Shown: piece after piece, positions 1-64,000 of the stretch
Layout: each line of letters opens with the position of its first letter
Numbering within the stretch: the stretch's first letter is position 1
Virus record (IMG/VR): IMGVR_UViG_3300017987_005500
Length of the DNA: 64,000 bases
Source: a virus
Taxonomy: Duplodnaviria > Heunggongvirae > Uroviricota > Caudoviricetes
Reading direction: 5' to 3' (one strand)
Made by a program: the position numbers and the translations under genes
Notes under the pieces: generated by a model
Told to the model about the DNA's origin: nothing
The model's input: the letters and a program-made list of their open reading frames with translations, nothing else
The model's database searches: none

Positions 1-1331
1 TTGATGGTAATGAGATGAATTATTTAGTGGGTCAGGACTTCATAACCCCGTATTTCATTGATGTCAACAGTTGGAAGACCCCAAGTTACCCTGCGACCGC
101 TTTAATGGACTCTGTAAAGGATTGGGAGCATCCTGATGTGTACACTCCTGAGTCTGATTGGTTTGCATTTGCAATTATTTCATGTTGGATATTTGTAGGG
201 ATTCATCCATTCAGAGGTAATCATCCAGATTATAAAGATAAAGATCTTCATGTGAAAACAATGAAAAGGACATTAGATAGAGTTTCAATTTTTAACCCTG
301 ATGTTCTTTTAGCACCTAATGCCAGACTTTCAAGTATTCCAAAGCATTATAAGGATTGGTATTTAAGAGTATTTGAAAAAGGTGAAAGATCAATGCCTCC
401 ATTGGAAGCTGGAATGATTGTTGCAGTTCCTATAGACGTGACTGTCATTAAAGGAACTGATAAATTTGAGATTAAGGAAATGAAAAAATATAGAGATGAG
501 ATAATTTGGTATGCTAGAGTTGAGGGAAGACATGTTATTAAAACAATGTCAGGAATTAGGATTGATAATAAAGAATATTCCTCCCATAAAGATGCCAATG
601 TTGTATTTTCTGAAAAGAAACAAGTCCCTATATTTTCAGTTGTTGATAAAACTGTAGGAAGTGAATTAAAATTTACCTCAATCTCTGCCGACATAAGAAA
701 GACAACTCCGCCAAGAGCAAGCGAAATTATGGTTGTTGGAAATCATTTGTATTATAGGAATCGAGGAAGTCTTGTTGAAATGTCAATGCATGATCACCCA
801 AGTTTAAATAGAGTGATCCCTGCTATGAAACATGACTGGCAAATTATGCCAAACTCAAGCACATTATTTGCTGGAGTTGTATTTCAAAACATGTTAGGAG
901 TTCCTTATATTTCAATTCCTCTTCCAAAGAGTGATAAAAATAGTTCATTCATTACAAAGAAAATACCTGAATTAGATGGTCATAAAATAATGGATGCTAA
1001 ACATGACAATCATGTTGTTACTTTATTTACTTCTTGTAAAGGCGATTATAAAATAATTGTCTTGAGGTTTGATAAAGAATATAATAAATATGACTGCCGA
1101 GAAATTATATGCTCTGACGTTGGAGATATAAATATGACAACTCTGGACAATGGAGTTTGTATTATGATTCCTGAAAATGGAATACTTGAAGTATTTGGAA
1201 ATAAACCTTTTGTAAATGATGTTAAATCAATACATGATCCTGTCATTGAAACTGATATGAGATTATGCAAGAATGGAACAACTGCAATGTTTCATAAAGG
1301 GAAATCCCTTTATACAATTAAAATGAAATAG
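1..1331 (+). CDS. Protein-kinase-like protein, 5'-truncated at window edge
   Basis: ORF is open to position 1. Motif 'YTPESDWFAFAIISCWIFVGIHPF' resembles Ser/Thr kinase subdomains VIII-IX (APE...DxWSxG...PF). Confidence 0.4.
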   Translation, partial: DGNEMNYLVGQDFITPYFIDVNSWKTPSYPATALMDSVKDWEHPDVYTPESDWFAFAIISCWIFVGIHPFRGNHPDYKDKDLHVKTMKRTLDRVSIFNPDVLLAPNARLSSIPKHYKDWYLRVFEKGERSMPPLEAGMIVAVPIDVTVIKGTDKFEIKEMKKYRDEIIWYARVEGRHVIKTMSGIRIDNKEYSSHKDANVVFSEKKQVPIFSVVDKTVGSELKFTSISADIRKTTPPRASEIMVVGNHLYYRNRGSLVEMSMHDHPSLNRVIPAMKHDWQIMPNSSTLFAGVVFQNMLGVPYISIPLPKSDKNSSFITKKIPELDGHKIMDAKHDNHVVTLFTSCKGDYKIIVLRFDKEYNKYDCREIICSDVGDINMTTLDNGVCIMIPENGILEVFGNKPFVNDVKSIHDPVIETDMRLCKNGTTAMFHKGKSLYTIKMK

Positions 1332-1339
1332 GTGAAAAT

Positions 1340-1675
1340 ATGACAGTTGAATTAATATTGCGTACAGATAGGGATCGCCTCCTTATAAGAGAAAGAAGGG
1401 TTAACGATATTGTTGATCCATATGAAGAAAGTGATGTGTATGGAGAAGAGATGACTGACTATACACATGAAATAGAAAAAAGATTAATTGAGCTTATTGC
1501 ATATACTCCAAAAGATCCTGAAGAACTCTCAAAAATAATTGAGAGTGCTAAACAAGAGTTTGCAAATCATTTGCTCTATGCAACGAAAAATGGAATCAGG
1601 CAAACACTCACACATCTTTGTATGCATGATGATATATCATTTAGAATAATTGATGAAAGTGACAGGAACCCATAA
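1340..1675 (+). CDS. Hypothetical protein (111 aa)
   Basis: Intact ORF; stop overlaps next start (ATGA coupling). Confidence 0.5.
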   Translation: MTVELILRTDRDRLLIRERRVNDIVDPYEESDVYGEEMTDYTHEIEKRLIELIAYTPKDPEELSKIIESAKQEFANHLLYATKNGIRQTLTHLCMHDDISFRIIDESDRNP

Positions 1676-3036
1676 TGATTGACGCGGATAAAATTGTTGA
1701 GACGCTATGTAAGTGTGGTTATGAAGCTTACATAGTTGGTGGAGCTGTGCGTGATATGTTTCTTAGCAAAGATCCTAATGATGAGGACATTGTCACAAAC
1801 GCTTCACCCGAAGAAATTGGATTGATTTTCAAAGATGAAAAAGTGGACATGGTAGGTGCTAACTTCCTGGTAACATTAGTAAATGGTATTGATGTCTCAA
1901 CATACCGCAAAGATATGAATACAAAACCAGGAAGGGAGAATTGTCAAGTAACTCAATGTAAAACTATTCAAGAGGATTTACATAAAAGGGATTTTACAAT
2001 TAATGCCATTGCGACATGTCCTTATACTGGGGAAATCATAGATCCATTTGATGGGAGAGAAGACTTAAAGAATAAAGTTATAAGATTTGTAGGTGAACCT
2101 GGTCAAAGAATTAAAGAGGATTATTTACGAATGTTAAGAGCTGCTAGATTTTGTTGCTTAATTAAAGGGACAATTCATCCAGACACAATGGATGCTCTTA
2201 AAGGTCATGCATATTTAGTTAATAATATAGCTTTTGAAAGAATAAGAACTGAACTCTTGAAAGTTATGGAATATGATGAACCAAGTATATTCTTTGATGT
2301 ATTATATAAAGCAGGAATTCTTGAAATATTATTTCCTGAACTTTATTTTATGTATGGACATACTGGAGGAAAGTATCATCAGGAAACTTTAGATGTTCAT
2401 TTCAAAATAACTGGAGATGTATTATCTCCAAATGATAAGATGTTAAGATTAACTGGTTACCTACATGACATAGGAAAACCAGCTGCTTATGCGATGAATG
2501 ATGGTGAAAATTTTGTTGATCATGAAAAGTATGGCGCTGATTTAGTTAGACATTATCTCACGAAATATAAATTTTCAACTGAGGAAATTGAAAGGTCTAC
2601 TAATTTAGTAAAGTATCACATGAGATCATTTTCACAGACTATCACAAATAAAGCAATTCGACGTATGTTAAGAAAATTTGTGGAACATAATATAAATTGG
2701 AAGGATTGGTTTAAACTTAAAGTTGCTGATAATTTAGCAAATATAGGAAAACCAAAATACACCAAAAAAGAGATTAAAGCATTTTCATTGAAAGTTAGAG
2801 AAGCAATGAACTATGAGGATAAATGCTTTAAAATTACCGACTTAAATATAAATGGGAATCAAGTAATGGAAATTACAGGATTATCACCCGGTAAAGAAAT
2901 CGGAGAAATCTTATCTCATTTATTTGACATTGTAATAGATACGCCTCAAATGAATAACTACGAAACTTTAAGTAATGTTGTTACTGGAATCTATAAACGA
3001 AAAAAAGAGGAGATGTCAAATGAAAGCGGTATCTAA
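1675..3036 (+). CDS. cca: CCA-adding enzyme / tRNA nucleotidyltransferase with HD domain
   Basis: N-terminal 'GGAVRDMFLSKDPNDEDIVT' is the class-II nucleotidyltransferase head motif (GGxVRDxLLGxxxxDxDxxT); 'LHDIGK' is an HD motif; 453 aa. Confidence 0.8.
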   Translation: MIDADKIVETLCKCGYEAYIVGGAVRDMFLSKDPNDEDIVTNASPEEIGLIFKDEKVDMVGANFLVTLVNGIDVSTYRKDMNTKPGRENCQVTQCKTIQEDLHKRDFTINAIATCPYTGEIIDPFDGREDLKNKVIRFVGEPGQRIKEDYLRMLRAARFCCLIKGTIHPDTMDALKGHAYLVNNIAFERIRTELLKVMEYDEPSIFFDVLYKAGILEILFPELYFMYGHTGGKYHQETLDVHFKITGDVLSPNDKMLRLTGYLHDIGKPAAYAMNDGENFVDHEKYGADLVRHYLTKYKFSTEEIERSTNLVKYHMRSFSQTITNKAIRRMLRKFVEHNINWKDWFKLKVADNLANIGKPKYTKKEIKAFSLKVREAMNYEDKCFKITDLNINGNQVMEITGLSPGKEIGEILSHLFDIVIDTPQMNNYETLSNVVTGIYKRKKEEMSNESGI

Positions 3037-4141
3037 GAAATTTCAGGAATTGATGGATGAGTCAATCGTTAAAGTTATTTTGGACAAAACAAGTAATATT
3101 GACTCAGTGATTGGTGAAGTCAAATCCTGGTGGAGTTATGATTTATTCAACAGGAAACCCGGACCTGCTTATCAGGAAGATGGTACATTTGTAGGGACTG
3201 ACTTGGACATGGCGTGTTTTCTCTATGAGTTAGCTGAGAGAGGAGCTGCCATAAATATTCCTGAATACAAATCTTTTCGTCAGACCAAATTCAAAGAAGG
3301 TCAGATGTTGACGAGTAAAGATAATCGTCATGGTATTTTGAAAGGACTTGTTTCAAATAAAGAAACATGGGTCTTTAGCATTAACATGATTGATCAAAAT
3401 GTTATGACCTCAGATGGAACTGGAGATTCAAGAACATTTTCTTTAACAGACTTTAAAGGGAAATGGTATGATGGATGGAAAGATCTTCAATTCATCGGCA
3501 CTGCAAAAGAAAATGGTTGGTTGATGGAGAATAAACTCCTAACTGACAATAAAATTATATTCAGAGATTTTATTCACCCTAATCGGTGGACATCATTCTT
3601 TGGAGTTAAATACTTCATTACAAAGCTTCTTATTCAACGACTGACTGAAGAAGCGAGTCATTATTATAAACAAGTAAAGAGAATGAAAGAAGAAGGAATT
3701 ACTTTTGCTCCAGGCGGCGGAGCAACATCACCAGCATCATATACAGATAAATCAGTAGACAAAGGAAAACAAATTACTGTCGACGCATTTGAAGTCGAAC
3801 TTGACGTACCGCCAAATGACACAAAGTTTCCTGAATATGAAAGTAGTCAGGAAAACTATACGGAATTATACAGAAAAAGAAATAACTTTGTATTCGGAGT
3901 TGGTCCAGCTCTAAGATTTATGACAAGGGCAACTGAGTATGCACACTTTAAAAATCCTGATCGCTTTCCGCATTGGATAAAAGGCGCGGAATGGGTACAT
4001 GAATATAAACAAAAAGGTAAAAAGAAAGTTTGGAGTCGTTTAGTACTTTGCCAGCCAGAGAATTTTAAATTAGGACTTGCTTTAAGAAAAAGAACCTGGC
4101 CAAAAAGCACAAGAGTCTCCGAAGATTATGAAGAAAAATAA
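3019..4141 (+). CDS. Hypothetical protein (~374 aa)
   Basis: Long ORF. Probable start ATG 3019 (MKAVSKK) follows GAGGAG SD. The ORF-track start at 2975 overlaps the cca gene end. Confidence 0.55.
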
Positions 4142-4148
4142 ACTATAA

Positions 4149-4454
4149 ATGGAGGATATTATTATCATTGATTTTAAAGCATTAATACAAATGTTAAGTG
4201 AAGCATCTAATGGTAAGATGCGTATGTTTGATGACACTAACGATCCTGGGAAAGTTAGGATTGCTGGACTTGCTGTTGATAGTGAAAGACCTACGAGAGT
4301 ATTATATGCACATGACCTTCCCACAACAGCTGAGGATTATATGATGCTCACCTGGGGAAAGGCATTTGGGTTTGAACATCCTGCGTTAGTAGAATATGAT
4401 GAGCAAGGGAGAATGATAGATGGCGAAATTGAGCAAAATAATCAGACAGAATAA
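4149..4454 (+). CDS. Hypothetical protein (101 aa)
   Basis: ORF preceded by 'aaatggaggatatt' RBS-like sequence. Confidence 0.45.
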   Translation: MEDIIIIDFKALIQMLSEASNGKMRMFDDTNDPGKVRIAGLAVDSERPTRVLYAHDLPTTAEDYMMLTWGKAFGFEHPALVEYDEQGRMIDGEIEQNNQTE

Positions 4455-4689
4455 TAATTCCTCAAGATATACATTTATAAGACAAATGTTAGGTGGCGAA
4501 ACATGCCAAAGATGTAATAATAAATCATCATCCCATACAATGAGTATGTTTAATACAGATATAATATGTATGGAATGTAAACAATCAGAGATGAAATTAC
4601 CTGAATATGAAGCAGCTCGACAAAAAGAGACTGAAGAATGTTTAAAAGGCAATTTCAATTTTGAAGGGATTGGTCTCCCTACAGGATAA
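4420..4689 (+). CDS. Small Cys-rich (zinc-finger-like) protein
   Basis: 'CQRCNN...CMECKQ' CxxC pairs; followed by terminator at ~4718-4755. Confidence 0.4.
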   Translation: MAKLSKIIRQNNNSSRYTFIRQMLGGETCQRCNNKSSSHTMSMFNTDIICMECKQSEMKLPEYEAARQKETEECLKGNFNFEGIGLPTG

Positions 4690-4717
4690 CCTCCGTTAAA
4701 GACCTCCTACCTACTGT

Positions 4718-4755
4718 GTCCCTGAGAGAAGTTTCTCAGGGGCACTTTTTTTTCG
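4718..4755 (+). terminator. Rho-independent terminator
   Basis: Hairpin 'ccctgaga-gaagtt-tctcaggg' followed by T8 run. Confidence 0.7.
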
Positions 4756-4853
4756 TCGTTCTTCTCATTATAAAATTCCTAGTTATATATATAAATTAAT
4801 GAGGAAGGTTTGCAATTAATTTTTTAATTGAGAATATTTATAAATTAAGGAGA

Positions 4854-5117
4854 GTGCCAATGAGTGAAATTAAAAGTTGTGAAGGAAAGATGCCTCCTAA
4901 CAATGTACTCGAAAAAGATGGACAATTATTATGTAACGATAGTAGACGAGAGAACTGTGAACATCATATCATTTATTGCAAAGACTCTGGTGACATTGAT
5001 CTCTGCGATTATTTCAATGCTAAAGCTGGAATTAAAACTGCTTCAGATATTGATAAAATTGATAATGTAGTTGACTTTGAATCAATTGAAAAACCCAATA
5101 GGAGAATGCATGGATAA
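4854..5117 (+). CDS. Hypothetical protein (~85 aa)
   Basis: SD 'taaggagag' immediately upstream; likely ATG at 4860. Alternative overlapping frame 4864..5070 rejected. Confidence 0.45.
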   Translation: MPMSEIKSCEGKMPPNNVLEKDGQLLCNDSRRENCEHHIIYCKDSGDIDLCDYFNAKAGIKTASDIDKIDNVVDFESIEKPNRRMHG

Positions 5118-5245
5118 TATCTTAATTTTTATAGATGTACAAAATTCTTTTATAAAACCTAAAGAAAAAGATTTATGGCCAGATCATTGTATGATTGAAA
5201 ATAGCGATGAAATCATTTGGTATTGATGTGGAGGAATTCCAATAA

Positions 5246-5563
5246 TTGGAACTGATGGCAAATGCCCTATATGTGGTGAATTTTATAACTAAGGAGAGGA
5301 TGAACATGATAAACTGGACAATTCATAATTTGAATATACTTTCTACTGAGTTTAGAGAATCAATTGTAAGAAATACAAAACTTGATATAAAAGCGAAAGT
5401 AAGATTGGGACAATGTGGAAATGGACAAATGCCAAATTACCAAGTTGAGCATGAAAATGGAACAGTTGTTACATTTAGCGGAAGAAATCATCAAGAACTT
5501 GGTCATGAGTATTTCAATCCTAATAATGTTTCAGATTGCTTTTCTATTCAGCAACTTATATAG
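5246..5563 (+). CDS. Hypothetical protein (105 aa)
   Basis: ORF with 'aaggagagg' RBS upstream. Confidence 0.45.
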   Translation: MELMANALYVVNFITKERMNMINWTIHNLNILSTEFRESIVRNTKLDIKAKVRLGQCGNGQMPNYQVEHENGTVVTFSGRNHQELGHEYFNPNNVSDCFSIQQLI

Positions 5564-6006
5564 AAGGAGATTTTATTATGGTAGCATTAGCTATTTGGAC
5601 AGATAGTGATATTGAAAGACTTATTAAAAATGCCGAAGAAAATGTAATTTCTTTAGAAGAAATGAAAAAACTTTCGGGAGGTGACCCTACTCCAGTACCC
5701 GGAGATGATGGAAGATTTGTATTGCTAATTCAGCCATATTATAGAGTTGTGTTTACTCATGAAGAGCATCCTAATGGAAGAATTAGACATATGTCTATAT
5801 CTACCATGGGTAAAATAATGCCAACACCAATACTTGAAATTCTTGTAAAAGAACTTGGTTTTGTAAATCCTCTTAACAAGTGTAAATGTTTTGTTGAACC
5901 ACCTCATGGGGAAGAATGTTTAGAAGCTTTAAATATCATGGATCCAATTGATGGGAATTGGGAACCTCATATGATAAAGGATGGTGATGATGGACATAAT
6001 GCATAA
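5536..6006 (+). CDS. Hypothetical protein; shares domain with 6948..7766
   Basis: 'ILVKELGFVNPLNKC...IMDPIDGNWEPH' parallels 'KVLIDLFGFKNPIEEC...IIDPIDGDWSKH' in the 6948 gene. Confidence 0.5.
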   Translation: MLFYSATYIEGDFIMVALAIWTDSDIERLIKNAEENVISLEEMKKLSGGDPTPVPGDDGRFVLLIQPYYRVVFTHEEHPNGRIRHMSISTMGKIMPTPILEILVKELGFVNPLNKCKCFVEPPHGEECLEALNIMDPIDGNWEPHMIKDGDDGHNA

Positions 6007-6334
6007 AGATACTGTAGCTAAAATGATTGAAGTTGCAAAAAAGAATTTAATAAACGAAGAGGGTTATAAAGCTCTTAAAGAGTCTGGTGAAATCTCAGAT
6101 ATATTTATATTTAGAACATTTGATCATAGGATTGCTTATGTCCATATAAATCTTAATGGACATTTATGGCATTGTATCTCAATTGCAACATCTAAAAATA
6201 TGGGTAAAGACCTTGCCGATGACATTGGATTTGTAATGGACATATTCAAATTCAGGCGAGATGGCAATGGTAAAAGCTATTGGGGTGAGGTTGCTGGAGA
6301 ATATTTATTTACATTTTTGGAGGTTCTTGTATGA
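5981..6334 (+). CDS. Hypothetical protein (117 aa)
   Basis: ORF, overlapping-start coupling with neighbours. Confidence 0.45.
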   Translation: MVMMDIMHKDTVAKMIEVAKKNLINEEGYKALKESGEISDIFIFRTFDHRIAYVHINLNGHLWHCISIATSKNMGKDLADDIGFVMDIFKFRRDGNGKSYWGEVAGEYLFTFLEVLV

Positions 6335-6945
6335 CAATTATTAATGCAAATGAGGTTGACGATACGCCGGAAGAAATGTTTGGACCGTATGTTGATAGGA
6401 ATTCATCTATTGAATTACTTAGAGAGATTGTAAAATTAACCAATTCAGATATTGGATTACATGAAGAGTTTAATGTAAGTAATCGGACATTAGCAAGTTG
6501 GTTATTTCATAGTAAAATTCCATCAGTTAAAAATGCAAGTAAGATTGCATTCTTCTACATTTTATTTTATGACAGGTTATTATTCGCCACAGTAATTTTG
6601 AATATTATTGATCCTAAAGTGTTTGAAGGTGAAAATTATAAAACTGAAACTATAGATGTAATGTATGATATTAACGCGAAGCTTCATACAATTTCTTTAT
6701 TAAGAAATGATATTAATGACAAAGCACTGATTGAAGAATTTGATAAAATTGAGTATCTGTGGTATTCTGCGTATGGATTGATAGACTTTTTATATGATCT
6801 TAAAATTAGTAAATCATCTATAGATTATGTGGCATCTGTCTTCAATGAAAAAATTAAAGATCTTAAAGATTGTAAAATTAATGAGATAAATGACTTCCGC
6901 CAATACTTTGAGGAACTGAATATTTTAGATGATTTGGAGGACTGA
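6331..6945 (+). CDS. Hypothetical protein (204 aa)
   Basis: ORF; ATGA overlap with previous gene. Confidence 0.5.
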   Translation: MTIINANEVDDTPEEMFGPYVDRNSSIELLREIVKLTNSDIGLHEEFNVSNRTLASWLFHSKIPSVKNASKIAFFYILFYDRLLFATVILNIIDPKVFEGENYKTETIDVMYDINAKLHTISLLRNDINDKALIEEFDKIEYLWYSAYGLIDFLYDLKISKSSIDYVASVFNEKIKDLKDCKINEINDFRQYFEELNILDDLED

Positions 6946-6947
6946 AG

Positions 6948-7766
6948 ATGAAAAAGTTGGGTATCAGACTGGATAAGAGAAAGATTGATGATCTTATTGA
7001 ATATGCTATGAATAACATTGTCGATATGAATGAAGTAAAAGATACATTTCTTAATTCGGTTAAAGATGAAACTACAATATCCGGAGAAGACTTTGGAATA
7101 GGCAAAGAAAGTATAATGGAAATCGAACCTGCATTTTATGCAAAATTCACTATAGATAAATATGGTGATGAACTTATGAGACATTTATCAATTGGTGTAA
7201 CTGATCCAGTACTTAGAGCAGCGACTAGAGGAATTCCACCAGGTCCTTTAATTAAAGTTTTAATTGATTTATTTGGATTTAAAAATCCTATTGAAGAATG
7301 TTTTGTTAATGCAAGTTCTCTGAGAAATGGAGCGGTTACCATAATCGATCCCATTGATGGAGATTGGAGCAAACATAAATTATTTGCAATGGCAAGAGAT
7401 GCGATGAATGATCATTCTCTTATTCAACACATTAAAAGTTTTATTGGAGTCAAAGTAAGTGAAGAAGATTGTGAGAATTGTGATGATGATTGTCCTGGTT
7501 GTCATGATAAAGATGATGATTTTGTTAAACCAGGTCATGGCAATTTAATGGATGCCATTAAAGATTTAATGAGTGAACATATGGACTGTGATGGGGATTG
7601 TGCAAATTGTGATAAACATGATGACCCTAAACATCATGGAAATATTCCAAGCAGTCTTAACGACTTCATTGAGACAGTAGGTAAGTCAGTCGAGAGGTTC
7701 CAAGGTAATGAAAATTTGCCACCTGGAATGCAAAGCTTGAAAAGCAAAAAACCTACATTTCATTAA
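6948..7766 (+). CDS. Hypothetical protein with Cys/His/Asp-rich C-terminal region; paralogous domain to 5536..6006
   Basis: Shared 'FGFKNP...DPIDGDW' block; C-terminal 'CENCDDDCPGCHDKDDD...CDGDCANCDKHDD' metal-binding-like cluster. Confidence 0.5.
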   Translation: MKKLGIRLDKRKIDDLIEYAMNNIVDMNEVKDTFLNSVKDETTISGEDFGIGKESIMEIEPAFYAKFTIDKYGDELMRHLSIGVTDPVLRAATRGIPPGPLIKVLIDLFGFKNPIEECFVNASSLRNGAVTIIDPIDGDWSKHKLFAMARDAMNDHSLIQHIKSFIGVKVSEEDCENCDDDCPGCHDKDDDFVKPGHGNLMDAIKDLMSEHMDCDGDCANCDKHDDPKHHGNIPSSLNDFIETVGKSVERFQGNENLPPGMQSLKSKKPTFH

Positions 7767-7793
7767 GATTAGAATTACAGTAAGGAGAAACCC

Positions 7794-8150
7794 ATGGCGA
7801 AAAAGAGTCATAATAACAAGATTGATATGAGCATGTTAGAAGACTTTAGAGAAAAGTTAGAATTAGAATTTCCTGAAGAAATTATCACTTTTAATTATGC
7901 TGAGGTGAAAAAGACGAGGCGGTACGTAAGAAAAATAGTTGAACTAATGACCGGAACCGAGAGGGGAGCGTATGAATATGCTAATCCTTATATAGGTGCT
8001 GGAACAACAAACTTGATTTTACATGATGTTAACATAAGTCAATATCAAATGAATACAATGAAAAATTTAATCGATTCTGGATTTCCGGATGCATTTGTAG
8101 CTAAAATATTCAGGGACCTTAAAGTATACTGGAGAGGAGCTCCAAGATAA
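7794..8150 (+). CDS. Hypothetical protein (118 aa)
   Basis: ORF with 'taaggagaaaccc' RBS; ends before bidirectional terminator. Confidence 0.5.
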   Translation: MAKKSHNNKIDMSMLEDFREKLELEFPEEIITFNYAEVKKTRRYVRKIVELMTGTERGAYEYANPYIGAGTTNLILHDVNISQYQMNTMKNLIDSGFPDAFVAKIFRDLKVYWRGAPR

Positions 8151-8159
8151 ATACTGACG

Positions 8160-8203
8160 AAAAAAATGACCCTCAAGTCACTTAAGTACTTGAGGGTCAT
8201 TTA
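8160..8203. terminator. Bidirectional rho-independent terminator between convergent genes
   Basis: Near-perfect palindrome 'gaccctcaagt...acttgagggtc' flanked by A7 on one side and 'attt' on the other. On the minus strand it reads hairpin + T7, downstream of the capsid gene. Confidence 0.7.
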
Positions 8204-8259
8204 TGCGGCATATAGGGGTAGCGAAGCCCTATCAGGGAATAAACTTTTTTTACCTTACA

Positions 8260-9711
8260 TTAGGTAATTTGACAAATAGCAATACCATTTGATCTAACAA
8301 GAGTTGTTGCATATCTTGAAAGAATTGTCAAGCTTGGTGTTGCTCCTAATGGGTAAGGATGCAAGATTGCTGGTACATAAGGTGAGTAATAATAAACAGC
8401 TTTGAGTTCTTCAGTTGGGCGATATGTCATAAGCATAGTGCCTTGAGGAACGACTGCTGAAGTGAAAACTCTCCATTTTCCGCCAGCAACTGTGGCGCTT
8501 CGATATCCAAGATCGCCATCATTTACTGAAGTACCAGTGTAATTAAATCCTTGGAGATCTTCAAGAATAACAACGTCAAGAGGATTTGCAAGAATTGTAT
8601 TTGCTGCGTCCATATTTGTGTCAGTATAAACCTGAGCTGAAAGTGTATTGAGATCATAAACAATATTTTCATGCCAGTATTTAATACCCCAAGTGTATCC
8701 AGCAGGTGGATTTTTAGGGAATGCTCTAAGATGAGAAGAAGCATTTAATCTTGTATTTGCTGTGATCAATGCATTTACGATTTCTCTATCAATGTCAAGA
8801 GCGATTTGCTGACCAAGAATGTTAACGATTTCAGCTTGCATAGAAACATCAAATAGAGCTCTCATATCTTGCTCCATATTGATAGTCCAGTTAGCGCTGA
8901 TTTGTCTGTCTTTCGCATAAAGACGAACTTTGTCAACATAAAGTTGAACAGAAGGATTGATTTTATTTTCCTCAAGAGAACATGTAACTTCATATCTTAT
9001 TGAAGTGACAAGTCCTGTTGTACTGGAAACATCAACGGTTCCATTGAGATAGTCAACTTTTCCTGAAAGCACATCAGTGTTATTACCAATTGTAACACTT
9101 TGTGAGAAATGTCCTTCAACAGCTGGGATGATTGAAACTTCAACGAAGTTTGTACCATCTGAAGAAACTGCTGTAATTTGGAAATCTCTTTCAAGATGAG
9201 CTTGGTCTTTTGTCAAGGAAGCAACTGCAAGAATATCATAATTATTGCTTGGAACAGGCATTGCTGCAGCAATTGGAGTACCAATACTTGGTCCGCCAGA
9301 TATATCTTTTGAAGTTACAGGTGCGTCATATTGTTCAGATGAATTGGATGGTGAAAATTTAGCTTTGATGAAAGCTTTAATTGTTTCAGGTTTGTCCATT
9401 GGAGAAACTGTGATTGCTTCTTTGGCAACGAGTTTCGGATAGAACACTCTAAGAATAGGCATTGTTAGAGTTTCATATGGATTTATTTGAAACATTGAAT
9501 TTTCAAGAAGATTTATTCTGGTATTTTCGGCAAGTACCTTAAAATCAGCTTGATCTTTTTTGCTTTCAATTGACTCAGCGAGTCCAGTTACATAAGCGTC
9601 AAATGCTGTGTCATTAATTAAGACCTCTTTAATATTACCAGGTTTTGAAGGGTCAACCCCGGAAATCTTTTTCGTAGTCTTATAGACCTCTAGCAGAACT
9701 TCTTTTTCCAT
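8260..9711 (-). CDS. Major capsid protein candidate (483 aa)
   Basis: Large ORF at the end of a portal-protease-scaffold-capsid ordered block, followed by a strong terminator, with a GGAGG RBS. Assignment is by position and size only. Confidence 0.4.
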   Translation of the reverse strand: MEKEVLLEVYKTTKKISGVDPSKPGNIKEVLINDTAFDAYVTGLAESIESKKDQADFKVLAENTRINLLENSMFQINPYETLTMPILRVFYPKLVAKEAITVSPMDKPETIKAFIKAKFSPSNSSEQYDAPVTSKDISGGPSIGTPIAAAMPVPSNNYDILAVASLTKDQAHLERDFQITAVSSDGTNFVEVSIIPAVEGHFSQSVTIGNNTDVLSGKVDYLNGTVDVSSTTGLVTSIRYEVTCSLEENKINPSVQLYVDKVRLYAKDRQISANWTINMEQDMRALFDVSMQAEIVNILGQQIALDIDREIVNALITANTRLNASSHLRAFPKNPPAGYTWGIKYWHENIVYDLNTLSAQVYTDTNMDAANTILANPLDVVILEDLQGFNYTGTSVNDGDLGYRSATVAGGKWRVFTSAVVPQGTMLMTYRPTEELKAVYYYSPYVPAILHPYPLGATPSLTILSRYATTLVRSNGIAICQIT

Positions 9712-9739
9712 TATAATTTCCTCCGTGTTTAGTTAACTG

Positions 9740-10147
9740 TTACTTAAACCTTTTACTTATTGTTTTTGTAACATCTCTTAAATGAAATTCTAATTTTTGT
9801 TCTGGAAGGTTATCTAAAACTTTAAGTAGAACGATCACTTCATTTCTAAAACTTGAGTCATATCCCAATCCCGCAGTTACTAGTCGACTAATTTTCTCGA
9901 GTAATTGTTTAATTTTTCTCTTTTTTTCTAATTGACTAATATGGTTTTCTAACATCGTTTTCTTTTCAAGCACATCTTGTCTCAACGAGTTTAATGTATT
10001 TTTCAGCTCAGTGTATTCACTTTGCTTACTTACATAAAATTCGTCTAGCAATGGCGAAATATTTTCAATGACCCGATTGCCAAGATCGGCCTTAGCTTGA
10101 TTGATATTCTTACTTATGTCTGGGATGTTAGTGACTGTGATTTTCAT
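9740..10147 (-). CDS. Scaffold-like coiled-coil protein (135 aa)
   Basis: Charged, heptad-rich sequence (LEKKRKIKQLLEKISRL...) immediately upstream of capsid candidate. Confidence 0.35.
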   Translation of the reverse strand: MKITVTNIPDISKNINQAKADLGNRVIENISPLLDEFYVSKQSEYTELKNTLNSLRQDVLEKKTMLENHISQLEKKRKIKQLLEKISRLVTAGLGYDSSFRNEVIVLLKVLDNLPEQKLEFHLRDVTKTISKRFK

Positions 10148-10455
10148 ATTTCACTTCCTAAGATTTCAAGTAACCTTGACTTCATAGCAAAATTTTGCTC
10201 ATCAAGATCTTTAATTTTTCGCGTAGTTTCACTTTCAATGGTATTCGCTTGATCTAACAATTTTTGTTGCTTAACAACCTTCGTGTTTAGGGATTTAATT
10301 TTGTCGTCTAATTTCATGTTCTCTTCTCTGACAGAGAAATTTTTATCTGTCTTAGCAATAGCGAAAACATGATTAAGTACGGTGGAAAGGAAATCCCTAT
10401 TTTTCCTTTGTTCTCGTTTCCATCCAGGTTTAGAACGCTTTATTTCCATATTCAC
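10144..10455 (-). CDS. Scaffold-like coiled-coil protein (103 aa)
   Basis: Lys/Glu-rich coiled-coil-like sequence; ATGA overlap with downstream gene. Confidence 0.35.
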   Translation of the reverse strand: MNMEIKRSKPGWKREQRKNRDFLSTVLNHVFAIAKTDKNFSVREENMKLDDKIKSLNTKVVKQQKLLDQANTIESETTRKIKDLDEQNFAMKSRLLEILGSEI

Positions 10456-10505
10456 TCCCCTGTTTCATTCTTCACTGTGTTTTCACATATAGTTACTTTC
10501 TTTAT

Positions 10506-11186
10506 TTAAACCCACCTGTCAAAGAATTCAACTACTTTGGATTCAACTAATCTGTCGAAATAATTAGCAAGATAACATTGTCCATCAGGTGTACAAATAA
10601 CACCACTATTAGATTCTCTAATATTCTCAGTTAAGAATCTTTGAGATTCAAATTTCATCTCATTAAAATCAACCACAGCACTTTTATGGGATGGCAGGGA
10701 TACTGAGTCAAATGCAACAACTGTTAACGGACCTTCCACTTCATTAAAGTTACTTTGTCTTTTAATTGTAGCAAGTCCTCTCATTGATAATCCAACACCT
10801 GAACCATCCTTTAAAAGTCCTGCCATGATTTGACCATTTGGAGTTGAAGCAGTCTCAAGTTCTCCAACAAGATGCTTTCCTCTCCATTCATAATCTCTTA
10901 TTATATGACCTACCTCTTTTAACATAACTGTTGTTTGTCTAATTTCATCGAAAGTCTCTCGTCCCGTCGGCGTGGGGTGATCGAGCTCTCCATAAAATGC
11001 TTTTCTTTCAATTCTTGGTTTACATGCTGCCATGCCTTCGTCTAAAACTTGATGAGGATACATTCTTCTGTTTTGATTAATTTCATCAGATGTTTGCATG
11101 GTCATACGAAAAATTGCTTTACCAGGTGATGATTTAACAACTTCAGCTTCTTGAAAAATAGCACCTTCTGCTATAAAATGTGGCAT
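10506..11186 (-). CDS. Prohead protease / core protein candidate (226 aa)
   Basis: Sits between portal and scaffold/capsid, as T4 gp21 does. No catalytic motif could be verified by eye. Confidence 0.3.
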   Translation of the reverse strand: MPHFIAEGAIFQEAEVVKSSPGKAIFRMTMQTSDEINQNRRMYPHQVLDEGMAACKPRIERKAFYGELDHPTPTGRETFDEIRQTTVMLKEVGHIIRDYEWRGKHLVGELETASTPNGQIMAGLLKDGSGVGLSMRGLATIKRQSNFNEVEGPLTVVAFDSVSLPSHKSAVVDFNEMKFESQRFLTENIRESNSGVICTPDGQCYLANYFDRLVESKVVEFFDRWV

Positions 11187-11199
11187 TTATACAACCTCC

Positions 11200-12198
11200 T
11201 TAACATACTTTATAAGCTAATTGACCTGTTGAACATTCGTCTTTGTGACCTTTTTTATAATGACATGTTTCACAACAAGCAATTCCAAAGTCAGGATCAA
11301 GTGAAAAAAATGGTTCTAATTTTTTTGGTCTTGAATGATGGGCATGATTTGCTTTTTCTCCACAATATTCACATTTGTAGTTTGCTCTTTCTAAAACTTC
11401 AGTTCTCCATATCATATATTCTTCACTTGTATAATATTCTTCTTTGATAATTCCTGCTCTTATTTGATCTTCTTTAATAAGTTGAGTTATAGTTTTTCCA
11501 AATAATGGACATTCTTCTTTACACTTATTAGAACAATAAAAATAAGAACCTTCATTACCATTTATACTTTCCAATTGTCTTATTCTTTCAGTAATCTGAC
11601 TTCCAGTTGGAGTAAACCAACCATCTTTTTCTTTACTATTTATACAATTATGATTTTTACAATGTACCTGAATTTCTTTTTCTCCTGGTTTATCAGGATT
11701 ATATCTCATTTCCTCAATTTTACTAAATGTAGGATATTTATTTATATAATCTATAATTGTCATAAATCTATGATTTAATATACCAATTCTACTTTCACTT
11801 ATTTTACGATTATGTTCTTTTGTATTCTTTTTACCTTTCATAGATTTACTAAGTTTTTGTTTATGTGAATCAGATAAACTATGTAATTTTTTTCCTTTAT
11901 TCCAAGCTTTTTGCCCTTTACTAGATTCACTCATTTTTTTTAAAGACTCTTCTGAATAAATTCCAGTTTTTCCTCTATTCCATGACTTTTGTCCCTTATG
12001 AGATTCGCTCATTTTCTTTCTTGATTCTTCATTAACTTTTTTGCCTTTACGAGGATGTCCATTAACTTTAAATAAATCTTTCATTTTTCTTTTATTTGCT
12101 GGACATTTTCTATGATTATTTACACAACACCATTTTCCATTTTTAAACTGATGAACAGCTTCTTGTCCACATCCATATTCACAATTCATATTATTCAC
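11200..12198 (-). CDS. HNH homing endonuclease with NUMOD-like repeats
   Basis: C-terminal 'CEYCGEKANHAHHSRPKK' HNH box. Repeated 'SESHKGQKSWNRGKTG / SESSKGQKAWNKGKK' motifs, N-terminal Cys cluster. Inserted within the head gene block. Confidence 0.7.
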   Translation of the reverse strand: MNNMNCEYGCGQEAVHQFKNGKWCCVNNHRKCPANKRKMKDLFKVNGHPRKGKKVNEESRKKMSESHKGQKSWNRGKTGIYSEESLKKMSESSKGQKAWNKGKKLHSLSDSHKQKLSKSMKGKKNTKEHNRKISESRIGILNHRFMTIIDYINKYPTFSKIEEMRYNPDKPGEKEIQVHCKNHNCINSKEKDGWFTPTGSQITERIRQLESINGNEGSYFYCSNKCKEECPLFGKTITQLIKEDQIRAGIIKEEYYTSEEYMIWRTEVLERANYKCEYCGEKANHAHHSRPKKLEPFFSLDPDFGIACCETCHYKKGHKDECSTGQLAYKVC

Positions 12199-12948
12199 TT
12201 AGTTAGGATTTTTATTATATTTCTTATCTTCTGCTTCTTTCTCTTTATAGTATTTATCAAGTAACTTATATATTACTTTAAGAAATTTATAAAAAATAAC
12301 AATAATTTCATCTATATTCTCTTTATACGAGTCAATGTTTGCAGTTAATACTTTAAACATTTCTATAGACTGTGACACATATTTTCTTAAAGTAAGAATC
12401 TCAACATCAGAACTTGTAGATAAATAAGACTCAATTGAAATTAGTCGAGCATATATTTTCTTCATCTCATATACTCTACCAAGTTCTTGTGGATCTTTAG
12501 GTTCTTCTTCGCCTGGCATTCCCATACCTGGCATTCCATCAGCACCCATTTCTCCACCAGGAATTCCTGACATATCTCCAGAAGGTTGTCCTGCATCTGG
12601 CATATTATTTGCTGGATCAGGTTCGGGCAACTTTATATCTTTTTCAGTCTTCTCTACTTTTTTAATCTCTTCATCAGCTTCTCTTAATTCATCATTTTCA
12701 CTAGGAAAATTTACATGAGTTTTATAAGGTCTTGTATCATGGAGATTAGGAACATCTTCATCTTGTGGATCATCTTTTGTAAATACATCTCCTCCTATTG
12801 GATTTCCCCAATTACCACTCCCAGTTTCCTTTAACTCTTTTTCTTTCTGTCTAAGAGCATTTTCTATTTTATTTAATATTGAATGATTAAATTCAGTCAT
12901 GTTAGAATGATCCTCCTCCCATACCGCCCATACCACCCATACCATCAT
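12199..12948 (-). CDS. Hypothetical head-associated protein, Gly/Met/Pro-rich (249 aa)
   Basis: Low-complexity 'GMPGMGMPGEEEP' segment; sits between portal candidate and protease candidate. Confidence 0.4.
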   Translation of the reverse strand: MMVWVVWAVWEEDHSNMTEFNHSILNKIENALRQKEKELKETGSGNWGNPIGGDVFTKDDPQDEDVPNLHDTRPYKTHVNFPSENDELREADEEIKKVEKTEKDIKLPEPDPANNMPDAGQPSGDMSGIPGGEMGADGMPGMGMPGEEEPKDPQELGRVYEMKKIYARLISIESYLSTSSDVEILTLRKYVSQSIEMFKVLTANIDSYKENIDEIIVIFYKFLKVIYKLLDKYYKEKEAEDKKYNKNPN

Positions 12949-14782
12949 CCTCTTCTTCAGTTACTCCAAGAGCTTTATCAAGGTCATCATCAATTTTATA
13001 TTTTTCAACTTCATCCCAATCAATATTCGTTAAGTATCGTTTCTTACTATATTCTTTTGGAATTCCTATTCGTTCTAATGTTTCAATTAAGTTTGCGAGG
13101 TCTGACATTGATCTAGCTTCTCTTTCAATTTGTAAATTTTTAGGAGAAGGTAGAGCGATTAAAATATTATCAAATAGAGTTAATGCAACTTCTGGATTAA
13201 CAATATCTAATATTTTTTTAATTAATTTATTAAGATCTCTTGTTAAATATTTTTGATGCGATACAACCGTCCTTGCAAATAAAATATTTTCTTCACTTAA
13301 AGCTGCCTTATTAGAAAGATTCTCTTCAATAGATAAGAAACTAGCAGGGACTCCAAGAGAAGATACTAATTGATCTCTCATTAATTTTAATTCATCAACC
13401 TTACTTCTTACATCAACATTTCCTTCTGTGAACGTACTTATATCAACAAATTGCTTTCCATCTTTCATTGGAATATAAACATCTTCAAATGTAGTAATCA
13501 TTGAAGGAATTGTGTCAATAGTTCCAAATGAATCAAGACTAATCTTTCTTTTCCTAAATGCTTCCTTCATTGCTTCTATGGCATTTCTTGCATCTCTTGG
13601 TAATCCAATCTCAACTCCAATTTTTCTTTTCTCGGTTGATCGAGAAAGTCTTTGAATTGCAAGAGCAGTCTCTAAAGCAATGAGAACTTTGGCAGCATAT
13701 TGTGTTGAATCAAATATGGATTCTCCATAAGGAGCATACTTTGAAGATGGTCTTTTAAAATGTTGCATTTTATCAGGTGGAATAAACCTGATATTAACTG
13801 CTTTTCCCTCTGAGGTTTCATTGATCATTGCCGCAATTATTTCTTTTAAATCCTTATCATTTGTAAACCCTTTCATTTGAGGTACTTTTTCTTCAAGACT
13901 TCTGAGCAGTTTAGCACAAATCGAATTGATCATATTGTCTTGCATTGATAAATGAGGATTTACAGATACTTTAGGAAATACAAGATAACCAAAACATACA
14001 GGAAATAAATCGCTTTGTAATTTGACTACATATTTTGGTTCATGAAAAATGATATGGATATTTTTTATTTTATCTTCTTTCTCTTGTCTGTTTTTAACAT
14101 CAGACTTTTTTGCTTCATTATATGATGAAAAATCAACAACAAAATTAGCAGTTTCTTTTCCTTCTGTTACAGTGAATTTTTCTTGCTCATCACCAAATTT
14201 GAATTGTTCTGCTAAAAGAGATTTACTTGTAAGAGCTGTTTTTGAATCTGCTATTTCAGCAAACAAATCTCCATATAGTAAAGTATTTCTAACAATCAAT
14301 TCTAAATGGTCTTCTAATTTCAAATGTTTGATTATTTCATTTACGATATTTTGTTTTGACTCTGTTTCAACTTCATCTTCTAAATATGATTCAGGGTTAA
14401 CTTCTAATGAAATCTTCGTAATATCATCAGGTGAAAGAATATTGTCAACAAGAACTGTTAATGCTCTATAACAATAATTTACAAAATCAACAATTGTCTC
14501 ATATGTTTTATATCTATGAAGTCGCCCACCTTGTCCCATCATTGCTGGAGAAAGATTAGTTCCTCCCATCATTGCATTTTGGGATGCATCAAATTGAAAG
14601 TTACCGGTCTTGGATATGAGAGATTTAACTAAGTCAACATAACCATTTCTTCCAGTTTGACTTTTATATGAGAGAATAGACTTTGATGCAGAATCCAATG
14701 TTGAATCAATATCCGCAGTCTTGACTCCGAGAACTGTATTCTTTAGCTTGTCATATCTATCCTTTAAGGTAGTACTTGCCAT
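12902..14782 (-). CDS. Portal protein candidate (626 aa)
   Basis: Largest ORF at the head of the morphogenesis block, with a 'GMGGMGGMGGG' C-terminal tail. Assignment is by size and position only. Confidence 0.4.
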   Translation of the reverse strand: MASTTLKDRYDKLKNTVLGVKTADIDSTLDSASKSILSYKSQTGRNGYVDLVKSLISKTGNFQFDASQNAMMGGTNLSPAMMGQGGRLHRYKTYETIVDFVNYCYRALTVLVDNILSPDDITKISLEVNPESYLEDEVETESKQNIVNEIIKHLKLEDHLELIVRNTLLYGDLFAEIADSKTALTSKSLLAEQFKFGDEQEKFTVTEGKETANFVVDFSSYNEAKKSDVKNRQEKEDKIKNIHIIFHEPKYVVKLQSDLFPVCFGYLVFPKVSVNPHLSMQDNMINSICAKLLRSLEEKVPQMKGFTNDKDLKEIIAAMINETSEGKAVNIRFIPPDKMQHFKRPSSKYAPYGESIFDSTQYAAKVLIALETALAIQRLSRSTEKRKIGVEIGLPRDARNAIEAMKEAFRKRKISLDSFGTIDTIPSMITTFEDVYIPMKDGKQFVDISTFTEGNVDVRSKVDELKLMRDQLVSSLGVPASFLSIEENLSNKAALSEENILFARTVVSHQKYLTRDLNKLIKKILDIVNPEVALTLFDNILIALPSPKNLQIEREARSMSDLANLIETLERIGIPKEYSKKRYLTNIDWDEVEKYKIDDDLDKALGVTEEEDDGMGGMGGMGGGSF

Positions 14783-14805
14783 ATTAATTTCCTTTTTGAA
14801 TACCT

Positions 14806-15048
14806 TTATCTACGTGCTTGACTTCTAACTCGCGATGAATATTTCTTCTTAATTATTTCTCTATATTTTTTACATAAGTCACAGTAGCGTTTCATTTGTT
14901 TATAAGAAGAATCATTTTTCTTTCTAGCATGAACTGTTGCTAATTGACTAGTTGTACGTTTTATTTTATGCTGTCTCGTTGATCTTGAGATTGTTGTTCG
15001 TTTTGGTTTCTCTATCAAAAGTATATAATCATCTATTAATTTACTCAT
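14806..15048 (-). CDS. Small basic protein (80 aa)
   Basis: Arg/Lys-rich ORF (RRTTSQ...RVRSQARR). Confidence 0.35.
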   Translation of the reverse strand: MSKLIDDYILLIEKPKRTTISRSTRQHKIKRTTSQLATVHARKKNDSSYKQMKRYCDLCKKYREIIKKKYSSRVRSQARR

Positions 15049-15482
15049 TTGGTTTCCTCAATATCAGAGTCCATAAGATTTTTAACTGATGCTTCTCTTA
15101 TTTCATCTTCTTCATATCTGTTGTTAAAATATTCCATGATATTGAATATTAAAGTTTCCATTCCAAAATGAGAAGTAAATTCTTCTACGAGTTTATCTCC
15201 CATTAATTTAAAAACTAATCGAGAAAAATCTTTAGCTGTAACGGCGAATTGATTATCATCAACTTTTGTAGCTTCAATGGAATATATAAATAATTGATCC
15301 TTATATATAATATCGTAAGCTTTTGCTTCAAAGTATTCAAGAGTTGTCATATAATCCGCAAACTTTATAATGAAAAACTCTCTTTTTCTTTGTTTTGAAA
15401 ACTTTGATACCATCCTTAAAGAAATTATTGCAATCGAAGCAAGAATTAACAAAAGGCTGATATTTACAATCCAATTAAGCAT
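15045..15482 (-). CDS. Hypothetical protein with N-terminal transmembrane segment (145 aa)
   Basis: 'WIVNISLLLILASIAIISL' hydrophobic N-terminus. Confidence 0.45.
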   Translation of the reverse strand: MLNWIVNISLLLILASIAIISLRMVSKFSKQRKREFFIIKFADYMTTLEYFEAKAYDIIYKDQLFIYSIEATKVDDNQFAVTAKDFSRLVFKLMGDKLVEEFTSHFGMETLIFNIMEYFNNRYEEDEIREASVKNLMDSDIEETK

Positions 15483-15888
15483 CAGTTATAACATCCTCCT
15501 CTTCTTCGATTTTTACTTCAGGTTCTTCTTTCTCAATTTCTTCTTTAATAGGTTCTTCATCCTTAGGACCACTTTCAGCAAAATCTATAGTTTTAAGAAT
15601 GCTAACATCTTCATTTGGTTCAGGTTCTTCCTCAACATTAATTCCATTAATTCTTGTTGGGCGAATTATTAAACTTGACTCTGAAGTTGCTAAAATGACA
15701 ACATTTGTTTCTTCCATCATAGATGATAAATTATTCACATAGTCTTCAATTGGATCATTATTATTATCACTTATTTCTACGATTTTTCCATCATCCAGGT
15801 AAATGGTTATTGACTTCATATACCTTCTCCAATTCGTTTTAGTCCGTAAGGACTTTATCAAGTATTCTATTAGATTCGATTGAGTCAC
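15475..15888 (-). CDS. Acidic hypothetical protein (137 aa)
   Basis: Glu-rich C-terminus 'EEPIKEEIEKEEPEVKIEEEEDV'. Confidence 0.45.
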   Translation of the reverse strand: MTQSNLIEYLIKSLRTKTNWRRYMKSITIYLDDGKIVEISDNNNDPIEDYVNNLSSMMEETNVVILATSESSLIIRPTRINGINVEEEPEPNEDVSILKTIDFAESGPKDEEPIKEEIEKEEPEVKIEEEEDVITDA

Positions 15889-16222
15889 CTAATTCTTCAA
15901 CAACAGGTTCCTCAGTCGCTTTCACGGGTTCGTCTAAAATTGGACTTTCAATGAGAGTTTCTTCAAACATTGAGTCTTCTGATGAGATTTCTTCAGTGGT
16001 TTCTGCGGGAGGTGATTTTATGGAAACATCTTCCACAACTAATTCAGGATTGTTGGATGGTTTTATATCTTCAATGATCTCAAAATCTGCACATTCAGTC
16101 CTTAAATATGATTCCATGTATGCAAGCTCTGCTTTATTTCGTATATCAATCTCAACAGGAGTTCGCACAGGAATATTTTTAATTATTAACATTCGATTTG
16201 GTGTAGTGACTTTAATCTTCAT
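15839..16222 (-). CDS. Acidic hypothetical protein (127 aa)
   Basis: Glu/Asp-rich ORF, overlapping-start coupled. Confidence 0.45.
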   Translation of the reverse strand: MKIKVTTPNRMLIIKNIPVRTPVEIDIRNKAELAYMESYLRTECADFEIIEDIKPSNNPELVVEDVSIKSPPAETTEEISSEDSMFEETLIESPILDEPVKATEEPVVEELGDSIESNRILDKVLTD

Positions 16223-16291
16223 TGTTCAGCATTCTCCTTTCTTCGAAATTTTTTTGGGTGGATAAAAAATTACCCACCCAAAAAAGTATAA

Positions 16292-17026
16292 TTATATTCG
16301 AACGTCGTCAGATTTGATATCATCAGCTTCTTCAACAGATTCCGCTTCGATTTCTTCTCTGAATATTTTGAATGCTTCCTGAAGATCTTTATCATCATCA
16401 GTGTCTTCGTCAGCTGTTTTTGGATTGTCCAATGGACCCATTTCTTCCAAATTTTCATCAGCTCCATCATCACCAGCATCATCATCGTCGCCTGCGTCAT
16501 CAGCTTCTTTAACTGGTTTTTCATCAGTATCATCATCGTCATCATCATCGTCTTCGTTTTCCATCTCTGCGATGAGTTTTTCGATTACAGCTTCTTCAGC
16601 TTCAGAAAGATCATTTGATTCTTCAACAGGTTTTTCATCTGCTTTTTCACCATCGTCGCCTGCGTCATCAGGATCACCTTCGTCGCCAGCATCGTCAGCT
16701 TCTTTAACTGCTTTCTCAATATCTTTCTTTGTTTTGCTTACATTTTTGTCAGGAACATCATCAACATCATTTCTATCTGGCTCTGGAAAATCAGATCGTT
16801 TTTCTTCTTCGCCTAAAATAGAAACGCCCTTGTCCTCATCATTACCAAAGTAATATCTTTCAAGAATTGAAGCTGCATCGGAAGTGGTTTTTAATTCACC
16901 ATCGCCTTTGTAGCTGATAATTTGTTTGGTCATGGGTCCTGTAACGTCTACAGTTTTTGTTGTGTCAAAGTCTGCCATTGCTTCTTTAAGTAATTTTGTA
17001 TAAGAAACTTTTTTAGTATTACTCAT
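16292..17026 (-). CDS. Highly acidic repeat-containing protein (244 aa)
   Basis: Poly-Asp run 'DDDDDDDDTDE'. Repeat unit 'KPVKEADDAGD..DDAGDDG' appears twice. Confidence 0.55.
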   Translation of the reverse strand: MSNTKKVSYTKLLKEAMADFDTTKTVDVTGPMTKQIISYKGDGELKTTSDAASILERYYFGNDEDKGVSILGEEEKRSDFPEPDRNDVDDVPDKNVSKTKKDIEKAVKEADDAGDEGDPDDAGDDGEKADEKPVEESNDLSEAEEAVIEKLIAEMENEDDDDDDDDTDEKPVKEADDAGDDDDAGDDGADENLEEMGPLDNPKTADEDTDDDKDLQEAFKIFREEIEAESVEEADDIKSDDVRI

Positions 17027-17133
17027 CTTTTCCTCCTTAAAAGAAAATATTTCATGTTATTAACTCTTCCCAGGCATCACCTAGATTTTGTATTTGTTCT
17101 ATATGTATTGTTAGTAAAGTGCTAGTTTGTTTC

Positions 17134-18651
17134 TTAAAATGTCAGCTGATTAAATGCAAATGTAACATTGCTCTTATCACCTTTACCATTTTGAACTTTA
17201 TCACTTTTATTCTCATTTTTTAATCTGTGTCCTCTAATAAATTTGAAGTGTTCAAAATTGACATGAAATTCAACAGATATATTTGACTTACCTGATCTAT
17301 TTTTAGCAACTTTAAGTAATACAATTTTTTCATTATATTGATCTTTAACCAATAAAGCAACAAAGTCTGCATGCTCAACTTTCTTAATTGATTCACCCAT
17401 CTGATCTAAGTTTAATTGATTTGCCTGCTCTGTCCTATAAGCACTCCTACTTAATTGAGTCAATGTTATTACAGGAATATTATATTCAACTGCTAATGCT
17501 TTAAGTCCTAATGTAATATCTCCCAATTCAATTCTGTATAAGTCATATTTAAGATCCGTCTTCATTAAATCCAAATAATCGACGTATAAACCCCTTATAG
17601 AGTCTTTTCCATACTCTAATATAACATCATCGAGAACCATCATTAAATCGACGCAACTTATAGATTTAGGAGGGAAATACTTCATTATAATAGTTGAATT
17701 ATTTTTATCCAACTTATCAAGTAATCTTTTCTTTATATCAATCCCTTGTCCAATTTCAGCAAGAACTTCTCTATTTGTCTTTTCAAATATGTCTTGATAA
17801 GTCCTTAAAAATGATTCCTCAATGGTATTCTCCATTGTGATATAAAGATATACATCTTTAACTTTTTCAGTTCCTTCATCCTGGTTTTGATTAATTGGAG
17901 CTGCCATAAAAGATTTATCAATGGTCGCTGCATTATCAATAAAATTATTTAAAATAGTGGATTTTCCCGATCCCGACCCTCCCCCAAAAACATAAAGTCG
18001 AGAAGGTTCAAATCCACCATGAAGGATTTCATTATCAAATACTGGATACCCAGTTGGAGTTGCATTTACTCTTTCATATTTTTTAATGATTTGATCTTTA
18101 ACATGATCAAAATCATCTTTTACTAAATCAAGTGATGAAGTTGCCTCCACCATTGCAACTCTTTGTTCTTCCATTAAATTGGAATATAAAACTTTTACAA
18201 CATTATCGAAGTCCAATACAACATCATCAATTGAATCAAAGTTTCCATTCTTTACAGTCTCTAATAATTCTTCAACATTATCAACATTGGAAAATAAATT
18301 ATTCAATTTCTTTCTTAATCTTATCTGCCTAATGTTATCTTCCATTGTCTTTTCATTAGGTTCTTCAGATATCTTAGCTAATACAAACTCTGCAATGTTG
18401 TCGAATTTATTAGATACCAAGATGCTATCAATTACATTATCAGTCTCTCTGCCATCTATTTTCATCTCACAAATCTTTTTAAGACAATCAACCTTAGTTT
18501 GAACTGTTACAGGAATCTCTATAGATTTTCTATCTTCAGAAAACTTTACAATTTCAACAATATCCCTGAATAAAGTCTTGTCCTTACGTACCTTAGAATT
18601 GTTGCATAGAATTACAGTGAAACATGAATTGATAAACCCTTCAGTTATCAT
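17134..18651 (-). CDS. SF4 replicative helicase (DnaB / T7 gp4-like)
   Basis: Walker A 'GGGSGSGKST' (cf. T7 gp4 GSGMGKST); 'VDYLDLMK' (DnaB H2-like); 'ITLTQLSRS' (H3-like SQLxR). Confidence 0.6.
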   Translation of the reverse strand: MITEGFINSCFTVILCNNSKVRKDKTLFRDIVEIVKFSEDRKSIEIPVTVQTKVDCLKKICEMKIDGRETDNVIDSILVSNKFDNIAEFVLAKISEEPNEKTMEDNIRQIRLRKKLNNLFSNVDNVEELLETVKNGNFDSIDDVVLDFDNVVKVLYSNLMEEQRVAMVEATSSLDLVKDDFDHVKDQIIKKYERVNATPTGYPVFDNEILHGGFEPSRLYVFGGGSGSGKSTILNNFIDNAATIDKSFMAAPINQNQDEGTEKVKDVYLYITMENTIEESFLRTYQDIFEKTNREVLAEIGQGIDIKKRLLDKLDKNNSTIIMKYFPPKSISCVDLMMVLDDVILEYGKDSIRGLYVDYLDLMKTDLKYDLYRIELGDITLGLKALAVEYNIPVITLTQLSRSAYRTEQANQLNLDQMGESIKKVEHADFVALLVKDQYNEKIVLLKVAKNRSGKSNISVEFHVNFEHFKFIRGHRLKNENKSDKVQNGKGDKSNVTFAFNQLTF

Positions 18652-19255
18652 CTAATTTCTTCACTCCCATTTTTATAAGTTCCATTTGAAGCTTATTCGC
18701 TATTATTTTATCCATGTCCTTTAATATTTGTTCTTTAAATTTATCCTTAATACCCTCAATATATTTAGGATCTATACTAACTTCATGCTGTCCACCTAAA
18801 TCTTTAATTACAATTCCTTCTCCATTTGACACAACAGGAATTGGCATTACTGACGTATGTCCTGATGTTGCTACATTTGCTATACTATGATAATGAGTTA
18901 CGCCGGCATAACCACTTCCACCCGCTCCATAACCTCCATGAGCAATTCCACCCCCACCTCCCCCACCACCTCCAGCAAAAGCTTGAGCAATATTTGATGT
19001 TATATCTTCTTCATCGGATTTTTCTTTTCCAACTATTTTTTCAATCCAATTTAGTTTACCTTCTCCATTGCATTTTTTACATGTACTAATATTATCAGTC
19101 CCATGTATTTTTCCTGACCCATTACATTTGTCACATAATTCTTCACATGAGTCTTCATCTAATTTTGGTCTCTTAGTGAATTTTCTTATCCTGTCTGTCA
19201 TATTAGCTAATTTTTCTGCATTTATAGCTATAGAATGAGCTGTTGTTTTTGCCAT
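18641..19255 (-). CDS. Zinc-ribbon paralog family member 1 (Gly-rich C-terminal domain)
   Basis: 'CDKCNGSGK...CKKCNGEGKLNWIEKIVGK' followed by 'GGGGGGGGGIAHGGYGAGGSGYAG' and a unique C-terminus. Confidence 0.6.
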   Translation of the reverse strand: MAKTTAHSIAINAEKLANMTDRIRKFTKRPKLDEDSCEELCDKCNGSGKIHGTDNISTCKKCNGEGKLNWIEKIVGKEKSDEEDITSNIAQAFAGGGGGGGGGIAHGGYGAGGSGYAGVTHYHSIANVATSGHTSVMPIPVVSNGEGIVIKDLGGQHEVSIDPKYIEGIKDKFKEQILKDMDKIIANKLQMELIKMGVKKLDDN

Positions 19256-19256
19256 A

Positions 19257-19559
19257 TCATTTACCTTTAATAATATTAAACATATCTTTTAAGTCTACAG
19301 CAACTTCTTTACCATCACATTTAACATAACCGGGAGGTAGTCCAACAAGTGATGAAGTCATTTTTTGTGCTACTTCAAAAAATTCATATATGTCAGTTTT
19401 AGGTATTTTTTTACCTACTACATTTTCAACCCAGTCAACTTTTTTATGACCATGACATTTTGGACAAATAACTTTAATAACATTTTCATCGTCATCTTTA
19501 CCTGGAGGTAACCATCCTTCTCCATTGCATTTTGAGCATGATATTAATTTATCATTCAT
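19257..19559 (-). CDS. Zinc-ribbon paralog family member 2
   Basis: 'CSKCNGEGW...CPKCHGHKKVDWVENVVGKK'. Probable start 'MNDKLIS' (ORF-track start 19622 overlaps member 3). Confidence 0.55.
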   Translation of the reverse strand: MNDKLISCSKCNGEGWLPPGKDDDENVIKVICPKCHGHKKVDWVENVVGKKIPKTDIYEFFEVAQKMTSSLVGLPPGYVKCDGKEVAVDLKDMFNIIKGK

Positions 19560-19882
19560 TATAATAATACCCATCCATGTTTTGTAAATGTATAAGTGTT
19601 CCCATTTGTAGAGTCTTCCCATAATGATCCAAGAGATGCTGAAGTTGGAGGGTTATTTGATAATATATGAATAGCTAAACCATCATCTTTACCTACTACA
19701 TTTTCAACCCAATCAACCTTTCCTGTCCCTAAACATTTATCACATATCTCTACACTTGGGATTGAAGTTCCATCAAATGAACTAAACTCCATTTCTCCTG
19801 TTACTAACAAACGAGTTCCTTCACAACGAGAACATATCATTTCACCCTCTTTAAGGACGATAGGTGGCATATTATTCGACAT
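19559..19882 (-). CDS. Zinc-ribbon paralog family member 3
   Basis: 'CSRCEGTRL...CDKCLGTGKVDWVENVVGKDD'. Confidence 0.55.
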   Translation of the reverse strand: MSNNMPPIVLKEGEMICSRCEGTRLLVTGEMEFSSFDGTSIPSVEICDKCLGTGKVDWVENVVGKDDGLAIHILSNNPPTSASLGSLWEDSTNGNTYTFTKHGWVLL

Positions 19883-20150
19883 AATCTAATATAAAGTTCC
19901 CATTAAATATTGCATTTTGAAATTCATTTGAAGTATAAAATGTATTATCAACTTTAAAATATGTCTTATGCATAGATTTAAAGTTGATATTCATATCAGC
20001 GATAAAAATATCATCAGAAGATTTATTTAATACGCTCATCGTTTTTGAAGATTGTTTACCTACTATATTTTCAACCCAATCGACTTCTATAGTTCCTAAA
20101 CATTTAGGGCATAATTCACTATCAATTCCATTACATTTTGAACAAATCAT
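19872..20150 (-). CDS. Zinc-ribbon paralog family member 4
   Basis: 'MICSKCNGIDSELCPKCLGTIEVDWVENIVGKQ'. Confidence 0.55.
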   Translation of the reverse strand: MICSKCNGIDSELCPKCLGTIEVDWVENIVGKQSSKTMSVLNKSSDDIFIADMNINFKSMHKTYFKVDNTFYTSNEFQNAIFNGNFILDYVE

Positions 20151-20437
20151 TTTATAAATTTAACTCCATCTTTATCAATACAATATGAAATTTCAATAAA
20201 ATCAACTGGTTCATTAAGTGTTATTACAGTATCAAATGAGTTATGAGATTTACCTGTTGCATTTTCAATCCAATCAACTTTACCAGTACCTAAACATTTT
20301 GGACATAAATTTTTAATTGGAATTTTCCTATCATCGTCAGGAGTCTTTCCAACTTCTTCCTCAATTAATCGAGAACCTTTACACAATGAACATAATATCT
20401 CACCCTTATCTTCATCTATAAAAATATCATTCATCAT
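20147..20437 (-). CDS. Zinc-ribbon paralog family member 5
   Basis: 'CSLCKGSRL...CPKCLGTGKVDWIENATGK'. Confidence 0.55.
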   Translation of the reverse strand: MMNDIFIDEDKGEILCSLCKGSRLIEEEVGKTPDDDRKIPIKNLCPKCLGTGKVDWIENATGKSHNSFDTVITLNEPVDFIEISYCIDKDGVKFIK

Positions 20438-20443
20438 GTATCC

Positions 20444-20851
20444 TTATAATGTTAGAATTATTGATATTGCTTCATGAGTTTTAAATATTTTAAATTTTAT
20501 ATTTATTTTATTAGAATATGGAGGGTCATTATCAATTATAAAATCTGTGATGATGAATCTTTGACTTATTCTACTTAAAAAACTATCAATTAAATTTATA
20601 ATCTTGGATATTGTTACACTATCCATAAAATGTCCTATAAAAGGTTCTATAATCTTATTTAAATTCCTATCAATAAAACTAACTGTACTTTTAATATTTA
20701 GGTTATTAATGTCATTATAACTGATAGGATATGACTTACCTACTACATTTTCAATCCAATCAAGAGTTCCTTCTCCATGACATTTTTCACAAATATTATT
20801 ATGAAAAAATCCTTCTCCATCACATTTAGAACATAGTATATTGTTTTTCAC
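20444..20851 (-). CDS. Zinc-ribbon paralog family member 6
   Basis: 'CSKCDGEGFFHNNICEKCHGEGTLDWIENVVGK'. Confidence 0.55.
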   Translation of the reverse strand: MKNNILCSKCDGEGFFHNNICEKCHGEGTLDWIENVVGKSYPISYNDINNLNIKSTVSFIDRNLNKIIEPFIGHFMDSVTISKIINLIDSFLSRISQRFIITDFIIDNDPPYSNKINIKFKIFKTHEAISIILTL

Positions 20852-21113
20852 TACTTTCCACCCTTAACCAACGTTTACCATCATACATATTTATTGTATT
20901 ATTAGTTTCATTAAAATAAGCATCTCCAAAGTGAGGATTGTCGGGAGGTCGTAAAGATGGTTCTAACCAATTTAATCCTCCAGGAAAATCTGGAATAGAG
21001 GGACGGGGAGCACCAACTATATTATCAATCCAGTCGAGCTCCCCCTTTCCATGACATTTAGGACAAATATGTTCATCAAATATACCTGCCCCATCACATT
21101 TAGAACATTTCAT
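20826..21113 (-). CDS. Zinc-ribbon paralog family member 7
   Basis: 'MKCSKCDGAGIFDEHICPKCHGKGELDWIDNIVGAP'. Confidence 0.55.
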   Translation of the reverse strand: MKCSKCDGAGIFDEHICPKCHGKGELDWIDNIVGAPRPSIPDFPGGLNWLEPSLRPPDNPHFGDAYFNETNNTINMYDGKRWLRVESSEKQYTMF

Positions 21114-21433
21114 TTTTTGAATGATGTAATATAAGTGAATACTCTTGTTTCATCTTTTAAAGGAAATAGTATAGCTAAATGTAGATGAAGTTTATTATCG
21201 CCAAGCAAATGATCAAAACTATATTCAATTAAAAATTTAGATTTTAATTTACATAAAAAAAGTTTAATATCTCCTTTAACTTTAGCTACATCATCTTCAG
21301 TGATAGTAGTTTCTAAATCTTTAAGATACTCTTGTATATTGATATTGATAAATTGCACAAGATTATCTTTATTTTTTTGAATTAATAGTCTTGTAAATAC
21401 ATCAACTTTTTCTTCTAGGTCAATTGCTGGCAT
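21110..21433 (-). CDS. Hypothetical protein (107 aa)
   Basis: ORF, ATGA-coupled to paralog array. Confidence 0.45.
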   Translation of the reverse strand: MPAIDLEEKVDVFTRLLIQKNKDNLVQFININIQEYLKDLETTITEDDVAKVKGDIKLFLCKLKSKFLIEYSFDHLLGDNKLHLHLAILFPLKDETRVFTYITSFKK

Positions 21434-21443
21434 AAACTCCCCC

Positions 21444-22820
21444 TTAAAAAGTTAGAATTTTCTTTTCTTCAAGGTCAGTAAATTCGTCCTTACTTAATAC
21501 CTTATCAACAATATACTTACAAAAGGTTTCATCTAATGATGTAAGCATATCTAATGATTTCACAATGCTAACTGATTTAGCTCTTTGTTTTCTGCTTATT
21601 TTTCCACCATTTAAATTTCGAGTTATCATTTCAACTTCTCTGATAAACTCCTCAATAAGACCATCTTCATAAAGTGGATAAATACTTTCAGCTTTTTCTC
21701 TTGCCATTGTTTGAATATCAGCAAATTGATTAAGCATATGCAACATTGAATAAACTCTCATTTCATCATAGAAAGTTCCTGTGTCAGGATTATAAATATC
21801 AATGTTTCTAATATCTTTAAAACCATATCTTTCAGATAATTCATATAACGCTCTTTTATATCTGTCAATTCTCTTTTCACCATTAAGGAATCTCAAGTTA
21901 AGTTTCTTAGTTCTTAAATCAAGTTTTCTAATAACTCCATCATCAAGGACTGAAATATATCTTCCAACCATAAGTCCTTTAAAGAGTCCAGATGAGTCAT
22001 ATGATATTTCAACTTCAATTGCATGTTTCTTTAATAAATGAAGTCTAAATAATTCATAGAATAAAATATCTCTGAAATTAGCTCCACCTAATATATGAAA
22101 ATGTAAAGTATCTCGCCCATGTTTTAATGCTTCATTAATAAGAGGTATCATTGGAATGACATATATGATACAAGGTATTTGTGTATCACTTGCCATATTA
22201 GCAACAATTCCTCCAGTTCCATGATGTTTAAATTCTTTAAACATATCATTTTCTCTCATAATCTTTGTATAAATATCCCAAAGTTTAGGAGTTCTAAAAT
22301 GATGAATATAAATCATCTTATCTTTAACATCTTGAGGAAGATTTGCTGCCATTGAATATGTTTCTAAGTTCTTATCATATATCTGATCAAAACTTTCAAA
22401 TAATTCACAGCCAGGTCCAGGTGGTAAGTCTAATACAAAAGCTCTATCATATACATCTTTCTCTTGTACTAAAAATTGATGATACAAATCTATCAGTGCT
22501 TGTGTCTCATCTTTTTTAAGTTTACCAATTGATGCTTGAAACCCTCCTGAGTCGACTATAAATTCAGAGTCATTGAATAGTCCAGTATCTCTGCATTGTC
22601 TATAAAGCTTTGCTTCATTCTCAATATGTTTGTCGTATTTTTTCTTACCTGAGAAATTTTGTCCAAATGAATGTAAAAACATATTACAAGATTCTGCAAA
22701 GAAATTAGAAATTTGATCTCTTGTAAAATGATCGTCGTACCTATTGGATTTGTTCAATAAAAAATTGTCGAGAATTGTTGCTAACGTTTCGAAACCTGCA
22801 CATACATAATTACTTTTCAT
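21444..22820 (-). CDS. tRNA-guanine transglycosylase family protein (DpdA-like DNA 7-deazaguanine transglycosylase candidate)
   Basis: 'FIVDSGGFQASIG' matches the TGT/DpdA catalytic DSGGFQ motif. 458 aa; no obvious TGT C-terminal CxCxxC-H zinc motif. Neighbour of queE. Confidence 0.55.
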   Translation of the reverse strand: MKSNYVCAGFETLATILDNFLLNKSNRYDDHFTRDQISNFFAESCNMFLHSFGQNFSGKKKYDKHIENEAKLYRQCRDTGLFNDSEFIVDSGGFQASIGKLKKDETQALIDLYHQFLVQEKDVYDRAFVLDLPPGPGCELFESFDQIYDKNLETYSMAANLPQDVKDKMIYIHHFRTPKLWDIYTKIMRENDMFKEFKHHGTGGIVANMASDTQIPCIIYVIPMIPLINEALKHGRDTLHFHILGGANFRDILFYELFRLHLLKKHAIEVEISYDSSGLFKGLMVGRYISVLDDGVIRKLDLRTKKLNLRFLNGEKRIDRYKRALYELSERYGFKDIRNIDIYNPDTGTFYDEMRVYSMLHMLNQFADIQTMAREKAESIYPLYEDGLIEEFIREVEMITRNLNGGKISRKQRAKSVSIVKSLDMLTSLDETFCKYIVDKVLSKDEFTDLEEKKILTF

Positions 22821-22831
22821 TTTATTCTCCT

Positions 22832-22873
22832 AGTTAATGTTAATGTTAAATATAATATAGCATTAACATTAAC
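22832..22873. repeat. Perfect 14-bp inverted repeat (hairpin) in intergenic region upstream of DpdA-like gene
   Basis: 'agttaatgttaatg' ... 'cattaacattaact' separated by 15 nt. On the minus strand it is followed by 'taggagaataaa' SD and ATG. Confidence 0.6.
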
Positions 22874-22896
22874 TTTAGTCAACTCTTTTTTTAAAT

Positions 22897-23964
22897 TTAT
22901 TTTTCAACTCTTATAATTGTTTTTCGGTCTAACTGTAATTTCATATGTTCAATTACCATTTCCAATTGATTTATATATTTTTCAATTGACCCATCAATTG
23001 TAATTACTTTTTCTAAACTTCCAAAATGCATCTCAAGACATTCCATTAATAAATTCTTTATTTTAGGTTCATCAGGAGAATGTTGTAAATCACATTTAGT
23101 ATATAATTCTTCTAATGACTTTTCTTTATCTTCAAAATATTGAGTGATTGTTTCTTTTTTCCAGTCACCTCTGCGAATGGATTTAAGTTGCTCTCTATTT
23201 CTTTCAAGATCAAGATCATGTTCAGTCATTATTTGCTCAACTTCATTTATTAGTCTTACTACATGATAAGCAAATTTAACATCATATCCATGTTTCATTA
23301 TGTCAGGTAATCGTCTTGTTAATTTTTTCTTTCCACCTTCTGTCAATTCTAAAAATAATCTCCCGACATATTTTACTTCAGCAATTGGAAATTTTTCTTT
23401 TACTTCTTCAATATTAAAAGTGACAGGGTTGATATCCAATTTATCACATTCTTCAATAAAAGGTAAAATCTTTTTTGATTGCATTTTATTAAGTTGAGAA
23501 TATGCATACCCTTTGAATCTATGCCATGCTCCCTTATGTAAAAATAACTTTCTGTTTTCTCTTATATGCTCACCAATTTGAGTCGAATGTAATATACATC
23601 TTCTTGGTACAAATAAGGAGTCAATCATATTAGGATTATTTTGCATACATAATTGAAAATACTTTGTAATGCTATGAATATTTAAATCATATTCTTTGCC
23701 TTCTTCCTTATCCATAATATGATGTATTTGAAATTGTTCAAACCTTATAGGTTGTTTTCCAAAACCATGAATATAACCTGATAGATGAGGAAATATCATA
23801 TCTTTATAAGGAATTGAAAATCCATAAATATCCATATCCGACGTATCATTGCTACATCCATATGCAACACTTCCCATTAATACTTCATAATGAACATTAC
23901 TTTTCATATGAGCAGGAGGATTGATTAACTGCTTTTTCATTAATTTATCTATGATTGATCCCAT
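22897..23964 (-). CDS. Pol-beta superfamily nucleotidyltransferase (355 aa)
   Basis: 'GSVAYGCSNDTSDMDIYGF' matches the GS-x9-13-DxD nucleotidyltransferase signature. Confidence 0.5.
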   Translation of the reverse strand: MGSIIDKLMKKQLINPPAHMKSNVHYEVLMGSVAYGCSNDTSDMDIYGFSIPYKDMIFPHLSGYIHGFGKQPIRFEQFQIHHIMDKEEGKEYDLNIHSITKYFQLCMQNNPNMIDSLFVPRRCILHSTQIGEHIRENRKLFLHKGAWHRFKGYAYSQLNKMQSKKILPFIEECDKLDINPVTFNIEEVKEKFPIAEVKYVGRLFLELTEGGKKKLTRRLPDIMKHGYDVKFAYHVVRLINEVEQIMTEHDLDLERNREQLKSIRRGDWKKETITQYFEDKEKSLEELYTKCDLQHSPDEPKIKNLLMECLEMHFGSLEKVITIDGSIEKYINQLEMVIEHMKLQLDRKTIIRVEK

Positions 23965-24003
23965 GATTCACCTTTCATTTATTTTATATTATGTTACAAA
24001 GGA
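23965..24003 (-). promoter_or_regulatory. Conserved upstream motif TTTGTAACA + TATAAAATA (promoter-like)
   Basis: Minus-strand reading 'cctttGTAACAtaaTATAAAATAaatgAAAGGTGa..ATG'. The same motif is found upstream of other minus-strand genes. Confidence 0.4.
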
Positions 24004-24057
24004 TCCTTATAACTTCTTATTATTTCAATTGGATTTTAACTTTAGGTAGGACTTATA

Positions 24058-24529
24058 TTATCTGGTATCTCCATCACCTTTGATGAGATTTCTTTCTTTT
24101 CTTGAATTGAGTTTGTTAAGATTTTCTCTTGCTATATGACTTAAGTCGATATTCAATTCACATGCTGCATTTGCTACATACCAAAGAACATCACCTATTT
24201 CTTTAATAAGTAATTCTTTTCTTCCCTCTGTTAATTGACCACCATCATCTCTGATCATTTTTTTTTACTTTCTCAGCGACTTCTCCAGCTTCTCCACATA
24301 GTCCTAATGCAACATATGTTAAATTATCACCTTGGTTAGGATATATAGCTGTCTTTCTTGCTTCAACTTGATAATCATCTAATTTCATTATTCGATTTCC
24401 TTTTAAAAAATTAACGATTCGTTTTATCAAACTTGGTTTACAAGGTTTGAATAATTCAGCATCTGCTAATGCTTTATCTAATTCATAATCAGTCGATATA
24501 AAATAATGATCCCATATTGATTTTTTCAT
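24058..24529 (-). pseudogene. mazG: MazG-like NTP pyrophosphohydrolase interrupted by +1 frameshift in an A9 homopolymer
   Basis: Upstream ORF ends '...[20 protein letters not shown]'. Downstream frame encodes '[32 protein letters not shown]' (MazG EExxE...ElGDvLwY). One fewer A at 24259-24267 gives a continuous '[12 protein letters not shown]'. Confidence 0.55.
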
Positions 24530-24575
24530 TATTCACATTCCCTGCAAACTTCAGTTAGTTCTTCATATTTACAAA

Positions 24576-24872
24576 TTATACCAATTCTTGATACATACAT
24601 TTCATTGCAAATGGGACACGTTCCATAGTTGAAAAAGATTTTTTATTGTCTTCTACCTTAAAGAAACAACCAGTCCTTTTGTCATATTGAATGTCTTGCA
24701 TATTGTCCCAACATGCTTTTATTCTCTGGAATTCTTTTAATTCCTTTTCGTCATATCGAGGGCAGGTTGTATAGGTATTACATAATGTTATGTCATTATC
24801 ATTTTCAGTGACGTCAATGTCGGGAATTGAAAAGGAAGGTTCCTTTTCTCCCGTGTCCCATTTGAATGGCAT
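24576..24872 (-). CDS. Hypothetical protein (98 aa)
   Basis: ORF adjacent to ThyA-family gene. Confidence 0.4.
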   Translation of the reverse strand: MPFKWDTGEKEPSFSIPDIDVTENDNDITLCNTYTTCPRYDEKELKEFQRIKACWDNMQDIQYDKRTGCFFKVEDNKKSFSTMERVPFAMKCMYQELV

Positions 24873-25712
24873 TTAGTTAGTGCCTTCCTTTAATTCAATA
24901 TCTTCTTTCATACGAAGAACTTTTGAAATATCAAATGCATAATCATATACATGAAGACCTTTACATGTAGCAATGATTTCTCCATTTTCAACTCCAATAC
25001 ATGCTGCACAATATTGTTTAAGATTTTCAATTGCTGCTAAGTTTGCAGGGAAACCATTAAACAAATCCCATGATCTGAAGTAAGGATAAAAGTGTAAAGC
25101 ACCATCTTGAATTCTTGTGTCAATTGATCTGAGACAAGGAGGGTCTTGAAGAAGCATATCAGTCGGATGAGCGATCTGAAGAACCATTTGGTTATTTCGA
25201 TAACCCTTATTTTTATAAGTCCAAATAAGTAGTTCAGTTTGATTTAAATAACAATCATCAGGATTATCTTTATTGATTGATATTATTTTATCATTTTCCC
25301 AAATATCTTGTTCACTTACTACAATATTTTTTTCATTGAGATATGATTTTATGTAATCAATAGATATTGGATATTTGGTAAGACGTTGTCCATACGTATA
25401 AGATTCACCCTCTTCAACTTCTCCGGACATAAGATATTCAATATAAGACTTTGTAAATTCTCCTCGTCCATAAAGATAATCTTCATCACATGGATCAGGA
25501 ACTCCATAATGAGGTTCTATCTTTGGAACAAGAGGTAATGTCCAAGGTTGTTTAATTTGAATTGTTACCCAATCAAACTCAAGTCTTTTTTGTCCAGCAT
25601 AAGAACCTCTGTCAATTGTATAAACAAATGCTGCATCAGGTTCTAAAATTTTATACAATGTTTGAAACCATGCGTCACCTAAATCTCTTGCTACTATTTT
25701 CGTTGTCTTCAT
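24873..25712 (-). CDS. Thymidylate synthase family enzyme (ThyA-like; thymidylate synthase or deoxypyrimidylate hydroxymethylase)
   Basis: 'LQDPPCLRSIDTRIQDGALHFYPYFRSWDLFNGFPANLAAI' parallels ThyA 'PPCH..QFYV.dgkLSCQLYQRSxDvFLGvPFNIASY' (Cys nucleophile, RSxD, G.P.N.A). Confidence 0.6.
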   Translation of the reverse strand: MKTTKIVARDLGDAWFQTLYKILEPDAAFVYTIDRGSYAGQKRLEFDWVTIQIKQPWTLPLVPKIEPHYGVPDPCDEDYLYGRGEFTKSYIEYLMSGEVEEGESYTYGQRLTKYPISIDYIKSYLNEKNIVVSEQDIWENDKIISINKDNPDDCYLNQTELLIWTYKNKGYRNNQMVLQIAHPTDMLLQDPPCLRSIDTRIQDGALHFYPYFRSWDLFNGFPANLAAIENLKQYCAACIGVENGEIIATCKGLHVYDYAFDISKVLRMKEDIELKEGTN

Positions 25713-25835
25713 TTAATAAATCCTTTCACTTTTCGTTAAAATTCATCATTTATATTTTGTTCTAATGAATACATATGGATTCTCATACTATATATATTTA
25801 TTAATAAGAAATAAATTATTAATTAGGAGGAAATT

Positions 25836-26123
25836 ATGGAAGCAGAACATGTTATGAATTATATACTTAAAAATCTATCCGGAGAAGAATCGATGAAACA
25901 GACAAAGGATGAAAGGAAAAAATTGACAAACCTTTCATTGAGATTAATTAAGGAGTCTGATATATGTGATTCTATGTTGGAATATTATAAAGAAGAGATA
26001 AGAAATCTTAAATGTTTCATTATAAAGTTATATTTGCATCCATCTCATGATAGTACATATGAAGAAATTGTTGATGAAGTTTTAAATATATTATTAAAAT
26101 TAAGAGAAAAATATAAATCTTAA
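25836..26123 (+). CDS. Hypothetical protein (95 aa)
   Basis: Plus-strand ORF with 'attaggagg' RBS; followed by terminator. Confidence 0.45.
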   Translation: MEAEHVMNYILKNLSGEESMKQTKDERKKLTNLSLRLIKESDICDSMLEYYKEEIRNLKCFIIKLYLHPSHDSTYEEIVDEVLNILLKLREKYKS

Positions 26124-26159
26124 AAGTTTTCCTTCTTTGAGAGGAGAGATAACTTTAAA

Positions 26160-26198
26160 AAAATAAGGGCGCCACCATAAAAGCACCCTTATTTTTTG
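26160..26198. terminator. Bidirectional terminator between convergent genes
   Basis: Hairpin 'ataagggcgcc...gcacccttat' with T6 downstream on plus and T7-like run on minus. Confidence 0.55.
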
Positions 26199-26202
26199 TC
26201 AT

Positions 26203-26409
26203 TTATTCATTTATTGCAATTGAAGAGTTAGCATGCATTACACACTCTTGTAGTCTTCTTATTGCAATTGTCTTTTCAGCGCTGTCAGGACATGTATCGT
26301 CAATATGTTTTGCAAAATTTTTTGCATTTTCTCTTATTGACTCATATCTTTCAGTCTGATCTCCTTTTGGAGGATGATAAGTGAATAAATTATCAATGTC
26401 TTTAATCAT
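26203..26409 (-). CDS. Hypothetical protein (68 aa)
   Basis: Small ORF; RBS 'aaaggtgaaat'. Confidence 0.35.
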   Translation of the reverse strand: MIKDIDNLFTYHPPKGDQTERYESIRENAKNFAKHIDDTCPDSAEKTIAIRRLQECVMHANSSIAINE

Positions 26410-26423
26410 ATTTCACCTTTAGA

Positions 26424-26675
26424 CTATTTCACGTTTGCTGGCAAATGACATTTTACGCAATAAAGAACAGGAATATGAATAATCTGATCTTGACCTGTTT
26501 TATTAGCAGGATCTAAAGCAGAAGATCTAACCATTTGAATTCCTTCTTTAAAAACACCTGTTCCACATTTACATAAAACAGGTTTTGCATTTTTAACCAT
26601 TTCCATCATAAGTTCTTGATTCATACCTGGTGGCATTGGCGGTTGTTGGCCTGGTTGCATTTCACTATTCTCCAA
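26424..26675 (-). CDS. Small zinc-ribbon protein (83 aa)
   Basis: 'CKCGTG...CVKCH' Cys pairs; TTG/ATG start ambiguity. Confidence 0.4.
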   Translation of the reverse strand: MENSEMQPGQQPPMPPGMNQELMMEMVKNAKPVLCKCGTGVFKEGIQMVRSSALDPANKTGQDQIIHIPVLYCVKCHLPANVK

Positions 26676-26684
26676 TTTAAAGGG

Positions 26685-26948
26685 TTATTTAGATTTAATT
26701 TGTGGAACTGGTTTTCTTAAAATGGGTACGCCATCTTGTAAAATAGATCCACATTTTTTACATTGAACAGCGTCAATTGGGACATTCTTAGGACCTGTCT
26801 TTGGTGTATCAAGTCGTCTAAGCACAATTGCATATTCCCAAAGCATTCCACCACATATACATTTAACGATTGGTAAATCTTCCAGATTGAAAGGACCATC
26901 TGGATTTTTATTTTCAGTTTCTTTACTCGCTTCCTTTTTCTCCGTCAT
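26685..26948 (-). CDS. Small zinc-ribbon protein (87 aa)
   Basis: 'CICGG...CKKCGS' Cys pairs. Confidence 0.4.
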   Translation of the reverse strand: MTEKKEASKETENKNPDGPFNLEDLPIVKCICGGMLWEYAIVLRRLDTPKTGPKNVPIDAVQCKKCGSILQDGVPILRKPVPQIKSK

Positions 26949-27228
26949 TTTCTACCTCCCTAAGGATTGCATAAACTTCAGTATTACCAAGGACTTTCAT
27001 TAATTTTTCATCAACTATAATGTCCATACCAAAACTTGCATGAAACATTACAATGTCGCCCTCTTGAATTGCTTTATCACATTCAACACCTACTGAAAGA
27101 ACTTTTCCATATCGTTGAGGTTCCTGAGGTTGAGCTGTTTCAGGAATGATCAATCCACCAGGTGTTACATTACTTGTTTCCATTAATTCGACAACTAACT
27201 TATCTGCAACTGCAATAATTTGTTTCAT
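26923..27228 (-). CDS. groES: GroES-like co-chaperonin (cpn10)
   Basis: 'GGLIIPETAQPQEPQRYGKVLSVG...EGDIVMF' matches GroES 'sGIviPdtAkekpqeGeVvAvG...vGDkVlf'; 101 aa. Confidence 0.65.
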   Translation of the reverse strand: MKQIIAVADKLVVELMETSNVTPGGLIIPETAQPQEPQRYGKVLSVGVECDKAIQEGDIVMFHASFGMDIIVDEKLMKVLGNTEVYAILREVENDGEKGSE

Positions 27229-27464
27229 CTTTCATTTTTCCTTTCTTGGTTGCTTCGTTTAATAGACTCAGACTTCTTTCGATTTTTTCTAACACTACTT
27301 TTTTCGTGAAATCTTCGTTGATGAACTTCTTTTATTATACCTGCTTTTGATACTGTCCTTTTAAATCTTCTAAGGAGACTATCAAAATGTTCTCCGGATC
27401 CTGATATAACTCCAATACCTTTTGAGTCAGATATCAGTCTTCCTTTTTTATTATATAAAGTCAT
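27225..27464 (-). CDS. rpsU: Ribosomal protein S21 homolog
   Basis: 'FDSLLRRFKRTVSKAGIIKEVHQRRFHEKSSVRKNRKK' aligns with bacterial S21 'vALRRFKRsceKaGvlaEvRrReFyEKPtteRKRak'; 79 aa, basic C-terminus. Confidence 0.65.
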   Translation of the reverse strand: MTLYNKKGRLISDSKGIGVISGSGEHFDSLLRRFKRTVSKAGIIKEVHQRRFHEKSSVRKNRKKSESIKRSNQERKNER

Positions 27465-28146
27465 AAATTAAATGTTCCCGTGAGCTTATATTCATTTTAT
27501 GTTTATCTGCTAAATCAAACACAATAGGAGCATTCTTTAATATCTCCTCTCTACTCTTTCCTTTTGGCATCAAATATGTAATTGAAGATAAACCTAATAA
27601 ATTTAAATGTAAAAGAAATTCCATCATAAATTCATTTTTTTCTTCAGCTACAACTTTAATAAAAACTAAATCTTGATCTTCATCAAGTATATATTTAAAT
27701 TCATCTACTCTGGTTTTTTCAGCATCTAAATCAGATAGATTAAATATTTTTGGAGAATAAATAATTTTTACATTTTTATCATTAGCTCGTAAATCTCCGA
27801 GAAATGTTGTTAAGTTACATCCATTCGTTTCAATGTTTGCTACCTTATAATCCAATGTATTCAACATATTAAGAGTTGACTTATAATTTTCACTATATAA
27901 AGGTTCTCCACCTGTGATCATAAGTCCACAATTCTCTTTATTAATTGTGTCTTGAATATCTTTGATTTTATATTCAGCTGCTGATGATACTCTCATTTTA
28001 ATTAGAGTATCACACCATTGACATGGATTCCCATTAACAACTCTATCACAATCTTTAAATCTCAATAATAACATTCTTCTGCCACTATCCGCGCATTCTC
28101 CCTGCCACGTTACTATGTTTTCGATAAGCTTCACAGTTTCACTCAT
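27451..28146 (-). CDS. queE: 7-carboxy-7-deazaguanine synthase QueE (radical SAM)
   Basis: 'VTWQGECADSGRRMLLLRFKDCDRVVNGNPCQWCDT' parallels QueE 'TIQGEG..vGq.tvFvRtaGCd..CsWCDs'. Also 'ITGGEPL' and 'ETNG' motifs. Confidence 0.65.
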   Translation of the reverse strand: MSETVKLIENIVTWQGECADSGRRMLLLRFKDCDRVVNGNPCQWCDTLIKMRVSSAAEYKIKDIQDTINKENCGLMITGGEPLYSENYKSTLNMLNTLDYKVANIETNGCNLTTFLGDLRANDKNVKIIYSPKIFNLSDLDAEKTRVDEFKYILDEDQDLVFIKVVAEEKNEFMMEFLLHLNLLGLSSITYLMPKGKSREEILKNAPIVFDLADKHKMNISSREHLIYDFI

Positions 28147-28197
28147 GAATCCTCCAATTATAATTTATTATATGTTCTTACTAAATCTTATAACTAT

Positions 28198-31100
28198 CTA
28201 AAATGTTAAAACGTTTGTTTTTTGTTTTACTTCAGTAATTGGTTTAAGTAATAAATCGTGTCTATCTTTAAATGCGAATTCTAAATTTCCATTTAAGTCA
28301 GGTAATATATATGGTGGTAAGCATGGTTCATCATCTGGAATTGCTATGACTTTAAATTTATTTCCATCAGCTATAAATTTATCATATTTTTTAATTACAT
28401 CTTTTGGAGCTTTATCTCTATCAATTCCTAAAACTCTAAACATATATGACTTGGAACCTTGATTGTGAATATGATACATTACTTTGTTCCAAGCTTCCAT
28501 AGCTTTCACACCTTGAGGGATTGTTTTATAATCATTAATCTTTTTACCATATGATACAGGTCTTGCAATAGTCTTATCACCTTTCATAATTAGACTTTTA
28601 AATTCTTCTTCTTTTTGTTGAATATATGAGAAAATTTCATGCAACGATACATTCTCTGATTTCAATATTATATCAAGAAGTTCTTTCATAAACTCTTTTG
28701 ATTTACTTGGATAATCAGATCTCTTTATCTCAATACCCATATAGTTAATGTCATCAACTTTTTTACCTTCTTGATTAGTTACTCTTATTGAATATCGTTT
28801 CTTAGCTAAGAATAAACCTCTTGATATAATAAGCTCATTCTTTAACTCTAATCTATTTTTTTCAAATGGAACATTATGCTTTGCTACCATTTCTTTCATA
28901 ATTGTTTCATTCAAATAAGTTTGAATTTCATTACACCAACTTAATATTTGCTTTTCAGTTTTATCTCCTTTAAAGTCTTGAAAGCAACAAAAAATTGAAT
29001 CAGTATCGCCTGTTACAATATGAGGAGTTGATAATTTTCTTTTTTGCATTTCTTTTGGATCATACATCTCTTTCTTTGTAAGAGGTTTTGCTCTCTTTAT
29101 TTTTTGCCCTGTTCTTAAATGCTCCATAAATTCATTACCTTCAACAATACTCCATTTAAGAGCTTCCTGCCCACCCAATGTAATTGCAGTTGCACAACTC
29201 CTATCAAAGAATCTAAATATCTTATTTGCAATTGCTCCATATAATGAATTAGCAAGAACCTTATATGAATACTGTCTTGAATAATAAAAGTCAAAACCTG
29301 AATCATCTTTAGCTTCTTTTGCTTTAAACATCTTACCTTTATATATTTTACGAGAACCTAATAACATTGTAAGAATCCCACTATATACAGATTCAACATT
29401 TTCATGGTTATCATATACACAACCATTAATTGTAACAAGCCATTTTTTCTTATCAATATCTCCTAATAAATCTTTTGTATTAATTCTTTCAGGAATCCTA
29501 TCACACATTGGATCCATTATTATATCAATTTCATCTGGAAGACCTTCTCTATTATATGCTACATCATAACCGAGAGATTCATCTTCTAATTTCAGAATAA
29601 AATTATTTGGACCAATGTTATAAGTTATCATAAGACTCGGATATAGAGATGTGAAGTCAAAGTCAGTTATATCATCATATATTCCAGGAATTGGATCATA
29701 TACAAATGCTCCAGGATATTTTTCTTTTGCAATATGAGGATCTCCATTCTTAGACGCAAGACCTCTTTCCTTCAAATATGACACAGTTAATGAATCAACT
29801 TGACCCAATACTGCAGAACCTGAATCAAAACTTGTATTACAAATTGTCCTTATCTCATTTATAAAATTAACATGACTTAACTTATCTTCTAATTTCTCAA
29901 GAAGAACAACGTCCCTAATATTATACTCAATTAATTTATTTAATGCTTTTGTATACATCTCATGAAAAGGATAAGGCATTTGTATTTTGGTCATCTTTAC
30001 TTCAACTTGACCAATAAACCCTAATTGATAATTTTCCTTTTTTGTAAATGTAAACATCTTATATAAATGCATCTGATCTAATGGGACACAACCTACTAAA
30101 TTACAAATGAATCGAGAACCTTCAACATAAAATTCTCCAAACTTTGACATACTCCCCTGAGGAATTTTTAATCTTTTAAGTCTATTGAATATATACTCAA
30201 AGTCAAAGGCAACTGCATTCCAACCTGTAATAAAATCAGGATCAACTTCTTTAAAATCTTTAATGAATTGTTTTATTAATGTTAATTCATTTTTAAATAT
30301 TTTTAACTCAACACCTTTCTGCTCAATTATTGGTTCAGCTCCATTATCAATAACATAAGTTGTATATTTTTTATGATAAGCAGTTGTAAGAAGATTGATT
30401 GGAAACTTAGCTTCTTTCGGATCTGGAAATACTTGAACACCTTTTGTGTCGATCTCAATATCAATAAACATTATATTAAAATCAGTTCTCTTAGCTTCTC
30501 CAGTGGATTGAAGATAATAATCCATTGCATGCTTCTGAGTTATTTTTATATCTCCTTCATATGTTTTCTCAGAATCAAGAACAGCTCTTTCTCTATAATG
30601 ACATTGACCTTGATATAATTGATCATAAGGAATTATCTTATCTCTTTTAACACCATCTGGACAAGTATAAAAATAATAATTATCACCTTCTTGATGATAG
30701 ACTTTCTTATTATCTTTATCTCTAAATATGTACAATACTTTATTGGTTTTCATTATATATTGTACATCAACTAATCTATATTCATCAGTATAAAATTTAT
30801 CTGGAATTTTATAATTATAAACACCTTTTTTAAGATTCTCTGTTTTAATTGGAGCTTTCTTTTTATCTGTAAATGTCTTTCCTAAAAATTCAGCTGCTGT
30901 TTTAATATCTTCCTCAAATTTATCAGCATAACTTTGATTTCGATTTACGAAACTTGGGTGAACAGTTACTAAAACATCTCTATCTTCCCATTTAAAAAAT
31001 TGACCTCTTAAATTAGTTATTCCTTTTTCTGCAATTCCAAATGCTTTCATAGGACTTGATCCCATTACAATTATCAATTTTGGGTTACAAGTTTTAATAA

Positions 31101-31437
31101 TATCAAAACAATTTGTTTTACATTTTTCAATTGTTTCGTCATTTGGATTTCCTGTATTTCCATCTTCGTCTAAGGTCAAACATAATACACAATTTGTCAG
31201 TAACCATTTAAAGTCTTTCTTTATATATTTGTCAAAATGTTTTCTAAAAGTCTTTCCTGCTTTTCCAATTAAAGGAACACCTCTTTTAATCTCATCCTTG
31301 CCAGGATTTTCAGATACCACAACAACTTCAACTTTTGTAAGATCTGCTTTTGAGTTAGTGTCCATAATACATGATGGAGCTTCTAACAATTCACATGTTG
31401 AGCAATCAGCTAATGATTGTCTGAGACTTTTTGCCAT
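28198..31437 (-). CDS. Family B DNA polymerase with N-terminal uracil-DNA-glycosylase-like domain
   Basis: 'HIVTGDTDSIFCCF' PolB motif C (DTDS). Exonuclease-like 'MFIDIEID' (Exo I). N-terminal 'SENPGKDEIKRGVPLIGKAGKTFRKHF' resembles family-4 UDG motifs (GEAPG / GxPFvGxAGxlL). 1079 aa. Confidence 0.85.
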   Translation of the reverse strand: MAKSLRQSLADCSTCELLEAPSCIMDTNSKADLTKVEVVVVSENPGKDEIKRGVPLIGKAGKTFRKHFDKYIKKDFKWLLTNCVLCLTLDEDGNTGNPNDETIEKCKTNCFDIIKTCNPKLIIVMGSSPMKAFGIAEKGITNLRGQFFKWEDRDVLVTVHPSFVNRNQSYADKFEEDIKTAAEFLGKTFTDKKKAPIKTENLKKGVYNYKIPDKFYTDEYRLVDVQYIMKTNKVLYIFRDKDNKKVYHQEGDNYYFYTCPDGVKRDKIIPYDQLYQGQCHYRERAVLDSEKTYEGDIKITQKHAMDYYLQSTGEAKRTDFNIMFIDIEIDTKGVQVFPDPKEAKFPINLLTTAYHKKYTTYVIDNGAEPIIEQKGVELKIFKNELTLIKQFIKDFKEVDPDFITGWNAVAFDFEYIFNRLKRLKIPQGSMSKFGEFYVEGSRFICNLVGCVPLDQMHLYKMFTFTKKENYQLGFIGQVEVKMTKIQMPYPFHEMYTKALNKLIEYNIRDVVLLEKLEDKLSHVNFINEIRTICNTSFDSGSAVLGQVDSLTVSYLKERGLASKNGDPHIAKEKYPGAFVYDPIPGIYDDITDFDFTSLYPSLMITYNIGPNNFILKLEDESLGYDVAYNREGLPDEIDIIMDPMCDRIPERINTKDLLGDIDKKKWLVTINGCVYDNHENVESVYSGILTMLLGSRKIYKGKMFKAKEAKDDSGFDFYYSRQYSYKVLANSLYGAIANKIFRFFDRSCATAITLGGQEALKWSIVEGNEFMEHLRTGQKIKRAKPLTKKEMYDPKEMQKRKLSTPHIVTGDTDSIFCCFQDFKGDKTEKQILSWCNEIQTYLNETIMKEMVAKHNVPFEKNRLELKNELIISRGLFLAKKRYSIRVTNQEGKKVDDINYMGIEIKRSDYPSKSKEFMKELLDIILKSENVSLHEIFSYIQQKEEEFKSLIMKGDKTIARPVSYGKKINDYKTIPQGVKAMEAWNKVMYHIHNQGSKSYMFRVLGIDRDKAPKDVIKKYDKFIADGNKFKVIAIPDDEPCLPPYILPDLNGNLEFAFKDRHDLLLKPITEVKQKTNVLTF

Positions 31438-31439
31438 AT

Positions 31440-31470
31440 AAAATATCCTTTTATGTTTTGTTACAAATAA
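31440..31470 (-). promoter_or_regulatory. Conserved upstream motif TTTGTAACAAAA (promoter-like) upstream of polymerase gene
   Basis: Minus reading 'atattaTTTGTAACAAAAcATAAAAGGAtattttataATG'. Confidence 0.4.
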
Positions 31471-31718
31471 TATTTTTAATATCCTTTTTATGTTTAAAGT
31501 AATACTGCTATATATATTTATTAGTGAAGAGATGAAGAGTTTGTTAATTTTGTTTTACAGTTAGTGTTTTAGTGTTAATCTGGGCAAGGGAAGGAGAATT
31601 ATTATGAATCACTTTTATTAACTTTTTTAAATCTTAAGGAGAGATGACATGTGTACAGTTACTATGGAAATTGGTAAGAACTTAGACTCGACTGTAAATG
31701 GGAGGAGGTGCTTTAATG

Positions 31719-32318
31719 GATCAAACTGAGTGTCAAGAAGCGTGTAGAGTTTTGAATATTGATGATATAGACCCGCATAATTTAGACGTAAATCATGCAA
31801 ATGACATAATTCAAGTATTTTTTGATATACTTGAAGAAGTAGAAGACCCCGACGAAAAATTTAACATATCATTAATAAAAGCAAAAAATCAACTCTTATA
31901 TGAAATTATCAAAAATAAAAGCAATTGTAATAATGTTTTTGAGTTTGATCTTGACTTCAGTAATAGCATGAATAAATGCAAATACTGTGGTGGTGGAGGA
32001 ATTAAACCTGTTGTTGAGCAAGGCATTGTTAAAAACATGGATAAATGTCCTGATTGTTTGGGATCAGGAATTCAACATAAACCATGTAGAGAATGTCATG
32101 AAACAGGATGGATTGGTCCGAATCATTGTTCGATATGCAATGGTAGAAAGAGAATACCTTTCAGGAAAAACGCAAAGAAAAAATGTTCACGATGCGGCGG
32201 TAATAAATACATTGATCGAAAGGTAAGTACAGGAAGAATTCTTTCTCACATTACATGTACAGTATGTAAAGGTTATGGTGTGATTGGATGGGAAAAGGCA
32301 TGTTCACCAAAAACCTAA
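31719..32318 (+). CDS. DnaJ-type cysteine-rich (CxxCxGxG) zinc-finger protein
   Basis: 'CKYCGGGG...CPDCLGSG...CRECHETG...CSICNGRK...CSRCGGNK...CTVCKGYG' repeated CxxCxGxG units. Likely start ATG 31719 after GGAGG. Short upstream ORFs lie in the leader. Confidence 0.5.
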   Translation, partial: DQTECQEACRVLNIDDIDPHNLDVNHANDIIQVFFDILEEVEDPDEKFNISLIKAKNQLLYEIIKNKSNCNNVFEFDLDFSNSMNKCKYCGGGGIKPVVEQGIVKNMDKCPDCLGSGIQHKPCRECHETGWIGPNHCSICNGRKRIPFRKNAKKKCSRCGGNKYIDRKVSTGRILSHITCTVCKGYGVIGWEKACSPKT

Positions 32319-32378
32319 ATTAATTTAAGAAATATAATGGACGTCAGAGATTACACGTGGATAGCTGACGTCCATTTT

Positions 32379-32882
32379 TCATATATCAACCATTGAAAAG
32401 TTTTCACTTATATATGATTTGAAACTTATTTTTTTTGGTTTTTTCTTTTTTGTCTTTTTAACTTTTGGAACTTCAAGTCCTAAAGTTTCATATATCTGCT
32501 CTCTGTCTTTTGATCTAGAAATTATTTCAGATAATAATAAAACATCGTCATTTTTTAAAGATACTATTTTTTCTCTTAAAATGTCATATAACTTATCTTT
32601 ACTTGGTCGCCTTGTATAAAATGAGCTCCCTTTCCTAACCTTATAATCAATCACACATCTCTTTATAAATATTAAAAATTCTTCCTTATCAATACTAAAT
32701 ACATGATAAGTATTAAGATACGTATTCAAATATTTATTCAAAGGTCCATTATTCATAAACATAGTTAATAAGTTTCTATGTGTAACTGGAGAACCTGGTT
32801 TTGTTAAAATAGCAGGAACTGGAGATTTTCGATTACCATCCCATAACCAAGTATTCAATTGAGACCATACTGAGGTAGACAT
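32379..32882 (-). CDS. Hypothetical protein (167 aa)
   Basis: ORF preceded (minus strand) by the TGTAACA motif and 'AAAAAGGAAAA' RBS. Confidence 0.5.
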   Translation of the reverse strand: MSTSVWSQLNTWLWDGNRKSPVPAILTKPGSPVTHRNLLTMFMNNGPLNKYLNTYLNTYHVFSIDKEEFLIFIKRCVIDYKVRKGSSFYTRRPSKDKLYDILREKIVSLKNDDVLLLSEIISRSKDREQIYETLGLEVPKVKKTKKKKPKKISFKSYISENFSMVDI

Positions 32883-32912
32883 ACATTTTCCTTTTTAATA
32901 TGTTACAAATCA
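32883..32912 (-). promoter_or_regulatory. Conserved upstream motif (TGTAACA + A-rich/SD)
   Basis: Minus reading 'gatttGTAACAtattaaaaAGGAAAAtgtATG'. Confidence 0.4.
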
Positions 32913-32925
32913 TATAAATTTTATC

Positions 32926-33714
32926 TTATAATGAAGTTTCAGTTGATGTTTGAATATGAGGTTTCATATTTTTTCTCCAAGTTCTTATATCAAAATTTTC
33001 TTTATTCAATCCTGGAGGAAATGCGCAGTCCATCTCATGTAACATTTGATGTGCTCTTTCAGTTGGTAAATGGCCAGATCTTACATTTCTTATTATTTCT
33101 ATCATTTTCCATACTAATGGATCATCTTGAATATCCTTGGATAGACTTTTATGTACATCAGATAATCGTTTAACTTCTTTCCAAATTCTTTTTTTCTCTT
33201 CCTTTTCACATTCCTTTGCAATAGAGATAAGACTATTTATTGATGTTGAAATACTTTTCATTTGAGCATGAAGTCTATTATGAGATCTTATTAAAACAAC
33301 ATTTTCAAATCTGTTATTAAAAGGATTTCCATCAATATGATGAAGATCAAGTCCATTCTCTCGACATCCTCTGAAAATAAAATCAAGTCCATGATGAAAA
33401 TTCCAAATCAATGTACCTATTGTTATAGTCAAAGTCTTATCATTTGCTCTATTACTTCTTGTGTTAAGAATAGGATGCATAAACTTTCGCTTATCTTTAA
33501 CCCTTATCACTGGGCAATATTTGACAGGATGCCATAATGAGCAATTAGGAGGAAGTTCTCCATACTCATGTGGGCATGTTGCGCAAATAGTTTCTCCAAA
33601 TGGAAGATAATAACCATATATTTCTCCAGTTATTCTTTCCACTCTTCTTGGGTTAAAATTGTCTTTTGTGTTGTTGTAGACGTCGTGTAATTGAGTCCAG
33701 TCTGGCATTTTCAC
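32926..33714 (-). CDS. HNH endonuclease (262 aa)
   Basis: 'LDLHHIDGNPFNNRFENVVLIRSHNRLH' HNH box; N-terminal Cys/His cluster 'CATCPHEYG...CSLWHPVKYCP'. Confidence 0.55.
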   Translation of the reverse strand: MKMPDWTQLHDVYNNTKDNFNPRRVERITGEIYGYYLPFGETICATCPHEYGELPPNCSLWHPVKYCPVIRVKDKRKFMHPILNTRSNRANDKTLTITIGTLIWNFHHGLDFIFRGCRENGLDLHHIDGNPFNNRFENVVLIRSHNRLHAQMKSISTSINSLISIAKECEKEEKKRIWKEVKRLSDVHKSLSKDIQDDPLVWKMIEIIRNVRSGHLPTERAHQMLHEMDCAFPPGLNKENFDIRTWRKNMKPHIQTSTETSL

Positions 33715-33761
33715 ATCTCCTTATTTTAGGTTATAAAAAAAGATAAACGTCGTTATTGAGT

Positions 33762-34103
33762 TTATCTGTAATATTTAATTATTACAACATCTCCTGATTT
33801 TATTAATGAATCTAAATCATTAGACGATAATATTTGAGAAGGATTTAATATCTCTGATATATGATATTCTATATTAGGTTCTAATTGAATTCCAATATCT
33901 TGTATCGTTATAGGATAATTTGTTTTATTTTTTGCAGTGAGATGTAAAATCTTTTCAGGAGCTTTACCTACAATATTTTCAACCCAATCAAGTTCCCCCG
34001 CTCCATTGCATTTTGAACACGCTTGCTTTATAGGTTTTGTCGTGTCCCATCTTTCTTGAGGAATATATATCATTCCTTCTCCATCACATTTAGAGCATTT
34101 CAT
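33762..34103 (-). CDS. Zinc-ribbon paralog family member 8 (dispersed copy)
   Basis: 'MKCSKCDGEGMIY...CSKCNGAGELDWVENIVGKAP'. Same core as the 18.6-21.1 kb array, with a unique C-terminus. Confidence 0.55.
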   Translation of the reverse strand: MKCSKCDGEGMIYIPQERWDTTKPIKQACSKCNGAGELDWVENIVGKAPEKILHLTAKNKTNYPITIQDIGIQLEPNIEYHISEILNPSQILSSNDLDSLIKSGDVVIIKYYR

Positions 34104-35046
34104 TTTTCATTATCTCAATCATATTAGGATAAAAATTATCAACTTCATCCTGACATATCATTTCAGGAACAGGTAAACTTCCTATTAATATTTTTCGACA
34201 TATTTGAGCTGCTTCAATATAATCATCATATAAATATTCATTTGGAAGTATCTCAGGGAAACATAATGCTCGAGGAGCTACGGGAATACATCCACAACGA
34301 AGAGCATCCATAATTGTATAATTGAAAGTATCTTCTTGTGTTGAAATGAAAAGGATTTTTGATTGTGAAAGGAATCGAGAATATTCTTCAGGATCTGTAA
34401 ATGTTTTTCTTATAATTTTTGAACCAACTTGTCTTTCAACTTTTTTCTCTAATTTCAAATTTACTTTTTGAACACAAGGTCTTGATACAGAAATTATATT
34501 ATTTACTTTTGGTAATGGAAAATTTGTTATTATTTCATTGGGAGGTTTTGGTAATCTAACAACTTCAACATTATTCCAACCCAATTTTTCTTTGTGATAA
34601 TGAGATCCTACAAAGACCTTATCAAACATTTTTGAAAGTCCTGTCTCAACTTTAAATTTAGGTCTTCTTACATCTGAAAAGAAATCATATTTATTTTTCG
34701 CTGTTGCATGACAAAAAATAAATTTCTTTCCTATAAACCTTTTTGTGAAAAGTATATTAGGAAATATACCAGGAAAACTTATATCAGTACAAAATAATAC
34801 ATCACCAGGTTTTTCATAAATTTCAACATAATCTTCAATTTGTGCAATCTCTAATACTGCAGAATTATGTACACTTGAAAAGTCTTTAAAATGTGCTCTG
34901 TCATGAGCAAGGTCCTCAATAATATCTCCGCCAAGAACAACCACATCATCAAAATATTTTTTGAATACATCTTTAAATTCGGTATACCACCATTTCGTAT
35001 ATCTTCCATCAGTCGGAAGTTGAGGTACAAAATACATAGTTGCCAT
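34090..35046 (-). CDS. Glycosyltransferase (GT-B/GT4-like)
   Basis: 'FISTQEDTFNYTIMDALRCGCIPVAP' resembles the GT1/GT4 'E-x7-E' donor-binding motif (EgfGlvllEAmacGlPVIa). Confidence 0.45.
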   Translation of the reverse strand: MATMYFVPQLPTDGRYTKWWYTEFKDVFKKYFDDVVVLGGDIIEDLAHDRAHFKDFSSVHNSAVLEIAQIEDYVEIYEKPGDVLFCTDISFPGIFPNILFTKRFIGKKFIFCHATAKNKYDFFSDVRRPKFKVETGLSKMFDKVFVGSHYHKEKLGWNNVEVVRLPKPPNEIITNFPLPKVNNIISVSRPCVQKVNLKLEKKVERQVGSKIIRKTFTDPEEYSRFLSQSKILFISTQEDTFNYTIMDALRCGCIPVAPRALCFPEILPNEYLYDDYIEAAQICRKILIGSLPVPEMICQDEVDNFYPNMIEIMKNEML

Positions 35047-35258
35047 TATTTTTTCCCTTTTAAATTCTTTTTAAATTCATTCATCATTTTTTCCATATAT
35101 TTTGTTGTAGATGATTTAAATGCTAAGGTCAATTCCATTTTAATATCTTCTACTGAGTACGTATTATTCACATCTAATTTGTTCACTCTGTCAACAAAAT
35201 CATCATATGCTTGCGCTATAATGACTATTTGGTCGAATTTGTTTTGTTTAGATTTCAT
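35046..35258 (-). CDS. Hypothetical protein (70 aa)
   Basis: Small ORF, ATGA-coupled. Confidence 0.35.
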   Translation of the reverse strand: MKSKQNKFDQIVIIAQAYDDFVDRVNKLDVNNTYSVEDIKMELTLAFKSSTTKYMEKMMNEFKKNLKGKK

Positions 35259-35286
35259 GGCTAAATATATTACTATACGTATAACG

Positions 35287-35832
35287 TTAAAGGGAAATTG
35301 TGTTAATACATCGCTGGATAATTGATGTTGTTGAAATGTTAGAAACTAAATTGATAGATATAACATCTCCCCCATTTTCTTTTACAAAATCTTCTCCCAC
35401 AATCTTTCCCTCCCAATCTTTTCCTTTAACTAAGATATCAGGTACAATTCTCTTAATTAGGTTAATAGGCGTGAGTTCTTCAAATATGAATATATAGTCA
35501 ACCATTGGAAGCGCTGACAGTGTATTTCGCCTTATACTCTCGTCAAGTATAGGTCTTGTATCACCTTTTAATTGTTGGATTGATGTGTCAGAGTTCAATC
35601 CAACAATTACAATATCTCCAGCTTTTTTACAATCATTCAATAAAGTCAAATGACCTAAATGCAATATATCAAAACATCCATTTGTAAACACGACTTTTTT
35701 ATCTTTGCGTCGTATTTGAAAATGCATCATATGTCTCTCATTTAAATATTGACTTACCATCTTCATTTGAATTTTCCTATTTTTTGAATACCCATTTATC
35801 ATAACCACTGAATAGAAAATACTTATGTTCAT
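35287..35832 (-). CDS. Cytidylyltransferase-family nucleotidyltransferase (HIGH motif)
   Basis: 'VVFTNGCFDILHLGHLTLL' is the (T/H)xGH motif of the TagD/RfaE-II cytidylyl/adenylyltransferase family; 181 aa. Confidence 0.6.
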   Translation of the reverse strand: MNISIFYSVVMINGYSKNRKIQMKMVSQYLNERHMMHFQIRRKDKKVVFTNGCFDILHLGHLTLLNDCKKAGDIVIVGLNSDTSIQQLKGDTRPILDESIRRNTLSALPMVDYIFIFEELTPINLIKRIVPDILVKGKDWEGKIVGEDFVKENGGDVISINLVSNISTTSIIQRCINTISL

Positions 35833-36316
35833 ATTTCCATAAACTACTTTGTTTATGATAACATGTATCTAGTAATATTTTTTTCCTTTCAGATTGAGAA
35901 CATTCGAACTTAAATGGAGCATTCATTTCAGTGATATAAAATGTAACATCATATCCTGCTCTTGCTAATTGTTCTCCTCCAATTCCTTGAAGTCTGTGGT
36001 CTGGGTGTGTCTCATATATAGGGTGGGGAAAATAAAACATATTGGTGGGATGAAGAAATTTTGAGGGAATTGTATTTAAAAATAATTGAATTTTAACATT
36101 GGTGTGATTTCTTAACTCTGCTGCTTCAGCTCTTCTTTCATTATCAACGTCAGATGTATATATTACAATTGGTGATATTGAATTGTCATTTAATAATTCA
36201 AAGCAACCTATTATTTCATCGTCGGGATGAGGTGCTACAATAATTGTTTCAAATTGAGGTCCTGGTTTCTCTTCTTTTTTCTCGCCATTCAATGGTATTA
36301 ATTTATTTTCAGTCAT
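35777..36316 (-). CDS. LmbE/PIG-L family deacetylase
   Basis: 'IVAPHPDDEIIG' matches the PIG-L 'AHPDDE' zinc-binding motif. Confidence 0.6.
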   Translation of the reverse strand: MTENKLIPLNGEKKEEKPGPQFETIIVAPHPDDEIIGCFELLNDNSISPIVIYTSDVDNERRAEAAELRNHTNVKIQLFLNTIPSKFLHPTNMFYFPHPIYETHPDHRLQGIGGEQLARAGYDVTFYITEMNAPFKFECSQSERKKILLDTCYHKQSSLWKYEHKYFLFSGYDKWVFKK

Positions 36317-36350
36317 ACTATTTCCTTTTTTATATTTTGTTACAAAAAAA
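36317..36350 (-). promoter_or_regulatory. Conserved upstream motif (TTTGTAACAAAATATAAAAAAGGAAA)
   Basis: Minus reading 'ttttttGTAACAaaaTATAAAAAAGGAAAtagtATG' directly upstream of the LmbE-like gene. Confidence 0.4.
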
Positions 36351-36373
36351 ATAAATGGTATCTCAATTTAAAA

Positions 36374-36450
36374 TGGAACCCCCGACACGAATCGAACGTG
36401 CATAAAGCGGCCTTAGAAGGACCGTGCTGATCCATTTCAGCTACGGGGGC
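36374..36450 (-). tRNA. tRNA-Arg (anticodon TCT)
   Basis: Hand-folded cloverleaf: acceptor gcccccg/cgggggt, D arm gctg..cagc, anticodon stem-loop 'cggtc-cttctaa-ggccg', T arm gcacg-ttcgatt-cgtgt; CCA encoded. Confidence 0.65.
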
Positions 36451-36492
36451 ATGGAGCCGGCACGTGGATACACACGCGGTTCACCCGGCATA
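36451..36492. other. Isolated GC-rich hairpin-forming segment adjacent to tRNA-Arg
   Basis: 'ggagccggcacgtggatacacacgcggttcacccggc' (~65% GC in a ~30% GC context); ccgg..ccgg and cgtgtg/cacgtg inverted segments. Confidence 0.3.
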
Positions 36493-36493
36493 A

Positions 36494-36717
36494 TCATTTT
36501 ATTTCATATAACGTAACACGTGTTATATGAATTTTTGGAGAATTATTACTATTAAGTCTACATCGTTCACATACTTTTCTCGGCATTCCATTGCCAGACC
36601 ATTTCATTCGTCGTAAATAAATAGACTCGCAACGGGGACATTTACATTCTATTCTTTTTGCTTGAATTATTTCTACTGAAAAGTCTAAATCGTATCCGTC
36701 ATATTTAGTTACCATAA
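36494..36717 (-). CDS. Small zinc-ribbon protein (~74 aa)
   Basis: 'CKCPRCES...CERCR'. ORF-track N-terminal extension to 36784 runs through tRNA-Thr and is rejected; probable start 'MVTKYDGY'. Confidence 0.4.
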
Positions 36718-36723
36718 TTTTAA

Positions 36724-36799
36724 TGGAGCCTATGAGAGGAATCGAACCCCCAACTTTCTCCTTACAAGGGAGACACTCTGCCAATTGAGTTACATAGGC
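36724..36799 (-). tRNA. tRNA-Thr (anticodon TGT)
   Basis: Acceptor gcctatg/cataggc, D arm actc-aattggca-gagt, anticodon arm 'tctcc-cttgtaa-ggaga', T arm with two G.U pairs; CCA encoded. Confidence 0.65.
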
Positions 36800-36987
36800 A
36801 TTAAGGTTGATGAATGGGAAAGGATTCCTCCAATCCCATTCATATAATTAAATGTTAAATAATAAGAGAATTACTAATATATGAAAACCAAAACTTGACA
36901 TAAGAATATAAGTTATTACAAATGATAAATTTTTTTCATTCTTCCATATATGTTTTTCAACAAACTCTTTTATAGACATATATTCAC

Positions 36988-38019
36988 CTACATTGAAAAA
37001 TCGGCAGCATCAGTAAAGTTTGCTGCATTAGGATTTTTCATCCATGCTGCAGTTGTTACCATACTTACATATGGGAACCCATCTTCTTTATGTAATGCCT
37101 GTCCAATAAACTGACGATTTTTTATTGTCTCAAAAGATATATTCATTTCTTGTTGCTCAACATCTCTTTGAAACTTAGTTTTAATGAATCCTTTAAGAAC
37201 ATTTTTGACTCTTTCATCTTCCTTTGCTTCAACTTTCTTAAGTTCATCAAGGATGTCCTTAATAGAGTTTATGTTAGCTGATGCAAGAGGAACCCTCATT
37301 TTAGGAGGCGGTGTGTTCTTACCAAATTTCTTTGCAAACCATATAGCAACACTCCCATAGCTTTCTCTGATAAGAGGTTCCCATATTGATTTCCAATACT
37401 TATAATTCGGAGTTCTTTCAACACCAATAACATCTCCGTTTAAAAGGATTATAGCACCAACCATCTTTGGAACTATTTCAAATTCAGCTATAAATGTGCT
37501 AAGCTGTTTATCAAAACCTTGTAGAAATAATTCAAGATGACCTTTATTTAAAAGACCCAATTCTTGATTGAATTCTTTAATAACTGGCCACAATTCCTGA
37601 TATGAAGTACTGTTTTTTGTCATTGTTGCAAATTCTCTCATCGCCCAAGGTAAAATAGACATATGATAATCAGAGTCAGATCTTATACTTCCACCCTGAG
37701 AGTCTTGAATACAACGAGCTTGCTTTGTTGTATAACTCCCTCTGCCTTTCATAAAAATACCTTTAGGAGATGAATGATTTTGTGCAGTTTGTTTAGACAT
37801 TACAGCTCCACCGGTAGGAAATATTGTTGGAGCATTACCCAAGTTTTTCACATTTAATGTACCATAATCTCCGGTACTTGCTTCAATATTTCCAATTGGT
37901 GCTTCAAAACTATCATCGACAATGTCTGATAATAATGGGATGATTTGCATAAATCCCACTGACTGCATTCTTCCAGGTGTGCATCCTTTTAAGATGCTTG
38001 CAATTGTGATTTCTTTCAT
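36988..38019 (-). CDS. Hypothetical protein (343 aa)
   Basis: Long ORF, ATGA-coupled to upstream vWA gene. Confidence 0.5.
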   Translation of the reverse strand: MKEITIASILKGCTPGRMQSVGFMQIIPLLSDIVDDSFEAPIGNIEASTGDYGTLNVKNLGNAPTIFPTGGAVMSKQTAQNHSSPKGIFMKGRGSYTTKQARCIQDSQGGSIRSDSDYHMSILPWAMREFATMTKNSTSYQELWPVIKEFNQELGLLNKGHLELFLQGFDKQLSTFIAEFEIVPKMVGAIILLNGDVIGVERTPNYKYWKSIWEPLIRESYGSVAIWFAKKFGKNTPPPKMRVPLASANINSIKDILDELKKVEAKEDERVKNVLKGFIKTKFQRDVEQQEMNISFETIKNRQFIGQALHKEDGFPYVSMVTTAAWMKNPNAANFTDAADFSM

Positions 38020-39629
38020 TGCGTCACCTCCTTCTTTTTCTTCGGTGCTTCAAGCATAGGTAATATCATTTGTAATAATGATTTCAGTCCATTCATAGGG
38101 TCAACTTCCAACATTGGTTTGAAGAATGTTAGTCCAACCGCTTCAGGTTTTGAGATAGGCATAACAGGAATTAAATCACTAAGTTGTCTAACTCCTTCTT
38201 TTGCCTCAGCTGCACTTACAGGATTTATATGATAAATGGGAAGATTCCACCCAAGTCTTCTTACAACTTGAATGACTTCATGTGTTCTTCCTGCTGGAGC
38301 ATTTTCATACCCATCACTTATAATAAATACTGCGTCAGGTTCATTTTCCAAAACTTTAGCAAGAGACATTGCTAATGAAGAGTCACCCATTGGATAAGAA
38401 AGTCCATCCTTTGAATAACCTCCTGCAAATTCAATGTAATAATTTTCGCAAGCATGTTTAAGCATTTCTCTTGTGGCACTTGCTATTGAAATAGGACGCA
38501 TATGCTGCTCACCACTTCCTGACATTGAATAAGAACCGTCAAATACAATTCCTAATCTTCCATATCTGAAAGGTAATGATTGAGCTGCTTTTCTTGCTTT
38601 CCCATTAATTGCATTTTTAATATCTTTTGACATACCCATTTTATAGGCGTATATAAATAACTCTGCCATTGGGAATTTCTTTGGATTGAATGTAACAGCG
38701 ACTCCCTCTTTCTGTGCTTTATTTTGGACCAACTTCTTTTGCTTTGTTGTCATAGTTTTCTTGGTCAAATTAAGCATTTCAGCTTGAGTGGTTTTGGAAT
38801 GATATGTACTCCTTATCCCATCAAGAATATCAGGAGGTAAAATAGCTCCTGCTTTCAAGTCAGTTTTAGCGTCGCCATAAGCTTTAAGCATCTTTACAGT
38901 ATAATCCATTTTGATACCAAGTATAAAAGCAATACATTGGATCATATCACCGTCTGACATTTTAGGATTTTTAAATTTGAAAATATCTGCAGTAAGATAA
39001 TCCATCTCCTTTTGATCAAATGATGCAACCAATGGAGTTGATAAATCTTTCAGATTATTTTCTAATATTGCTTTCACAATATTTTTATAACGTATACCCC
39101 AACAATGAGTTAACACTTTTAAAACTTTTGGTTTATATTTTACTGACCAAAGTTCTAAAGAGCGAGACCCAAGGATATAAGTCAACATTACACGTCGTGT
39201 CCTTGAGTTATTCACTTTATTGTCCACCATTTCAACAAACGTATTAAGAACCTTGTTTGGTTGGAGTTCTTTTAATAGTTTATTGATGATGTCATTTTCG
39301 GTATTGATTGGTAAAGTACTTTTTGTATTTCCTCTCCATGGATTTGATAACAATGCTTTAAATGCAGCTTGTCTTGCAAATTCAATTGCTCCTGGAAGGC
39401 AAAAAATACTTGCGTAAATACCCCTGTCTATGGCAAATACGTTTCGATGGAGAGTTTTCCTTGCTAACTCCATCTCTTCTTTTGTCTGGTAATGTGTATC
39501 TTTGCTTGTGTCAACTGCTACAAGGTTAAGCAAAGATAATGTAGCGTCAGCTAATTCTTCAATCTTCTTAGTCGGTAAGTGATCGAACGTAATGTGCTCT
39601 GGTAGTCCAGACTTTTGTACTAATTCCAT
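38016..39629 (-). CDS. von Willebrand factor A (vWA) domain protein (537 aa)
   Basis: 'GIVFDGSYSMSGSGEQ' MIDAS-like DxSxS motif; later 'IISDGYENAP'. Confidence 0.45.
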   Translation of the reverse strand: MELVQKSGLPEHITFDHLPTKKIEELADATLSLLNLVAVDTSKDTHYQTKEEMELARKTLHRNVFAIDRGIYASIFCLPGAIEFARQAAFKALLSNPWRGNTKSTLPINTENDIINKLLKELQPNKVLNTFVEMVDNKVNNSRTRRVMLTYILGSRSLELWSVKYKPKVLKVLTHCWGIRYKNIVKAILENNLKDLSTPLVASFDQKEMDYLTADIFKFKNPKMSDGDMIQCIAFILGIKMDYTVKMLKAYGDAKTDLKAGAILPPDILDGIRSTYHSKTTQAEMLNLTKKTMTTKQKKLVQNKAQKEGVAVTFNPKKFPMAELFIYAYKMGMSKDIKNAINGKARKAAQSLPFRYGRLGIVFDGSYSMSGSGEQHMRPISIASATREMLKHACENYYIEFAGGYSKDGLSYPMGDSSLAMSLAKVLENEPDAVFIISDGYENAPAGRTHEVIQVVRRLGWNLPIYHINPVSAAEAKEGVRQLSDLIPVMPISKPEAVGLTFFKPMLEVDPMNGLKSLLQMILPMLEAPKKKKEVTQ

Positions 39630-39669
39630 TTTCTTTGTGCTCCGATGATTTCATTATTCAGTTTTAAAA

Positions 39670-39806
39670 TGGCGGCGGGTGAAGGACTCGAACCTTCAGA
39701 TTCAATCTTATTAGGACTGTGTCTTTACCATTATTCTAAAGTAACTTTAAAAGTCCCTTAAAGGGTAAGGTAAAAATTACAAGAAAGTCGATTTGACTAA
39801 CCCGCC
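39670..39806 (-). ncRNA. tRNA-like gene with ~60-nt insertion between acceptor 5' strand and D/anticodon region (anticodon loop reads AAT)
   Basis: 3' part has T arm 'gaagg-ttcgagt-ccttc', acceptor 'acccgcc'+g+CCA, and anticodon stem-loop 'cagtc-ctaataa-gattg'. The complementary acceptor strand 'ggcgggt' plus 'ta gtca' lies 137 nt upstream. The insert contains palindrome 'ccctttaaggg' and motif 'ttaccttaccc'. Confidence 0.4.
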
Positions 39807-39817
39807 ATTTATATCAT

Positions 39818-40468
39818 TTATCCAAGTAGTCCAGTTGATTCTTTCTTCAACTTGATTTCCTGAATAAGATCAAGACCTTCGATGAGTTTCATCATCACAT
39901 GGTCTTTTCTCTTTGTGTTATTGGAAATTGCTTCAAGCTCTTCCAGGGTCTTCCCACTCAAGAACTTTTGTGCCTTTTCCTTGAAACCTTCTCCGGTAAG
40001 TTCTTCAACGTCGCCGCCTCTTACAAGATAAGCTTTTCCGTCTTCTTTTTCAATTCTTGCATCACCCAATACGCCGGAGTTAATGATACTTTCAACAGCA
40101 ACTTTAAGAGCAATACCCTTGATGTCTTCTTTCAATGTAACTTCTTCAATTTTAAATCCTACTAATTTTGCAATCATTTCTTCTTCCTCCTTGTCTGTAA
40201 TTTCAGTCTTCTCTGATGTAATTCCTATTGGATTTCTCATTGTGACTAATTCATGGTCAAATCGTTTTGTATGGGAAATAAAAAGATCTTTCGGTGTATC
40301 ATCATCTAATCTTACATGGATGAAAAATTTCTCATGTTCTCCATACTCAACATAGCTTAGCATCGTCTTGATACCAAACAATTCAAAAATAATATTAACG
40401 TCAGTTGCGTCTGTCTTAAATTCAATTAGTTTTTCTCGAGAAATCTCGTAAACAACTGCTCTTCTCAT
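39818..40468 (-). CDS. Hypothetical protein (216 aa)
   Basis: ORF between two tRNA-like elements. Confidence 0.5.
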   Translation of the reverse strand: MRRAVVYEISREKLIEFKTDATDVNIIFELFGIKTMLSYVEYGEHEKFFIHVRLDDDTPKDLFISHTKRFDHELVTMRNPIGITSEKTEITDKEEEEMIAKLVGFKIEEVTLKEDIKGIALKVAVESIINSGVLGDARIEKEDGKAYLVRGGDVEELTGEGFKEKAQKFLSGKTLEELEAISNNTKRKDHVMMKLIEGLDLIQEIKLKKESTGLLG

Positions 40469-40494
40469 TTCTCATTCTCCTAAAAATATAAAAA

Positions 40495-40621
40495 TGGTCG
40501 GGGGGGCAGGAATCGAACCTGCAATCTCATTTCCCACAAAAATGCGTTTATCCTAAATTAACTTTTTGTAGTCCCTAAAAGGGTAGATTAAAAAATCAAT
40601 ATTTTTTTTAAACTTCCCCCC
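40495..40621 (-). ncRNA. tRNA-His-like gene (anticodon GTG) with ~50-nt insertion in the D-loop
   Basis: 3' part: anticodon arm 'cattt-ttgtggg-aaatg', T arm 'gcagg-ttcgatt-cctgc', acceptor 'ccccccg'+a+CCA. 5' strand 'cgggggg aa gttt' is 127 nt upstream, and the D stem gttt/aaac closes around the insert. Insert carries palindrome 'cccttttaggg'. Confidence 0.45.
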
Positions 40622-40645
40622 GATAAATTGTGTTTTAAAAAATTA

Positions 40646-40723
40646 GGCAGAATAATAAGGACCCTGAAAACCTCTCCAGCCACGGTAAGGTGTGAAGATT
40701 CCTTATCAATTCTGCCCATTATG
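40646..40723. other. Long imperfect hairpin (16-17-bp stem, ~37-nt loop) in tRNA cluster
   Basis: 'ggcagaataataagga' ... 'tccttatcaattctgcc'; loop contains 'ccacggtaaggtgtgaag' (GGTAAGGT motif). Confidence 0.4.
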
Positions 40724-40820
40724 CCGAGACCCCTCTCAGACATAAAAGTATTATGAATTATAATTATGAGGACAGACCAAGCGATTTAGGTCATAAAATA
40801 ATAATAATTCATAAAGAGTT

Positions 40821-40941
40821 GGAGAGTATCAGGTTCGAACCGATATATCATATCCGAAGATAAATGTTTTGCCCGACAATTTTCTACCCGCATGCCAACG
40901 CCGGAAGGTAAATCGAAAATTGTACTTTAAACTAACTCTCC
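40821..40941 (-). ncRNA. tRNA-like element with perfect acceptor and T arm but no canonical anticodon arm
   Basis: Acceptor ggagagt/actctcc (7/7), T arm 'atcgg-ttcgaac-ctgat'. 5' 'ggagagt ta gttt' is followed by a ~46-nt insert containing 'tttaccttcc'. The would-be anticodon region is a UUCG tetraloop hairpin 'tatc-ttcg-gata'. Confidence 0.3.
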
Positions 40942-40987
40942 ATAAAAAGGTGACGGGGTAAGGTAAATAGCACTGTGTTGTTTATCG

Positions 40988-41060
40988 TCAGATTTACGGT
41001 CTGATGCCTCAACCATTGGGCTATACACGCAAAGGAGCGTACAACGGGACTTGAACCCGC
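40988..41060 (-). ncRNA. tRNA-Tyr-like (GTA) 5' half preceded by a T-arm/acceptor-3' module: possible permuted or split tRNA
   Basis: Plus coords 40988-41030 encode (minus) acceptor 'gcgtgta', D arm, anticodon arm 'tcaga-ccgtaaa-tctga' (GTA). No T arm follows. Immediately 5' of it (plus 41034-41060) lies T arm 'gcggg-ttcaagt-cccgt' + 'tgtacgc', which can pair with 'gcgtgta' (5 WC + 2 G.U). Confidence 0.3.
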
Positions 41061-41145
41061 AAGATTTCTAAAGTACCATAAAAAGTCCCCGTATAAATTC
41101 TTAAAACTTTTACTAAACTAAGGTAGGGTAAAAAGCATATCGTAA

Positions 41146-41225
41146 AATTAATGTCCGGACTTGAACCGGAAACATCTTGCTTAGTAGGCAAGTACTCTAA
41201 CCAATTGAGCTACTTTATTTTCTAA
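41146..41225 (-). ncRNA. tRNA-like gene, anticodon loop reads ACT, weakly paired acceptor
   Basis: Good D arm 'gctc-aattggtta-gagt', anticodon arm 'cttgc-ctactaa-gcaag', T arm 'tccgg-ttcaagt-ccgga'. Acceptor strands 'aataaag'/'cattaat' pair at only 5/7. Confidence 0.35.
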
Positions 41226-41360
41226 AATGCCTCTTTGAGTCCTTAGCTTAGTAAAAGCTTTAAAAGTAAAATTTTAACAGGGTAAGGTGAACAGCACTGT
41301 AATACAAATGTTGATTCCAAAAATCAATGCCTTTACCAATTTGGCCATATCCCCGGTTTG

Positions 41361-41430
41361 TGGTGGAGAAAATAGGATTCGAACCTATAAATATTCTAAA
41401 GTACCATTATAAGTCCCTGTTAAAAATTTT
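41361..41430 (-). ncRNA. T-arm/acceptor-3'/CCA module preceded by conserved 'GGGAC(T)TTT..TACTTTAGAA' block; no complementary 5' acceptor found
   Basis: 'atagg-ttcgaat-cctat tttctcc a cca'. Upstream (minus) 'cagggacttataatggtactttagaatatttat' resembles blocks next to other tRNA-like elements. Confidence 0.25.
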
Positions 41431-41489
41431 AATTCATTAAAAATAAGTTTTGACATATTTTAAATTGAGGTAGGGTAAAAAAGTAGCTT

Positions 41490-41565
41490 TGGAGTATATT
41501 GAAGGAGTTGAACCTTCGACATCAAAATTACAAGTTTTGTGCTCTACCAACTGAGCTAAGTATAC
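41490..41565 (-). tRNA. tRNA-Thr (anticodon TGT), second copy
   Basis: Acceptor gtatact/aatatac (one mismatch), D arm 'gctc-agttggta-gagc', anticodon arm 'caaaa-cttgtaa-ttttg', T arm 'gaagg-ttcaact-ccttc', CCA encoded. Confidence 0.6.
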
Positions 41566-41796
41566 GAAAATACCTTTTAAAAGTCCTCAATTTAAAATAT
41601 GTCAAAACAAAATTATTTATATTCTTTTTTATGCCCATCATCACTTTTAAGCTATGTTACAGAAACTCGTATATCACATAGACCCGAAATCTAATGATAT
41701 ATCTTGAACTGCCTACAGGACTTAAATGTCAATAAAATTCTTTCGGGTTTTCACTGAGCACGCAATGATGAACACAAAGAAAAATATAAATACAAA

Positions 41797-41872
41797 AAGT
41801 ATGAGGGACTCGAACCCCCAACCTAACATTGATTTATTCAAAGTTTGCTCTACCAATTGAAGCTAATACTTT
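41797..41872 (-). ncRNA. tRNA-like gene / possible pseudogene (no canonical 7-nt anticodon loop)
   Basis: Acceptor aaagtat/atacttt perfect, D arm 'gctt-caattggta-gagc', T arm 'ggggg-ttcgagt-ccctc'. Anticodon region folds only as 'ttga-ataaa-tcaa' (5-nt loop). Confidence 0.3.
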
Positions 41873-41922
41873 CTATTAGTAAATAATATATATAGCAAAC
41901 TCTATTTATCCAAAATTTTTGA

Positions 41923-41999
41923 TGGAAGCGCCGACCGGAGTTGAACCGGCATATTCGAGTTTTGCAGACTCGTCCCTATCCATTTCGGGTCACGGCGCC
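41923..41999 (-). tRNA. tRNA-Cys (anticodon GCA)
   Basis: Acceptor ggcgccg/cggcgct (G.U at 1-72), anticodon arm 'cgagt-ctgcaaa-actcg', T arm 'gccgg-ttcaact-ccggt', CCA encoded. TGTAACAT motif lies just upstream (plus 42019-42026). Confidence 0.6.
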
Positions 42000-42030
42000 A
42001 CATCACTTAATTTATAATATGTTACATAAA
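42000..42030 (-). promoter_or_regulatory. TGTAACA promoter-like motif upstream of tRNA-Cys
   Basis: Minus reading 'ctttatGTAACATATTATAAAttaagtgatg' immediately 5' of the tRNA. Confidence 0.35.
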
Positions 42031-42044
42031 GAAAAAATAGCATC

Positions 42045-42305
42045 TTAAAACGATAATTCAGGAATATGAACTCGATATTCTTTCCCATCATATTTCCATT
42101 GAATATAAAATGATTGAGATCCAAAGTGCATAATCCATAAGAATGCCACAAATAAAAATCTAAGAAATAATACAAAATAAAATATTTGAAAATTAATTTC
42201 TTTTTTAAAAATTTCTATTATTATAATCAATGGAACTGCTATTGCCATACTGAAAAATAATAATACCATTATACCAAAAAGTGTTTCCATATTTCGCCTA
42301 TTCAA
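42045..42305 (-). CDS. Small hydrophobic membrane protein candidate (86 aa)
   Basis: Two predicted TM segments; sits between tRNA-Cys and tRNA-Ala. Alternative frame 41990..42175 rejected. Confidence 0.3.
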   Translation of the reverse strand: MNRRNMETLFGIMVLLFFSMAIAVPLIIIIEIFKKEINFQIFYFVLFLRFLFVAFLWIMHFGSQSFYIQWKYDGKEYRVHIPELSF

Positions 42306-42308
42306 AAA

Positions 42309-42384
42309 TGGTGGAGATGGTGAGAGTCGAACTCACGACTTCGACCTTGCAAGGGTCGCACTCATCCCACTGAGTTACATCCCC
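42309..42384 (-). tRNA. tRNA-Ala (anticodon TGC)
   Basis: Acceptor ggggatg/catctcc, D arm 'actc-agtgggat-gagt', anticodon arm 'cgacc-cttgcaa-ggtcg', T arm 'gtgag-ttcgact-ctcac', CCA encoded. Confidence 0.65.
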
Positions 42385-42916
42385 ACTTACTTAAAATATA
42401 TTTTTCTATAAAAGGAACTATTTCCTTTTTAAATCTTGAATGGTACATTTTATGATGATTTGGACAGAGGTAAATTAAATTTTCTTTTCTGTTATCAGTA
42501 TTATCTTCATTAACATGATGAACATCTAAAATCTTATTGAAATTGCATATTATACAACTATATGAATTATGTCTTTTGCATACAGTTTTATAATGAAGTT
42601 CACCCTTGTTTTCCATTGACTCTACATTTACTTTAGCAGAAAAGGATCTCGCACATTTATCAGAGCAATAATATCTATCTTTAGTAGGGAATTTATATTT
42701 TTTTTCAACAACTATAAAATCTTTTTTACAATTATTACAAATTACTGTAAATTCTTTATCTTCCCCACATTGAATAATAGATCGTTTTTGTTGTGCAAGT
42801 TTCATATTATCTGTACTGCGTTTGTTTGGATTTTCATTACACCATCTTGAATGATTACCTTTTTCAGATAATGTTTTAAAATCAAACTCTTTATCGCAAT
42901 ACTTACATGTCCACAT
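42362..42916 (-). CDS. HNH endonuclease (184 aa)
   Basis: 'DVHHVNEDNTDNRKENLIYLCPNHHKMYH' HNH box; N-terminal CxxC pairs; 3' end overlaps tRNA-Ala by ~20 nt. Confidence 0.6.
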   Translation of the reverse strand: MWTCKYCDKEFDFKTLSEKGNHSRWCNENPNKRSTDNMKLAQQKRSIIQCGEDKEFTVICNNCKKDFIVVEKKYKFPTKDRYYCSDKCARSFSAKVNVESMENKGELHYKTVCKRHNSYSCIICNFNKILDVHHVNEDNTDNRKENLIYLCPNHHKMYHSRFKKEIVPFIEKYILSKWGCNSVG

Positions 42917-43049
42917 AAAATTATATTATCTATTTTTTGAATGATATTTTTTTGGTGTTCCAGGGCAACGTTTATGAATAACAACTTTTGAGCTTCCATT
43001 AACGATAGTTCTTTTATTCCCAGTACCTTTACCAATTTTACATTTACAA

Positions 43050-43256
43050 TTAGGACATTTGCTCATTCGCTTTTTTCTCCCTTCGCTTTATTTGATCATT
43101 TAAGATTATTATACCGCCACACAAAGTCATCCATAATATCATAGGAATTGGATTACGAAATTTTAACACCCCTACAACTTCAAGTAAGAATGATGTTAAT
43201 GCTCCAATAAATCCTCCCCATGACATTTTAGCTAATGTATCTATTAATTCTTTCAT
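43050..43256 (-). CDS. Small membrane protein (68 aa)
   Basis: Hydrophobic 'WGGFIGALTSFLLEVVGVL...MILWMTLCGGIIIL'. Confidence 0.35.
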   Translation of the reverse strand: MKELIDTLAKMSWGGFIGALTSFLLEVVGVLKFRNPIPMILWMTLCGGIIILNDQIKRREKKANEQMS

Positions 43257-43642
43257 AACTTTCTCTTTTTCAATTGGTCATTTAATATTATAATTCCTCC
43301 ACAAAAGATTAACCATATTGTTCCAGTAATCCTATTAAAATAGGTATTGAAAAATACATGATCTAACTATACTGTTAGAGTTAATATAAAACTTAACCAT
43401 GCTGGAAGTTTAAAATTCTCAGCAAATGTAATAAGAATTTCTTCTTCTCGTTTAGTCATAATTCACCTACGCGATTCGGTCAATTAACTTACTTATAGAG
43501 TCCATTATTTGCATTATCTTATCAATTATGTCAGGACTTCCTCCTGCAATTAAACCGCAAAACATAAAGAATATTATAAATCTTCCAATCCATTGAATTA
43601 GCATAGAATCAGAGTCAAGTACTAATTTTGGAGTTTTCATAT

Positions 43643-43963
43643 TTACCTTCCTAGCATTTTTAATCGTAGGTCTTTATTTTCAGGTAATAAGAGATACTCT
43701 CCCATTCTACATAAATCTTCCGGAGACTCTTCAATTTGTCCATGAGAATGACATGGAGTTTCATCATACCATGTATAATGATGAATAAGACATTCACATA
43801 ACAATTCATCTTCGTCTATGTATAAATTGGGACAGATTTTCCCAGACTCTTTAAACATAAAAGTCTCTTCACTTTCCAAATTAATTGTCTGTTTAATCAT
43901 ATCAGGTTTGATAATTACAACACCCAATTGAATACAACAGTAACCACATCTTAGACATTTCAT
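43643..43963 (-). CDS. Cys-rich hypothetical protein (106 aa)
   Basis: 'CLRCGYCC...C..C' cluster. Confidence 0.4.
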   Translation of the reverse strand: MKCLRCGYCCIQLGVVIIKPDMIKQTINLESEETFMFKESGKICPNLYIDEDELLCECLIHHYTWYDETPCHSHGQIEESPEDLCRMGEYLLLPENKDLRLKMLGR

Positions 43964-43990
43964 AATTCACTCTTCGATTATTTCATTTAA

Positions 43991-44242
43991 TTATTTATTT
44001 CTTTTTCGTCTCGATGGTTCCTTTGATTTTTTTAGCTGACAAATCCCTCCTCGCTCCAAAAAGTCTTTCATGCAAAATGGACAAAACTTTGTCCCGGCGA
44101 CGTTAATCAATTTATCATGTTTAACATCAATTCGTCCATGAGTCTTGCATATAAAGACATTCACCATTTTAACTTTTTTCTTGCGATCTTGATTGAAATT
44201 TAAAAAGTCATTGCTGGTTGAAACAGGGATATTTTGAAACAT
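43991..44242 (-). CDS. Small zinc-finger-like protein (83 aa)
   Basis: 'CKTHG...CPFCMKDF'; basic C-terminus. Confidence 0.4.
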   Translation of the reverse strand: MFQNIPVSTSNDFLNFNQDRKKKVKMVNVFICKTHGRIDVKHDKLINVAGTKFCPFCMKDFLERGGICQLKKSKEPSRRKRNK

Positions 44243-44330
44243 ATAAACCTCATTATTTAAAGTTAATAATTAAGTTCTTCCCAATTGTCTTGCTAAAATT
44301 ATCGAAACATGAAACCTCCTTATATTATAA

Positions 44331-44408
44331 TGGTGACCCGGGTGGGATTCGAACCCACGACCGCCTGATTAAAAGTCAGATACTCTGACCGGACTGAGTT
44401 ACCGAGTC
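44331..44408 (-). tRNA. tRNA-Lys (anticodon TTT)
   Basis: Acceptor gactcgg/ccgggtc (one G.U), anticodon arm 'tctga-cttttaa-tcagg', T arm 'gtggg-ttcgaat-cccac', CCA encoded. Confidence 0.6.
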
Positions 44409-44412
44409 ATTA

Positions 44413-44504
44413 TGGTGGAGATAGAGGGATTCGAACCCTCGACACCCCAAGTGCAGTGCCGGCATTACCTGCTTTGGGCGCTCTTACCGCTAAAGCTATA
44501 TCCC
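44413..44504 (-). ncRNA. tRNA-like gene (92 nt) with extended/ambiguous anticodon region
   Basis: T arm 'gaggg-ttcgaat-ccctc', acceptor 'tatctcc'+a+CCA, D arm 'gctt-tagcggtaa-gagc', 5' acceptor 'tgggata' (6/7). Between D and T arms, a 'cccaa...ttggg' pairing encloses ~27 nt instead of a 7-nt loop. Confidence 0.35.
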
Positions 44505-44508
44505 ATTT

Positions 44509-44856
44509 TTACTTTTTAACAATTTTAAATTCTGGAATGAGTTTATTTGCATATATTACAAGATTTCTGAATACATGTGCAAATAATATTTTAATAGAAA
44601 AAGCAATTATATAACCAACACATATTAATGGCCAACATGTGTAAATATACATACATGCTAAAGTTACTTCAAAGTAACCAATTTTTTCATCATCAGGATC
44701 TTTATGTCTATCTTTTTCACAACTTCCAGTTGTGAAGAATTCAAATACATTAGGAAATATATGTCTAAATAATATTGTTCCTATGAAAAGAGTACATACA
44801 AAATAAATAAACCAAAATATCGAAGAACCTAATACACCTAACATAAATTTTATCAT
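44509..44856 (-). CDS. Membrane protein, paralog A (115 aa)
   Basis: 'MIKFMLGVLGSSIFWFIYFVCTLFIGTILF...LIPEFKIVKK'; paralog of 44881..45198. Confidence 0.5.
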   Translation of the reverse strand: MIKFMLGVLGSSIFWFIYFVCTLFIGTILFRHIFPNVFEFFTTGSCEKDRHKDPDDEKIGYFEVTLACMYIYTCWPLICVGYIIAFSIKILFAHVFRNLVIYANKLIPEFKIVKK

Positions 44857-44880
44857 TTTATATATTCCTTTTTTCGCATT

Positions 44881-45198
44881 TTATTTTTTCACAATTTTAA
44901 ATTCAGGGATGATTTTATCCATAAATAGTACTACTTGTTTGAATACATTCATGATTCCTACTCTTGTAAGGAAATACATAAAATAACAAAGCACTATAAC
45001 TGGCCAAAATAAATAACTACAACCGACTGCGGCAGTTATATCAAAACCATCAATTGATTTTTCAGATTCCCCAGTTGTATAGTTGAGATAAGTCTGAGGA
45101 AATACTTTTTTAAATACGATTGTCCCTATGAAACAAGATATAACTCCATATATAATCCAGAATACCGAAGAACCCAATACACCTAACATAAATTTCAT
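44881..45198 (-). CDS. Membrane protein, paralog B (105 aa)
   Basis: 'MKFMLGVLGSSVFWIIYGVISCFIGTIVF...IIPEFKIVKK'. Confidence 0.5.
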   Translation of the reverse strand: MKFMLGVLGSSVFWIIYGVISCFIGTIVFKKVFPQTYLNYTTGESEKSIDGFDITAAVGCSYLFWPVIVLCYFMYFLTRVGIMNVFKQVVLFMDKIIPEFKIVKK

Positions 45199-45225
45199 AT
45201 CAACTTCCTTTTTGCATTTAATAAA

Positions 45226-45308
45226 TGGAGCGAGAGACGGGACTCGAACCCGCAGTGCTTACGCGCCAGCTTGGAAGGCTGGTGATCTACCAGTTGATCG
45301 ACTCTCGC
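45226..45308 (-). tRNA. tRNA-Gly (anticodon TCC) with unusually long (~12-nt) variable region
   Basis: Acceptor gcgagag/ctctcgc, D arm 'gatc-aactggta-gatc', anticodon arm 'ccagc-cttccaa-gctgg', T arm 'gcggg-ttcgagt-cccgt', CCA; 83 nt. Confidence 0.5.
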
Positions 45309-45653
45309 TTAATCTTCATAAATATCATCTAAAGATTGTTTATTATCCATAAGTCTTCTTAATCTACTTACTGTTATTTCTTTCTTTAATTTTCTCTTGA
45401 TTTTAAATCTATGTTTGTTTATTTTTTCAAGTACATTTGCATTAGATAAAACTTGAAGATATGTATATATAGTTTTATCAAAATGTAAATCAAGATCATC
45501 GTTAATATTAATTCCCATGACATTTACTTTAGTAAATTCATGACCTATATCATGATCAATTAAATAACCATATAATAAATGCCATGCGCTAACTTTGCCT
45601 CTATTATTTTTCATGTAATTCATAATTACCTCATGCAAATAAATCAAAATCAA
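45309..45653 (-). CDS. Paralog family 2 member (114 aa)
   Basis: Member of five tandem ~90-115-aa paralogs. This copy is a divergent end member without the C-terminal 'GDWKSWFCNDIFE' box. Confidence 0.4.
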   Translation of the reverse strand: MILIYLHEVIMNYMKNNRGKVSAWHLLYGYLIDHDIGHEFTKVNVMGININDDLDLHFDKTIYTYLQVLSNANVLEKINKHRFKIKRKLKKEITVSRLRRLMDNKQSLDDIYED

Positions 45654-45903
45654 TGTTATTATGAATCACTTGTCTTAATTTGCTCCAAGTTGCATTTTCA
45701 CCTAATCGTTTCATCAACTCGAATTTATTTTTACCAACTCTTTCAAGACAACCAACTCTTATCAAATTATTAATATAAACAGTCATTGTGTCCTGAAAAG
45801 TTTTTTCAAAGCTGTCATGTAAAATACAAATATCCATTTTTGTAAAGACATCCCCAATATCTTTATTTTTTAAAAATGTAGTCATTATGTTCCACTTATC
45901 CAT
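45631..45903 (-). CDS. Paralog family 2 member (90 aa)
   Basis: Shares 'DIGDVFTKMDI...' / 'NLIRVGCLERVGKNKFEL' architecture with neighbours. Confidence 0.4.
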   Translation of the reverse strand: MDKWNIMTTFLKNKDIGDVFTKMDICILHDSFEKTFQDTMTVYINNLIRVGCLERVGKNKFELMKRLGENATWSKLRQVIHNNIDFDLFA

Positions 45904-45906
45904 AAT

Positions 45907-46215
45907 TCACTCGCTTTCAAATATGTCATTACAAAACCAAGCTTTCCAATCACCCTTTAGGTAATTTCTAATTGTGGTAATTTTAATTCCCTTTGCTAAT
46001 CTATTTTTAATTTCATATTTACCATTAGTGACAGTTTTAAGTGCTCCACATCTCTTTGCTATGTATATATAACTATCAATTGATTTACTAAATTGATTAA
46101 TAAAAGGATCAATATTTTCATCTTCCCACATTTCAATAAGTTCTAGTCTTGTAACTATTTCATTTAATTCTTTTTCTCTTAAATAATTAACAAACTTTTC
46201 CCATTTGTTTTCCAT
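45907..46215 (-). CDS. Paralog family 2 member (102 aa)
   Basis: C-terminal 'GDWKAWFCNDIFESE'. Confidence 0.5.
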   Translation of the reverse strand: MENKWEKFVNYLREKELNEIVTRLELIEMWEDENIDPFINQFSKSIDSYIYIAKRCGALKTVTNGKYEIKNRLAKGIKITTIRNYLKGDWKAWFCNDIFESE

Positions 46216-46218
46216 ATT

Positions 46219-46512
46219 TCACTCTTCAAATATGTCATTCATAAACCAAGATTTCCAATCCCCTTTTACCATTTGTCTAATGACTGAAATTTTCGCTTTT
46301 TTAGTTAGTCTTCTTAATATTTTATATGTGTCAAAACCACTTTTCTCAATGGCACCCGCTTCAACGAGATCATTAAAATATCCGTCAATTTTATTGTCTA
46401 TAACTAATACATATTTGTCTTTTATATTACGATACAAAATGTCTTCTTTTGTAAATTCATGACCTATTCTTTTTGTTCTCAGATATTTTTTAAGTTCGCC
46501 CCATGTAATCAT
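46219..46512 (-). CDS. Paralog family 2 member (97 aa)
   Basis: C-terminal 'GDWKSWFMNDIFEE'. Confidence 0.5.
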   Translation of the reverse strand: MITWGELKKYLRTKRIGHEFTKEDILYRNIKDKYVLVIDNKIDGYFNDLVEAGAIEKSGFDTYKILRRLTKKAKISVIRQMVKGDWKSWFMNDIFEE

Positions 46513-46850
46513 ATAGATTCCATTTCGAATAAATCATTACAAAACCATGATTTCCAATTACCGTTCACATAGTCTATAATGTTTTCAAATGTTGCATCAT
46601 TTGCTAATTTTTTCTCAAGAATATATAAACCTATAACTTGTGATTTTAAAACTCCAGCATCTATTAATAATTCAACCCTTTTATAAATTTCAGTAGTATC
46701 AACATCATCTATATCTTCCTCATCTTCTACATTTAAAGGAAAACGATGAGGAAGAGTTTTAAAACAATGGTCTAAAATTTTAAAATATGGTATTTGATCA
46801 CCAATATTCTGAGCGTTTATATATTCAGAAATCTTTTCAAAAATTTCCAT
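46509..46850 (-). CDS. Paralog family 2 member (113 aa)
   Basis: C-terminal 'GNWKSWFCNDLFEMESI'. Confidence 0.5.
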   Translation of the reverse strand: MEIFEKISEYINAQNIGDQIPYFKILDHCFKTLPHRFPLNVEDEEDIDDVDTTEIYKRVELLIDAGVLKSQVIGLYILEKKLANDATFENIIDYVNGNWKSWFCNDLFEMESI

Positions 46851-46854
46851 AATA

Positions 46855-47613
46855 TCACTTTAACAAATATTTCCACCAATGTGTTTCACCTGCCATGTTT
46901 AAGCAAGTCCATTTAGTGCCTTCATCGAAACCTTCCTTAAATAAATGCCAATGAGCAAAATACCATAAAGAAGGTCGATATTTTTTTAATAATACTGATA
47001 AAGCTTTCCTACTTGGGTCATTATACTTTTCACTATCTCCCTCAACTTTAAATTCAGTTGGACAAGTATGTGAAATTATTATGTCAACCTTAACATCAGG
47101 TAAATTATAAATGTCTCTTTGAGAAATTAATTCTTCAGGAAACCAGTCATATCCTGGAGTTCTCAAATTTTTGTCAATTGAGTCGCCCCCTCCCATAAAG
47201 AGAACAACTCTTTTGTCAGGTAAAGTTAACGTAGATCCCCTTTTCATATAGAAAACATTAGGGCAGATCTCGTTATCTTTTACCTCATTGAGCTTTGAAA
47301 ATTCTTCATGATTTCCATCGCACCAATATATCTTCGTATTTGGATTTTTCATTCCGCATACTTTATATTTGTTCTTCTTTCTATAGTAACCATGATCTTC
47401 ATATGGCACTTCTTCCATACTTGGCCAATAACCAAAGTCACCGCATTGAAGAATAATATCAGGGTTCTTAGTATTAATTAATGTATTTAAATATCTCCAA
47501 TTCCCATGAGTATCACCACATACTATAATCTTCATTTTTTCATTGAGTTTATAAATGCTAAAATTGCTGAAACTCCTCCAGCGCAAGCGCCTGCTCCAAA
47601 AGTTATAATACAT
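46855..47613 (-). CDS. Calcineurin-like metallophosphoesterase
   Basis: 'MKIIVCGDTHGNW' (GDxHG motif), 'LQCGDFGYW' (GDxxY), 'CDGNHE' (GNH[E/D]). Confidence 0.65.
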   Translation of the reverse strand: MYYNFWSRRLRWRSFSNFSIYKLNEKMKIIVCGDTHGNWRYLNTLINTKNPDIILQCGDFGYWPSMEEVPYEDHGYYRKKNKYKVCGMKNPNTKIYWCDGNHEEFSKLNEVKDNEICPNVFYMKRGSTLTLPDKRVVLFMGGGDSIDKNLRTPGYDWFPEELISQRDIYNLPDVKVDIIISHTCPTEFKVEGDSEKYNDPSRKALSVLLKKYRPSLWYFAHWHLFKEGFDEGTKWTCLNMAGETHWWKYLLK

Positions 47614-47732
47614 GAAGTCATGCGATGTTCTATATTAGATGCCATTAAAAATAATATCAGCCCAGCTACAGAAAGTCCTGCTATGACAATATTAACATTT
47701 TTCTTTGGGATCTCTGCTTTTATTTTTATCAT
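47532..47732 (-). CDS. Small membrane protein (66 aa)
   Basis: Hydrophobic 'IVIAGLSVAGLILFLMASNI...'; overlaps the phosphoesterase N-terminal region in a different frame, so uncertain. Confidence 0.25.
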   Translation of the reverse strand: MIKIKAEIPKKNVNIVIAGLSVAGLILFLMASNIEHRMTSCIITFGAGACAGGVSAILAFINSMKK

Positions 47733-47970
47733 TTTTAAAAGTTCCTTCTTTTCTTAAATGCAATGTATACTTTACTAAAATCATAAGACAGACAAATAAC
47801 ATCCCTGCTATAAAACCACAAAAGCATTTGAAATATACCATCTCGATTTTAATCATAAACACTACCATGAGAGCTATAGCTAAAATAGTCCATGTAAATA
47901 AAAATATTAAAGCATTTTTATGATTATCTTTTTCATGCTGCTTCGGCGTGTTCCCAATCTTCGACTTCAT
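47692..47970 (-). CDS. Small membrane protein (92 aa)
   Basis: Two TM-like segments 'ALIFLFTWTILAIALMVVFMI...FIAGMLFVCLMILV'. Confidence 0.35.
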   Translation of the reverse strand: MKSKIGNTPKQHEKDNHKNALIFLFTWTILAIALMVVFMIKIEMVYFKCFCGFIAGMLFVCLMILVKYTLHLRKEGTFKNDKNKSRDPKEKC

Positions 47971-49114
47971 ATAATAGACTGCTCCCAGGAACTAACTTCC
48001 TTGTATAAGATGTTGATTGAATGAAAACTCTATATTTATCAATTGCTTTTGGAGAAAGATATTCTGCATCAGCGCCTTTACATTCACTCTTAGGACGCCA
48101 CTCAACAAGTCCGAGCATTTCTCTACACTCAGAACCATTAAAGAAATCACCTGATTCACGATCCATCATTATAATTTCCTTATGAGGTTGGACTTTATAT
48201 CTCTTTTTTCCATATCTTACCAGCTCATAAAAACCTCGACCAGTCTTGAAGTCAATTCCTTGCTCTTCAATAAACTCTCGAATCTTAACATCTTCAAAGA
48301 CTTCAATTGTTTGAAATCTTCCAGATGGAACCGGGTTAAGTCCGTCCTCCTCAAAAGCATATTTTGTCCTTGCAACAACGTCAGGTCTTGGAGATGTCCC
48401 ATAACTTTCATATGAAACTTCTTCTCCTCTTAATGCGCCAATTGACATTGCAAGACCCCGAGTCATTCGGTTGCCTTTTTCAATCTCATTTGCATATTGA
48501 TTGAGAGCTTCATCGCTATCTTGCTTATAACATATACTCATTAGCAAGTCTGTAACATAGTTGAATTGATCAAGTGTTAAATAAAACCCACCTGTCTTTT
48601 CTGCAATTTCTGTATAAAAAGGTTTGGAGTGCCTTCTTATTCCTGGCATTGCATGAACTCCATATACATTAATTCCCGCTTCCATAAGGAGTCCTAACTC
48701 ATTTCGCCAGTCAATCTTTTTTGTATTTTCATGATGATTTGGACCATGAGGTACATCATCTCCAATCATTACAACAATTTTTGATCTTCCTGATTGCCAC
48801 GTCAGTTCAGTTCTTGCTTCATGAAGAACTAGCTCATAACATTCCGGAGTATCTCCGCCAAATGTTCTTTCTACATTATTTACAAATCTTGAAACTTCAT
48901 TAACGTCTGTTGAGAAATCCATAATCTTTGTTACATATGCACTTCTAGCATCACAATAATCACCATGAGCAATTATTGCAATTCTTAAGTCGGGTATGTC
49001 TTTGAAAAGTCTTTTAACTGTCTCAGTAACATTTCGTCGTACTTGTGTGAGACAAGGATACATACTTCCTGTTGTGTCAAAGGTAATGCAAGCATCAATA
49101 GAGGTATTCATCAA
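47933..49114 (-). CDS. vWA-domain protein (393 aa)
   Basis: 'ITFDTTGSMYP' MIDAS DxTGSM motif; 'VVMIGDDVPHG'. Confidence 0.55.
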   Translation of the reverse strand: MMNTSIDACITFDTTGSMYPCLTQVRRNVTETVKRLFKDIPDLRIAIIAHGDYCDARSAYVTKIMDFSTDVNEVSRFVNNVERTFGGDTPECYELVLHEARTELTWQSGRSKIVVMIGDDVPHGPNHHENTKKIDWRNELGLLMEAGINVYGVHAMPGIRRHSKPFYTEIAEKTGGFYLTLDQFNYVTDLLMSICYKQDSDEALNQYANEIEKGNRMTRGLAMSIGALRGEEVSYESYGTSPRPDVVARTKYAFEEDGLNPVPSGRFQTIEVFEDVKIREFIEEQGIDFKTGRGFYELVRYGKKRYKVQPHKEIIMMDRESGDFFNGSECREMLGLVEWRPKSECKGADAEYLSPKAIDKYRVFIQSTSYTRKLVPGSSLLYEVEDWEHAEAA

Positions 49115-49129
49115 AGTTTCCTTTTTCAG

Positions 49130-49402
49130 TTATCTTACTCTTATCCTTACATCATCATTTGGTATAAGGTCATCTCGAGTAATTCGTTTATAATAATCTT
49201 CAAGTTTCGAGTGTAATAAGCATCCAAATTTATAAGGATTATTAATAATCAAATATGGATGTTCACCATCTTCATCGTGAGTTGTAACCGGACTTAATAA
49301 ATCACCGACTGGAATTTTACCACATCGGTATCTCATTCCACCATTATGATTTACAACTACAATTGTTTCTTTTAAATGATCACACGTGTCACAAGATAAC
49401 AT
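49130..49402 (-). CDS. Hypothetical Cys-rich protein (90 aa)
   Basis: 'CDTCDH...' ORF. Confidence 0.4.
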   Translation of the reverse strand: MLSCDTCDHLKETIVVVNHNGGMRYRCGKIPVGDLLSPVTTHDEDGEHPYLIINNPYKFGCLLHSKLEDYYKRITRDDLIPNDDVRIRVR

Positions 49403-49407
49403 ATTCT

Positions 49408-49740
49408 CTATTCCTTTATTTCCTTTAATCCATCTCTATCAACTCTATATAACTTTGGTTCATGTGCATTATATGAAAATGATAATTTGTTAGAATCTTT
49501 ATTATCAATTGAATATATAAATTCAATAGTATCAATGTATCTATTGTACTTAAATGATATACTTTTATCACATTTATCATATTTAATAATGCAAATTTCT
49601 TCACCATCATATACAATTGTATCACCATTGAATGATATTTTATTTCCAAACATGTCTGAATATGTTTGAGTCGGTATTCTATGAATATTAGTGCATGATG
49701 ATAAAAATAATATAATGGGTATAATTAATAACCTTTTCAT
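49408..49740 (-). CDS. Predicted lipoprotein (110 aa)
   Basis: Signal peptide + lipobox 'MKRLLIIPIILFLSSC'. Confidence 0.5.
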   Translation of the reverse strand: MKRLLIIPIILFLSSCTNIHRIPTQTYSDMFGNKISFNGDTIVYDGEEICIIKYDKCDKSISFKYNRYIDTIEFIYSIDNKDSNKLSFSYNAHEPKLYRVDRDGLKEIKE

Positions 49741-49967
49741 TTATATCCTTCCATTTTTCGTAATTCGTTAATGTCTAAATATTCAAATCCTTGTCCACAT
49801 GAAATACAAAAATCCATTGAAAGAAGTTTAAAAGTTTTCTGATCTCTTGAAACTAATAAATATCCATCATCACATTTTGGGCAAATAGATCTATAAATAG
49901 ACTCTTCACTTGCTCTCGTTAATTCGCTATGCTTAACTTTCTCAGTTTCGTTATGCAGATTTTTCAT
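49737..49967 (-). CDS. Small zinc-ribbon protein (76 aa)
   Basis: 'CPKCDDG...CISCGQG'. Confidence 0.4.
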   Translation of the reverse strand: MKNLHNETEKVKHSELTRASEESIYRSICPKCDDGYLLVSRDQKTFKLLSMDFCISCGQGFEYLDINELRKMEGYK

Positions 49968-49969
49968 TA

Positions 49970-50255
49970 TTCTTCCTTTAAAAATACATGACGGTCACTC
50001 TTGCCGGAGCTGTCTAGTCCGGTTAGCATTCACGAAGTTATTGATTTTGAGGATTAAATCAACTCCGCTACATTTCCTTCAACAATATCACCTCATGGTG
50101 GTGCTTTCTCTGCTTAATTGTTATAAGATAACTTATACGCAGTCTTGTAGATATGATGAAGTATATCACCCCTTTTCCAATGTGACAGACCGTGAGTCCG
50201 GAACCCTCAGCTCACTCGTCGGGATAAGTCCTTTTCGCTGTCATGTAAATCGTGG
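49970..50255. other. ~285-nt ORF-free, relatively GC-rich region with hairpins, adjacent to tRNA-Met (candidate structured ncRNA)
   Basis: No credible ORF (the 50041..50382 ORF runs through the tRNA). Hairpin 'ccgga-gctgtctag-tccgg'; segments 'gtgagtccggaaccctcagctcac'. Confidence 0.3.
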
Positions 50256-50329
50256 TGGACCCGAGAGGATTCGAACCTCCAACCTTTCGGTTATGAGCCG
50301 AAGGATCTACGCAATTGATCTACGAGTCC
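50256..50329 (-). tRNA. tRNA-Met (anticodon CAT; could also be initiator or Ile-lysidine type)
   Basis: Acceptor ggactcg/cgggtcc (one G.U), D arm 'gatc-aattgcgta-gatc', anticodon arm 'ttcgg-ctcataa-ccgaa', T arm 'ggagg-ttcgaat-cctct', CCA encoded. Confidence 0.6.
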
Positions 50330-50333
50330 AAAA

Positions 50334-50582
50334 TCATAAAATGTCTTTTGTTTTTATTCTAAAAAATTTTTTAATTTTATAACGTCTTGTTTTCCAAGTT
50401 AAATAAGATTCCTCATCAAGCAAAACCCACTCTTTAGGAATTATATTTAAATCTTGTGTCCAAATTGCAAATAATCTAGTGGGTGGCAAACCTTCACCGA
50501 AGTGATAATATCTCCATTTACCACCCACTATAAATCTTGTCAATTTGAAGGCAGATAAAAACCCTCCTTCGATTAATCTCAT
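50334..50582 (-). CDS. Hypothetical protein (82 aa)
   Basis: Small ORF. Confidence 0.35.
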   Translation of the reverse strand: MRLIEGGFLSAFKLTRFIVGGKWRYYHFGEGLPPTRLFAIWTQDLNIIPKEWVLLDEESYLTWKTRRYKIKKFFRIKTKDIL

Positions 50583-50590
50583 AATTCACC

Positions 50591-51541
50591 TTAGTCAAGA
50601 AATACTACATTCGCTCCTCTAATTTCACCATTGACAACAACTTTGTGCCATCTTTTTAAAGTAATGGTTGCGTGATCAGGATGGCGAATAGTTCCTTTTA
50701 CATATAAAGTAGGATCTTTCACCATTGGAGTCCAACTAAGTTTTTTCTTTTTAGGATATTTTTTGTATAATTTCTTTCTTTCTTCTTCAGTATATCCTGT
50801 TCTTAGTTTATCTCTTTCAGATTCAGTAAGATCACTATGTCCCCAAGGATCTGTAGCAACATAAACAACTTCTCCTCCGAAGCGATAAGCATATTGTGCA
50901 ATATGAGGTTTTCCTCCAACACGTCCGGCGAGAATTAAAGGTTCATTTTTAAGAATGATATCTTCAGGATCTTTATGATCGGTGGGAACGAAAAACCACT
51001 CACCTTGTCTGACGAACCCATCATTCTTTCTTTTATTCCAGTTTTTTCTCTTTACTCCACTTCGTTTTTGGGCGTCAATAATCTCAGCTGGTTTAAGAGA
51101 GTCTTTCGCTGTATTGATATTTGTAGCACTGGCATTGACTTGACTTGAGAACCAATGTCTTTCGTCATGTCCGCAAAGAGCTTTTACCATATCAGCTTTT
51201 TCGTGAGGATTTTCTCTTGGGATTTTTGCATTGAGTAAGAGATGTCTATCTTTAGCGTCAATATTAACAATGTCAATGTCAACTTTATCAGTCACAACAA
51301 TGTCGAAAAATTCTCCCTTTTTGTCTTCACTCACGTCTACTGTGAATCTATGTTCAGGTGGGGTATTTCGTCTTAGTCTTTCACCTAACATATTTAATCT
51401 GAATGTTCGTCCGATGAAGGGATTTCTTTCTCTTGGCGCTCTGATTTTAACACGCGCTCCCATCTCTTCGAACTTTTTAATTACGTTTTGTCTTTCCATT
51501 GTCTTACTACCTTGATTTTGATGTACATATTTTGCCATCAC
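50591..51541 (-). CDS. Hypothetical protein (316 aa), basic N-terminus
   Basis: Long ORF; no motif recognised with confidence. Confidence 0.5.
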   Translation of the reverse strand: MMAKYVHQNQGSKTMERQNVIKKFEEMGARVKIRAPRERNPFIGRTFRLNMLGERLRRNTPPEHRFTVDVSEDKKGEFFDIVVTDKVDIDIVNIDAKDRHLLLNAKIPRENPHEKADMVKALCGHDERHWFSSQVNASATNINTAKDSLKPAEIIDAQKRSGVKRKNWNKRKNDGFVRQGEWFFVPTDHKDPEDIILKNEPLILAGRVGGKPHIAQYAYRFGGEVVYVATDPWGHSDLTESERDKLRTGYTEEERKKLYKKYPKKKKLSWTPMVKDPTLYVKGTIRHPDHATITLKRWHKVVVNGEIRGANVVFLD

Positions 51542-51622
51542 ACGTCCTCCTTTGTTAGAGTTTTACGTGTGTGGCAGACCTCCCGCTGCTAAAATTGATC
51601 TATAAACCATTGTATTTCCTCC

Positions 51623-52069
51623 TTAAAATGGGTCAATTGGCATGCAAACAATATCATCTATACAACCTGTCACTTTTAATTTATATTCAGTTTGTCTTTT
51701 ATACATCTTTGAAATAATTAAAGCATAACCTGCAGCTTCAAGAAAATTATTAAAAAGTCCAAACCAAAATGTTTTTCCAGTTCTTAAATCTCTTAATTCA
51801 CTTTGATAATGATCAGCATATCTTGTTGATACATTATGCTGTATATCAATCTTTCCACCTTCTGGATGGAGTTTAATGAAACTTCTTTCATAATTGATGT
51901 TGATAAACCATCTTTTGTATAAACCGCTTTTTGCAAATGTATTATTTAAAATAAATTGCTGTGCATCATCAACTGCTTTTCGTACTTCTTTCTCATGTAG
52001 CATAATTGTCTCCAAACTTCGTAATTCGTCATGGTACCCCAGGCAGGATTCGAACCTGCGCGCAAACAT
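51623..52069 (-). CDS. Hypothetical protein (148 aa)
   Basis: ORF; function not recognisable. Confidence 0.45.
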   Translation of the reverse strand: MFARRFESCLGYHDELRSLETIMLHEKEVRKAVDDAQQFILNNTFAKSGLYKRWFININYERSFIKLHPEGGKIDIQHNVSTRYADHYQSELRDLRTGKTFWFGLFNNFLEAAGYALIISKMYKRQTEYKLKVTGCIDDIVCMPIDPF

Positions 52070-52107
52070 TTAGAGTGTCCTGCTCTAAACCACTGAGCTA
52101 CTGGGGC
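52032..52107 (-). tRNA. Suppressor tRNA (anticodon CTA, reads UAG amber)
   Basis: Acceptor gccccag/ctggggt, D arm 'gctc-agtggttta-gagc', anticodon arm 'ggaca-ctctaaa-tgttt' (two G.U pairs), T arm 'gcagg-ttcgaat-cctgc', CCA encoded. Confidence 0.5.
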
Positions 52108-52114
52108 AGTTTAA

Positions 52115-52417
52115 TTAAAGTAAGTTGAGTCCCTTAAATGAGTCATTTTGGTCTAAGCACGCGATTGAGGTTAATTGGTTACCTATATCTGGCTCAATAA
52201 ATTTCTCATGAAATATACCGTCCATACTTAGTCTATGAAGGTATTTTTTCAATTGGTATTGACTTACTTTTAAATAAACAAACGTCTGTCTATCCCAGTT
52301 TATGTCAGGTCGCTTTGATGCAAATTTAGCGACGACGTGACCACCTTGTACTGCTTGCTGGGAACTACTTAAGTCATTTCGTATGAGGACATATAACTTC
52401 ATTCCTTTGTCCTCCAT
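52115..52417 (-). CDS. Peptidyl-tRNA hydrolase PTH2-like protein (100 aa)
   Basis: 'KLYVLIRNDLSSSQQAVQGGHVVAKF' resembles the PTH2 'vvRtDLkMgkGKiaAQcsHaa' core; short (100 aa). Confidence 0.4.
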   Translation of the reverse strand: MEDKGMKLYVLIRNDLSSSQQAVQGGHVVAKFASKRPDINWDRQTFVYLKVSQYQLKKYLHRLSMDGIFHEKFIEPDIGNQLTSIACLDQNDSFKGLNLL

Positions 52418-52650
52418 TCTGTAATTTTCTCTTGTAACTCTTTTTTAATTCTATCAATCCAATCTTCGTCCGGTTCATTATCTTCTCTTGGGATTTCAAT
52501 TTGTTTTCGTTTTCGCCCTCTTAATTCACAATAGGCGATGTGTTGATGTCTAAAAATAACACTATCCCAATTATCATGTTCTTCTCTAATTTTAGATGCA
52601 AGTGCTTTCTGTGTTTCTTTGAATTTTAAAAATGGATTAATTGTAGTCAT
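52399..52650 (-). CDS. Hypothetical protein (83 aa)
   Basis: Small charged ORF. Confidence 0.4.
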   Translation of the reverse strand: MTTINPFLKFKETQKALASKIREEHDNWDSVIFRHQHIAYCELRGRKRKQIEIPREDNEPDEDWIDRIKKELQEKITEWRTKE

Positions 52651-52763
52651 TTTATGTTCTCCTTATAAATTATGTTTATTAAATTAAAATTATCAAATGT
52701 TAATAAACATATAAGGAGGTCCACGAATGACCTACGTATCAAAATCTTTGTAATTAAGCTACG

Positions 52764-53006
52764 TCATAATTTTCCCTTTCTTCTAAATAGTTTAAAAAAA
52801 CTTCTCCAAAAAGATTTTTTTATAGGAACATCATTGGATGATCCTATAATTATAACTGTGGAAGGTTTAGGTTTGATCAATTCAAATTCATCTTCTGTAG
52901 CATCTTTATATTCATATATTTCTCTTTGCTTACAATCTTCACAAACCAAATCCTCCATCGAGTCATAATAAATTGGTTCATTATCGCATCCTATGTAATC
53001 ACACAT
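52764..53006 (-). CDS. Small zinc-ribbon protein (80 aa)
   Basis: 'MCDYIGCDNE...CEDCKQ'. Confidence 0.35.
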   Translation of the reverse strand: MCDYIGCDNEPIYYDSMEDLVCEDCKQREIYEYKDATEDEFELIKPKPSTVIIIGSSNDVPIKKSFWRSFFKLFRRKGKL

Positions 53007-53155
53007 TAAAACCTTCCTATTAAAAAATTAAAATAAATTCCCTCTTATAAATTAATATATATAATAGGAAGGTTTATATTAAAACTTCAATTCTTTATCA
53101 TCATCGTCTTTATTACATATTCTGAATAATTTCCAGATCCAACATAAGAACTTTC

Positions 53156-53449
53156 CTATACGATCTCCAGCTCTGTTGGGGCAGCGGGAGCAACGAAATC
53201 TAAAGGGACGTTATTCTTTACCGCCAAAGGTCCCTCATTTCCAACATCATCAACTGCTGAAAGACCTATATTATAAGTCCCATCAACATCACCAAGAAGT
53301 CCATTTAATTCAACTGAAGTAACATTTCCCAATGAATGTTTTGTTGAGGACATTGTTACAGCATTTGGAACTTCTTCAACATATAAATTATAACCTGTTA
53401 CATCTGAAGCAGTACTTGCTTTCCATTTAAGAGTTTTTGTTTTTGCCAT
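53156..53449 (-). CDS. Hypothetical protein (97 aa), beta-rich
   Basis: 'LKWKASTASDVTGYNLYVEE' (FN3-like W..Y.LY signature). Confidence 0.4.
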   Translation of the reverse strand: MAKTKTLKWKASTASDVTGYNLYVEEVPNAVTMSSTKHSLGNVTSVELNGLLGDVDGTYNIGLSAVDDVGNEGPLAVKNNVPLDFVAPAAPTELEIV

Positions 53450-53468
53450 TTTTATTCTCCTTATTAAG

Positions 53469-53885
53469 TTATTCTAAGATTAATCCCTCAATTGGAGGGA
53501 TTTGTGCATATACCCACCATGCTTGCTTTTCACCATTCATTCTTGAATTTTCAGGTTGGGTTGTATGAGACCAATCTGAAGTTTTAGTTTCTCCATCAAC
53601 TAAAGTTATTGATCTAATTATAAATATATAATGACCAACTTTATTAAAAGTATATGTTGTTGATATACTTGTCGTGGACCCTAAATCTATGAGTTGTTCT
53701 GTCTCAGCATGATATGCTTTAATCTCATATATGATAATATTATCAATAGGTTCCCAACCAAGTTCAATTGTATCACCAACATAAACCCATCGAGTAGCGA
53801 ATACATAATGACCTTTTTCAAATGCATGAATGTATGAAGCAAACATTGAAATAAGCATAAATGAAATTAAAATTATTTTTTTCAT
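53469..53885 (-). CDS. Secreted FN3/Ig-like protein, paralog A (138 aa)
   Basis: Signal peptide 'MKKIILISFMLISMFASYIHA'; shared C-terminus 'WVYAQIPPIEGLILE'. Confidence 0.5.
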   Translation of the reverse strand: MKKIILISFMLISMFASYIHAFEKGHYVFATRWVYVGDTIELGWEPIDNIIIYEIKAYHAETEQLIDLGSTTSISTTYTFNKVGHYIFIIRSITLVDGETKTSDWSHTTQPENSRMNGEKQAWWVYAQIPPIEGLILE

Positions 53886-53887
53886 AT

Positions 53888-54286
53888 TTACTCCAATATA
53901 AGGTCTTCAATAGGTGGTATTTGTGCATATATCCAAAAACTTCTATGTTCTCCATTTACTCTACAATTTTCAGATTCTGATGTTATTGTCCATGGTGATT
54001 CTCCAACATCATTTAATGCTCTTAATTTAAGAAAATAATGACCAACTCTTTTTAATACAAATGAAATTTGTATATTTGGAGTTTTCCCAAGAGCAGTTAC
54101 TTGATCAGTTTCAACATGAATCAATAAAACTTCATATTCAGTTGCATTACTTACAGTGCTCCATTTAGCAGTAATTGTATCTCCTGAATAATTCCAATAA
54201 GTTGCATGATCATGAAGTCCTGGTTCAATTGCATAAACTGGAGAAGTAAAAAAAATAATAAGAAAGATTAAAATGATTTTTTTCAT
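53888..54286 (-). CDS. Secreted FN3/Ig-like protein, paralog B (132 aa)
   Basis: Signal peptide 'MKKIILIFLIIFFTSPVYA'; 'WIYAQIPPIEDLILE'; 'TEYEVLLIH' FN3-like. Confidence 0.5.
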   Translation of the reverse strand: MKKIILIFLIIFFTSPVYAIEPGLHDHATYWNYSGDTITAKWSTVSNATEYEVLLIHVETDQVTALGKTPNIQISFVLKRVGHYFLKLRALNDVGESPWTITSESENCRVNGEHRSFWIYAQIPPIEDLILE

Positions 54287-54308
54287 ATTTCTCCTTTCTT
54301 ATAAAAAA

Positions 54309-54383
54309 TGGTAGCGACACTCAGATTTGAACTGAGAACACATGGCTTATCGGGCCACCGCTCTACCGTTGAGCTATGCCGCT
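54309..54383 (-). tRNA. tRNA-Ile (anticodon GAT)
   Basis: Acceptor agcggca/tgtcgct (one G.U), D arm 'gctc-aacggta-gagc', anticodon arm 'gtggc-ccgataa-gccat', T arm 'ctcag-ttcaaat-ctgag', CCA encoded. Confidence 0.6.
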
Positions 54384-54620
54384 TTATTTTTTAACTAATT
54401 CTAAATTTGTGTTTAATGCTGTTTTAGGTTGTCTGTAATCAAGAGTTCTTTCGCTTGTAGCGCCATGAGGAAGAGATATTTTCTTAACTGTCCCGCATTC
54501 CTTACACCAAAGTATTTCCTCATGTCCTAAAGATTGTATTCTGTCAGACATCATAGAAACCCAATTGTTAGTACCACAAGCACAACTTTTCACTTGTACA
54601 GCCATATTTCCTCCAAAAAA
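54384..54620 (-). CDS. Small zinc-ribbon protein (~75 aa)
   Basis: 'CACGTNNW...CKECGT'. ORF-track N-terminal extension to 54656 overlaps tRNA-Ser; probable start 'MAVQVKS'. Confidence 0.35.
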   Translation of the reverse strand, partial: FFGGNMAVQVKSCACGTNNWVSMMSDRIQSLGHEEILWCKECGTVKKISLPHGATSERTLDYRQPKTALNTNLELVKK

Positions 54621-54625
54621 ATTAA

Positions 54626-54710
54626 TTGGCGGAGGGTAGACGAATCGAACGCCCACGTGTCACCGCGCCCAAGGGTTCAAGCCTTGTTGCCGACCATTCA
54701 GCGGTACCCT
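54626..54710 (-). tRNA. tRNA-Ser (anticodon TGA), class II with long variable arm
   Basis: Acceptor ggagggt/accctcc perfect, anticodon arm 'caagg-cttgaac-ccttg', T arm 'gggcg-ttcgatt-cgtct', 85 nt, CCA encoded. Confidence 0.6.
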
Positions 54711-54763
54711 CCAAATTGTAAAGGGTGGCAAACACTTATAATTATTTACCACCCTACTCTTAT

Positions 54764-54982
54764 TTATTGTACAACAGTTCCTTCAAATATAGTTTCACCA
54801 CCATTTTCAACTAAAGCATGATCAATAGTCTTTTCAGTATCGTCATAAGTATTTAAATTTTTAACTCTTTTGAAGATTTGAGTTAGTACATTTCTTGCTC
54901 TTTTCAAAGTAATATTTCCAGTTACAATTGGATTTGAAGTCTTAAATGTAATGTTTAATCTTGCCATAATACTTTCCTCCAT
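54764..54982 (-). CDS. Hypothetical protein (72 aa)
   Basis: Small ORF. Confidence 0.35.
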   Translation of the reverse strand: MEESIMARLNITFKTSNPIVTGNITLKRARNVLTQIFKRVKNLNTYDDTEKTIDHALVENGGETIFEGTVVQ

Positions 54983-55057
54983 TATTGTTAATATAATCTC
55001 ATTATTTTAAATAAGTATTCATTAATTTGTTCACAATTCAGGAGGTACTATCTTAAA

Positions 55058-55330
55058 TTATTCGTGATAACCTTCATCATAAAATACTTTGTCAACTTCA
55101 TCGATCCAATGCATTATCTCATCTGTCCCAATGTTATGTTCTGAATTGTTCTCACATTTAAAATCTAAATAAGCATTATCACCATCAGGACAAGTTGTGA
55201 TATTTTGATCAACTCTTTTAAGCTGAATATTGTTATTATTAGAAATTGAAAATGTTTTAGTTGGAGTTTTATAATCAACTAAAATATTTCCTCCACATTC
55301 AGGACATTTTTTTAGAGACATTTTTACCAC
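55058..55330 (-). CDS. Small zinc-ribbon protein (90 aa)
   Basis: 'CPECGG...CPDG...C'. Confidence 0.4.
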   Translation of the reverse strand: MVKMSLKKCPECGGNILVDYKTPTKTFSISNNNNIQLKRVDQNITTCPDGDNAYLDFKCENNSEHNIGTDEIMHWIDEVDKVFYDEGYHE

Positions 55331-55656
55331 CTGTCAATTCGACAACTTACGTTATTGTTTCCCCAACAAGAACATTCACAGTCAACTTCAACTGATTTCG
55401 GTCTTCCATCACCTCTATTAAATACAACGTCAGTTTCATAATCATTATCTTCGTCTTCATATTCCCACGGGTCAAAACTAAAATTATATGCTCCAGGATA
55501 TTTTGCTTTTATAACTTCAATTGCCACTTCTTCATATTCTTCGTCAGAGACACTTTGTGTTATAACTGAACAATAAATGCTTATAATTATAGCTCCACCA
55601 ACAAAAATAATTCCTCCAATGATTTTTAACCAATCAATTAAATCTTCAGTTCGCAT
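55324..55656 (-). CDS. Membrane-anchored protein (110 aa)
   Basis: N-terminal TM 'IIGGIIFVGGAIIISIYCSVI'; C-terminal Cys-rich 'CECSCWGNNNVSC'. Confidence 0.45.
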   Translation of the reverse strand: MRTEDLIDWLKIIGGIIFVGGAIIISIYCSVITQSVSDEEYEEVAIEVIKAKYPGAYNFSFDPWEYEDEDNDYETDVVFNRGDGRPKSVEVDCECSCWGNNNVSCRIDRW

Positions 55657-55687
55657 TTTAATTCCTTTCGCTATTCTCTAATTTAAA

Positions 55688-55764
55688 TGGTGGGGACAGG
55701 CGGACTCGAACCGCCGACTCGGAGATTTTCAGTCTCCAGCTACTACCATCTGAGCTACATCCCC
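55688..55764 (-). tRNA. tRNA-Phe (anticodon GAA)
   Basis: Acceptor ggggatg/tgtcccc (two G.U), anticodon arm 'ggaga-ctgaaaa-tctcc', T arm 'ggcgg-ttcgagt-ccgcc', CCA encoded. Confidence 0.6.
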
Positions 55765-55768
55765 AATT

Positions 55769-56365
55769 TCATTCCCATAAATATTTATATTGATTTAAAA
55801 TAAAAATTACAACTTTACCTATAATTAATTCTTTAAATTCAGAATGCATATATTTATGATGTGTAGGACACAATGGAATCAAATTTTCTTTTTGATTATT
55901 ATTATGATTTTCATCAAAATGATGAACTTCTACTACATTTTCTTCATCACAAATTATACAACGTTTATCATGATAATAAAAACATATTTTTCTATAATCA
56001 TTACTTTCATCAATTTCAATTTTATTAGGTCCACCAAAAAGAATATATCTACATTCTTGAGAACATGTTACACATCCTCTGTTCACAACTTTTTTACATA
56101 TTGGACATAATTTCTTATGAATAGGATTTTCTTTGCATGATCTTTCATGTTGTTTAATACCACGAATTGAAATTAATTTATTGCAATGTAAACAGTTTGT
56201 CAATTTAGCAGAATATTGTCTTTGTCCTTCTTTATACGATGTCTTTAATTTTAACTTATTTTTTCGTCTAACTTCAGGACATTTTGCTACAAATTCACTG
56301 CAACAATGATTTCCATTTTTAAATGTTTTTATTGCATCATTGCCACAACCATATGAACAAAGCAT
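55769..56365 (-). CDS. HNH endonuclease (198 aa)
   Basis: 'VVEVHHFDENHNNNQKENLIPLCPTHHKYMH' HNH box; multiple CxxC; abuts tRNA-Phe. Confidence 0.65.
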   Translation of the reverse strand: MLCSYGCGNDAIKTFKNGNHCCSEFVAKCPEVRRKNKLKLKTSYKEGQRQYSAKLTNCLHCNKLISIRGIKQHERSCKENPIHKKLCPICKKVVNRGCVTCSQECRYILFGGPNKIEIDESNDYRKICFYYHDKRCIICDEENVVEVHHFDENHNNNQKENLIPLCPTHHKYMHSEFKELIIGKVVIFILNQYKYLWE

Positions 56366-56377
56366 AAATTTCCTTTA

Positions 56378-56466
56378 TGGCGGAGAGACTGGGATTTGAA
56401 CCCAGATGTGCTTTTACACACGTTCGATTAGCAGTCGAATGCACTACCTGATTATGCGACCTCTCC
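56378..56466 (-). tRNA. tRNA-Ser (anticodon GCT), class II
   Basis: Acceptor ggagagg/tctctcc (one G.U), anticodon arm 'ttcga-ctgctaa-tcgaa', T arm 'ctggg-ttcaaat-cccag', 89 nt, CCA encoded. Confidence 0.6.
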
Positions 56467-56669
56467 TTTTATTTTTTCTTTAATGAAATCATAACCTAAA
56501 CTTATAAATCCCAATACAAATATTATTATAACTAAAATCCATAAGGTTATATAATCATAAGTTTCTTTCATTGGAACCTCTTTAATCAATTAATTCAATA
56601 ACAAAGTCAACAAATACAACAAGACCTTTTATTATATTTTTAAATAATCTAATAAAGAATAATTTTATT

Positions 56670-56957
56670 TTATTGAGCAATGTCATTTATCGGTGTGCCT
56701 CCAATGAAACTATCATAGTATTGAAAATAAGGTACATATGTATTTTTGTAATAAAATTCAACTTCACCAAATTCAATTTTTTTACAAGCTGAATCAAATC
56801 TCATTGGACCAAATTCACCTCTTATATGAAGAGTTTGAATAATCTCATCAGCAACATCTCCATTGTCTACTAAAAGATTACCATTGTCCCATTGAAATTT
56901 TCCTTTAAATTGTTTATGAGTATTCAAAATAGATGTTACATAACTTTCTAATCCCAT
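56670..56957 (-). CDS. Hypothetical protein (95 aa)
   Basis: ORF overlapping-start coupled to kinase gene. Confidence 0.4.
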   Translation of the reverse strand: MGLESYVTSILNTHKQFKGKFQWDNGNLLVDNGDVADEIIQTLHIRGEFGPMRFDSACKKIEFGEVEFYYKNTYVPYFQYYDSFIGGTPINDIAQ

Positions 56958-57475
56958 CTCTTTAACTCTCCTTCTTTATCAACTTCTAATATTTTATCTG
57001 CTCCAAGTTCATGTATTCTATAAGTCAAGTCTTGCATTTGATTTGCAAACCTATACATTTTTTCAGTTCCAACATTTTTAGTTTGTCGTTTTTCGCATGT
57101 CTCCATGTCAATATTCATCAATACAATTGTTGTGTCATAATTGTATTCTTTAGCATAGTCTATCCAACGCTTTGTAATGTAATAAGATACATTCGTTGAA
57201 TCAAGAGCAATATTTTGTCCTCTTATCATAATTGCTCTTCCAACCAACTCATACATTCCTTGTAAAAGTTTATCAATATTAGGATTGAATGTAGATCCTG
57301 CTGCTAATCTAAAATCATCAAGACATAAAATTGTATGAGTATCTTTTTTATATTTATCAATGTATGTCGATTTTCCTGCTCCAGGAATTCCTACTGGAAT
57401 AAATAATTCGGGATTCATATGTACGGTCCTATTATTTTTAGAAATCCATATATCCAAGGGATGAAAATGAAACAA
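56948..57475 (-). CDS. P-loop polynucleotide-kinase-like protein (Pnk kinase-domain homolog)
   Basis: 'IPVGIPGAGKSTYIDKY' Walker A resembling the T4 Pnk N-terminal kinase domain (GxPGSGKST); 175 aa, so the kinase domain only. Confidence 0.5.
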   Translation of the reverse strand: MFHFHPLDIWISKNNRTVHMNPELFIPVGIPGAGKSTYIDKYKKDTHTILCLDDFRLAAGSTFNPNIDKLLQGMYELVGRAIMIRGQNIALDSTNVSYYITKRWIDYAKEYNYDTTIVLMNIDMETCEKRQTKNVGTEKMYRFANQMQDLTYRIHELGADKILEVDKEGELKRWD

Positions 57476-57607
57476 AGAATAATAAGTAAAACACTTTTAA
57501 TAATGAATGAATGTAATTTTGTATTATAAATAATATAATCATCTACCTTCTCACTAAAAAAAGTTCTTACTTTTCTTATCATAACATTTTCTCCCATTAT
57601 AATTTAA

Positions 57608-57686
57608 ATGGTCGGACATGTCCGATTTGAACGGCGATTGGTGCTCCCAAAGCACCCGTGTTACCAGGTTACACTACATGTCCGAT
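57608..57686 (-). tRNA. tRNA-Pro (anticodon TGG) with non-canonical acceptor/T-stem register
   Basis: Anticodon arm 'ggtgc-tttggga-gcacc' perfect, D arm 'gtgt-aacctggta-acac'. Extended acceptor pairing 'tcggacatg/catgtccga' (9 bp) with only a 3-bp T stem 'ccg-ttcaaat-cgg'; ends ...GACCA. Confidence 0.45.
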
Positions 57687-57733
57687 ATATGTATAGGACG
57701 AAGAGTCATTCTCCGCCCTATGAAATTACAATG

Positions 57734-58774
57734 TTATTTTAATTTTGCTTGATATCTTTGTTTTCTTTCAGCAGCTTCTTTTTTAAATCGTGCTGCCATC
57801 TCTGCTCGATTTTTATCTCTTTGTGCTTTCTGTGCATCCGTCAATGGTGCATTTGAAGCAATGAGTTCATCAATTTTGGCATTATTCATTACCGTCTTAA
57901 CAGCTTCCCCTGAGCGTAACGCATCATATGGGAAGACAAACACTTGATTGTTTGGAGAATCTGCCATTCTCTCCATTACATCATATTGTCGATTAACAAG
58001 AATAGCTGAAGTCAAAGATGATGTTACAATCATATTTGATGCCGCTTTTGTTCTTGCTTTAATAATTTCAGCTTTACCTTCTTCTCTGGCAATATCTTCA
58101 GCTCGAGATGCTTGGGCGAGTGTTGCTTCAGCTAAGGCAGCTTGTTTTTCATCTTCCAATAGAGCTTCCTTAATTTCCTCTCGTTGATTCTTAACAACTT
58201 CAGGATAATCAAGATTTGAAACTAAAAGAGCTGATGTCGCAATTGGATATTTAAGCTCTTTAAATTTTGCAATTACAGCTTTGGAAATAGCTGCTTCAAT
58301 TTTCTTTCTTTCTGCCCTTATATTGTCAGTAATATAAGGAGAAACAATAGCTCTTGAATTTGATCTAACAACATCCATCATTGCCAGTTGATAAAACTTT
58401 TCCAGTGAAAGAGAATACCCCTGTTGATCTCCAGTGTTAATTGGAATTGCAGGGACTTTATCTTTAATAACGTCAATTGTTGCGTCGGTGATATGGAATG
58501 AACCTAACCATTTAACGTCCACGTCCATATTAATGTCGTCTTTACACAGAATCTTCATAGGTTCTGTGAAACTTTTTAACTTTGTGTCAACAAAGTATAC
58601 TTTATCACGTCCATAAGCTGTATAAGAACCACTCTTTTTAATTGTAGTTCCACCACTTGCTGTAAGCACAATTACTGTAGTGCCGGGTGGGACAACTTTT
58701 GATTGACATGAAATTGTAGTCAGAGTTAGCAAAACTGCGAGAATCATTACAATATTAAAGTTTCGACGATTCAT
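57734..58774 (-). CDS. SPFH/band-7 (prohibitin/HflKC-like) domain lipoprotein or secreted protein
   Basis: Signal peptide with 'LTLTTISC' lipobox-like cleavage site; SPFH-type core followed by long Ala/Glu/Lys-rich helical region 'EKQAALAEATLAQASRAEDIAREEGKAEIIKAR'. Confidence 0.55.
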   Translation of the reverse strand: MNRRNFNIVMILAVLLTLTTISCQSKVVPPGTTVIVLTASGGTTIKKSGSYTAYGRDKVYFVDTKLKSFTEPMKILCKDDINMDVDVKWLGSFHITDATIDVIKDKVPAIPINTGDQQGYSLSLEKFYQLAMMDVVRSNSRAIVSPYITDNIRAERKKIEAAISKAVIAKFKELKYPIATSALLVSNLDYPEVVKNQREEIKEALLEDEKQAALAEATLAQASRAEDIAREEGKAEIIKARTKAASNMIVTSSLTSAILVNRQYDVMERMADSPNNQVFVFPYDALRSGEAVKTVMNNAKIDELIASNAPLTDAQKAQRDKNRAEMAARFKKEAAERKQRYQAKLK

Positions 58775-58789
58775 TAACTTTTCTCTCCT

Positions 58790-59260
58790 TTAAGGTGTTT
58801 TCGGTTGAGGCACATTTGCCTTCATGAAATCTTCAAAGTTTTCGCTGCTTTTCTTCTTTTGTTCAATTATTCGCTCTTCTCTTTTTTCCTCCTTTACTTT
58901 TTCTAAATTTTCATTTGATTCTACAATTGCCTCGGGAGTTTCTGGTATATATTCTTCTGCTTGTTGTGCGACTGTCTCAGCTCCCATATCACTCAATTTC
59001 TCTGGTTGCATATTTATTGCAAAGAAAAATGTGATAATTAATATTACACAAATCCATATTCCAGGAATCGCTATTGAAAGATTTTTCCATAATGTTGAAT
59101 GGACTTTATAGGAGTTTGTCTTTTCCTCACCTTTCAAATTAAGTTTGATGATTTCCTTTGACCTGTTCTTAATAAGCATAGATAAAAAGTAAGTCAAAAT
59201 AATTCCACCAACACACCACGCATACATCATTACATCAATGTAAACATTACCAATCTGCAT
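58790..59260 (-). CDS. Membrane protein (156 aa)
   Basis: Two N-terminal TM segments; Glu/Lys-rich C-terminus. Confidence 0.45.
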   Translation of the reverse strand: MQIGNVYIDVMMYAWCVGGIILTYFLSMLIKNRSKEIIKLNLKGEEKTNSYKVHSTLWKNLSIAIPGIWICVILIITFFFAINMQPEKLSDMGAETVAQQAEEYIPETPEAIVESNENLEKVKEEKREERIIEQKKKSSENFEDFMKANVPQPKTP

Positions 59261-59261
59261 T

Positions 59262-59765
59262 TCACTCTCCTTCGTTTAATTTTTTAATTGCTTCATTCGC
59301 GATTTCTTCAGTTAATCCATTTGTCATATAATCAGTTTGAATTAAATGATCCATTAAGTCTTCCATATCATCATCGTCATCTAAAATAATAAATTTACAG
59401 TCTTCTCCAAATTCATCTAACCATTCTTTAATTTCAGTTCCTCGATATGTTTCTCTTGATACGTCATATAATAAGTCTGGAGTCTCTCCAATAAATTCGC
59501 CTTTTATATTAGCAGTTAATAAAAAATCATAGTGATTCTTATGTCTTCTCCAAGTGCTAGATAATACAATCTTAGCACCTGTTTCCTTGATGATTCTATT
59601 TAATTGTTTGACACATTCAATAGATATCTTAAGGACTCCTTCCCCACCCTTTACTATTTCAGCAGGATGAGGATTTTTCCCATTGTCATTCCAACAATCA
59701 ACGTGATTAAGAACTCCATCAACATCAAGGAAAATTATCTTTTCCATTATAACTCCTCTTACCAA
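59262..59765 (-). CDS. HAD-family phosphatase (polynucleotide 3'-phosphatase-like)
   Basis: 'KIIFLDVDGVLNH' HAD motif I (DxDGxL), 'VLSSTWR' motif II-like, 'ILDDDDD' motif IV-like; resembles the phosphatase domain of T4 Pnk. Confidence 0.55.
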   Translation of the reverse strand: MVRGVIMEKIIFLDVDGVLNHVDCWNDNGKNPHPAEIVKGGEGVLKISIECVKQLNRIIKETGAKIVLSSTWRRHKNHYDFLLTANIKGEFIGETPDLLYDVSRETYRGTEIKEWLDEFGEDCKFIILDDDDDMEDLMDHLIQTDYMTNGLTEEIANEAIKKLNEGE

Positions 59766-59789
59766 GTAATATATATAGTCATTATTTAA

Positions 59790-59981
59790 TTAACCAAAAT
59801 AAGCATTGAGTGCCCATCCAGCTGAAAATACAATGCCCATAGCATAACAAGCTAATGAAATGAATGGAGTTAAAAAGTCATAGTCAGATGCTTTTTCTTT
59901 TCCTATCATATATCCAACTACAAAGAATGCTGATGTAAACACTACTGGAATGATCCAATGTGGTAAAGTTATTGTAAACAT
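59790..59981 (-). CDS. Small membrane protein (63 aa)
   Basis: Two hydrophobic segments. Confidence 0.35.
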   Translation of the reverse strand: MFTITLPHWIIPVVFTSAFFVVGYMIGKEKASDYDFLTPFISLACYAMGIVFSAGWALNAYFG

Positions 59982-59995
59982 AATAAATCCTTATG

Positions 59996-60071
59996 GGGTG
60001 AGCGACGAGACTTGAACTCGCAACCACCGGGACCACAACCCAGCGCTCTACCATTGAGCTACACCCACCAT
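59996..60071 (-). tRNA. tRNA-His (anticodon GTG) with G-1
   Basis: Extra 5' G pairing with discriminator C (His hallmark). Acceptor gtgggtg/cgctcac, D arm 'gctc-aatggta-gagc', anticodon arm 'ctggg-ttgtggt-cccgg', T arm 'gcgag-ttcaagt-ctcgt', CCA encoded. Confidence 0.65.
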
Positions 60072-60077
60072 AAAACA

Positions 60078-60272
60078 TTATTCTTTACATGAAACTGTAA
60101 GACAACCGCAATGTGTACAAAGTTGATCGCTTACATAACCTTGACATTTATCTTCCCCATCGCCTCCTATACAATGATATTTTCCCCCATTCTTAATATA
60201 TCTTGGACAATCATTATAATCGACCGGGATCATACCTGCATCTTCATATTCTTGACAAGGAATTGTTTTCAT
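60078..60272 (-). CDS. Small Cys-rich protein (64 aa)
   Basis: 'C..C...C..C..C' pattern. Confidence 0.35.
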   Translation of the reverse strand: MKTIPCQEYEDAGMIPVDYNDCPRYIKNGGKYHCIGGDGEDKCQGYVSDQLCTHCGCLTVSCKE

Positions 60273-60273
60273 T

Positions 60274-60567
60274 TTAAGGTCCTGTTTTCTTTAGTAAAGT
60301 ATTAAAAATATCAGAAGCTTTTTCCTTTCCAGCACTAGTTGCTTCATCAATCTTTTCCGCTTTCTCTTTAGCATAACCAGAGACATTTTTATCAAATTTA
60401 TCAACAACTTGACCTATTTGAGTTGAAATTTGCTTAACTTCAGTGACAGCTTGATCACCAACTTCTTTTACTTCAGCTATCATAAAAGAAGCAACTATAA
60501 GCATTATCAACAACTCAATTAACCACGACACCCAATTATTCGCTATAATTTCCATTATCTTATTCAT
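60274..60567 (-). CDS. Membrane-anchored protein (97 aa)
   Basis: N-terminal TM 'WVSWLIELLIMLIVASFMIA'. Confidence 0.4.
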   Translation of the reverse strand: MNKIMEIIANNWVSWLIELLIMLIVASFMIAEVKEVGDQAVTEVKQISTQIGQVVDKFDKNVSGYAKEKAEKIDEATSAGKEKASDIFNTLLKKTGP

Positions 60568-60956
60568 TAGAATACCTTATTCCCTTTCATTTTATTATTA
60601 AACATTGATTTAATAGCTTCATCACCTCTTCCCATTTTGATTAAAGCTTTTGCAACATCTGAGTTGAAGTTATCACCTTGCATATAAATCAAGTTAATAA
60701 ATAACAATTTTCGCATGATTGAATTTTGGTCATTAATAACTTTCATTAATGTCTTAAACTTTTTTCGTATATTTGGTTCTGTCATGTCAGCATTATCAAT
60801 ATTATTAAGAAAATGCTCAAGTCCTTTTGCATATTTGTCGGTTGTATCAATGTCAGTAAATATTGATTTCAATGAAGCTTCTTTGTCATTTAAAAAATTC
60901 ATCAATAAGTCATCAAACATTGTGAATCTCCCAATTATTTCTTTTCTCTTTATCAA
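60567..60956 (-). CDS. Hypothetical protein (129 aa)
   Basis: ORF, ATGA-coupled. Confidence 0.45.
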   Translation of the reverse strand: MIKRKEIIGRFTMFDDLLMNFLNDKEASLKSIFTDIDTTDKYAKGLEHFLNNIDNADMTEPNIRKKFKTLMKVINDQNSIMRKLLFINLIYMQGDNFNSDVAKALIKMGRGDEAIKSMFNNKMKGNKVF

Positions 60957-61051
60957 ACGAGATTAAAATTTTATCTTCCTTATCCCACATATACCAACAT
61001 TTCCATTTAGTACTTGCTGTGTATTTATTTGTTAAGATAAGAAAGATTAAT

Positions 61052-61885
61052 TTAATTTTTAGCTTGAAGTCTCTCATATTCTTCCTTCGCAAATTCACTG
61101 GCGTATGCAATTAATAACATAACATCGCACTCATAAAATCCTGAAGCATTGAAACAATTAACTTCAATAACTTTTAAACCATCCGCTGTTTGACATATAT
61201 CAAGAGTATAAGCTTTCTCAACTTGCCAATCAGCTCTTGCAATTGATAAGGCAAATTCAATAACATTTCCTGGCATATCAAAAGCTTCCGCTGATTGATA
61301 TAACCTATTGTGTTTCTTATACATTGAACCTGTCACAACTTCTTTATCAATTACAACAAATCTCCATTCTGCCCAAATATCTTTAACAGAACTTATTGTA
61401 ACTTCTGATTTAATGGTTATGTTTTTAAATTGACTAGTTGAATCATTAATGACGTCATACCATTTTTCAAATTCATACTTATCAAAAACATCACCTGAGA
61501 ATAGTTTAAAATCAGAGTTTGGTCTTATAAATAATGGAGGTCCGTCAAAATGATCTAATACTTCATATATTTTCATAACCTTAGAGTCATGATTTAACCA
61601 TTTTTCCCCATATTGTTTTCCCCATACGCTTGGTTTAAATGTCTCCTCATTAAACCACATACCTGGAAAATATTTACCGCTTTTAACTATGTTCTTTAAT
61701 AATGTCGTAGTTCCATATGCTAAAACAGGACCGTCATGGTCAGTAATTCCCTCTGGTAAACAATCTGCAAAGGGAATTATTTTAACTAAGTCATATGGAA
61801 GCTCTTGTCTTTCAAAGCAATTGATCATTTTATCAACTGCTTTTTCTTTAAAAATATTTGTCTGTAATATCCATTTGGTTTTCAT
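61052..61885 (-). CDS. Hypothetical enzyme, possible ATP-grasp-like fold (277 aa)
   Basis: C-terminal 'YTLDICQTADGLKVIEVNCFNASGF' resembles the ATP-grasp 'D..g..vlEvN' segment; weak. Confidence 0.3.
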   Translation of the reverse strand: MKTKWILQTNIFKEKAVDKMINCFERQELPYDLVKIIPFADCLPEGITDHDGPVLAYGTTTLLKNIVKSGKYFPGMWFNEETFKPSVWGKQYGEKWLNHDSKVMKIYEVLDHFDGPPLFIRPNSDFKLFSGDVFDKYEFEKWYDVINDSTSQFKNITIKSEVTISSVKDIWAEWRFVVIDKEVVTGSMYKKHNRLYQSAEAFDMPGNVIEFALSIARADWQVEKAYTLDICQTADGLKVIEVNCFNASGFYECDVMLLIAYASEFAKEEYERLQAKN

Positions 61886-62304
61886 CGTACTATCTTTTTA
61901 TCAGCATATTCACAATCACGACCATCACATACTGCTGTAACAATTACAGGTAAATTATCTCGATTTGTGCCAATTGCCCAACATAACATATGAGATTTTA
62001 AATAAGATTCTGAAAATCTTGTTCCCGTATTTGAACAATCATCACATTCACCTGAAAATAAATCATCGCAATTACAAGTTATATTACGCATTTCTGAATG
62101 ATCTCTCTTCACATATGTTTGCATAGTTTCAATCATAATAGGTTTTATAGCATAAGAAACATCTTCTACGCTGTGAGATGTTGAGGTCATTGTTGTGGCA
62201 GTTCCAAATATCATTGGAACTACAATTGCGCAAACTATTCCAATTATTGCAATTACTATCATCAATTCAACTAATGTAAAACCTTTCGCTTTTTCTTTTT
62301 TCAT
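61882..62304 (-). CDS. Type IV pilin / pseudopilin-like protein with class-III signal peptide
   Basis: 'MKKEKAKG|FTLVELMIVIAIIGIVCAIVVPMIFG' is the canonical prepilin leader + G/FTLxE + hydrophobic helix; Cys-rich C-terminal domain. In the ORF track it is the C-terminal part of 61882..63120. Confidence 0.55.
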   Translation of the reverse strand: MKKEKAKGFTLVELMIVIAIIGIVCAIVVPMIFGTATTMTSTSHSVEDVSYAIKPIMIETMQTYVKRDHSEMRNITCNCDDLFSGECDDCSNTGTRFSESYLKSHMLCWAIGTNRDNLPVIVTAVCDGRDCEYADKKIVR

Positions 62305-62459
62305 GATTTTCTTATACCTTTCTTGATCTTCTTTAGTAGGTTCCCAATCTAAAATACCTAAGTCCTTATCAATCTCCCATTGTTCTCTTGCTGAGAGATA
62401 TTTATAATTACCTGGTCTTTTCAATGCTTGCTCTAATGACATTGTCAAATTTCCTTTTA

Positions 62460-62533
62460 TGGTAGCCCTGCTCGGACTTGAACCGAGAACATCTTGCTTG
62501 TAAGGACAGTGCTCTTCGCGCTGAGCTATAGCT
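62460..62533 (-). ncRNA. tRNA-like element (degenerate), embedded in-frame between HNH and pilin-like coding sequences
   Basis: T arm 'ctcgg-ttcaagt-ccgag' + 'cagggct a CCA', D arm 'gctc-agcgcgaa-gagc'. Anticodon stem is mismatched ('ctgtc-cttacaa-gcaag'). No complementary 5' acceptor. Confidence 0.3.
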
Positions 62534-62539
62534 TTTTTC

Positions 62540-63120
62540 CCAACAATATATGTTTCTGTTAATGAATGACAATTTGGGCAAAGTAAATCTAAATTTTCAG
62601 GTCTATTATTAGTCCAGTCTCCATCTTTATGATGTAATTGCAATGGGACTTTATTTGTAGTAGGATGTATTTCATCCCATTTGCATATAGAACATTGATT
62701 ATTATATTTTTCAATTAACCATTTTTTCATAAATCCTTGAGGAGATTTATATTTATTTGGATTTTTAAACCAATCTTCTAATTTGTCATTGTAAAGTTTA
62801 TTATGATAGCATTTAAAATTACAATATTGTCTATTGGTTATCTCATTCTCGCAAAATAAACATTTATTTATAGTTGGAGTTTTTGGTTCCCCAGTTCCTC
62901 CAAGACTTATACTTATTTTCCTTTTTGTTTCTTCATTATGTACTCTTCCTTTATTAGTAATTGTTGCTGAACAACTTAAAGAGCAGAATTTATTTTGATC
63001 ACCAATTAACTTATTATTACATTCTGGATTTTCACAAATTCGCAATCCTTTGCAATGTTTTTTATGCATATCATAATGCTGACTTGATTTAAAACTTCGC
63101 CCACAAATACATTCTATCAT
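62540..63120 (-). CDS. HNH endonuclease (N-terminal part of the 61882..63120 ORF)
   Basis: 'LQLHHKDGDWTNNRPENLDLLCPNCHSLTE' HNH box; N-terminal CxxC/HxxC clusters. No stop codon before the tRNA-like element, so the 3' boundary is uncertain. Confidence 0.55.
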
Positions 63121-63377
63121 AATAATCTTTCTTCGTTTATCTTTTCATAAATAAGAATATGTTCAATTGAATGAATCCCATCTTCGCTTGTTGGACACAT
63201 ATCGCTAAATATATCAATAAGCTCAGAGTCTACATTTGGATATAAATCACTGGGAACTCCACTTATAGAGTTATGATTTGGCCAACTGTTTTTATAAGGA
63301 TTATTCTTTTTAAACTCTTTGATAGCTTCAAATAAAGGTCTTAATTTGTTGATAGTTTCTTTATCAACGTCAGTCAT
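63117..63377 (-). CDS. Hypothetical protein (86 aa)
   Basis: Small ORF, ATGA-coupled. Confidence 0.4.
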   Translation of the reverse strand: MTDVDKETINKLRPLFEAIKEFKKNNPYKNSWPNHNSISGVPSDLYPNVDSELIDIFSDMCPTSEDGIHSIEHILIYEKINEERLL

Positions 63378-63425
63378 TTCCCATAGTCCGCGTCATTTTT
63401 GTCTGCTTTAATATCAAGGATCATT

Positions 63426-63677
63426 TCAAAATTCCTTTCGTTTAAATTTCTCATGCCATGCTTCCATATTTTCTCCCCGATATTCTTTTGGCAAACTTTC
63501 AACATAAGTAATATGATCTTGCCAATGAGGTTTTATAAGGGGATGAGCATGTTTAAATGCTTCGTCATATTCGCCTTTTAAAAGCAATGTCGTACATGAT
63601 CCAGGATAAATTCCATGACTTACCCATGTTTCAATTGCTTCTATAATTGATGTGTCAACTCTTAATTCTTTAGTCAT
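63426..63677 (-). CDS. Hypothetical protein (83 aa)
   Basis: Small ORF. Confidence 0.4.
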   Translation of the reverse strand: MTKELRVDTSIIEAIETWVSHGIYPGSCTTLLLKGEYDEAFKHAHPLIKPHWQDHITYVESLPKEYRGENMEAWHEKFKRKEF

Positions 63678-64000
63678 TTATATCTAACCTTTACTAATTG
63701 CAATGTTAAAAATGTACATGTCATAACTGGTCCAAAACAAAATAATACTAAATCCATTAAAATTGATTCTTGATCAAGTTTAAATGAAAATAACCAATTA
63801 ATTATGCCACATATCAACCATGGCCAACCCATAACATTTCCCATAGCTAAGAAAATTGAACATAAAAGGGAATAAACTACAAATGCGCTATGAGTAATTA
63901 CTTGTGTTCTCATTTTTGAAAAAAGTTTAAATTCTTCTTTCAATTCACATGACTCTGCACAAATCATATGAACCATACAATGATGACAAGGATTTTTCAT
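63674..64000 (-). CDS. Membrane protein, partial at window edge
   Basis: Multiple hydrophobic segments; ORF open at window end. Confidence 0.4.
   Translation of the reverse strand: MKNPCHHCMVHMICAESCELKEEFKLFSKMRTQVITHSAFVVYSLLCSIFLAMGNVMGWPWLICGIINWLFSFKLDQESILMDLVLFCFGPVMTCTFLTLQLVKVRYK

Follow-up and report, generated by a model that had tools for sequence, protein, structure and literature searches.

A probable tRNA-repair toolkit beside a divergent Ro60-like module and tRNA-like RNA cassettes in the tRNA island of a T4-like jumbo phage

The stretch of viral DNA analyzed here (64,000 nt of IMG/VR record IMGVR_UViG_3300017987_005500; hereafter, the window) comes from a T4-like jumbo phage with a genome of at least 308 kb and constitutes its tRNA island. 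It encodes a set of proteins from RNA-end and tRNA-related families and, adjoining a Ro60-like module, an array of tRNA-like cassettes with co-varying closing stems (Table 1). Most probably, this toolkit would sustain phage translation despite cutting or trimming of tRNAs. The phage has a T4-like virion module (Gp23, Portal_T4 and Peptidase_S77). With only 23% identity of the capsid protein to T4-like phages, the phage lineage is remote, and INPHARED contains no near match.

Table 1. Coordinates of the proteins and RNAs of the window and the basis of their assignment
Feature	Position	Strand	Basis
Class II CCA-adding enzyme, C-terminal HD phosphohydrolase domain	1675..3036	+	Pfam, NCBIfam, catalytic motifs
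Conserved 373-aa protein, unassigned fold, overlapping the CCA gene end	3020..4141	+	Fold comparison
RlaP (RNA-ligase-associated Pol-beta) nucleotidyltransferase	22897..23964	-	PF10127, phrog_388, motif
GroES-like co-chaperonin	26923..27228	-	Cpn10 1.3e-10
Ribosomal protein S21	27225..27464	-	Ribosomal_S21 (PF01165) 7.4e-18; phrog_21469
tRNA island: 15 canonical tRNA genes, all CCA-encoding	36374..60068	-	ARAGORN, Rfam, 3' ends read directly
ARPP-1 protein, translationally coupled to Ro60-like gene	36988..38019	-	PF20208 7.2e-20
Divergent Ro60-like protein: TROVE-like alpha-solenoid and vWA with MIDAS motif	38016..39629	-	Fold match
tRNA with encoded CCA, conserved cassette hairpin inside D-loop	39670..39806	-	Sequence; orthologue alignment
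Conserved 216-aa protein of Ro60-like module	39818..40468	-	Homologues in relatives
Second tRNA with encoded CCA and cassette hairpin in D-loop	40495..40622	-	Sequence, relatives
122-nt tRNA-like RNA, internal cassette-like hairpin, no CCA	40820..40941	-	Rfam tRNA 33.4 bits; fold
C4: circularly permuted tRNA-like RNA, anticodon GUA, whole unit stem-closed	40953..41092	-	Sequence, fold
C3: non-permuted tRNA-like RNA, no CCA, 23-nt closing stem	41101..41263	-	Inverted repeat I1
C2: circularly permuted tRNA-like RNA (UUG), A-CCA in linker, 15-nt closing stem	41268..41429	-	Inverted repeat I12
C1: ordinary tRNA-Thr(UGU) with CCA, same conserved flanks, perfect 16-bp closing stem	41455..41600	-	Inverted repeat I2; flanks read
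90-nt tRNA-like RNA, extended anticodon arm	44416..44505	-	Rfam tRNA 38.2 bits; sequence and fold
Calcineurin-type metallophosphoesterase, motifs intact	46855..47613	-	PF00149 4.1e-20
Amber-suppressor-type tRNA (CUA), 8 nt downstream of PTH2-like gene	52032..52107	-	ARAGORN; Rfam 65 bits
Short (95 aa) PTH2-like peptidyl-tRNA hydrolase	52115..52402 (ORF 52115-52417)	-	Family profile
Pnk-clade 5'-OH polynucleotide kinase domain, stand-alone	56948..57418	-	Pfam, PHROG, NCBIfam, PDB relatives
tRNA-Pro(UGG), between SPFH and kinase genes	57609..57684	-	ARAGORN; Rfam 48 bits, permissive scan only
SPFH/Band-7 protein, N-terminal signal or lipoprotein-like segment	57734..58774	-	PF01145
156-aa protein, predicted membrane segment, between SPFH and HAD genes	58790..59260	-	Hydrophobic segments in translation
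Stand-alone HAD_SAK_2 ('Swiss-army-knife') phosphatase	59262..59747	-	PF18143, DVDGV motif
R2K-clade ATP-grasp, predicted peptide/amino-acid ligase acting on proteins	61052..61885	-	R2K_3, R2K_2, phrog_7313

All seven genes named in the earlier note are real, the PTH2 assignment holding at the profile level only. The CCA-adding enzyme with an HD domain is confirmed by Pfam matches to PolyA_pol head (4.5e-29), PolyA_pol_RNAbd, HD and tRNA_NucTran2_2, by top NCBIfam matches that are CCA tRNA nucleotidyltransferases, and by intact GGAVRD, DED, RDFTINA, EDYLR and HD motifs. The product of the coupled downstream gene is, by its fold, not a ligase. The supposed lack of CCA in several tRNA genes, from which a need for this enzyme had been argued, proved mostly mistaken: CCA is encoded at the 3' end of 15 of the 16 tRNAs predicted by ARAGORN, the exception, called Ser-ACT, being cassette C3. 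Only a few odd tRNA-like RNAs of the cassette region (39.6-41.6 kb) truly end non-canonically, and the argument covers no others. The 90-nt tRNA-like RNA lies outside the cassettes, 7 nt upstream of tRNA-Lys. A second nucleotidyltransferase gene, overlooked earlier, encodes RlaP (PF10127, 6.8e-15, 55.9 bits against a cut-off of 23; phrog_388, 5e-46) with a GS...DMD motif. RlaP is defined by its association with ligases and in vitro extends damaged RNA 3' ends by 1-2 nucleotides (PMC12776372).

The kinase ORF (56948-57475; start probably at 57418, giving 156 aa as called by JGI) matches AAA_33 (8.6e-11) and the polynucleotide kinase family phrog_505. In NCBIfam it matches only kinase domains, those of bacterial Pnkp and PNK-3'Pase, its catalytic motifs are intact, and every one of its nearest relatives of solved structure is a polynucleotide kinase of RNA repair: the CthPnkp kinase (4gp6, 4.5e-6), Pnkp1 (4xrp, 5.4e-5) and T4 Pnk (1ltq). 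In a separate gene 1.8 kb away, the HAD ORF (59262-59765) exceeds the cut-off of HAD_SAK_2 (5.4e-32), a family defined from RNA-repair proteins, and has homologues in 285 phage records, many of them T4-like. Profile searches thus moved neither protein to an unrelated family. Since the kinase is related to RNA-repair Pnks and the HAD family stems from RNA-repair proteins, the proposal that the two Pnk activities are split between two genes stands at the family level, but the phosphatase is not demonstrably of the type fused in Pnk.

Between these two genes lies an SPFH/Band-7 gene that had escaped notice. Its match is marginal (PF01145, 3.5e-05, 24.4 bits against a cut-off of 23.6) and is flagged as weak by JGI; the protein looks membrane-anchored, and the 156-aa protein encoded beside it has no family match in the profile search. 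A Band-7/SPFH protein has been linked with b7a-tRNA and RtcB (Burroughs and Aravind 2016, as cited in 10.1101/312249). Similarly, the SPFH gene is directly followed by a tRNA, here tRNA-Pro 49 nt downstream, with RNA-end-healing kinase and HAD genes on either side; here, however, no RtcB was found in the window and flanks, the N-terminus of the SPFH protein resembles a signal or lipoprotein segment, and a putative membrane protein is encoded next to it. The kinase-SPFH-HAD gene order was compared in near-identical contigs only, and a search of IMG/VR found no close relatives.

The metallophosphoesterase, ribosomal protein S21 and GroES were likewise confirmed by their families. In L029 and L031, two relatives, the metallophosphoesterase is likewise conserved within the tRNA island, and the GroES-S21 adjacency is kept in L029. 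The PTH2-like ORF by itself has no Pfam match, but PF01981 is carried by two of its 20 homologues and the family profile matches the Pth2 structures 24bt_A (5.6e-5) and 2zv3_A. An R2K ATP-grasp gene (R2K_3, 5.7e-18; R2K_2, 3.4e-15; phrog_7313, 3.5e-56) is a further addition to the earlier inventory. The metallophosphoesterase, S21, GroES and R2K proteins have no specific tie to RNA repair, and for the first three, which the earlier note had counted among the counter-defence parts, there is no demonstrated link to action against anticodon nucleases.

A three-gene module, also missed before, encodes the 216-aa protein, the Ro60-like protein and ARPP-1. The Ro60-like protein has no sequence match in Pfam or PDB. 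Its AF2 model (pLDDT 88, pTM 0.84) retrieved only Ro60/TROVE structures among the top seven PDB matches of Foldseek (6.8e-7 to 2.4e-4, probability 1.00), and the MIDAS residues DxSxS, T and D are conserved. By this match, seen in the fold only, the product appears to be a very divergent Ro60-type protein. Its pairing with ARPP-1 is kept in L029, L031, L033 and L032 (a Phycisphaerales chromosome). The 216-aa protein matches neither Pfam nor PHROG, and its known homologues are limited to relatives. One of these, 30% identical, is found at the equivalent place in the locus L033, which comes from a 304-kb contig and is otherwise dissimilar. The whole trio occurs within the tRNA islands of L029 and L031 and also in L033.

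Adjoining this module are at least six tRNA-like elements in tandem. Their closing module occurs in three settings, as leader and trailer of ordinary tRNAs, at a permutation junction and as the D-loop hairpin of two tRNAs. Cassettes C2 and C4 are circularly permuted, with the T-arm first and the acceptor closed, like bacterial YrlA Y RNAs; C4 runs from T-arm, 3' acceptor strand, TCC-TTT linker and 5' acceptor strand to D-arm and anticodon arm. Across the closing and permuted acceptor stems, 96% of cells were paired versus 33-48% in slid controls, with 12 pairs changed on both sides versus 0-1. In L012, five pairs of the C3 closing stem are changed on both sides, and the acceptor, T, anticodon and outer stems of C4, which has equivalents in L029 and L033, still pair despite two-sided changes; the tRNA at 39670..39806 differs from its orthologue by compensatory changes in the anticodon and T stems. 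Cargo and anticodons vary freely among relatives: ACU in C3 is GUU in relatives, AAU in the tRNA at 39670..39806 is GAA in L031, and GUG in that at 40495..40622 is UUG in L031 and L029. The 122-nt RNA, which has a UUCG hairpin instead of an anticodon arm, is replaced by a different cassette in L031.

These RNAs could be true permuted and intron-bearing tRNA genes, with the toolkit serving to mature the phage's own odd tRNAs. The flank-plus-stem module would then be an excised splice or processing signal, the kinase and phosphatases would heal the ends for a ligase to join, RNase P would cut the closed acceptor open, and the CCA enzyme would finish the CCA-less ends of C3 and C4. Circularly permuted tRNA genes occur in Cyanidioschyzon merolae and in some algae and archaea. 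As in those genes, the 3' half here precedes the 5' half, the acceptor ends are connected by a short linker, and the leader base-pairs with the trailer. The acceptor strands of both permuted cassettes are complementary, a pairing that persists in L012, and their halves, when joined in silico, give cloverleaf folds whose anticodon loops are 7 nt long; equivalent permuted elements, again with complementary acceptor strands, were read in L029 and L033. Complete or partial CCA is frequent in the linkers (a full CCA is absent from C3 and C4), the two tRNAs with D-loop hairpins otherwise look functional and encode CCA, and the use of one module in all three settings would fit a processing signal. 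In contrast to the permuted tRNA genes of those organisms, however, the elements here belong to a phage and show no evident bulge-helix-bulge motif. No ribozyme motif is evident in the cassettes either, Rfam gave tRNA-like matches only, and neither a splicing endonuclease nor a ligase was identified. C4 has C33 instead of the near-universal U33 and is decayed in L029, and the free exchange of cargo and anticodons also speaks against maturation. Moreover, the T-arm, closed acceptor and D-arm between paired ends are exactly the known YrlA design (PMC4201824). We therefore regard maturation as an unlikely purpose of the toolkit, and a Y-RNA role of the cassettes is favoured over permuted tRNA genes because they adjoin the Ro60-like gene.

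Bacterial Ro60 (Rsr) is accompanied by the Y RNA YrlA, often in an rsr-yrlBA-rtcBA RNA-repair operon (PMC4201824; 10.1101/312249; PMC7790460). The topology of YrlA is documented; in M. smegmatis, RNase P cuts YrlA, whose acceptor stem has 7 bp, and CCA is added to it (PMC4201824). The phage locus likewise places the gene of a ring-plus-vWA protein beside RNAs with paired 5' and 3' ends, whose permuted members mimic tRNA in the same order of arms and have 7-bp acceptor stems and CCA-like linkers. Unlike YrlA, the cassettes retain a full anticodon arm, have the junction in the variable region, lack the motif GNCGAAN0-1G in their stems and stand in tandem, and their closing module also serves ordinary tRNAs. 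The partner genes are those of ARPP-1 and the 216-aa protein instead of RtcB/RtcA, and the Ro60-like protein, unlike bacterial Rsr, has no Pfam TROVE match.

No RNA ligase was recognizable by profile searches in the window, as stated before, or in the JGI-annotated flanks of about 14 kb, so that the search covered all but about 240 kb of the genome. Repair might therefore be confined to 3' ends and need no ligase: the HAD, HD and metallophosphoesterase proteins would strip 3' or 2',3'-cyclic phosphates or other blocks, and the CCA enzyme and RlaP would rebuild tails damaged by toxins or exonucleases, with the kinase acting elsewhere. As nearly all tRNA genes encode CCA, the task of the CCA enzyme would be repair and not maturation; HD domains of bacterial class II CCA enzymes have phosphatase and cyclic-phosphodiesterase activity, and three phosphoesterase types stand beside two 3'-adding nucleotidyltransferases. 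This explanation seems improbable, as it leaves a Pnk-clade 5'-kinase, whose relatives act with ligases, unaccounted for, RlaP is itself defined by ligase association, and the ligase search covered the window and flanks. We are similarly doubtful that these are unrelated accessory genes acting on nucleotides or proteins, which do no more than lie in the same hyperplastic, endonuclease-rich region as the tRNA genes. The co-location is indeed loose, which counts against a coordinated toolkit, because the parts spread across 58 kb, amid dozens of small, unrelated ORFs and at least five HNH/homing endonuclease genes. In addition, the kinase scores far under the NCBIfam cut-offs of full-length equivalogs, the metallophosphoesterase lacks an informative relative (the only solved one being a weak match to CWF19L1), and the HAD homologue of the T4-like phage leB stands alone as a hypothetical gene. 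Yet the best matches of the kinase, HAD, RlaP, CCA, PTH2-like and Ro60-like proteins all belong to RNA-end or tRNA biology, and the same combination recurs among jumbo phages (PMC7824862).

The analysis establishes the families or folds of the parts, that they lie together and that the structure of the RNAs is conserved; from this we infer the following activities and substrates for a toolkit that would sustain translation. The Pnk-clade kinase, the SAK HAD phosphatase, the HD domain of the CCA enzyme and the metallophosphoesterase would convert cut ends to 5'-phosphate and 3'-OH, and the CCA enzyme and RlaP would re-add lost 3' nucleotides. The PTH2-like hydrolase may clear stalled peptidyl-tRNA, freeing the tRNA, and the phage tRNA genes (about 15) would top up the pool, with S21, GroES and the R2K ATP-grasp as putative translation auxiliaries. 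The 216-aa, divergent Ro60 and ARPP-1 proteins with the Y-RNA-like tRNA mimics may form an RNA scaffold, the Ro60-like protein and its RNAs serving as a platform, as proposed for bacterial Rsr/YrlA/RtcB systems. To seal a break in the anticodon loop, a ligase from elsewhere in the genome or from the host would be required.

Phage T4 repairs PrrC-cut tRNA-Lys with Pnk and Rnl1. The present phage shares with T4 the virion module, a tRNA cluster, a kinase related to T4 Pnk and a HAD-superfamily phosphatase, but the latter two are separate genes, the phosphatase is of the SAK family, and no counterpart of Rnl1 was found in the window and flanks. The kinase domain is closest to those of bacterial Pnkp/Hen1 and Pnkp1-Rnl-Hen1, with which a metallophosphoesterase is also shared; here, however, the domains are separate proteins with no ligase or Hen1 methyltransferase domain, and the metallophosphoesterase is not demonstrably Pnkp-type. 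The split-Pnk reading is strengthened by the presence of RlaP and the Ro60-like protein. It is weakened in that the CCA argument covers a few odd RNAs only and a ligase is missing from the window and flanks, so that the earlier proposal, a counter-defence and translation takeover, is partly supported. Counter-defence against host tRNA nucleases is plausible. The general idea is not new: jumbo phages are known to carry tRNAs, Pnk, stand-alone SAK HAD, calcineurin-like and HD phosphatases, RlaP, CCA enzyme, PTH2, R2K ATP-grasp and occasionally Ro/TROVE with a tRNA-like partner (Iyer et al. 2021, PMC7824862, section 3.4.9). The window holds the same combination, but in a remote lineage, with no Rnl1, Rnl2 or RtcB in the window and flanks and with a Ro60 homologue below Pfam detection that is paired with ARPP-1. 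Relative to this known toolkit, the novel part is the Ro60-like protein with its array of Y-like RNAs.

On the evidence of T4-type virion genes (Gp23, Peptidase_S77 and Portal_T4 in the JGI annotation of an overlapping 148.5-kb contig), a capsid protein with only ~23% identity to cultured T4-like phages and the size of the metagenomic contigs on which proteins of the window are also found (up to 308,335 bp), the window is part of a deep-branching T4-like jumbo phage. No near match to it was found among 50,697 deposited phage genomes. The sequence has a G+C content of ~31% and is densely coding, with most genes on the minus strand. It contains at least five dispersed HNH/NUMOD-type homing-endonuclease genes, three of them within the tRNA island. 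A single 412-aa ORF runs across an HNH endonuclease, a tRNA-Val-like sequence, degenerate in that its 5′ acceptor strand is lost although the 3′ half with CCA is intact, and a type IV prepilin-like gene, whose N_methyl motif occupies residues 277-300. The arrangement suggests an endonuclease insertion at a tRNA gene, with in-frame fusion to a pilin gene. Beyond the right end of the window (~1.8-4.2 kb; L004/L006, 1-2364), genes for a YqeY-domain protein, OMP decarboxylase and a phosphoribosyltransferase follow the tRNA island. Two families of small paralogous proteins and a second vWA protein of the island are listed in the table. A protein with the DSGGFQ motif typical of tRNA-guanine/DNA transglycosylases (DpdA/Tgt-like) and a nearby QueE-like protein suggest 7-deazaguanine modification of DNA or tRNA. 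Three further genes point to the metabolism of nucleotides or sugar nucleotides, perhaps to hypermodification of DNA.

Positions of the features discussed, with the matches or motifs that characterize them
Feature	Position	Strand	Matches, motifs
CCA-adding enzyme with HD domain	1675-3036		PF01743, 4.5e-29; GGAVRD, DED, RDFTINA, EDYLR
HNH/NUMOD-type homing endonucleases	11200-12198, 32926-33714, 42362-42916, 55769-56365, 61882-63120
Small paralogous proteins, at least 7 copies	18641-21113, 33762-34103	minus	CxxCxGxG zinc-ribbon repeats, then conserved DWIENIVGK
458-aa DSGGFQ protein	21444-22820	minus	no Pfam or PHROG match
RlaP nucleotidyltransferase	22897-23964		PF10127 above cut-off; Pol-beta GS...DxD motif
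Divergent thymidylate-synthase-like, cytidylyltransferase-like and weak PIG-L-like deacetylase genes	24873-25712, 35287-35832, 35777-36316	minus
QueE-like radical-SAM protein	27451-28146	minus	phrog_2076, 1.6e-20
ARPP-1	36988-38019	minus
Ro60-like protein, 537 aa	38016-39629	minus
tRNAs with the module in the D-loop	39806-39670, 40622-40495	minus	CCA encoded
216-aa protein	39818-40468	minus
Cassette C4	40953-41092	minus
Cassette C3	41101-41263	minus
Cassette C2	41268-41429	minus
Cassette C1	41455-41600	minus
Five tandem paralogous ORFs, ~100 aa each	45309-46850	minus	several end in GDWK(A/S)WF(C/M)NDIFE; no family match
Second vWA protein, 393 aa	47933-49114	minus	N-terminal vWA_4-like, 3.1e-05, just under cut-off; C-terminal, PHROG of unknown function
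Amber-suppressor-type tRNA (CUA)	52032-52107	minus
Pnk-like kinase	56948-57475	minus	AAA_33; phrog_505 'polynucleotide kinase'
SPFH/Band-7 protein	57734-58774	minus	Band_7, marginal
HAD_SAK_2 phosphatase	59262-59765		PF18143, 111.5 bits (gathering threshold 27.5), 5.4e-32; DVDGV
R2K ATP-grasp	61052-61885		Pfam scan
412-aa ORF	61882-63120	minus	HNH; N_methyl
tRNA-Val-like sequence	62463-62533		Rfam, 28.9 bits

Structure prediction for the 537-aa protein yielded a confident model from an alignment of 34 sequences (pLDDT 88, pTM 0.84), the best seven PDB matches of which, as found by Foldseek, were all Ro60/TROVE proteins matched over the full length with probability 1.00. They comprise the Ro60 proteins of human, Xenopus and Thermus phage phiLo along with Deinococcus Rsr and the crystal structure of a TROVE domain. 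The MIDAS residues of the vWA domain (DxSxS..T..D) are conserved. At the sequence level, neither the TROVE domain (PF05731) nor a solved Ro60 was matched by Pfam, by the single sequence or by the 34-sequence profile. At least 159 proteins belong to the family. Some bear the label 'VWA domain-containing protein', and a precomputed Pfam domain is absent from all 120 homologues listed. Based on the model, the protein is predicted to be a divergent Ro60-like protein that consists of an alpha-solenoid ring and a vWA domain with MIDAS, and it may bind Y RNA or misfolded RNA. By the same token, the Ro60 fold would extend to a widespread family of ~530-aa 'VWA proteins' that Pfam does not detect, which occurs in phages as well as bacteria and is always paired with ARPP-1.

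The gene for the Ro60-like protein overlaps that for ARPP-1, and the pair is kept in two close relatives (L029 and L031), in L033, which comes from a 304-kb contig with little else in common with the window, and in a Phycisphaerales chromosome (CP070718.1), at 8001-10641 of locus L032 (counterpart in the window, 36988-39629). In phages, the gene for the 216-aa protein lies ahead of the pair, and the whole trio is embedded in tRNA islands. Pairing with a Ro60-like gene is absent from the ARPP neighbourhoods given in PMC9503650.

Upstream of this module, an array on the minus strand (41600 to 39670) holds the tRNA-like cassettes C1-C4; across four loci, the distance between array and Ro60-like gene is 0.04-2 kb. 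The cassettes share the flanks GGG-ACTT-N5-GGTAYTTTAGAA on the 5′ side and TTTACCYTA-CCC on the 3′ side. The core ACCYTACC occurs six times in the window versus 1.3 expected, always on the array strand and all within 1.7 kb. Closing stems of 16, 15, 23 and 6 bp are specific to each unit in sequence, with complementarity kept. The cargo of C1 is an ordinary tRNA-Thr with CCA, and that of C3 a tRNA-like RNA without CCA. C2 and C4 are circularly permuted and consist of T-arm, 3′ acceptor strand, short linker (A-CCA-CAAACC in C2, T-CC-TTT in C4), 5′ acceptor strand, D-arm and complete anticodon arm. Two tRNAs carry the same module as a hairpin within the D-loop. The flanks had no Rfam match that would make them a known ribozyme or RNA family, and a helix between 'GGTA' and 'TACC' of the flank motifs is not kept in every cassette (L029) and hence not claimed.

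Motif searches for cassettes in IMG/VR gave zero matches in one case and 16 chance matches without tRNA context in the other. Through the motif and through homologues of the Ro60-like protein, a relative with the same layout and ~74% nucleotide identity was found (L012/L031). In the alignment of C3 and C4 with L012, a comparison of two sequences only, 96.3% of the proposed pairs form versus 33-48% with slid partners, and 12 pairs are altered on both sides versus 0-1 in the slid controls. Of these 12, two belong to the permuted acceptor stem and five to the closing stem of C3, with further ones in T and anticodon stems. Further cassettes, read by eye and unscored, are present in L029 and the distant L033; these include a permuted GUA element whose acceptor strands (ATTTGCT/TGCAAAT) go with a T-CCA linker. 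In L029, C4 has decayed. Anticodon and cargo turn over between orthologous cassettes (ACU/GUU, GUG/UUG, AAU/GAA, GUA/AUA) while the stems stay paired. Three cassette anticodons have A in first position, a rarity among bacteria. Among the cassette specificities, Tyr, His and Asn match targets of colicin-E5-type anticodon nucleases, which may reflect either a decoy role or chance.

Class II CCA enzymes are recognized by a Pol-beta head with GGxVRD...DxD, an RRD-type motif B and an EDxxR motif D. The CCA-adding enzyme of the earlier note conforms to this signature, with intact catalytic motifs and identifiable head, RNA-binding, HD and tRNA_NucTran2_2 domains. Its best NCBIfam score (207.9 bits) is below the equivalog cut-off of 290, making it a divergent member of the class; PcnB and A-adding models also match, with lower scores, and C-C-A addition is the predicted activity. 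There are 16 tRNAs by ARAGORN, and Rfam adds two tRNA-like RNAs. The proposal that several tRNA-like genes lack CCA, making the enzyme necessary, was mostly contradicted by a reading of the 3′ ends, since 15 of the 16 ARAGORN tRNAs encode CCA. The enzyme is thus unneeded for maturing ordinary tRNAs, and a role in repair fits better. A second nucleotidyltransferase, RlaP, belongs to a family that extends damaged RNA 3′ ends by one or two nucleotides in vitro (PMC12776372); its gene is flanked by those for the DSGGFQ protein and MazG-like ORFs, with no RNA ligase gene adjoining. An 8-nt gap separates the PTH2-like gene from the amber-suppressor-type tRNA downstream of it; such a tRNA also occurs in a distant relative (L033, 19527-19604). 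TAG terminates eight of the 86 ORFs in the window, hence there is no sign of TAG recoding.

The two activities of T4 Pnk had been proposed to be split between a kinase and a HAD 3′-phosphatase, and profile searches reassigned neither. The nearest solved relatives of the kinase are all polynucleotide kinases (C. thermocellum Pnkp (CthPnkp), Pnkp1, T4 Pnk and mammalian PNKP), and in NCBIfam it matches the kinase domains of bacterial Pnkp and PNK-3′Pase and nothing else. The P-loop GAGKST is followed by LDDFR, the expected Asp-x-x-Arg pair, and residues 5-116 align with residues 11-122 of the CthPnkp kinase domain, including the P-loop and the SDFCR-containing region; the start is most likely at 57418. 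The protein is therefore predicted to be a 5′-OH polynucleotide kinase of the T4 Pnk/Pnkp clade. The phosphatase matches the 'HAD domain in Swiss Army Knife RNA repair proteins' and has the nucleophile motif DxDx(T/V); action on RNA 3′-phosphate ends is a family-level prediction (PMC7824862). No relatives of the kinase and SPFH genes were found in IMG/VR, and three loci with HAD homologues there have nothing else in common with the window. The calls of metallophosphoesterase, S21 and GroES were also borne out, with Pfam matches above cut-off for S21 and Cpn10; no informative relative of the metallophosphoesterase was found. The PTH2 candidate had no Pfam match by itself, but PF01981 is present in two of 20 homologues and the family profile matches Pth2 structures (5.6e-5 and 0.034), so that the label 'PTH2-like' is reasonable. 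The R2K ATP-grasp family is predicted to modify translation proteins (PMC7824862). S21, GroES and R2K are translation and folding auxiliaries without a specific tie to the counter-defence against anticodon nucleases that the earlier note had envisaged.

In T4-type heal-and-seal repair, a ligase is encoded together with the healing enzymes. As had been noted from the sequence, Pfam, PHROG and motif scans recognized no RNA ligase in the window, and the addition of ~14 kb of flanks and the JGI annotation likewise revealed no Rnl1, Rnl2, RtcB or other ligase. Scans for KxDG, KxHG, EGxxxK and RtcB motifs returned irrelevant matches only. Three genes were considered as ligase candidates and rejected. 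The 373-aa protein whose gene overlaps the CCA gene at its end is one of a 277-member family lacking any Pfam or PDB match, and its confident model (pLDDT 89) has no ligase-like fold; the 346-aa gene between kinase and HAD is the SPFH gene; and the 412-aa gene is HNH plus pilin-like. The SPFH gene and a membrane-protein gene sit between those for kinase and HAD, and a tRNA-Pro immediately follows the SPFH gene. Band-7 proteins that have a tRNA-like gene as neighbour and lie beside RtcB are proposed as RNA-repair cofactors (10.1101/312249). The window resembles that system in the adjacent tRNA and differs from it in the marginal Band_7 score, the absence of RtcB and the apparent membrane anchor of the SPFH protein.

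What, then, are the cassettes? The YrlA Y RNAs of bacteria and phages have paired ends and a T-arm, closed acceptor and D-arm, and are encoded beside the Ro60 gene (PMC4201824). C2 and C4 have this design, with paired 5′ and 3′ ends, T-arm, closed acceptor-like stem and D-arm. [quoted passage not shown] Based on the YrlA-like order, the paired ends and the Ro60-like neighbour, the cassettes are most likely Y-RNA-like tRNA mimics. They differ from YrlA in that the anticodon arm is kept, the units form a multi-copy array and the GNCGAAN0-1G motif is absent from the stems, its sole match being inside the T-arm of tRNA-Thr. Instead, they hold a different conserved module (TTTACCYTA-CCC...GGG-ACTT...GGTAYTTTAGAA), which, again unlike in YrlA, is common to real tRNAs too, as flanks or D-loop inserts. 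This module is likely a binding site of the divergent Ro60-like protein.

In a minority reading, the cassettes would be true permuted or interrupted tRNA genes whose products are cut and rejoined, with kinase, phosphatases and CCA enzyme as the maturation system. Consistent with it, in C2 and C4 the upstream half is the 3′ one, and joining the halves gives a canonical cloverleaf, as in Cyanidioschyzon-type permuted genes. ARAGORN calls on the joined sequences do not discriminate on their own, as one of two mismatched cross-joins was also called a tRNA; covariation is the stronger support. Genes of the Cyanidioschyzon type are further characterized by a bulge-helix-bulge at the permutation junction and by processing via a circular intermediate; by inspection, no bulge-helix-bulge is evident in the cassettes. 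A text search of the literature retrieved no account of phage-borne permuted tRNA genes, which is weak evidence of absence. We consider it improbable that the cassettes are working permuted or D-loop-interrupted tRNA genes, that the module is a new protein-recognized splice or processing signal, and that kinase, phosphatases, CCA enzyme, RlaP and an unseen ligase, perhaps aided by the Ro60-like protein, form a phage pathway of tRNA splicing and circular permutation.

Combining the observed families, folds, motifs, co-location and RNA structures with activities inferred from family biology, the whole set is most likely a translation-maintenance kit. Kinase and phosphatases would turn cleavage ends into 5′-phosphate and 3′-OH, CCA enzyme and RlaP would put back 3′ nucleotides, and the PTH2-like enzyme would clear peptidyl-tRNA, while phage tRNAs would top up the tRNA pool and the Ro60-like particle might scaffold or screen damaged RNAs. 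The gene set agrees point by point with the jumbo-phage repertoire of PMC7824862, and thus the toolkit itself is already known in jumbo phages; its presence here adds one deep-branching lineage to the large phages with genes for tRNA repair and translation support, a useful if expected addition. What is new is the module of Ro60-like protein, ARPP-1 and 216-aa protein beside arrayed permuted tRNA mimics, a variation on the Ro60/Y-RNA theme. The added value lies in this module, a testable system for what Ro60/Y-RNA particles do in RNA repair, which may show the use of tRNA mimics, or possibly real permuted tRNAs, in the conflict between phage and host over translation.

Follow-up and report, generated by a model that had tools for sequence, protein, structure and literature searches.

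Organization of the Locus

The window (the whole 64-kb stretch of DNA that was analyzed) comes from a giant, T4-like phage. Seven tightly coupled minus-strand genes, g1 to g7, run in it from 21113 to 18641, and an eighth copy, g8, lies apart on the same strand, from 34103 to 33762. Upstream of g1 are g0 (21110–21433, minus strand; 107 aa), which lacks the zinc module of the array genes, and a conserved 458-aa ORFan (21444–22820, minus strand) with no Pfam match on record and no PHROG family. Directly downstream of g7, and overlapping it by 11 nt, is the gene of a DnaB-type replicative helicase (17134–18651, minus strand; Pfam DnaB_C), which matches phage DnaB-like helicases in tblastn searches. 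The window also encodes a gp23-type major capsid protein (8260–9711, minus strand; Pfam Gp23, 4.2e-30). The sheath gene of this phage, which would encode the presumed partner of g2, is absent from the 64-kb window.

An earlier note on this DNA had described seven consecutive ATGA-coupled genes plus one dispersed copy. The genes and their positions stand, and all junctions are tight, but ATGA overlaps proper are found at two junctions only, g0/g1 and g3/g4. At the remaining array junctions there are a 26-nt overlap, a 6–9-nt gap, an 11-nt overlap, a 1-nt TAATG overlap, and a 1-nt gap. The array genes are so closely coupled to dnaB and the 458-aa gene that they seem to share a transcript with replication genes. 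We found no published description of this layout in the literature.

A Conserved Zinc-Knuckle Core

In all eight copies, a single pair of DnaJ-type zinc knuckles is accompanied by a (K)[LV]DW[IV]EN[IV]VGK box. When a profile of the ~45-aa core was compared with every six-frame segment of the window, exactly eight copies were recovered (E 4e-23 to 2e-18), while the next-best segment had an E-value of 0.18; the shared N-terminal module that had been proposed is thus real. The box had also been called invariant. It is conserved, yet only the columns C, C, G, C, K, C, G, W, and G are the same in every copy, and the second Gly is missing from several knuckles (g3, g4, g5). In the AlphaFold model of g8, the core has a pLDDT of 88–96, and the tail is of low confidence.

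The earlier note could place the core in no named family from sequence alone, and it does fall into none: the Pfam models DnaJ_CXXCXGXG and Anti-TRAP match it below threshold, and its PHROG matches are families of unknown function. DnaJ and BSD2 rank high in the fold and Pfam comparisons, the fold matches being not significant. The DnaJ cysteine-rich domain (PF00684) and BSD2 have the CxxCxGxG knuckle motif in common with the window proteins, which differ in having two knuckles instead of four, no J domain, and sub-threshold scores. Anti-TRAP (PF15777), a 53-aa zinc-binding inhibitor of TRAP from Bacillus, is likewise tiny, with two CxxCxGxG-type knuckles and one zinc site, and is a stoichiometric protein-protein binder. 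However, the window copies score at best 21.9 bits against its cut-off of 32 bits, and Anti-TRAP, a bacterial regulator rather than part of a phage array, is without the DW[IV]EN[IV]VGK box and the appended modules.

The family is large and uncharacterized. An exhaustive core-profile search returned 3,910 cluster representatives at E ≤ 1e-3 (907 at E ≤ 1e-10), and a word-indexed search gave 109 relatives. In frequency, Anti-TRAP ranks second among the Pfam models that family members match (94 of 117 members, best E 4e-7). In five divergent T4-core phage lineages (L001, L009, L013, L014, and that of the window), arrays occupy one shared locus, where they flank a ~460-aa ORFan on both sides, directly upstream of DnaB; the 458-aa ORFan or its counterpart lies upstream of or within the array in all five. 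Each lineage has its own distinct set of tails, so the C-terminal turnover between related phages that had been anticipated does occur. Between strains, the tails are not hypervariable as had been suggested: four other samples have the array at 100% identity, and a diverged strain keeps every gene of the seven, with 14 synonymous changes and 10 non-synonymous ones. The strain comparison indicates purifying selection on the array, with pN/pS higher than in the neighboring genes.

Recurring Classes of C-Terminal Tails

Beyond the core, the tails in the window are 34–128 aa long, not 50–150 aa as first estimated. The description of a modular family proved apt: the zinc module at the N-terminus is conserved, and the C-terminal modules are exchangeable. 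The tails had been described as unrelated and hypervariable, one of them Gly-rich and another Pro-rich; a Gly-rich copy (g7) and a Pro-rich one (g1) are indeed present, but several tails are related to each other and fall into recurring, conserved classes, including a sheath C-terminal domain (g2), a capsid segment (g7), and a fiber-type motif (g1 and g5). Nor are they frame-shifted fragments of one gene, since each ORF is intact, purifying selection acts on them, and the tails match different proteins. Of 233 family members retrieved, 94 were assigned to six tail classes, and 75 of these 94 are sheath- or capsid-derived. The virion-fragment classes comprise the sheath C-terminal domain, the sheath N-terminal arm, the capsid N-arm, a capsid strand-plus-helix segment, and the tail-fiber motif; the sheath N-terminal arm and capsid N-arm classes occur in relatives only and not in the window copies.

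One sheath-derived tail is that of g2 (20444–20851, minus strand; 135 aa, GTG start), in which the core is followed by a tail-sheath C-terminal-domain module. This tail matches PHROG tail-sheath families (7.8e-4 and 0.07), and most of its tblastn matches listed are annotated sheath genes. The top PDB matches of the class profile that contains g2 are T4-type gp18 proteins (residues 547–643; E 3.9e-5 to 2e-3), and two class-mates exceed the 26.9-bit cut-off of Pfam Phage_sheath_1C (P0196, 32.6 bits; P0223, 29.3 bits). The g2 tail is modeled by AlphaFold with a pLDDT of 80–93, and the top Foldseek match of the model is the phi812 sheath (probability 1.00, E 0.019, rmsd 2.9 Å over 84 columns), with further matches to the pyocin, KP1, Sf14, and P1 sheaths. 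Fusions of this class stop at the last strand of the domain; they have no N-terminal arm, and most also have no C-terminal arm, so they would not extend a sheath polymer. The product of g0 resembles the same class (sheath-C class profile A6, E 2.5e-4; hhalign, E 0.0037) and matches no Pfam or PHROG family; tentatively, it is a paralogue of the sheath C-terminal domain that stands on its own. The complementary element is found in relatives. Of the 23 tblastn records of the sheath N-terminal arm class, nearly all lie within annotated tail-sheath genes (the single match checked is N-terminal in its protein), and the class profile matches the N-terminus of the Melnitz sheath (E 1e-4). In sheath proteins, it is the N-terminus, the C-terminus, and the C-terminal domain that form the "handshake" by which a sheath is held together (PMC10457771).

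The capsid-derived tails can be related to a protein encoded in the window itself. g7 (18641–19255, minus strand; 204 aa) consists of an N-terminal extension, the core, a Gly-rich linker, and a tail of the capsid strand-plus-helix class. The profile of this class, g7 included, matches residues ~281–324 of the window's capsid protein (E 6.4e-6), and direct BLAST of g7 points weakly to the same region (E 0.28). The capsid N-arm class profile matches the same capsid protein with an E-value of 1.7e-9. Among family members, Pfam Gp23 scores 34.0 bits at positions 148–202 and 26.4 bits at positions 3–34, both above its cut-off of 24.4 bits. The gp23-type protein of this phage is presumed to be the source or target of the capsid-derived tails. 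The position of g7, the last gene before DnaB, is taken in the other lineages by genes coding for 134 aa (L001), 135 aa (L009), 121 aa (L013), and 133 aa (L014). Capsid similarity was found in all three of those tested (L001, Pfam Gp23 2.8e-8; L009, precomputed Pfam Gp23 match; L013, class profile 3.8e-11), and the L014 protein was judged by eye only to be like the capsid class.

The tails of g1 and g5 have one motif in common. In g1 (20826–21113, minus strand; 95 aa; core profile E 4.6e-22), the core and a Pro-rich linker are followed by GLNW..P..P..GDaYfN...N..Y.YDG..W; g5 (19559–19882, minus strand; 107 aa; E 1.1e-22) carries the motif as PPTSASLGSLWEDSTNGNTYTFTKHGW. g5 aligns with class E, and its profile score of 2.8e-15 is not independent, since g5 is part of the alignment. 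The g1 tail matches phrog_8309 (5.8e-5), other large PHROGs of unknown function, and, weakly, two "tail fiber" PHROGs. In a tblastn search with the tail of a g1 class-mate, the matching genes, where annotated, were mostly tail fiber or minor tail genes. The motif probably derives from fiber proteins.

For the tails of g3, g4, g6, and g8, no origin was found in PHROG searches, nor for g8 in PDB and a large protein database. g3 (20147–20437, minus strand; 95–96 aa; E 7e-22) has a long insert between the knuckles and a 34-aa tail with no family match. g4 (19872–20150, minus strand; 92 aa; E 2e-18), which is identical to P0031, a protein encoded on a 308-kb contig, has a minimal core and a tail that is probably of class J. 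g8 (33762–34103, minus strand; 113 aa; E 4.4e-23) carries a class J tail (alignment A9), in common with P0110, P0111, P0176, and P0221, and this tail matches nothing beyond its own class in PDB, PHROGs, and the large protein database. The g4 and g8 tails are probably related, as suggested by an hhalign E-value of 0.0084 and a class J profile match to g4 at 0.03. The tail of g6 (19257–19559, minus strand; 100 aa; E 4e-23), with the pattern ..EFF..Q.M....G.P..Y.KCDG, is common to P0007 and partly to P0003, and its single weak PHROG match is a tail fiber family (E 0.07). The g6 ORF extends to 19622, and the database protein P0001, to which g6 is identical, begins MNDKL.

Proposed Role and Alternatives

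Taken together, the data point, with a probability of about 0.85, to a protein in three parts, in which a substantial fraction of the C-terminal modules copy virion polymerization or attachment segments. The parts would be a DnaJ/Anti-TRAP-type knuckle pair, a short conserved helix (DW[IV]EN[IV]VGK), and an exchangeable C-terminal module; the copied segments would be the sheath N-terminal donor arm, the sheath C-terminal acceptor domain, the capsid N-arm, the capsid strand-plus-helix, and the tail-fiber motif. Since four of the eight window tails have no identified origin, the rule may not be general.

As to mechanism, we tentatively favor, at somewhat less than even odds, the view that the proteins imitate virion interfaces and thereby cap subunits that are still unassembled. 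Each tail would bind the usual partner of the segment it copies, that is, the complementary interface on unassembled cognate virion subunits. A knuckle fused to the sheath arm would fill the platform with which a sheath subunit accepts its neighbor's arm, while one fused to the sheath C-terminal domain would take donor arms but could not relay the polymer; the capsid and fiber versions would act in the same mode. Such stoichiometric caps would prevent polymerization at the wrong time or place until the true neighbors displace them. The zinc module may serve as a minimal folded handle or as a common docking or oligomerization element. Because the identity of the tails to real sheath and capsid proteins is only about 20–30%, compatibility of the interfaces is not assured.

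There are parallels to such a scheme. Pilus chaperones (PapD/FimC) lend a strand that completes the subunit fold and blocks premature polymerization until the next subunit displaces it. The likeness of the proposed caps to this donor-strand complementation is in concept only, with no sequence or fold relationship. The DnaJ-type zinc-finger proteins closest in sequence or fold (DnaJ, BSD2, Anti-TRAP) are chaperone-like or stoichiometric protein binders. BSD2, which acts in Rubisco assembly, is also small and keeps hold of a partly assembled large oligomer until its last partner arrives, a kind of role that is proposed here, but it binds the client through its own zinc domain, whereas the specificity of the window proteins would sit in the client-derived tail. 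If the proteins were essential chaperones, each for its own client, one copy of each and a stable repertoire would be expected; the lineage-variable repertoire and raised pN/pS fit accessory or arms-race genes better. Of the roles proposed by the earlier reading, host range finds no support, and the data speak neither for nor against host takeover; the third, anti-defense, is a serious rival.

The main alternative, which we consider less likely, is that the proteins are anti-defense decoys: tails imitating the most conserved, and hence most "sensable," capsid, sheath, and fiber segments would occupy host abortive-infection sensors or cofactors before late proteins appear, and so block activation. 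The position among replication genes suggests expression ahead of the late proteins, a gene with an Acb2/Tad1 hairpin is found some 5 kb from the array within the same gene block, and multi-copy arrays, lineage-specific repertoires, and relaxed constraint are typical of counter-defense loci. The capsid N-arm class corresponds to a conserved N-terminal gp23 segment (Pfam Gp23 positions 3–38), which may, by its residue numbers, coincide with the Gol peptide. The 29-residue Gol region of T4 gp23, described as the most conserved part of that protein, binds EF-Tu and triggers the Lit protease (PMC3014915). Relatives of the window proteins end in a copy of the N-terminal gp23 segment, which would then be the one involved in Lit/EF-Tu exclusion, but none of the eight window copies has a tail of this class, and a trigger-bearing peptide would be expected to activate the sensor rather than block it. 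In the family, the arm of the sheath handshake and its complement, the platform, both occur, and assembly contacts are a simpler account of this than sensors; we know of no defense system reported to sense a sheath terminus. No defense-related family was among the Pfam and PHROG matches of these proteins.

Fragments of self-assembling proteins are classic dominant negatives, and the tails could instead poison the sheath, capsid, and fiber assembly of co-infecting relatives, the producer being insensitive. Their strong divergence from real structural proteins and the variable repertoire would suit such interference, which we nevertheless regard as improbable: the class profiles score well against the capsid protein of the producer itself (E 1.7e-9 and 6.4e-6), so that self-immunity is not evident.

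Slightly less probable still is that these are minor virion components, whose tails fill free handshake or lattice sites, leaving the zinc module on the particle. The gp25/TssE/Afp9 initiators and the tail terminators are also small, present one half of the handshake (platform or strand), and start or stop a polymer. An initiator or terminator supplies an arm-only or platform-only module (PMC10457771); the g2 class is platform-only, the class in relatives arm-only. The sheath-domain class is close in size to gp25/Afp9-type initiators, and its profile touches Afp9 weakly (E 0.24). In contrast to initiators and terminators, the window genes are zinc-fused, multi-copy, and located in the replication block, apart from the structural genes; g0 and g2 match no GPW_gp25 or terminator family; and the same scaffold also bears capsid and fiber fragments, there being no obvious lattice site for the capsid N-arm and helix fragments.

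Nucleic-acid-binding regulators with a Q-like ribbon and incidental tails, or functionless recombination scars, are the least probable of all: the weak core matches to "anti-termination protein Q-like" PHROGs and to the zinc modules of lambda Q and UvrA (Foldseek) are confined to the knuckles and not significant, while the tail classes recur in hundreds of divergent proteins and in five lineages, and the ORFs are intact, identical across samples, and under purifying selection.

Results

The open reading frames of the seven zinc-knuckle genes (g1–g7, minus strand, 21113 to 18641) and of the dispersed eighth copy, g8 (33762-34103), were confirmed at the positions and on the minus strand as first reported, with corrections to the details. 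In an alignment of the eight proteins, the shared core has first a C-x-x-C-x-G knuckle, which an insert varying from 5 to 30 residues separates from a C-x-K-C-x-G-x-G knuckle; a (K)[LV]DW[IV]EN[IV]VGK box comes last. When a profile of this ~45-aa core was run against the window translated in all six frames, exactly these eight copies matched, at E values between 4e-23 and 2e-18; the best of the remaining segments scored E 0.18, and the array is therefore not a chance pattern. Each copy does contain two CxxCxGxG knuckles, but several knuckles lack the second Gly. The box, which had been called invariant, is conserved and varies among the eight copies, and the tails (the exchangeable C-terminal modules that follow the core) measure 34-128 aa instead of 50-150 aa. 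The genes are tightly packed, as claimed, but the ATGA overlap described for all junctions is found at two only; g7 and the start of dnaB overlap by 11 nt.

None of the cores reached the Pfam gathering threshold of DnaJ_CXXCXGXG (PF00684, 32.7 bits): g8 scored best (25.4), the others were at 15-25, and g4 did not match. Against Anti-TRAP (PF15777, threshold 32 bits), the best window score was 21.9, for g6. PHROG matches of the core were weak, and fell in families of unknown function or in the zinc part of Q-like proteins. An AlphaFold2 model of g8, built from a 112-sequence alignment, had a pLDDT of 88-96 over residues 1-50. In it, both knuckles are seen, the insert folds into a beta hairpin, and DWVENI lies in a short helix. 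A Foldseek comparison of the model with the PDB gave no significant match, the UvrA zinc module, BSD2, DnaJ, and lambda Q being nearest. Based on the sub-threshold Pfam scores, the weak PHROG matches, and the Foldseek result, the core lies outside every curated family; it is a generic one-zinc knuckle pair of the DnaJ/Anti-TRAP type, followed by a family-specific box. The DnaJ cysteine-rich domain has four CXXCXGXG repeats with two zinc centres and is part of a J-domain co-chaperone, whereas the window copies have two repeats, and neither a J domain nor a DnaJ C-terminal domain was found in them with Pfam. The core is thus similar to Anti-TRAP and to DnaJ/BSD2 zinc fingers, yet it scores below their thresholds and lacks their defining architecture. 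Anti-TRAP binds tryptophan-activated TRAP, an activity that is unlikely for the window proteins, given the phage context.

A word-indexed search with the core profile retrieved 109 small proteins of 53-100 aa, while 1.84 billion cluster representatives, searched exhaustively with HMMER, yielded 3,910 matches at E≤1e-3, 907 of them at E≤1e-10. Among the best 150 HMMER matches, lengths range from 62 to 250 aa, and two cores occur in some of the proteins. Two-core members with a tail class between the cores, found among database proteins P0110-P0114, P0118, P0123, and P0128, are fused neighbours. Other members (e.g., P0118 and P0123) start with a preceding core translated in the wrong frame ('MEMERLIGLKKQQEK'). 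Tandem arrays are therefore common in the family, and gene fusions occasional. Database records of family members bear no informative names, the existing ones being automatic labels set off by the zinc motif, and no description of the family was found in the literature. The family is also present in a different type of large phage, one with a multisubunit RNA polymerase (contig L010).

Reading of the retrieved sequences showed that the tails sort into recurring classes. Six profiled classes account for 94 of the 233 retrieved proteins, and 75 of these 94 are sheath- or capsid-derived. The earlier note had described a modular family with unrelated C-termini. The modules stand, but "unrelated" does not: in several cases, the variable modules are virion-protein fragments. 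The tails are not frame-shifted fragments of one gene, as the ORFs are intact, are the same across samples, and have their matches in different proteins. A BLAST search of the six-frame window with each of the tails had no significant result; the capsid protein was found later, by the class profiles only.

Two database members, P0196 and P0223, scored 32.6 and 29.3 bits, respectively, against Pfam Phage_sheath_1C (PF17482; cut-off 26.9), the former spanning positions 2-103 of the 104-position model; g2 alone had no Pfam match. The five best PDB matches of a six-tail profile that included g2 were four T4-type gp18 proteins and one other sheath (E 3.9e-5 to 0.0097), and the gp18 alignments (best E 3.9e-5) cover residues 547-643 of 656-659. 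The g2 tail alone matched two tail-sheath families in PHROG (7.8e-4 and 0.07), and most of the matches listed in a tblastn search against all GenBank phages were in annotated sheath genes. An AlphaFold2 model of this tail (pLDDT 80-93) consists of two helices followed by three strands. Its top Foldseek match is the phi812 tail sheath (probability 1.00, E 0.019, 84 columns, rmsd 2.9 Å), with the pyocin, KP1, Sf14, and P1 sheaths lower in the list. The sequence and model comparisons identify the g2 tail as a homologue of the sheath C-terminal domain, but g2 is not a sheath protein: it is 135 aa long, matches gp18 residues 547-643 only, and does not show the N-terminal arm, outer domains, and C-terminal arm that make up a complete sheath. 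Alignments of the sheath-C class end at the last strand of the domain, and the C-terminal arm is therefore absent from most sheath-C fusions; the zinc module stands where the N-terminal arm would be. The class profile matched Afp9 weakly (E 0.24). The product of g0, a 107-aa gene without the zinc module upstream of g1 (21110-21433, minus strand), matched the sheath-C class with a profile E of 2.5e-4 and an hhalign E of 0.0037, and is tentatively regarded as a further copy of the sheath C-terminal domain.

The sheath N-terminal arm class ('[YI].PGVY..E[VI]D[LY]S') has 22 members, none in the window. A tblastn search with a 34-aa tail of this class gave 23 records, each weak (E 0.3-6), nearly all in annotated tail-sheath genes. 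The match in phage Melnitz lies at the extreme N-terminus of the protein (MAFQVSPGVLVKEIDLT), which the class profile matched at E 1e-4. The link to the sheath arm is based on this N-terminus and on the concordance of the tblastn annotations; the class profile had no sheath match among PDB sequences, because the motif is too short.

The gp23-type capsid protein of the window (8260-9711, Pfam 4.2e-30) was matched by profiles of two classes. The capsid N-arm class ('IPLVR..YPKLIAK.LV.VQPM'; 8 members, none in the window) scored 26.4 bits against positions 3-34 of Pfam Gp23 (PF07068; cut-off 24.4), and its profile matched residues ~79-114 of the window's own capsid protein at E 1.7e-9. Judged by residue numbers, this segment may be the Gol region. 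The strand-plus-helix class ('R.LK..W..E....L.G.....A..hA..ID.EIl') has 40 members. A 134-aa protein of contig L001, the positional orthologue of g7, scored 34 bits against positions 148-202 of Gp23, and P0191 scored 22.6 bits (cut-off 24.4 for both). There was no direct Pfam match for g7 alone (the Gp23 segment corresponds to profile positions ~146-203). It is placed in the class because of its position, its Gly-rich linker, and the alignment; the linkers of its class-mates are Ser/Gly-rich. The class profile, which includes g7, matched residues ~281-324 of the window's capsid protein at E 6.4e-6, and the BLAST match of g7 to this protein, though weak (E 0.28), falls exactly within these residues. 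In the PDB, the profile matched T4 gp24 at no better than E ~0.5.

The motif of a fibre-type class with 15 database members is also present in g1 and g5. Besides phrog_8309 (5.8e-5), the g1 protein matched stretches close to the N-termini of further large PHROGs of unknown function and, weakly, two "tail fiber" PHROGs. When the tail of a class-mate was used in tblastn, most of the annotated targets, in unrelated phages, were genes labelled "tail fiber" or "minor tail"; a search of the PDB with the class returned nothing. We hold the assignment of the g1/g5 class as fibre-type, which comes from these similarities, with moderate confidence. A further class, J, contains g8, probably g4, and perhaps g3, and its searches against the PDB, PHROGs, and a 5.8-billion-protein database (g8, g4) returned its own members only. 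For the g6 class and two further classes of relatives, no source protein was found in searches that included tblastn and PHROGs. The latter two classes, 'GTSG..IPTQKAVK.YV' and 'NPD..VDLYY.GN..L.TT', which looked fibre-like by eye, were dropped as such, having no tblastn or PHROG support.

In coding-strand order, the array is preceded by genes for a UDG-PolB fusion, an S21 homologue, Cpn10, an Acb2/Tad1-hairpin protein, ThyA, and an RlaP-type nucleotidyltransferase. A 458-aa ORFan (21444-22820, minus strand), g0, the seven-gene array, and DnaB follow, and then five small genes, the T4-type portal, the prohead protease (Peptidase_S77), and the gp23-type capsid protein. This neighbourhood identifies a large phage with T4-type core genes, with the array in the replication block. 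No GenBank phage is close to the region at the DNA level, and DNA and protein searches of GenBank phages with the region and g8 found nothing; a 308-kb contig encodes proteins identical to g4, g2, and g8.

Four further lineages (L001/L002/L003, L009, L013, and L014) share the layout, in the order PolB(UDG), Cpn10, Thy, array part 1, ~460-aa ORFan, array part 2, DnaB, and Portal_T4. Their DnaB and ~460-aa proteins are diverged but clear homologues of those of the window. Part 1 of the L013 array contains capsid N-arm, sheath arm, and sheath C-domain tails, and part 2 contains capsid strand and capsid helix tails. In L001 and L009, part 1 consists of sheath arm, capsid N-arm, and two unassigned tails, and part 2 of one Pro-rich and one capsid strand-plus-helix tail, while in L014 part 1 contains a sheath arm and part 2 contains two sheath C-domains. 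The last gene before DnaB was shown to be capsid-derived in L001, L009, and L013, and g7 occupies the equal position in the window; the corresponding L014 gene was likened to the capsid class by eye only. The 458-aa ORFan is kept in all five lineages, upstream of or inside the arrays, and this tight linkage suggests a functional connection to them. It has no Pfam match on record and no PHROG match; a first guess that it is DpdA/TGT-like was dropped for want of support from either.

Four other samples carry the array with 100% identity. In a diverged strain (L011/L012), all seven genes recur, and 14 synonymous and 10 non-synonymous differences were counted over them in total. In this comparison, crude pN/pS was 0-0.48 per array gene, against 0 for DnaB and 0.02 for the 458-aa gene, values from which purifying, though relaxed, selection on the array genes is apparent. 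Hypervariability, as the earlier note had it, is not seen between strains, since the four samples agree and the 10 non-synonymous changes of the diverged strain are scattered, with gene content equal. The array is unlike a diversity-generating system; its diversity is between paralogues and between lineages.

Discussion

Our analysis shows a zinc-knuckle handle fused to copies of virion-protein segments. In a bolder reading, to which we give a probability of roughly three in ten, the arrays are a previously unrecognised, widespread phage strategy: a self-mimic cassette in which a minimal zinc handle would show contact or signature segments copied from the phage's own capsid, sheath, and fibre proteins, either to neutralise host immune sensors of those conserved segments (as multivalent decoys, Gol-like peptides among them) or for reversible assembly capping, and whose repertoire would be shuffled between lineages by module exchange.

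The sheath N-terminus, C-terminus, and C-terminal-domain platform form a "handshake" that links subunits within and between rings (PMC10457771). The family offers arm-only and platform-only modules, which could each engage a sheath subunit, yet not extend the polymer. The tails would then bind the complementary interface on unassembled subunits, capping them, and the capsid and fibre versions may act in the same way. Pilus chaperones, with their donor-strand complementation, and BSD2 in Rubisco assembly would be parallels to such capping. Tight coupling of the array to the 458-aa gene and dnaB points to co-transcription with replication genes; promoter and terminator scans, including the T4 late-promoter motif, were uninformative. 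A simple chaperone role is opposed by the different repertoires of different lineages, by the relaxed constraint on the array genes, and by the half of the window tails that have no matched source.

The decoy reading, in which the tails would imitate conserved structural segments that host sensors recognise, draws on two suggestive features, the possibly Gol-like capsid N-arm class and the Acb2/Tad1-type gene near the array. The Gol region of gp23 binds EF-Tu and triggers Lit, and has been called the most conserved gp23 region (review, PMC3014915). Dominant-negative interference with co-infecting related phages is a rival explanation. The proteins could also be minor virion components that serve as initiator- or terminator-like caps; g2 differs from gp25-type initiators in that neither it nor g0 has a GPW_gp25 (gp25 baseplate wedge) match in Pfam or PHROG. 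That they are generic zinc-ribbon regulators or non-functional debris is unlikely, because the tail classes recur and the genes are under selection.

In the literature, no described system was found in which a small conserved zinc module shows fragments of several virion proteins in a conserved multi-gene array, and on present evidence the architecture is new. Should the tails of the self-mimic cassette bind their parent proteins, or sensors that detect these, they would define a new class of phage proteins, a modular scaffold showing virion-protein fragments. The family reaches thousands of metagenomic sequences, with one locus kept across a group of large T4-core phages. Testable ideas would follow on how large myoviruses stop premature sheath and capsid polymerisation and on phage escape from immune systems that sense structural proteins. 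The modules would also be small natural inhibitors acting on the assembly interfaces of sheath and capsid, and could be used as tools. Were the mechanism wrong, the homology would still allow several classes within a large family of "hypothetical" small phage proteins to be annotated on a rational basis.

Other Features of the Genome

A 206-aa protein (31698-32318, plus strand), encoded divergently from the UDG-PolB gene, has several CxxCxGxG-type knuckles in a row and is a second, distinct DnaJ-like zinc-finger protein. Its counterparts are at 3051-3728 in L001, 436-1110 in L009, 699-1454 in L013, and 1-459 in L014 (all minus strand), so that position and orientation are kept in all five lineages. 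The genes for the S21 homologue (79 aa), Cpn10/GroES (101 aa), and the Acb2/Tad1-hairpin protein (68 aa) are located at ~26100-27500 (2687-3948 in L004 coordinates), between PolB and ThyA, a few kb upstream of the array; the Acb2/Tad1-hairpin family comprises anti-CBASS/anti-Thoeris sponges.

Directly downstream of g8, a 262-aa protein (32926-33714, minus strand) contains, by eye, an HNH-like 'HHIDGNPFNNRFENV' motif, and a mobile endonuclease adjoining g8 might account for the relocation of this copy. An HNH/homing-endonuclease-like gene of 332 aa (11200-12198, minus strand) is inserted between the portal and prohead protease genes.

The window is AT-rich (GC about 31%), and its 16 tRNA genes lie between 36374 and 60068, without exception on the minus strand. 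A nucleotidyltransferase of the CCA-adding enzyme/poly(A) polymerase type with an HD domain (1675-3036, plus strand) fits this large tRNA set. The tRNA with a CTA anticodon (52032-52107, minus strand), called "Pyl", is amber-reading, and could point to amber suppression or to stop-codon reassignment in part of the genome.
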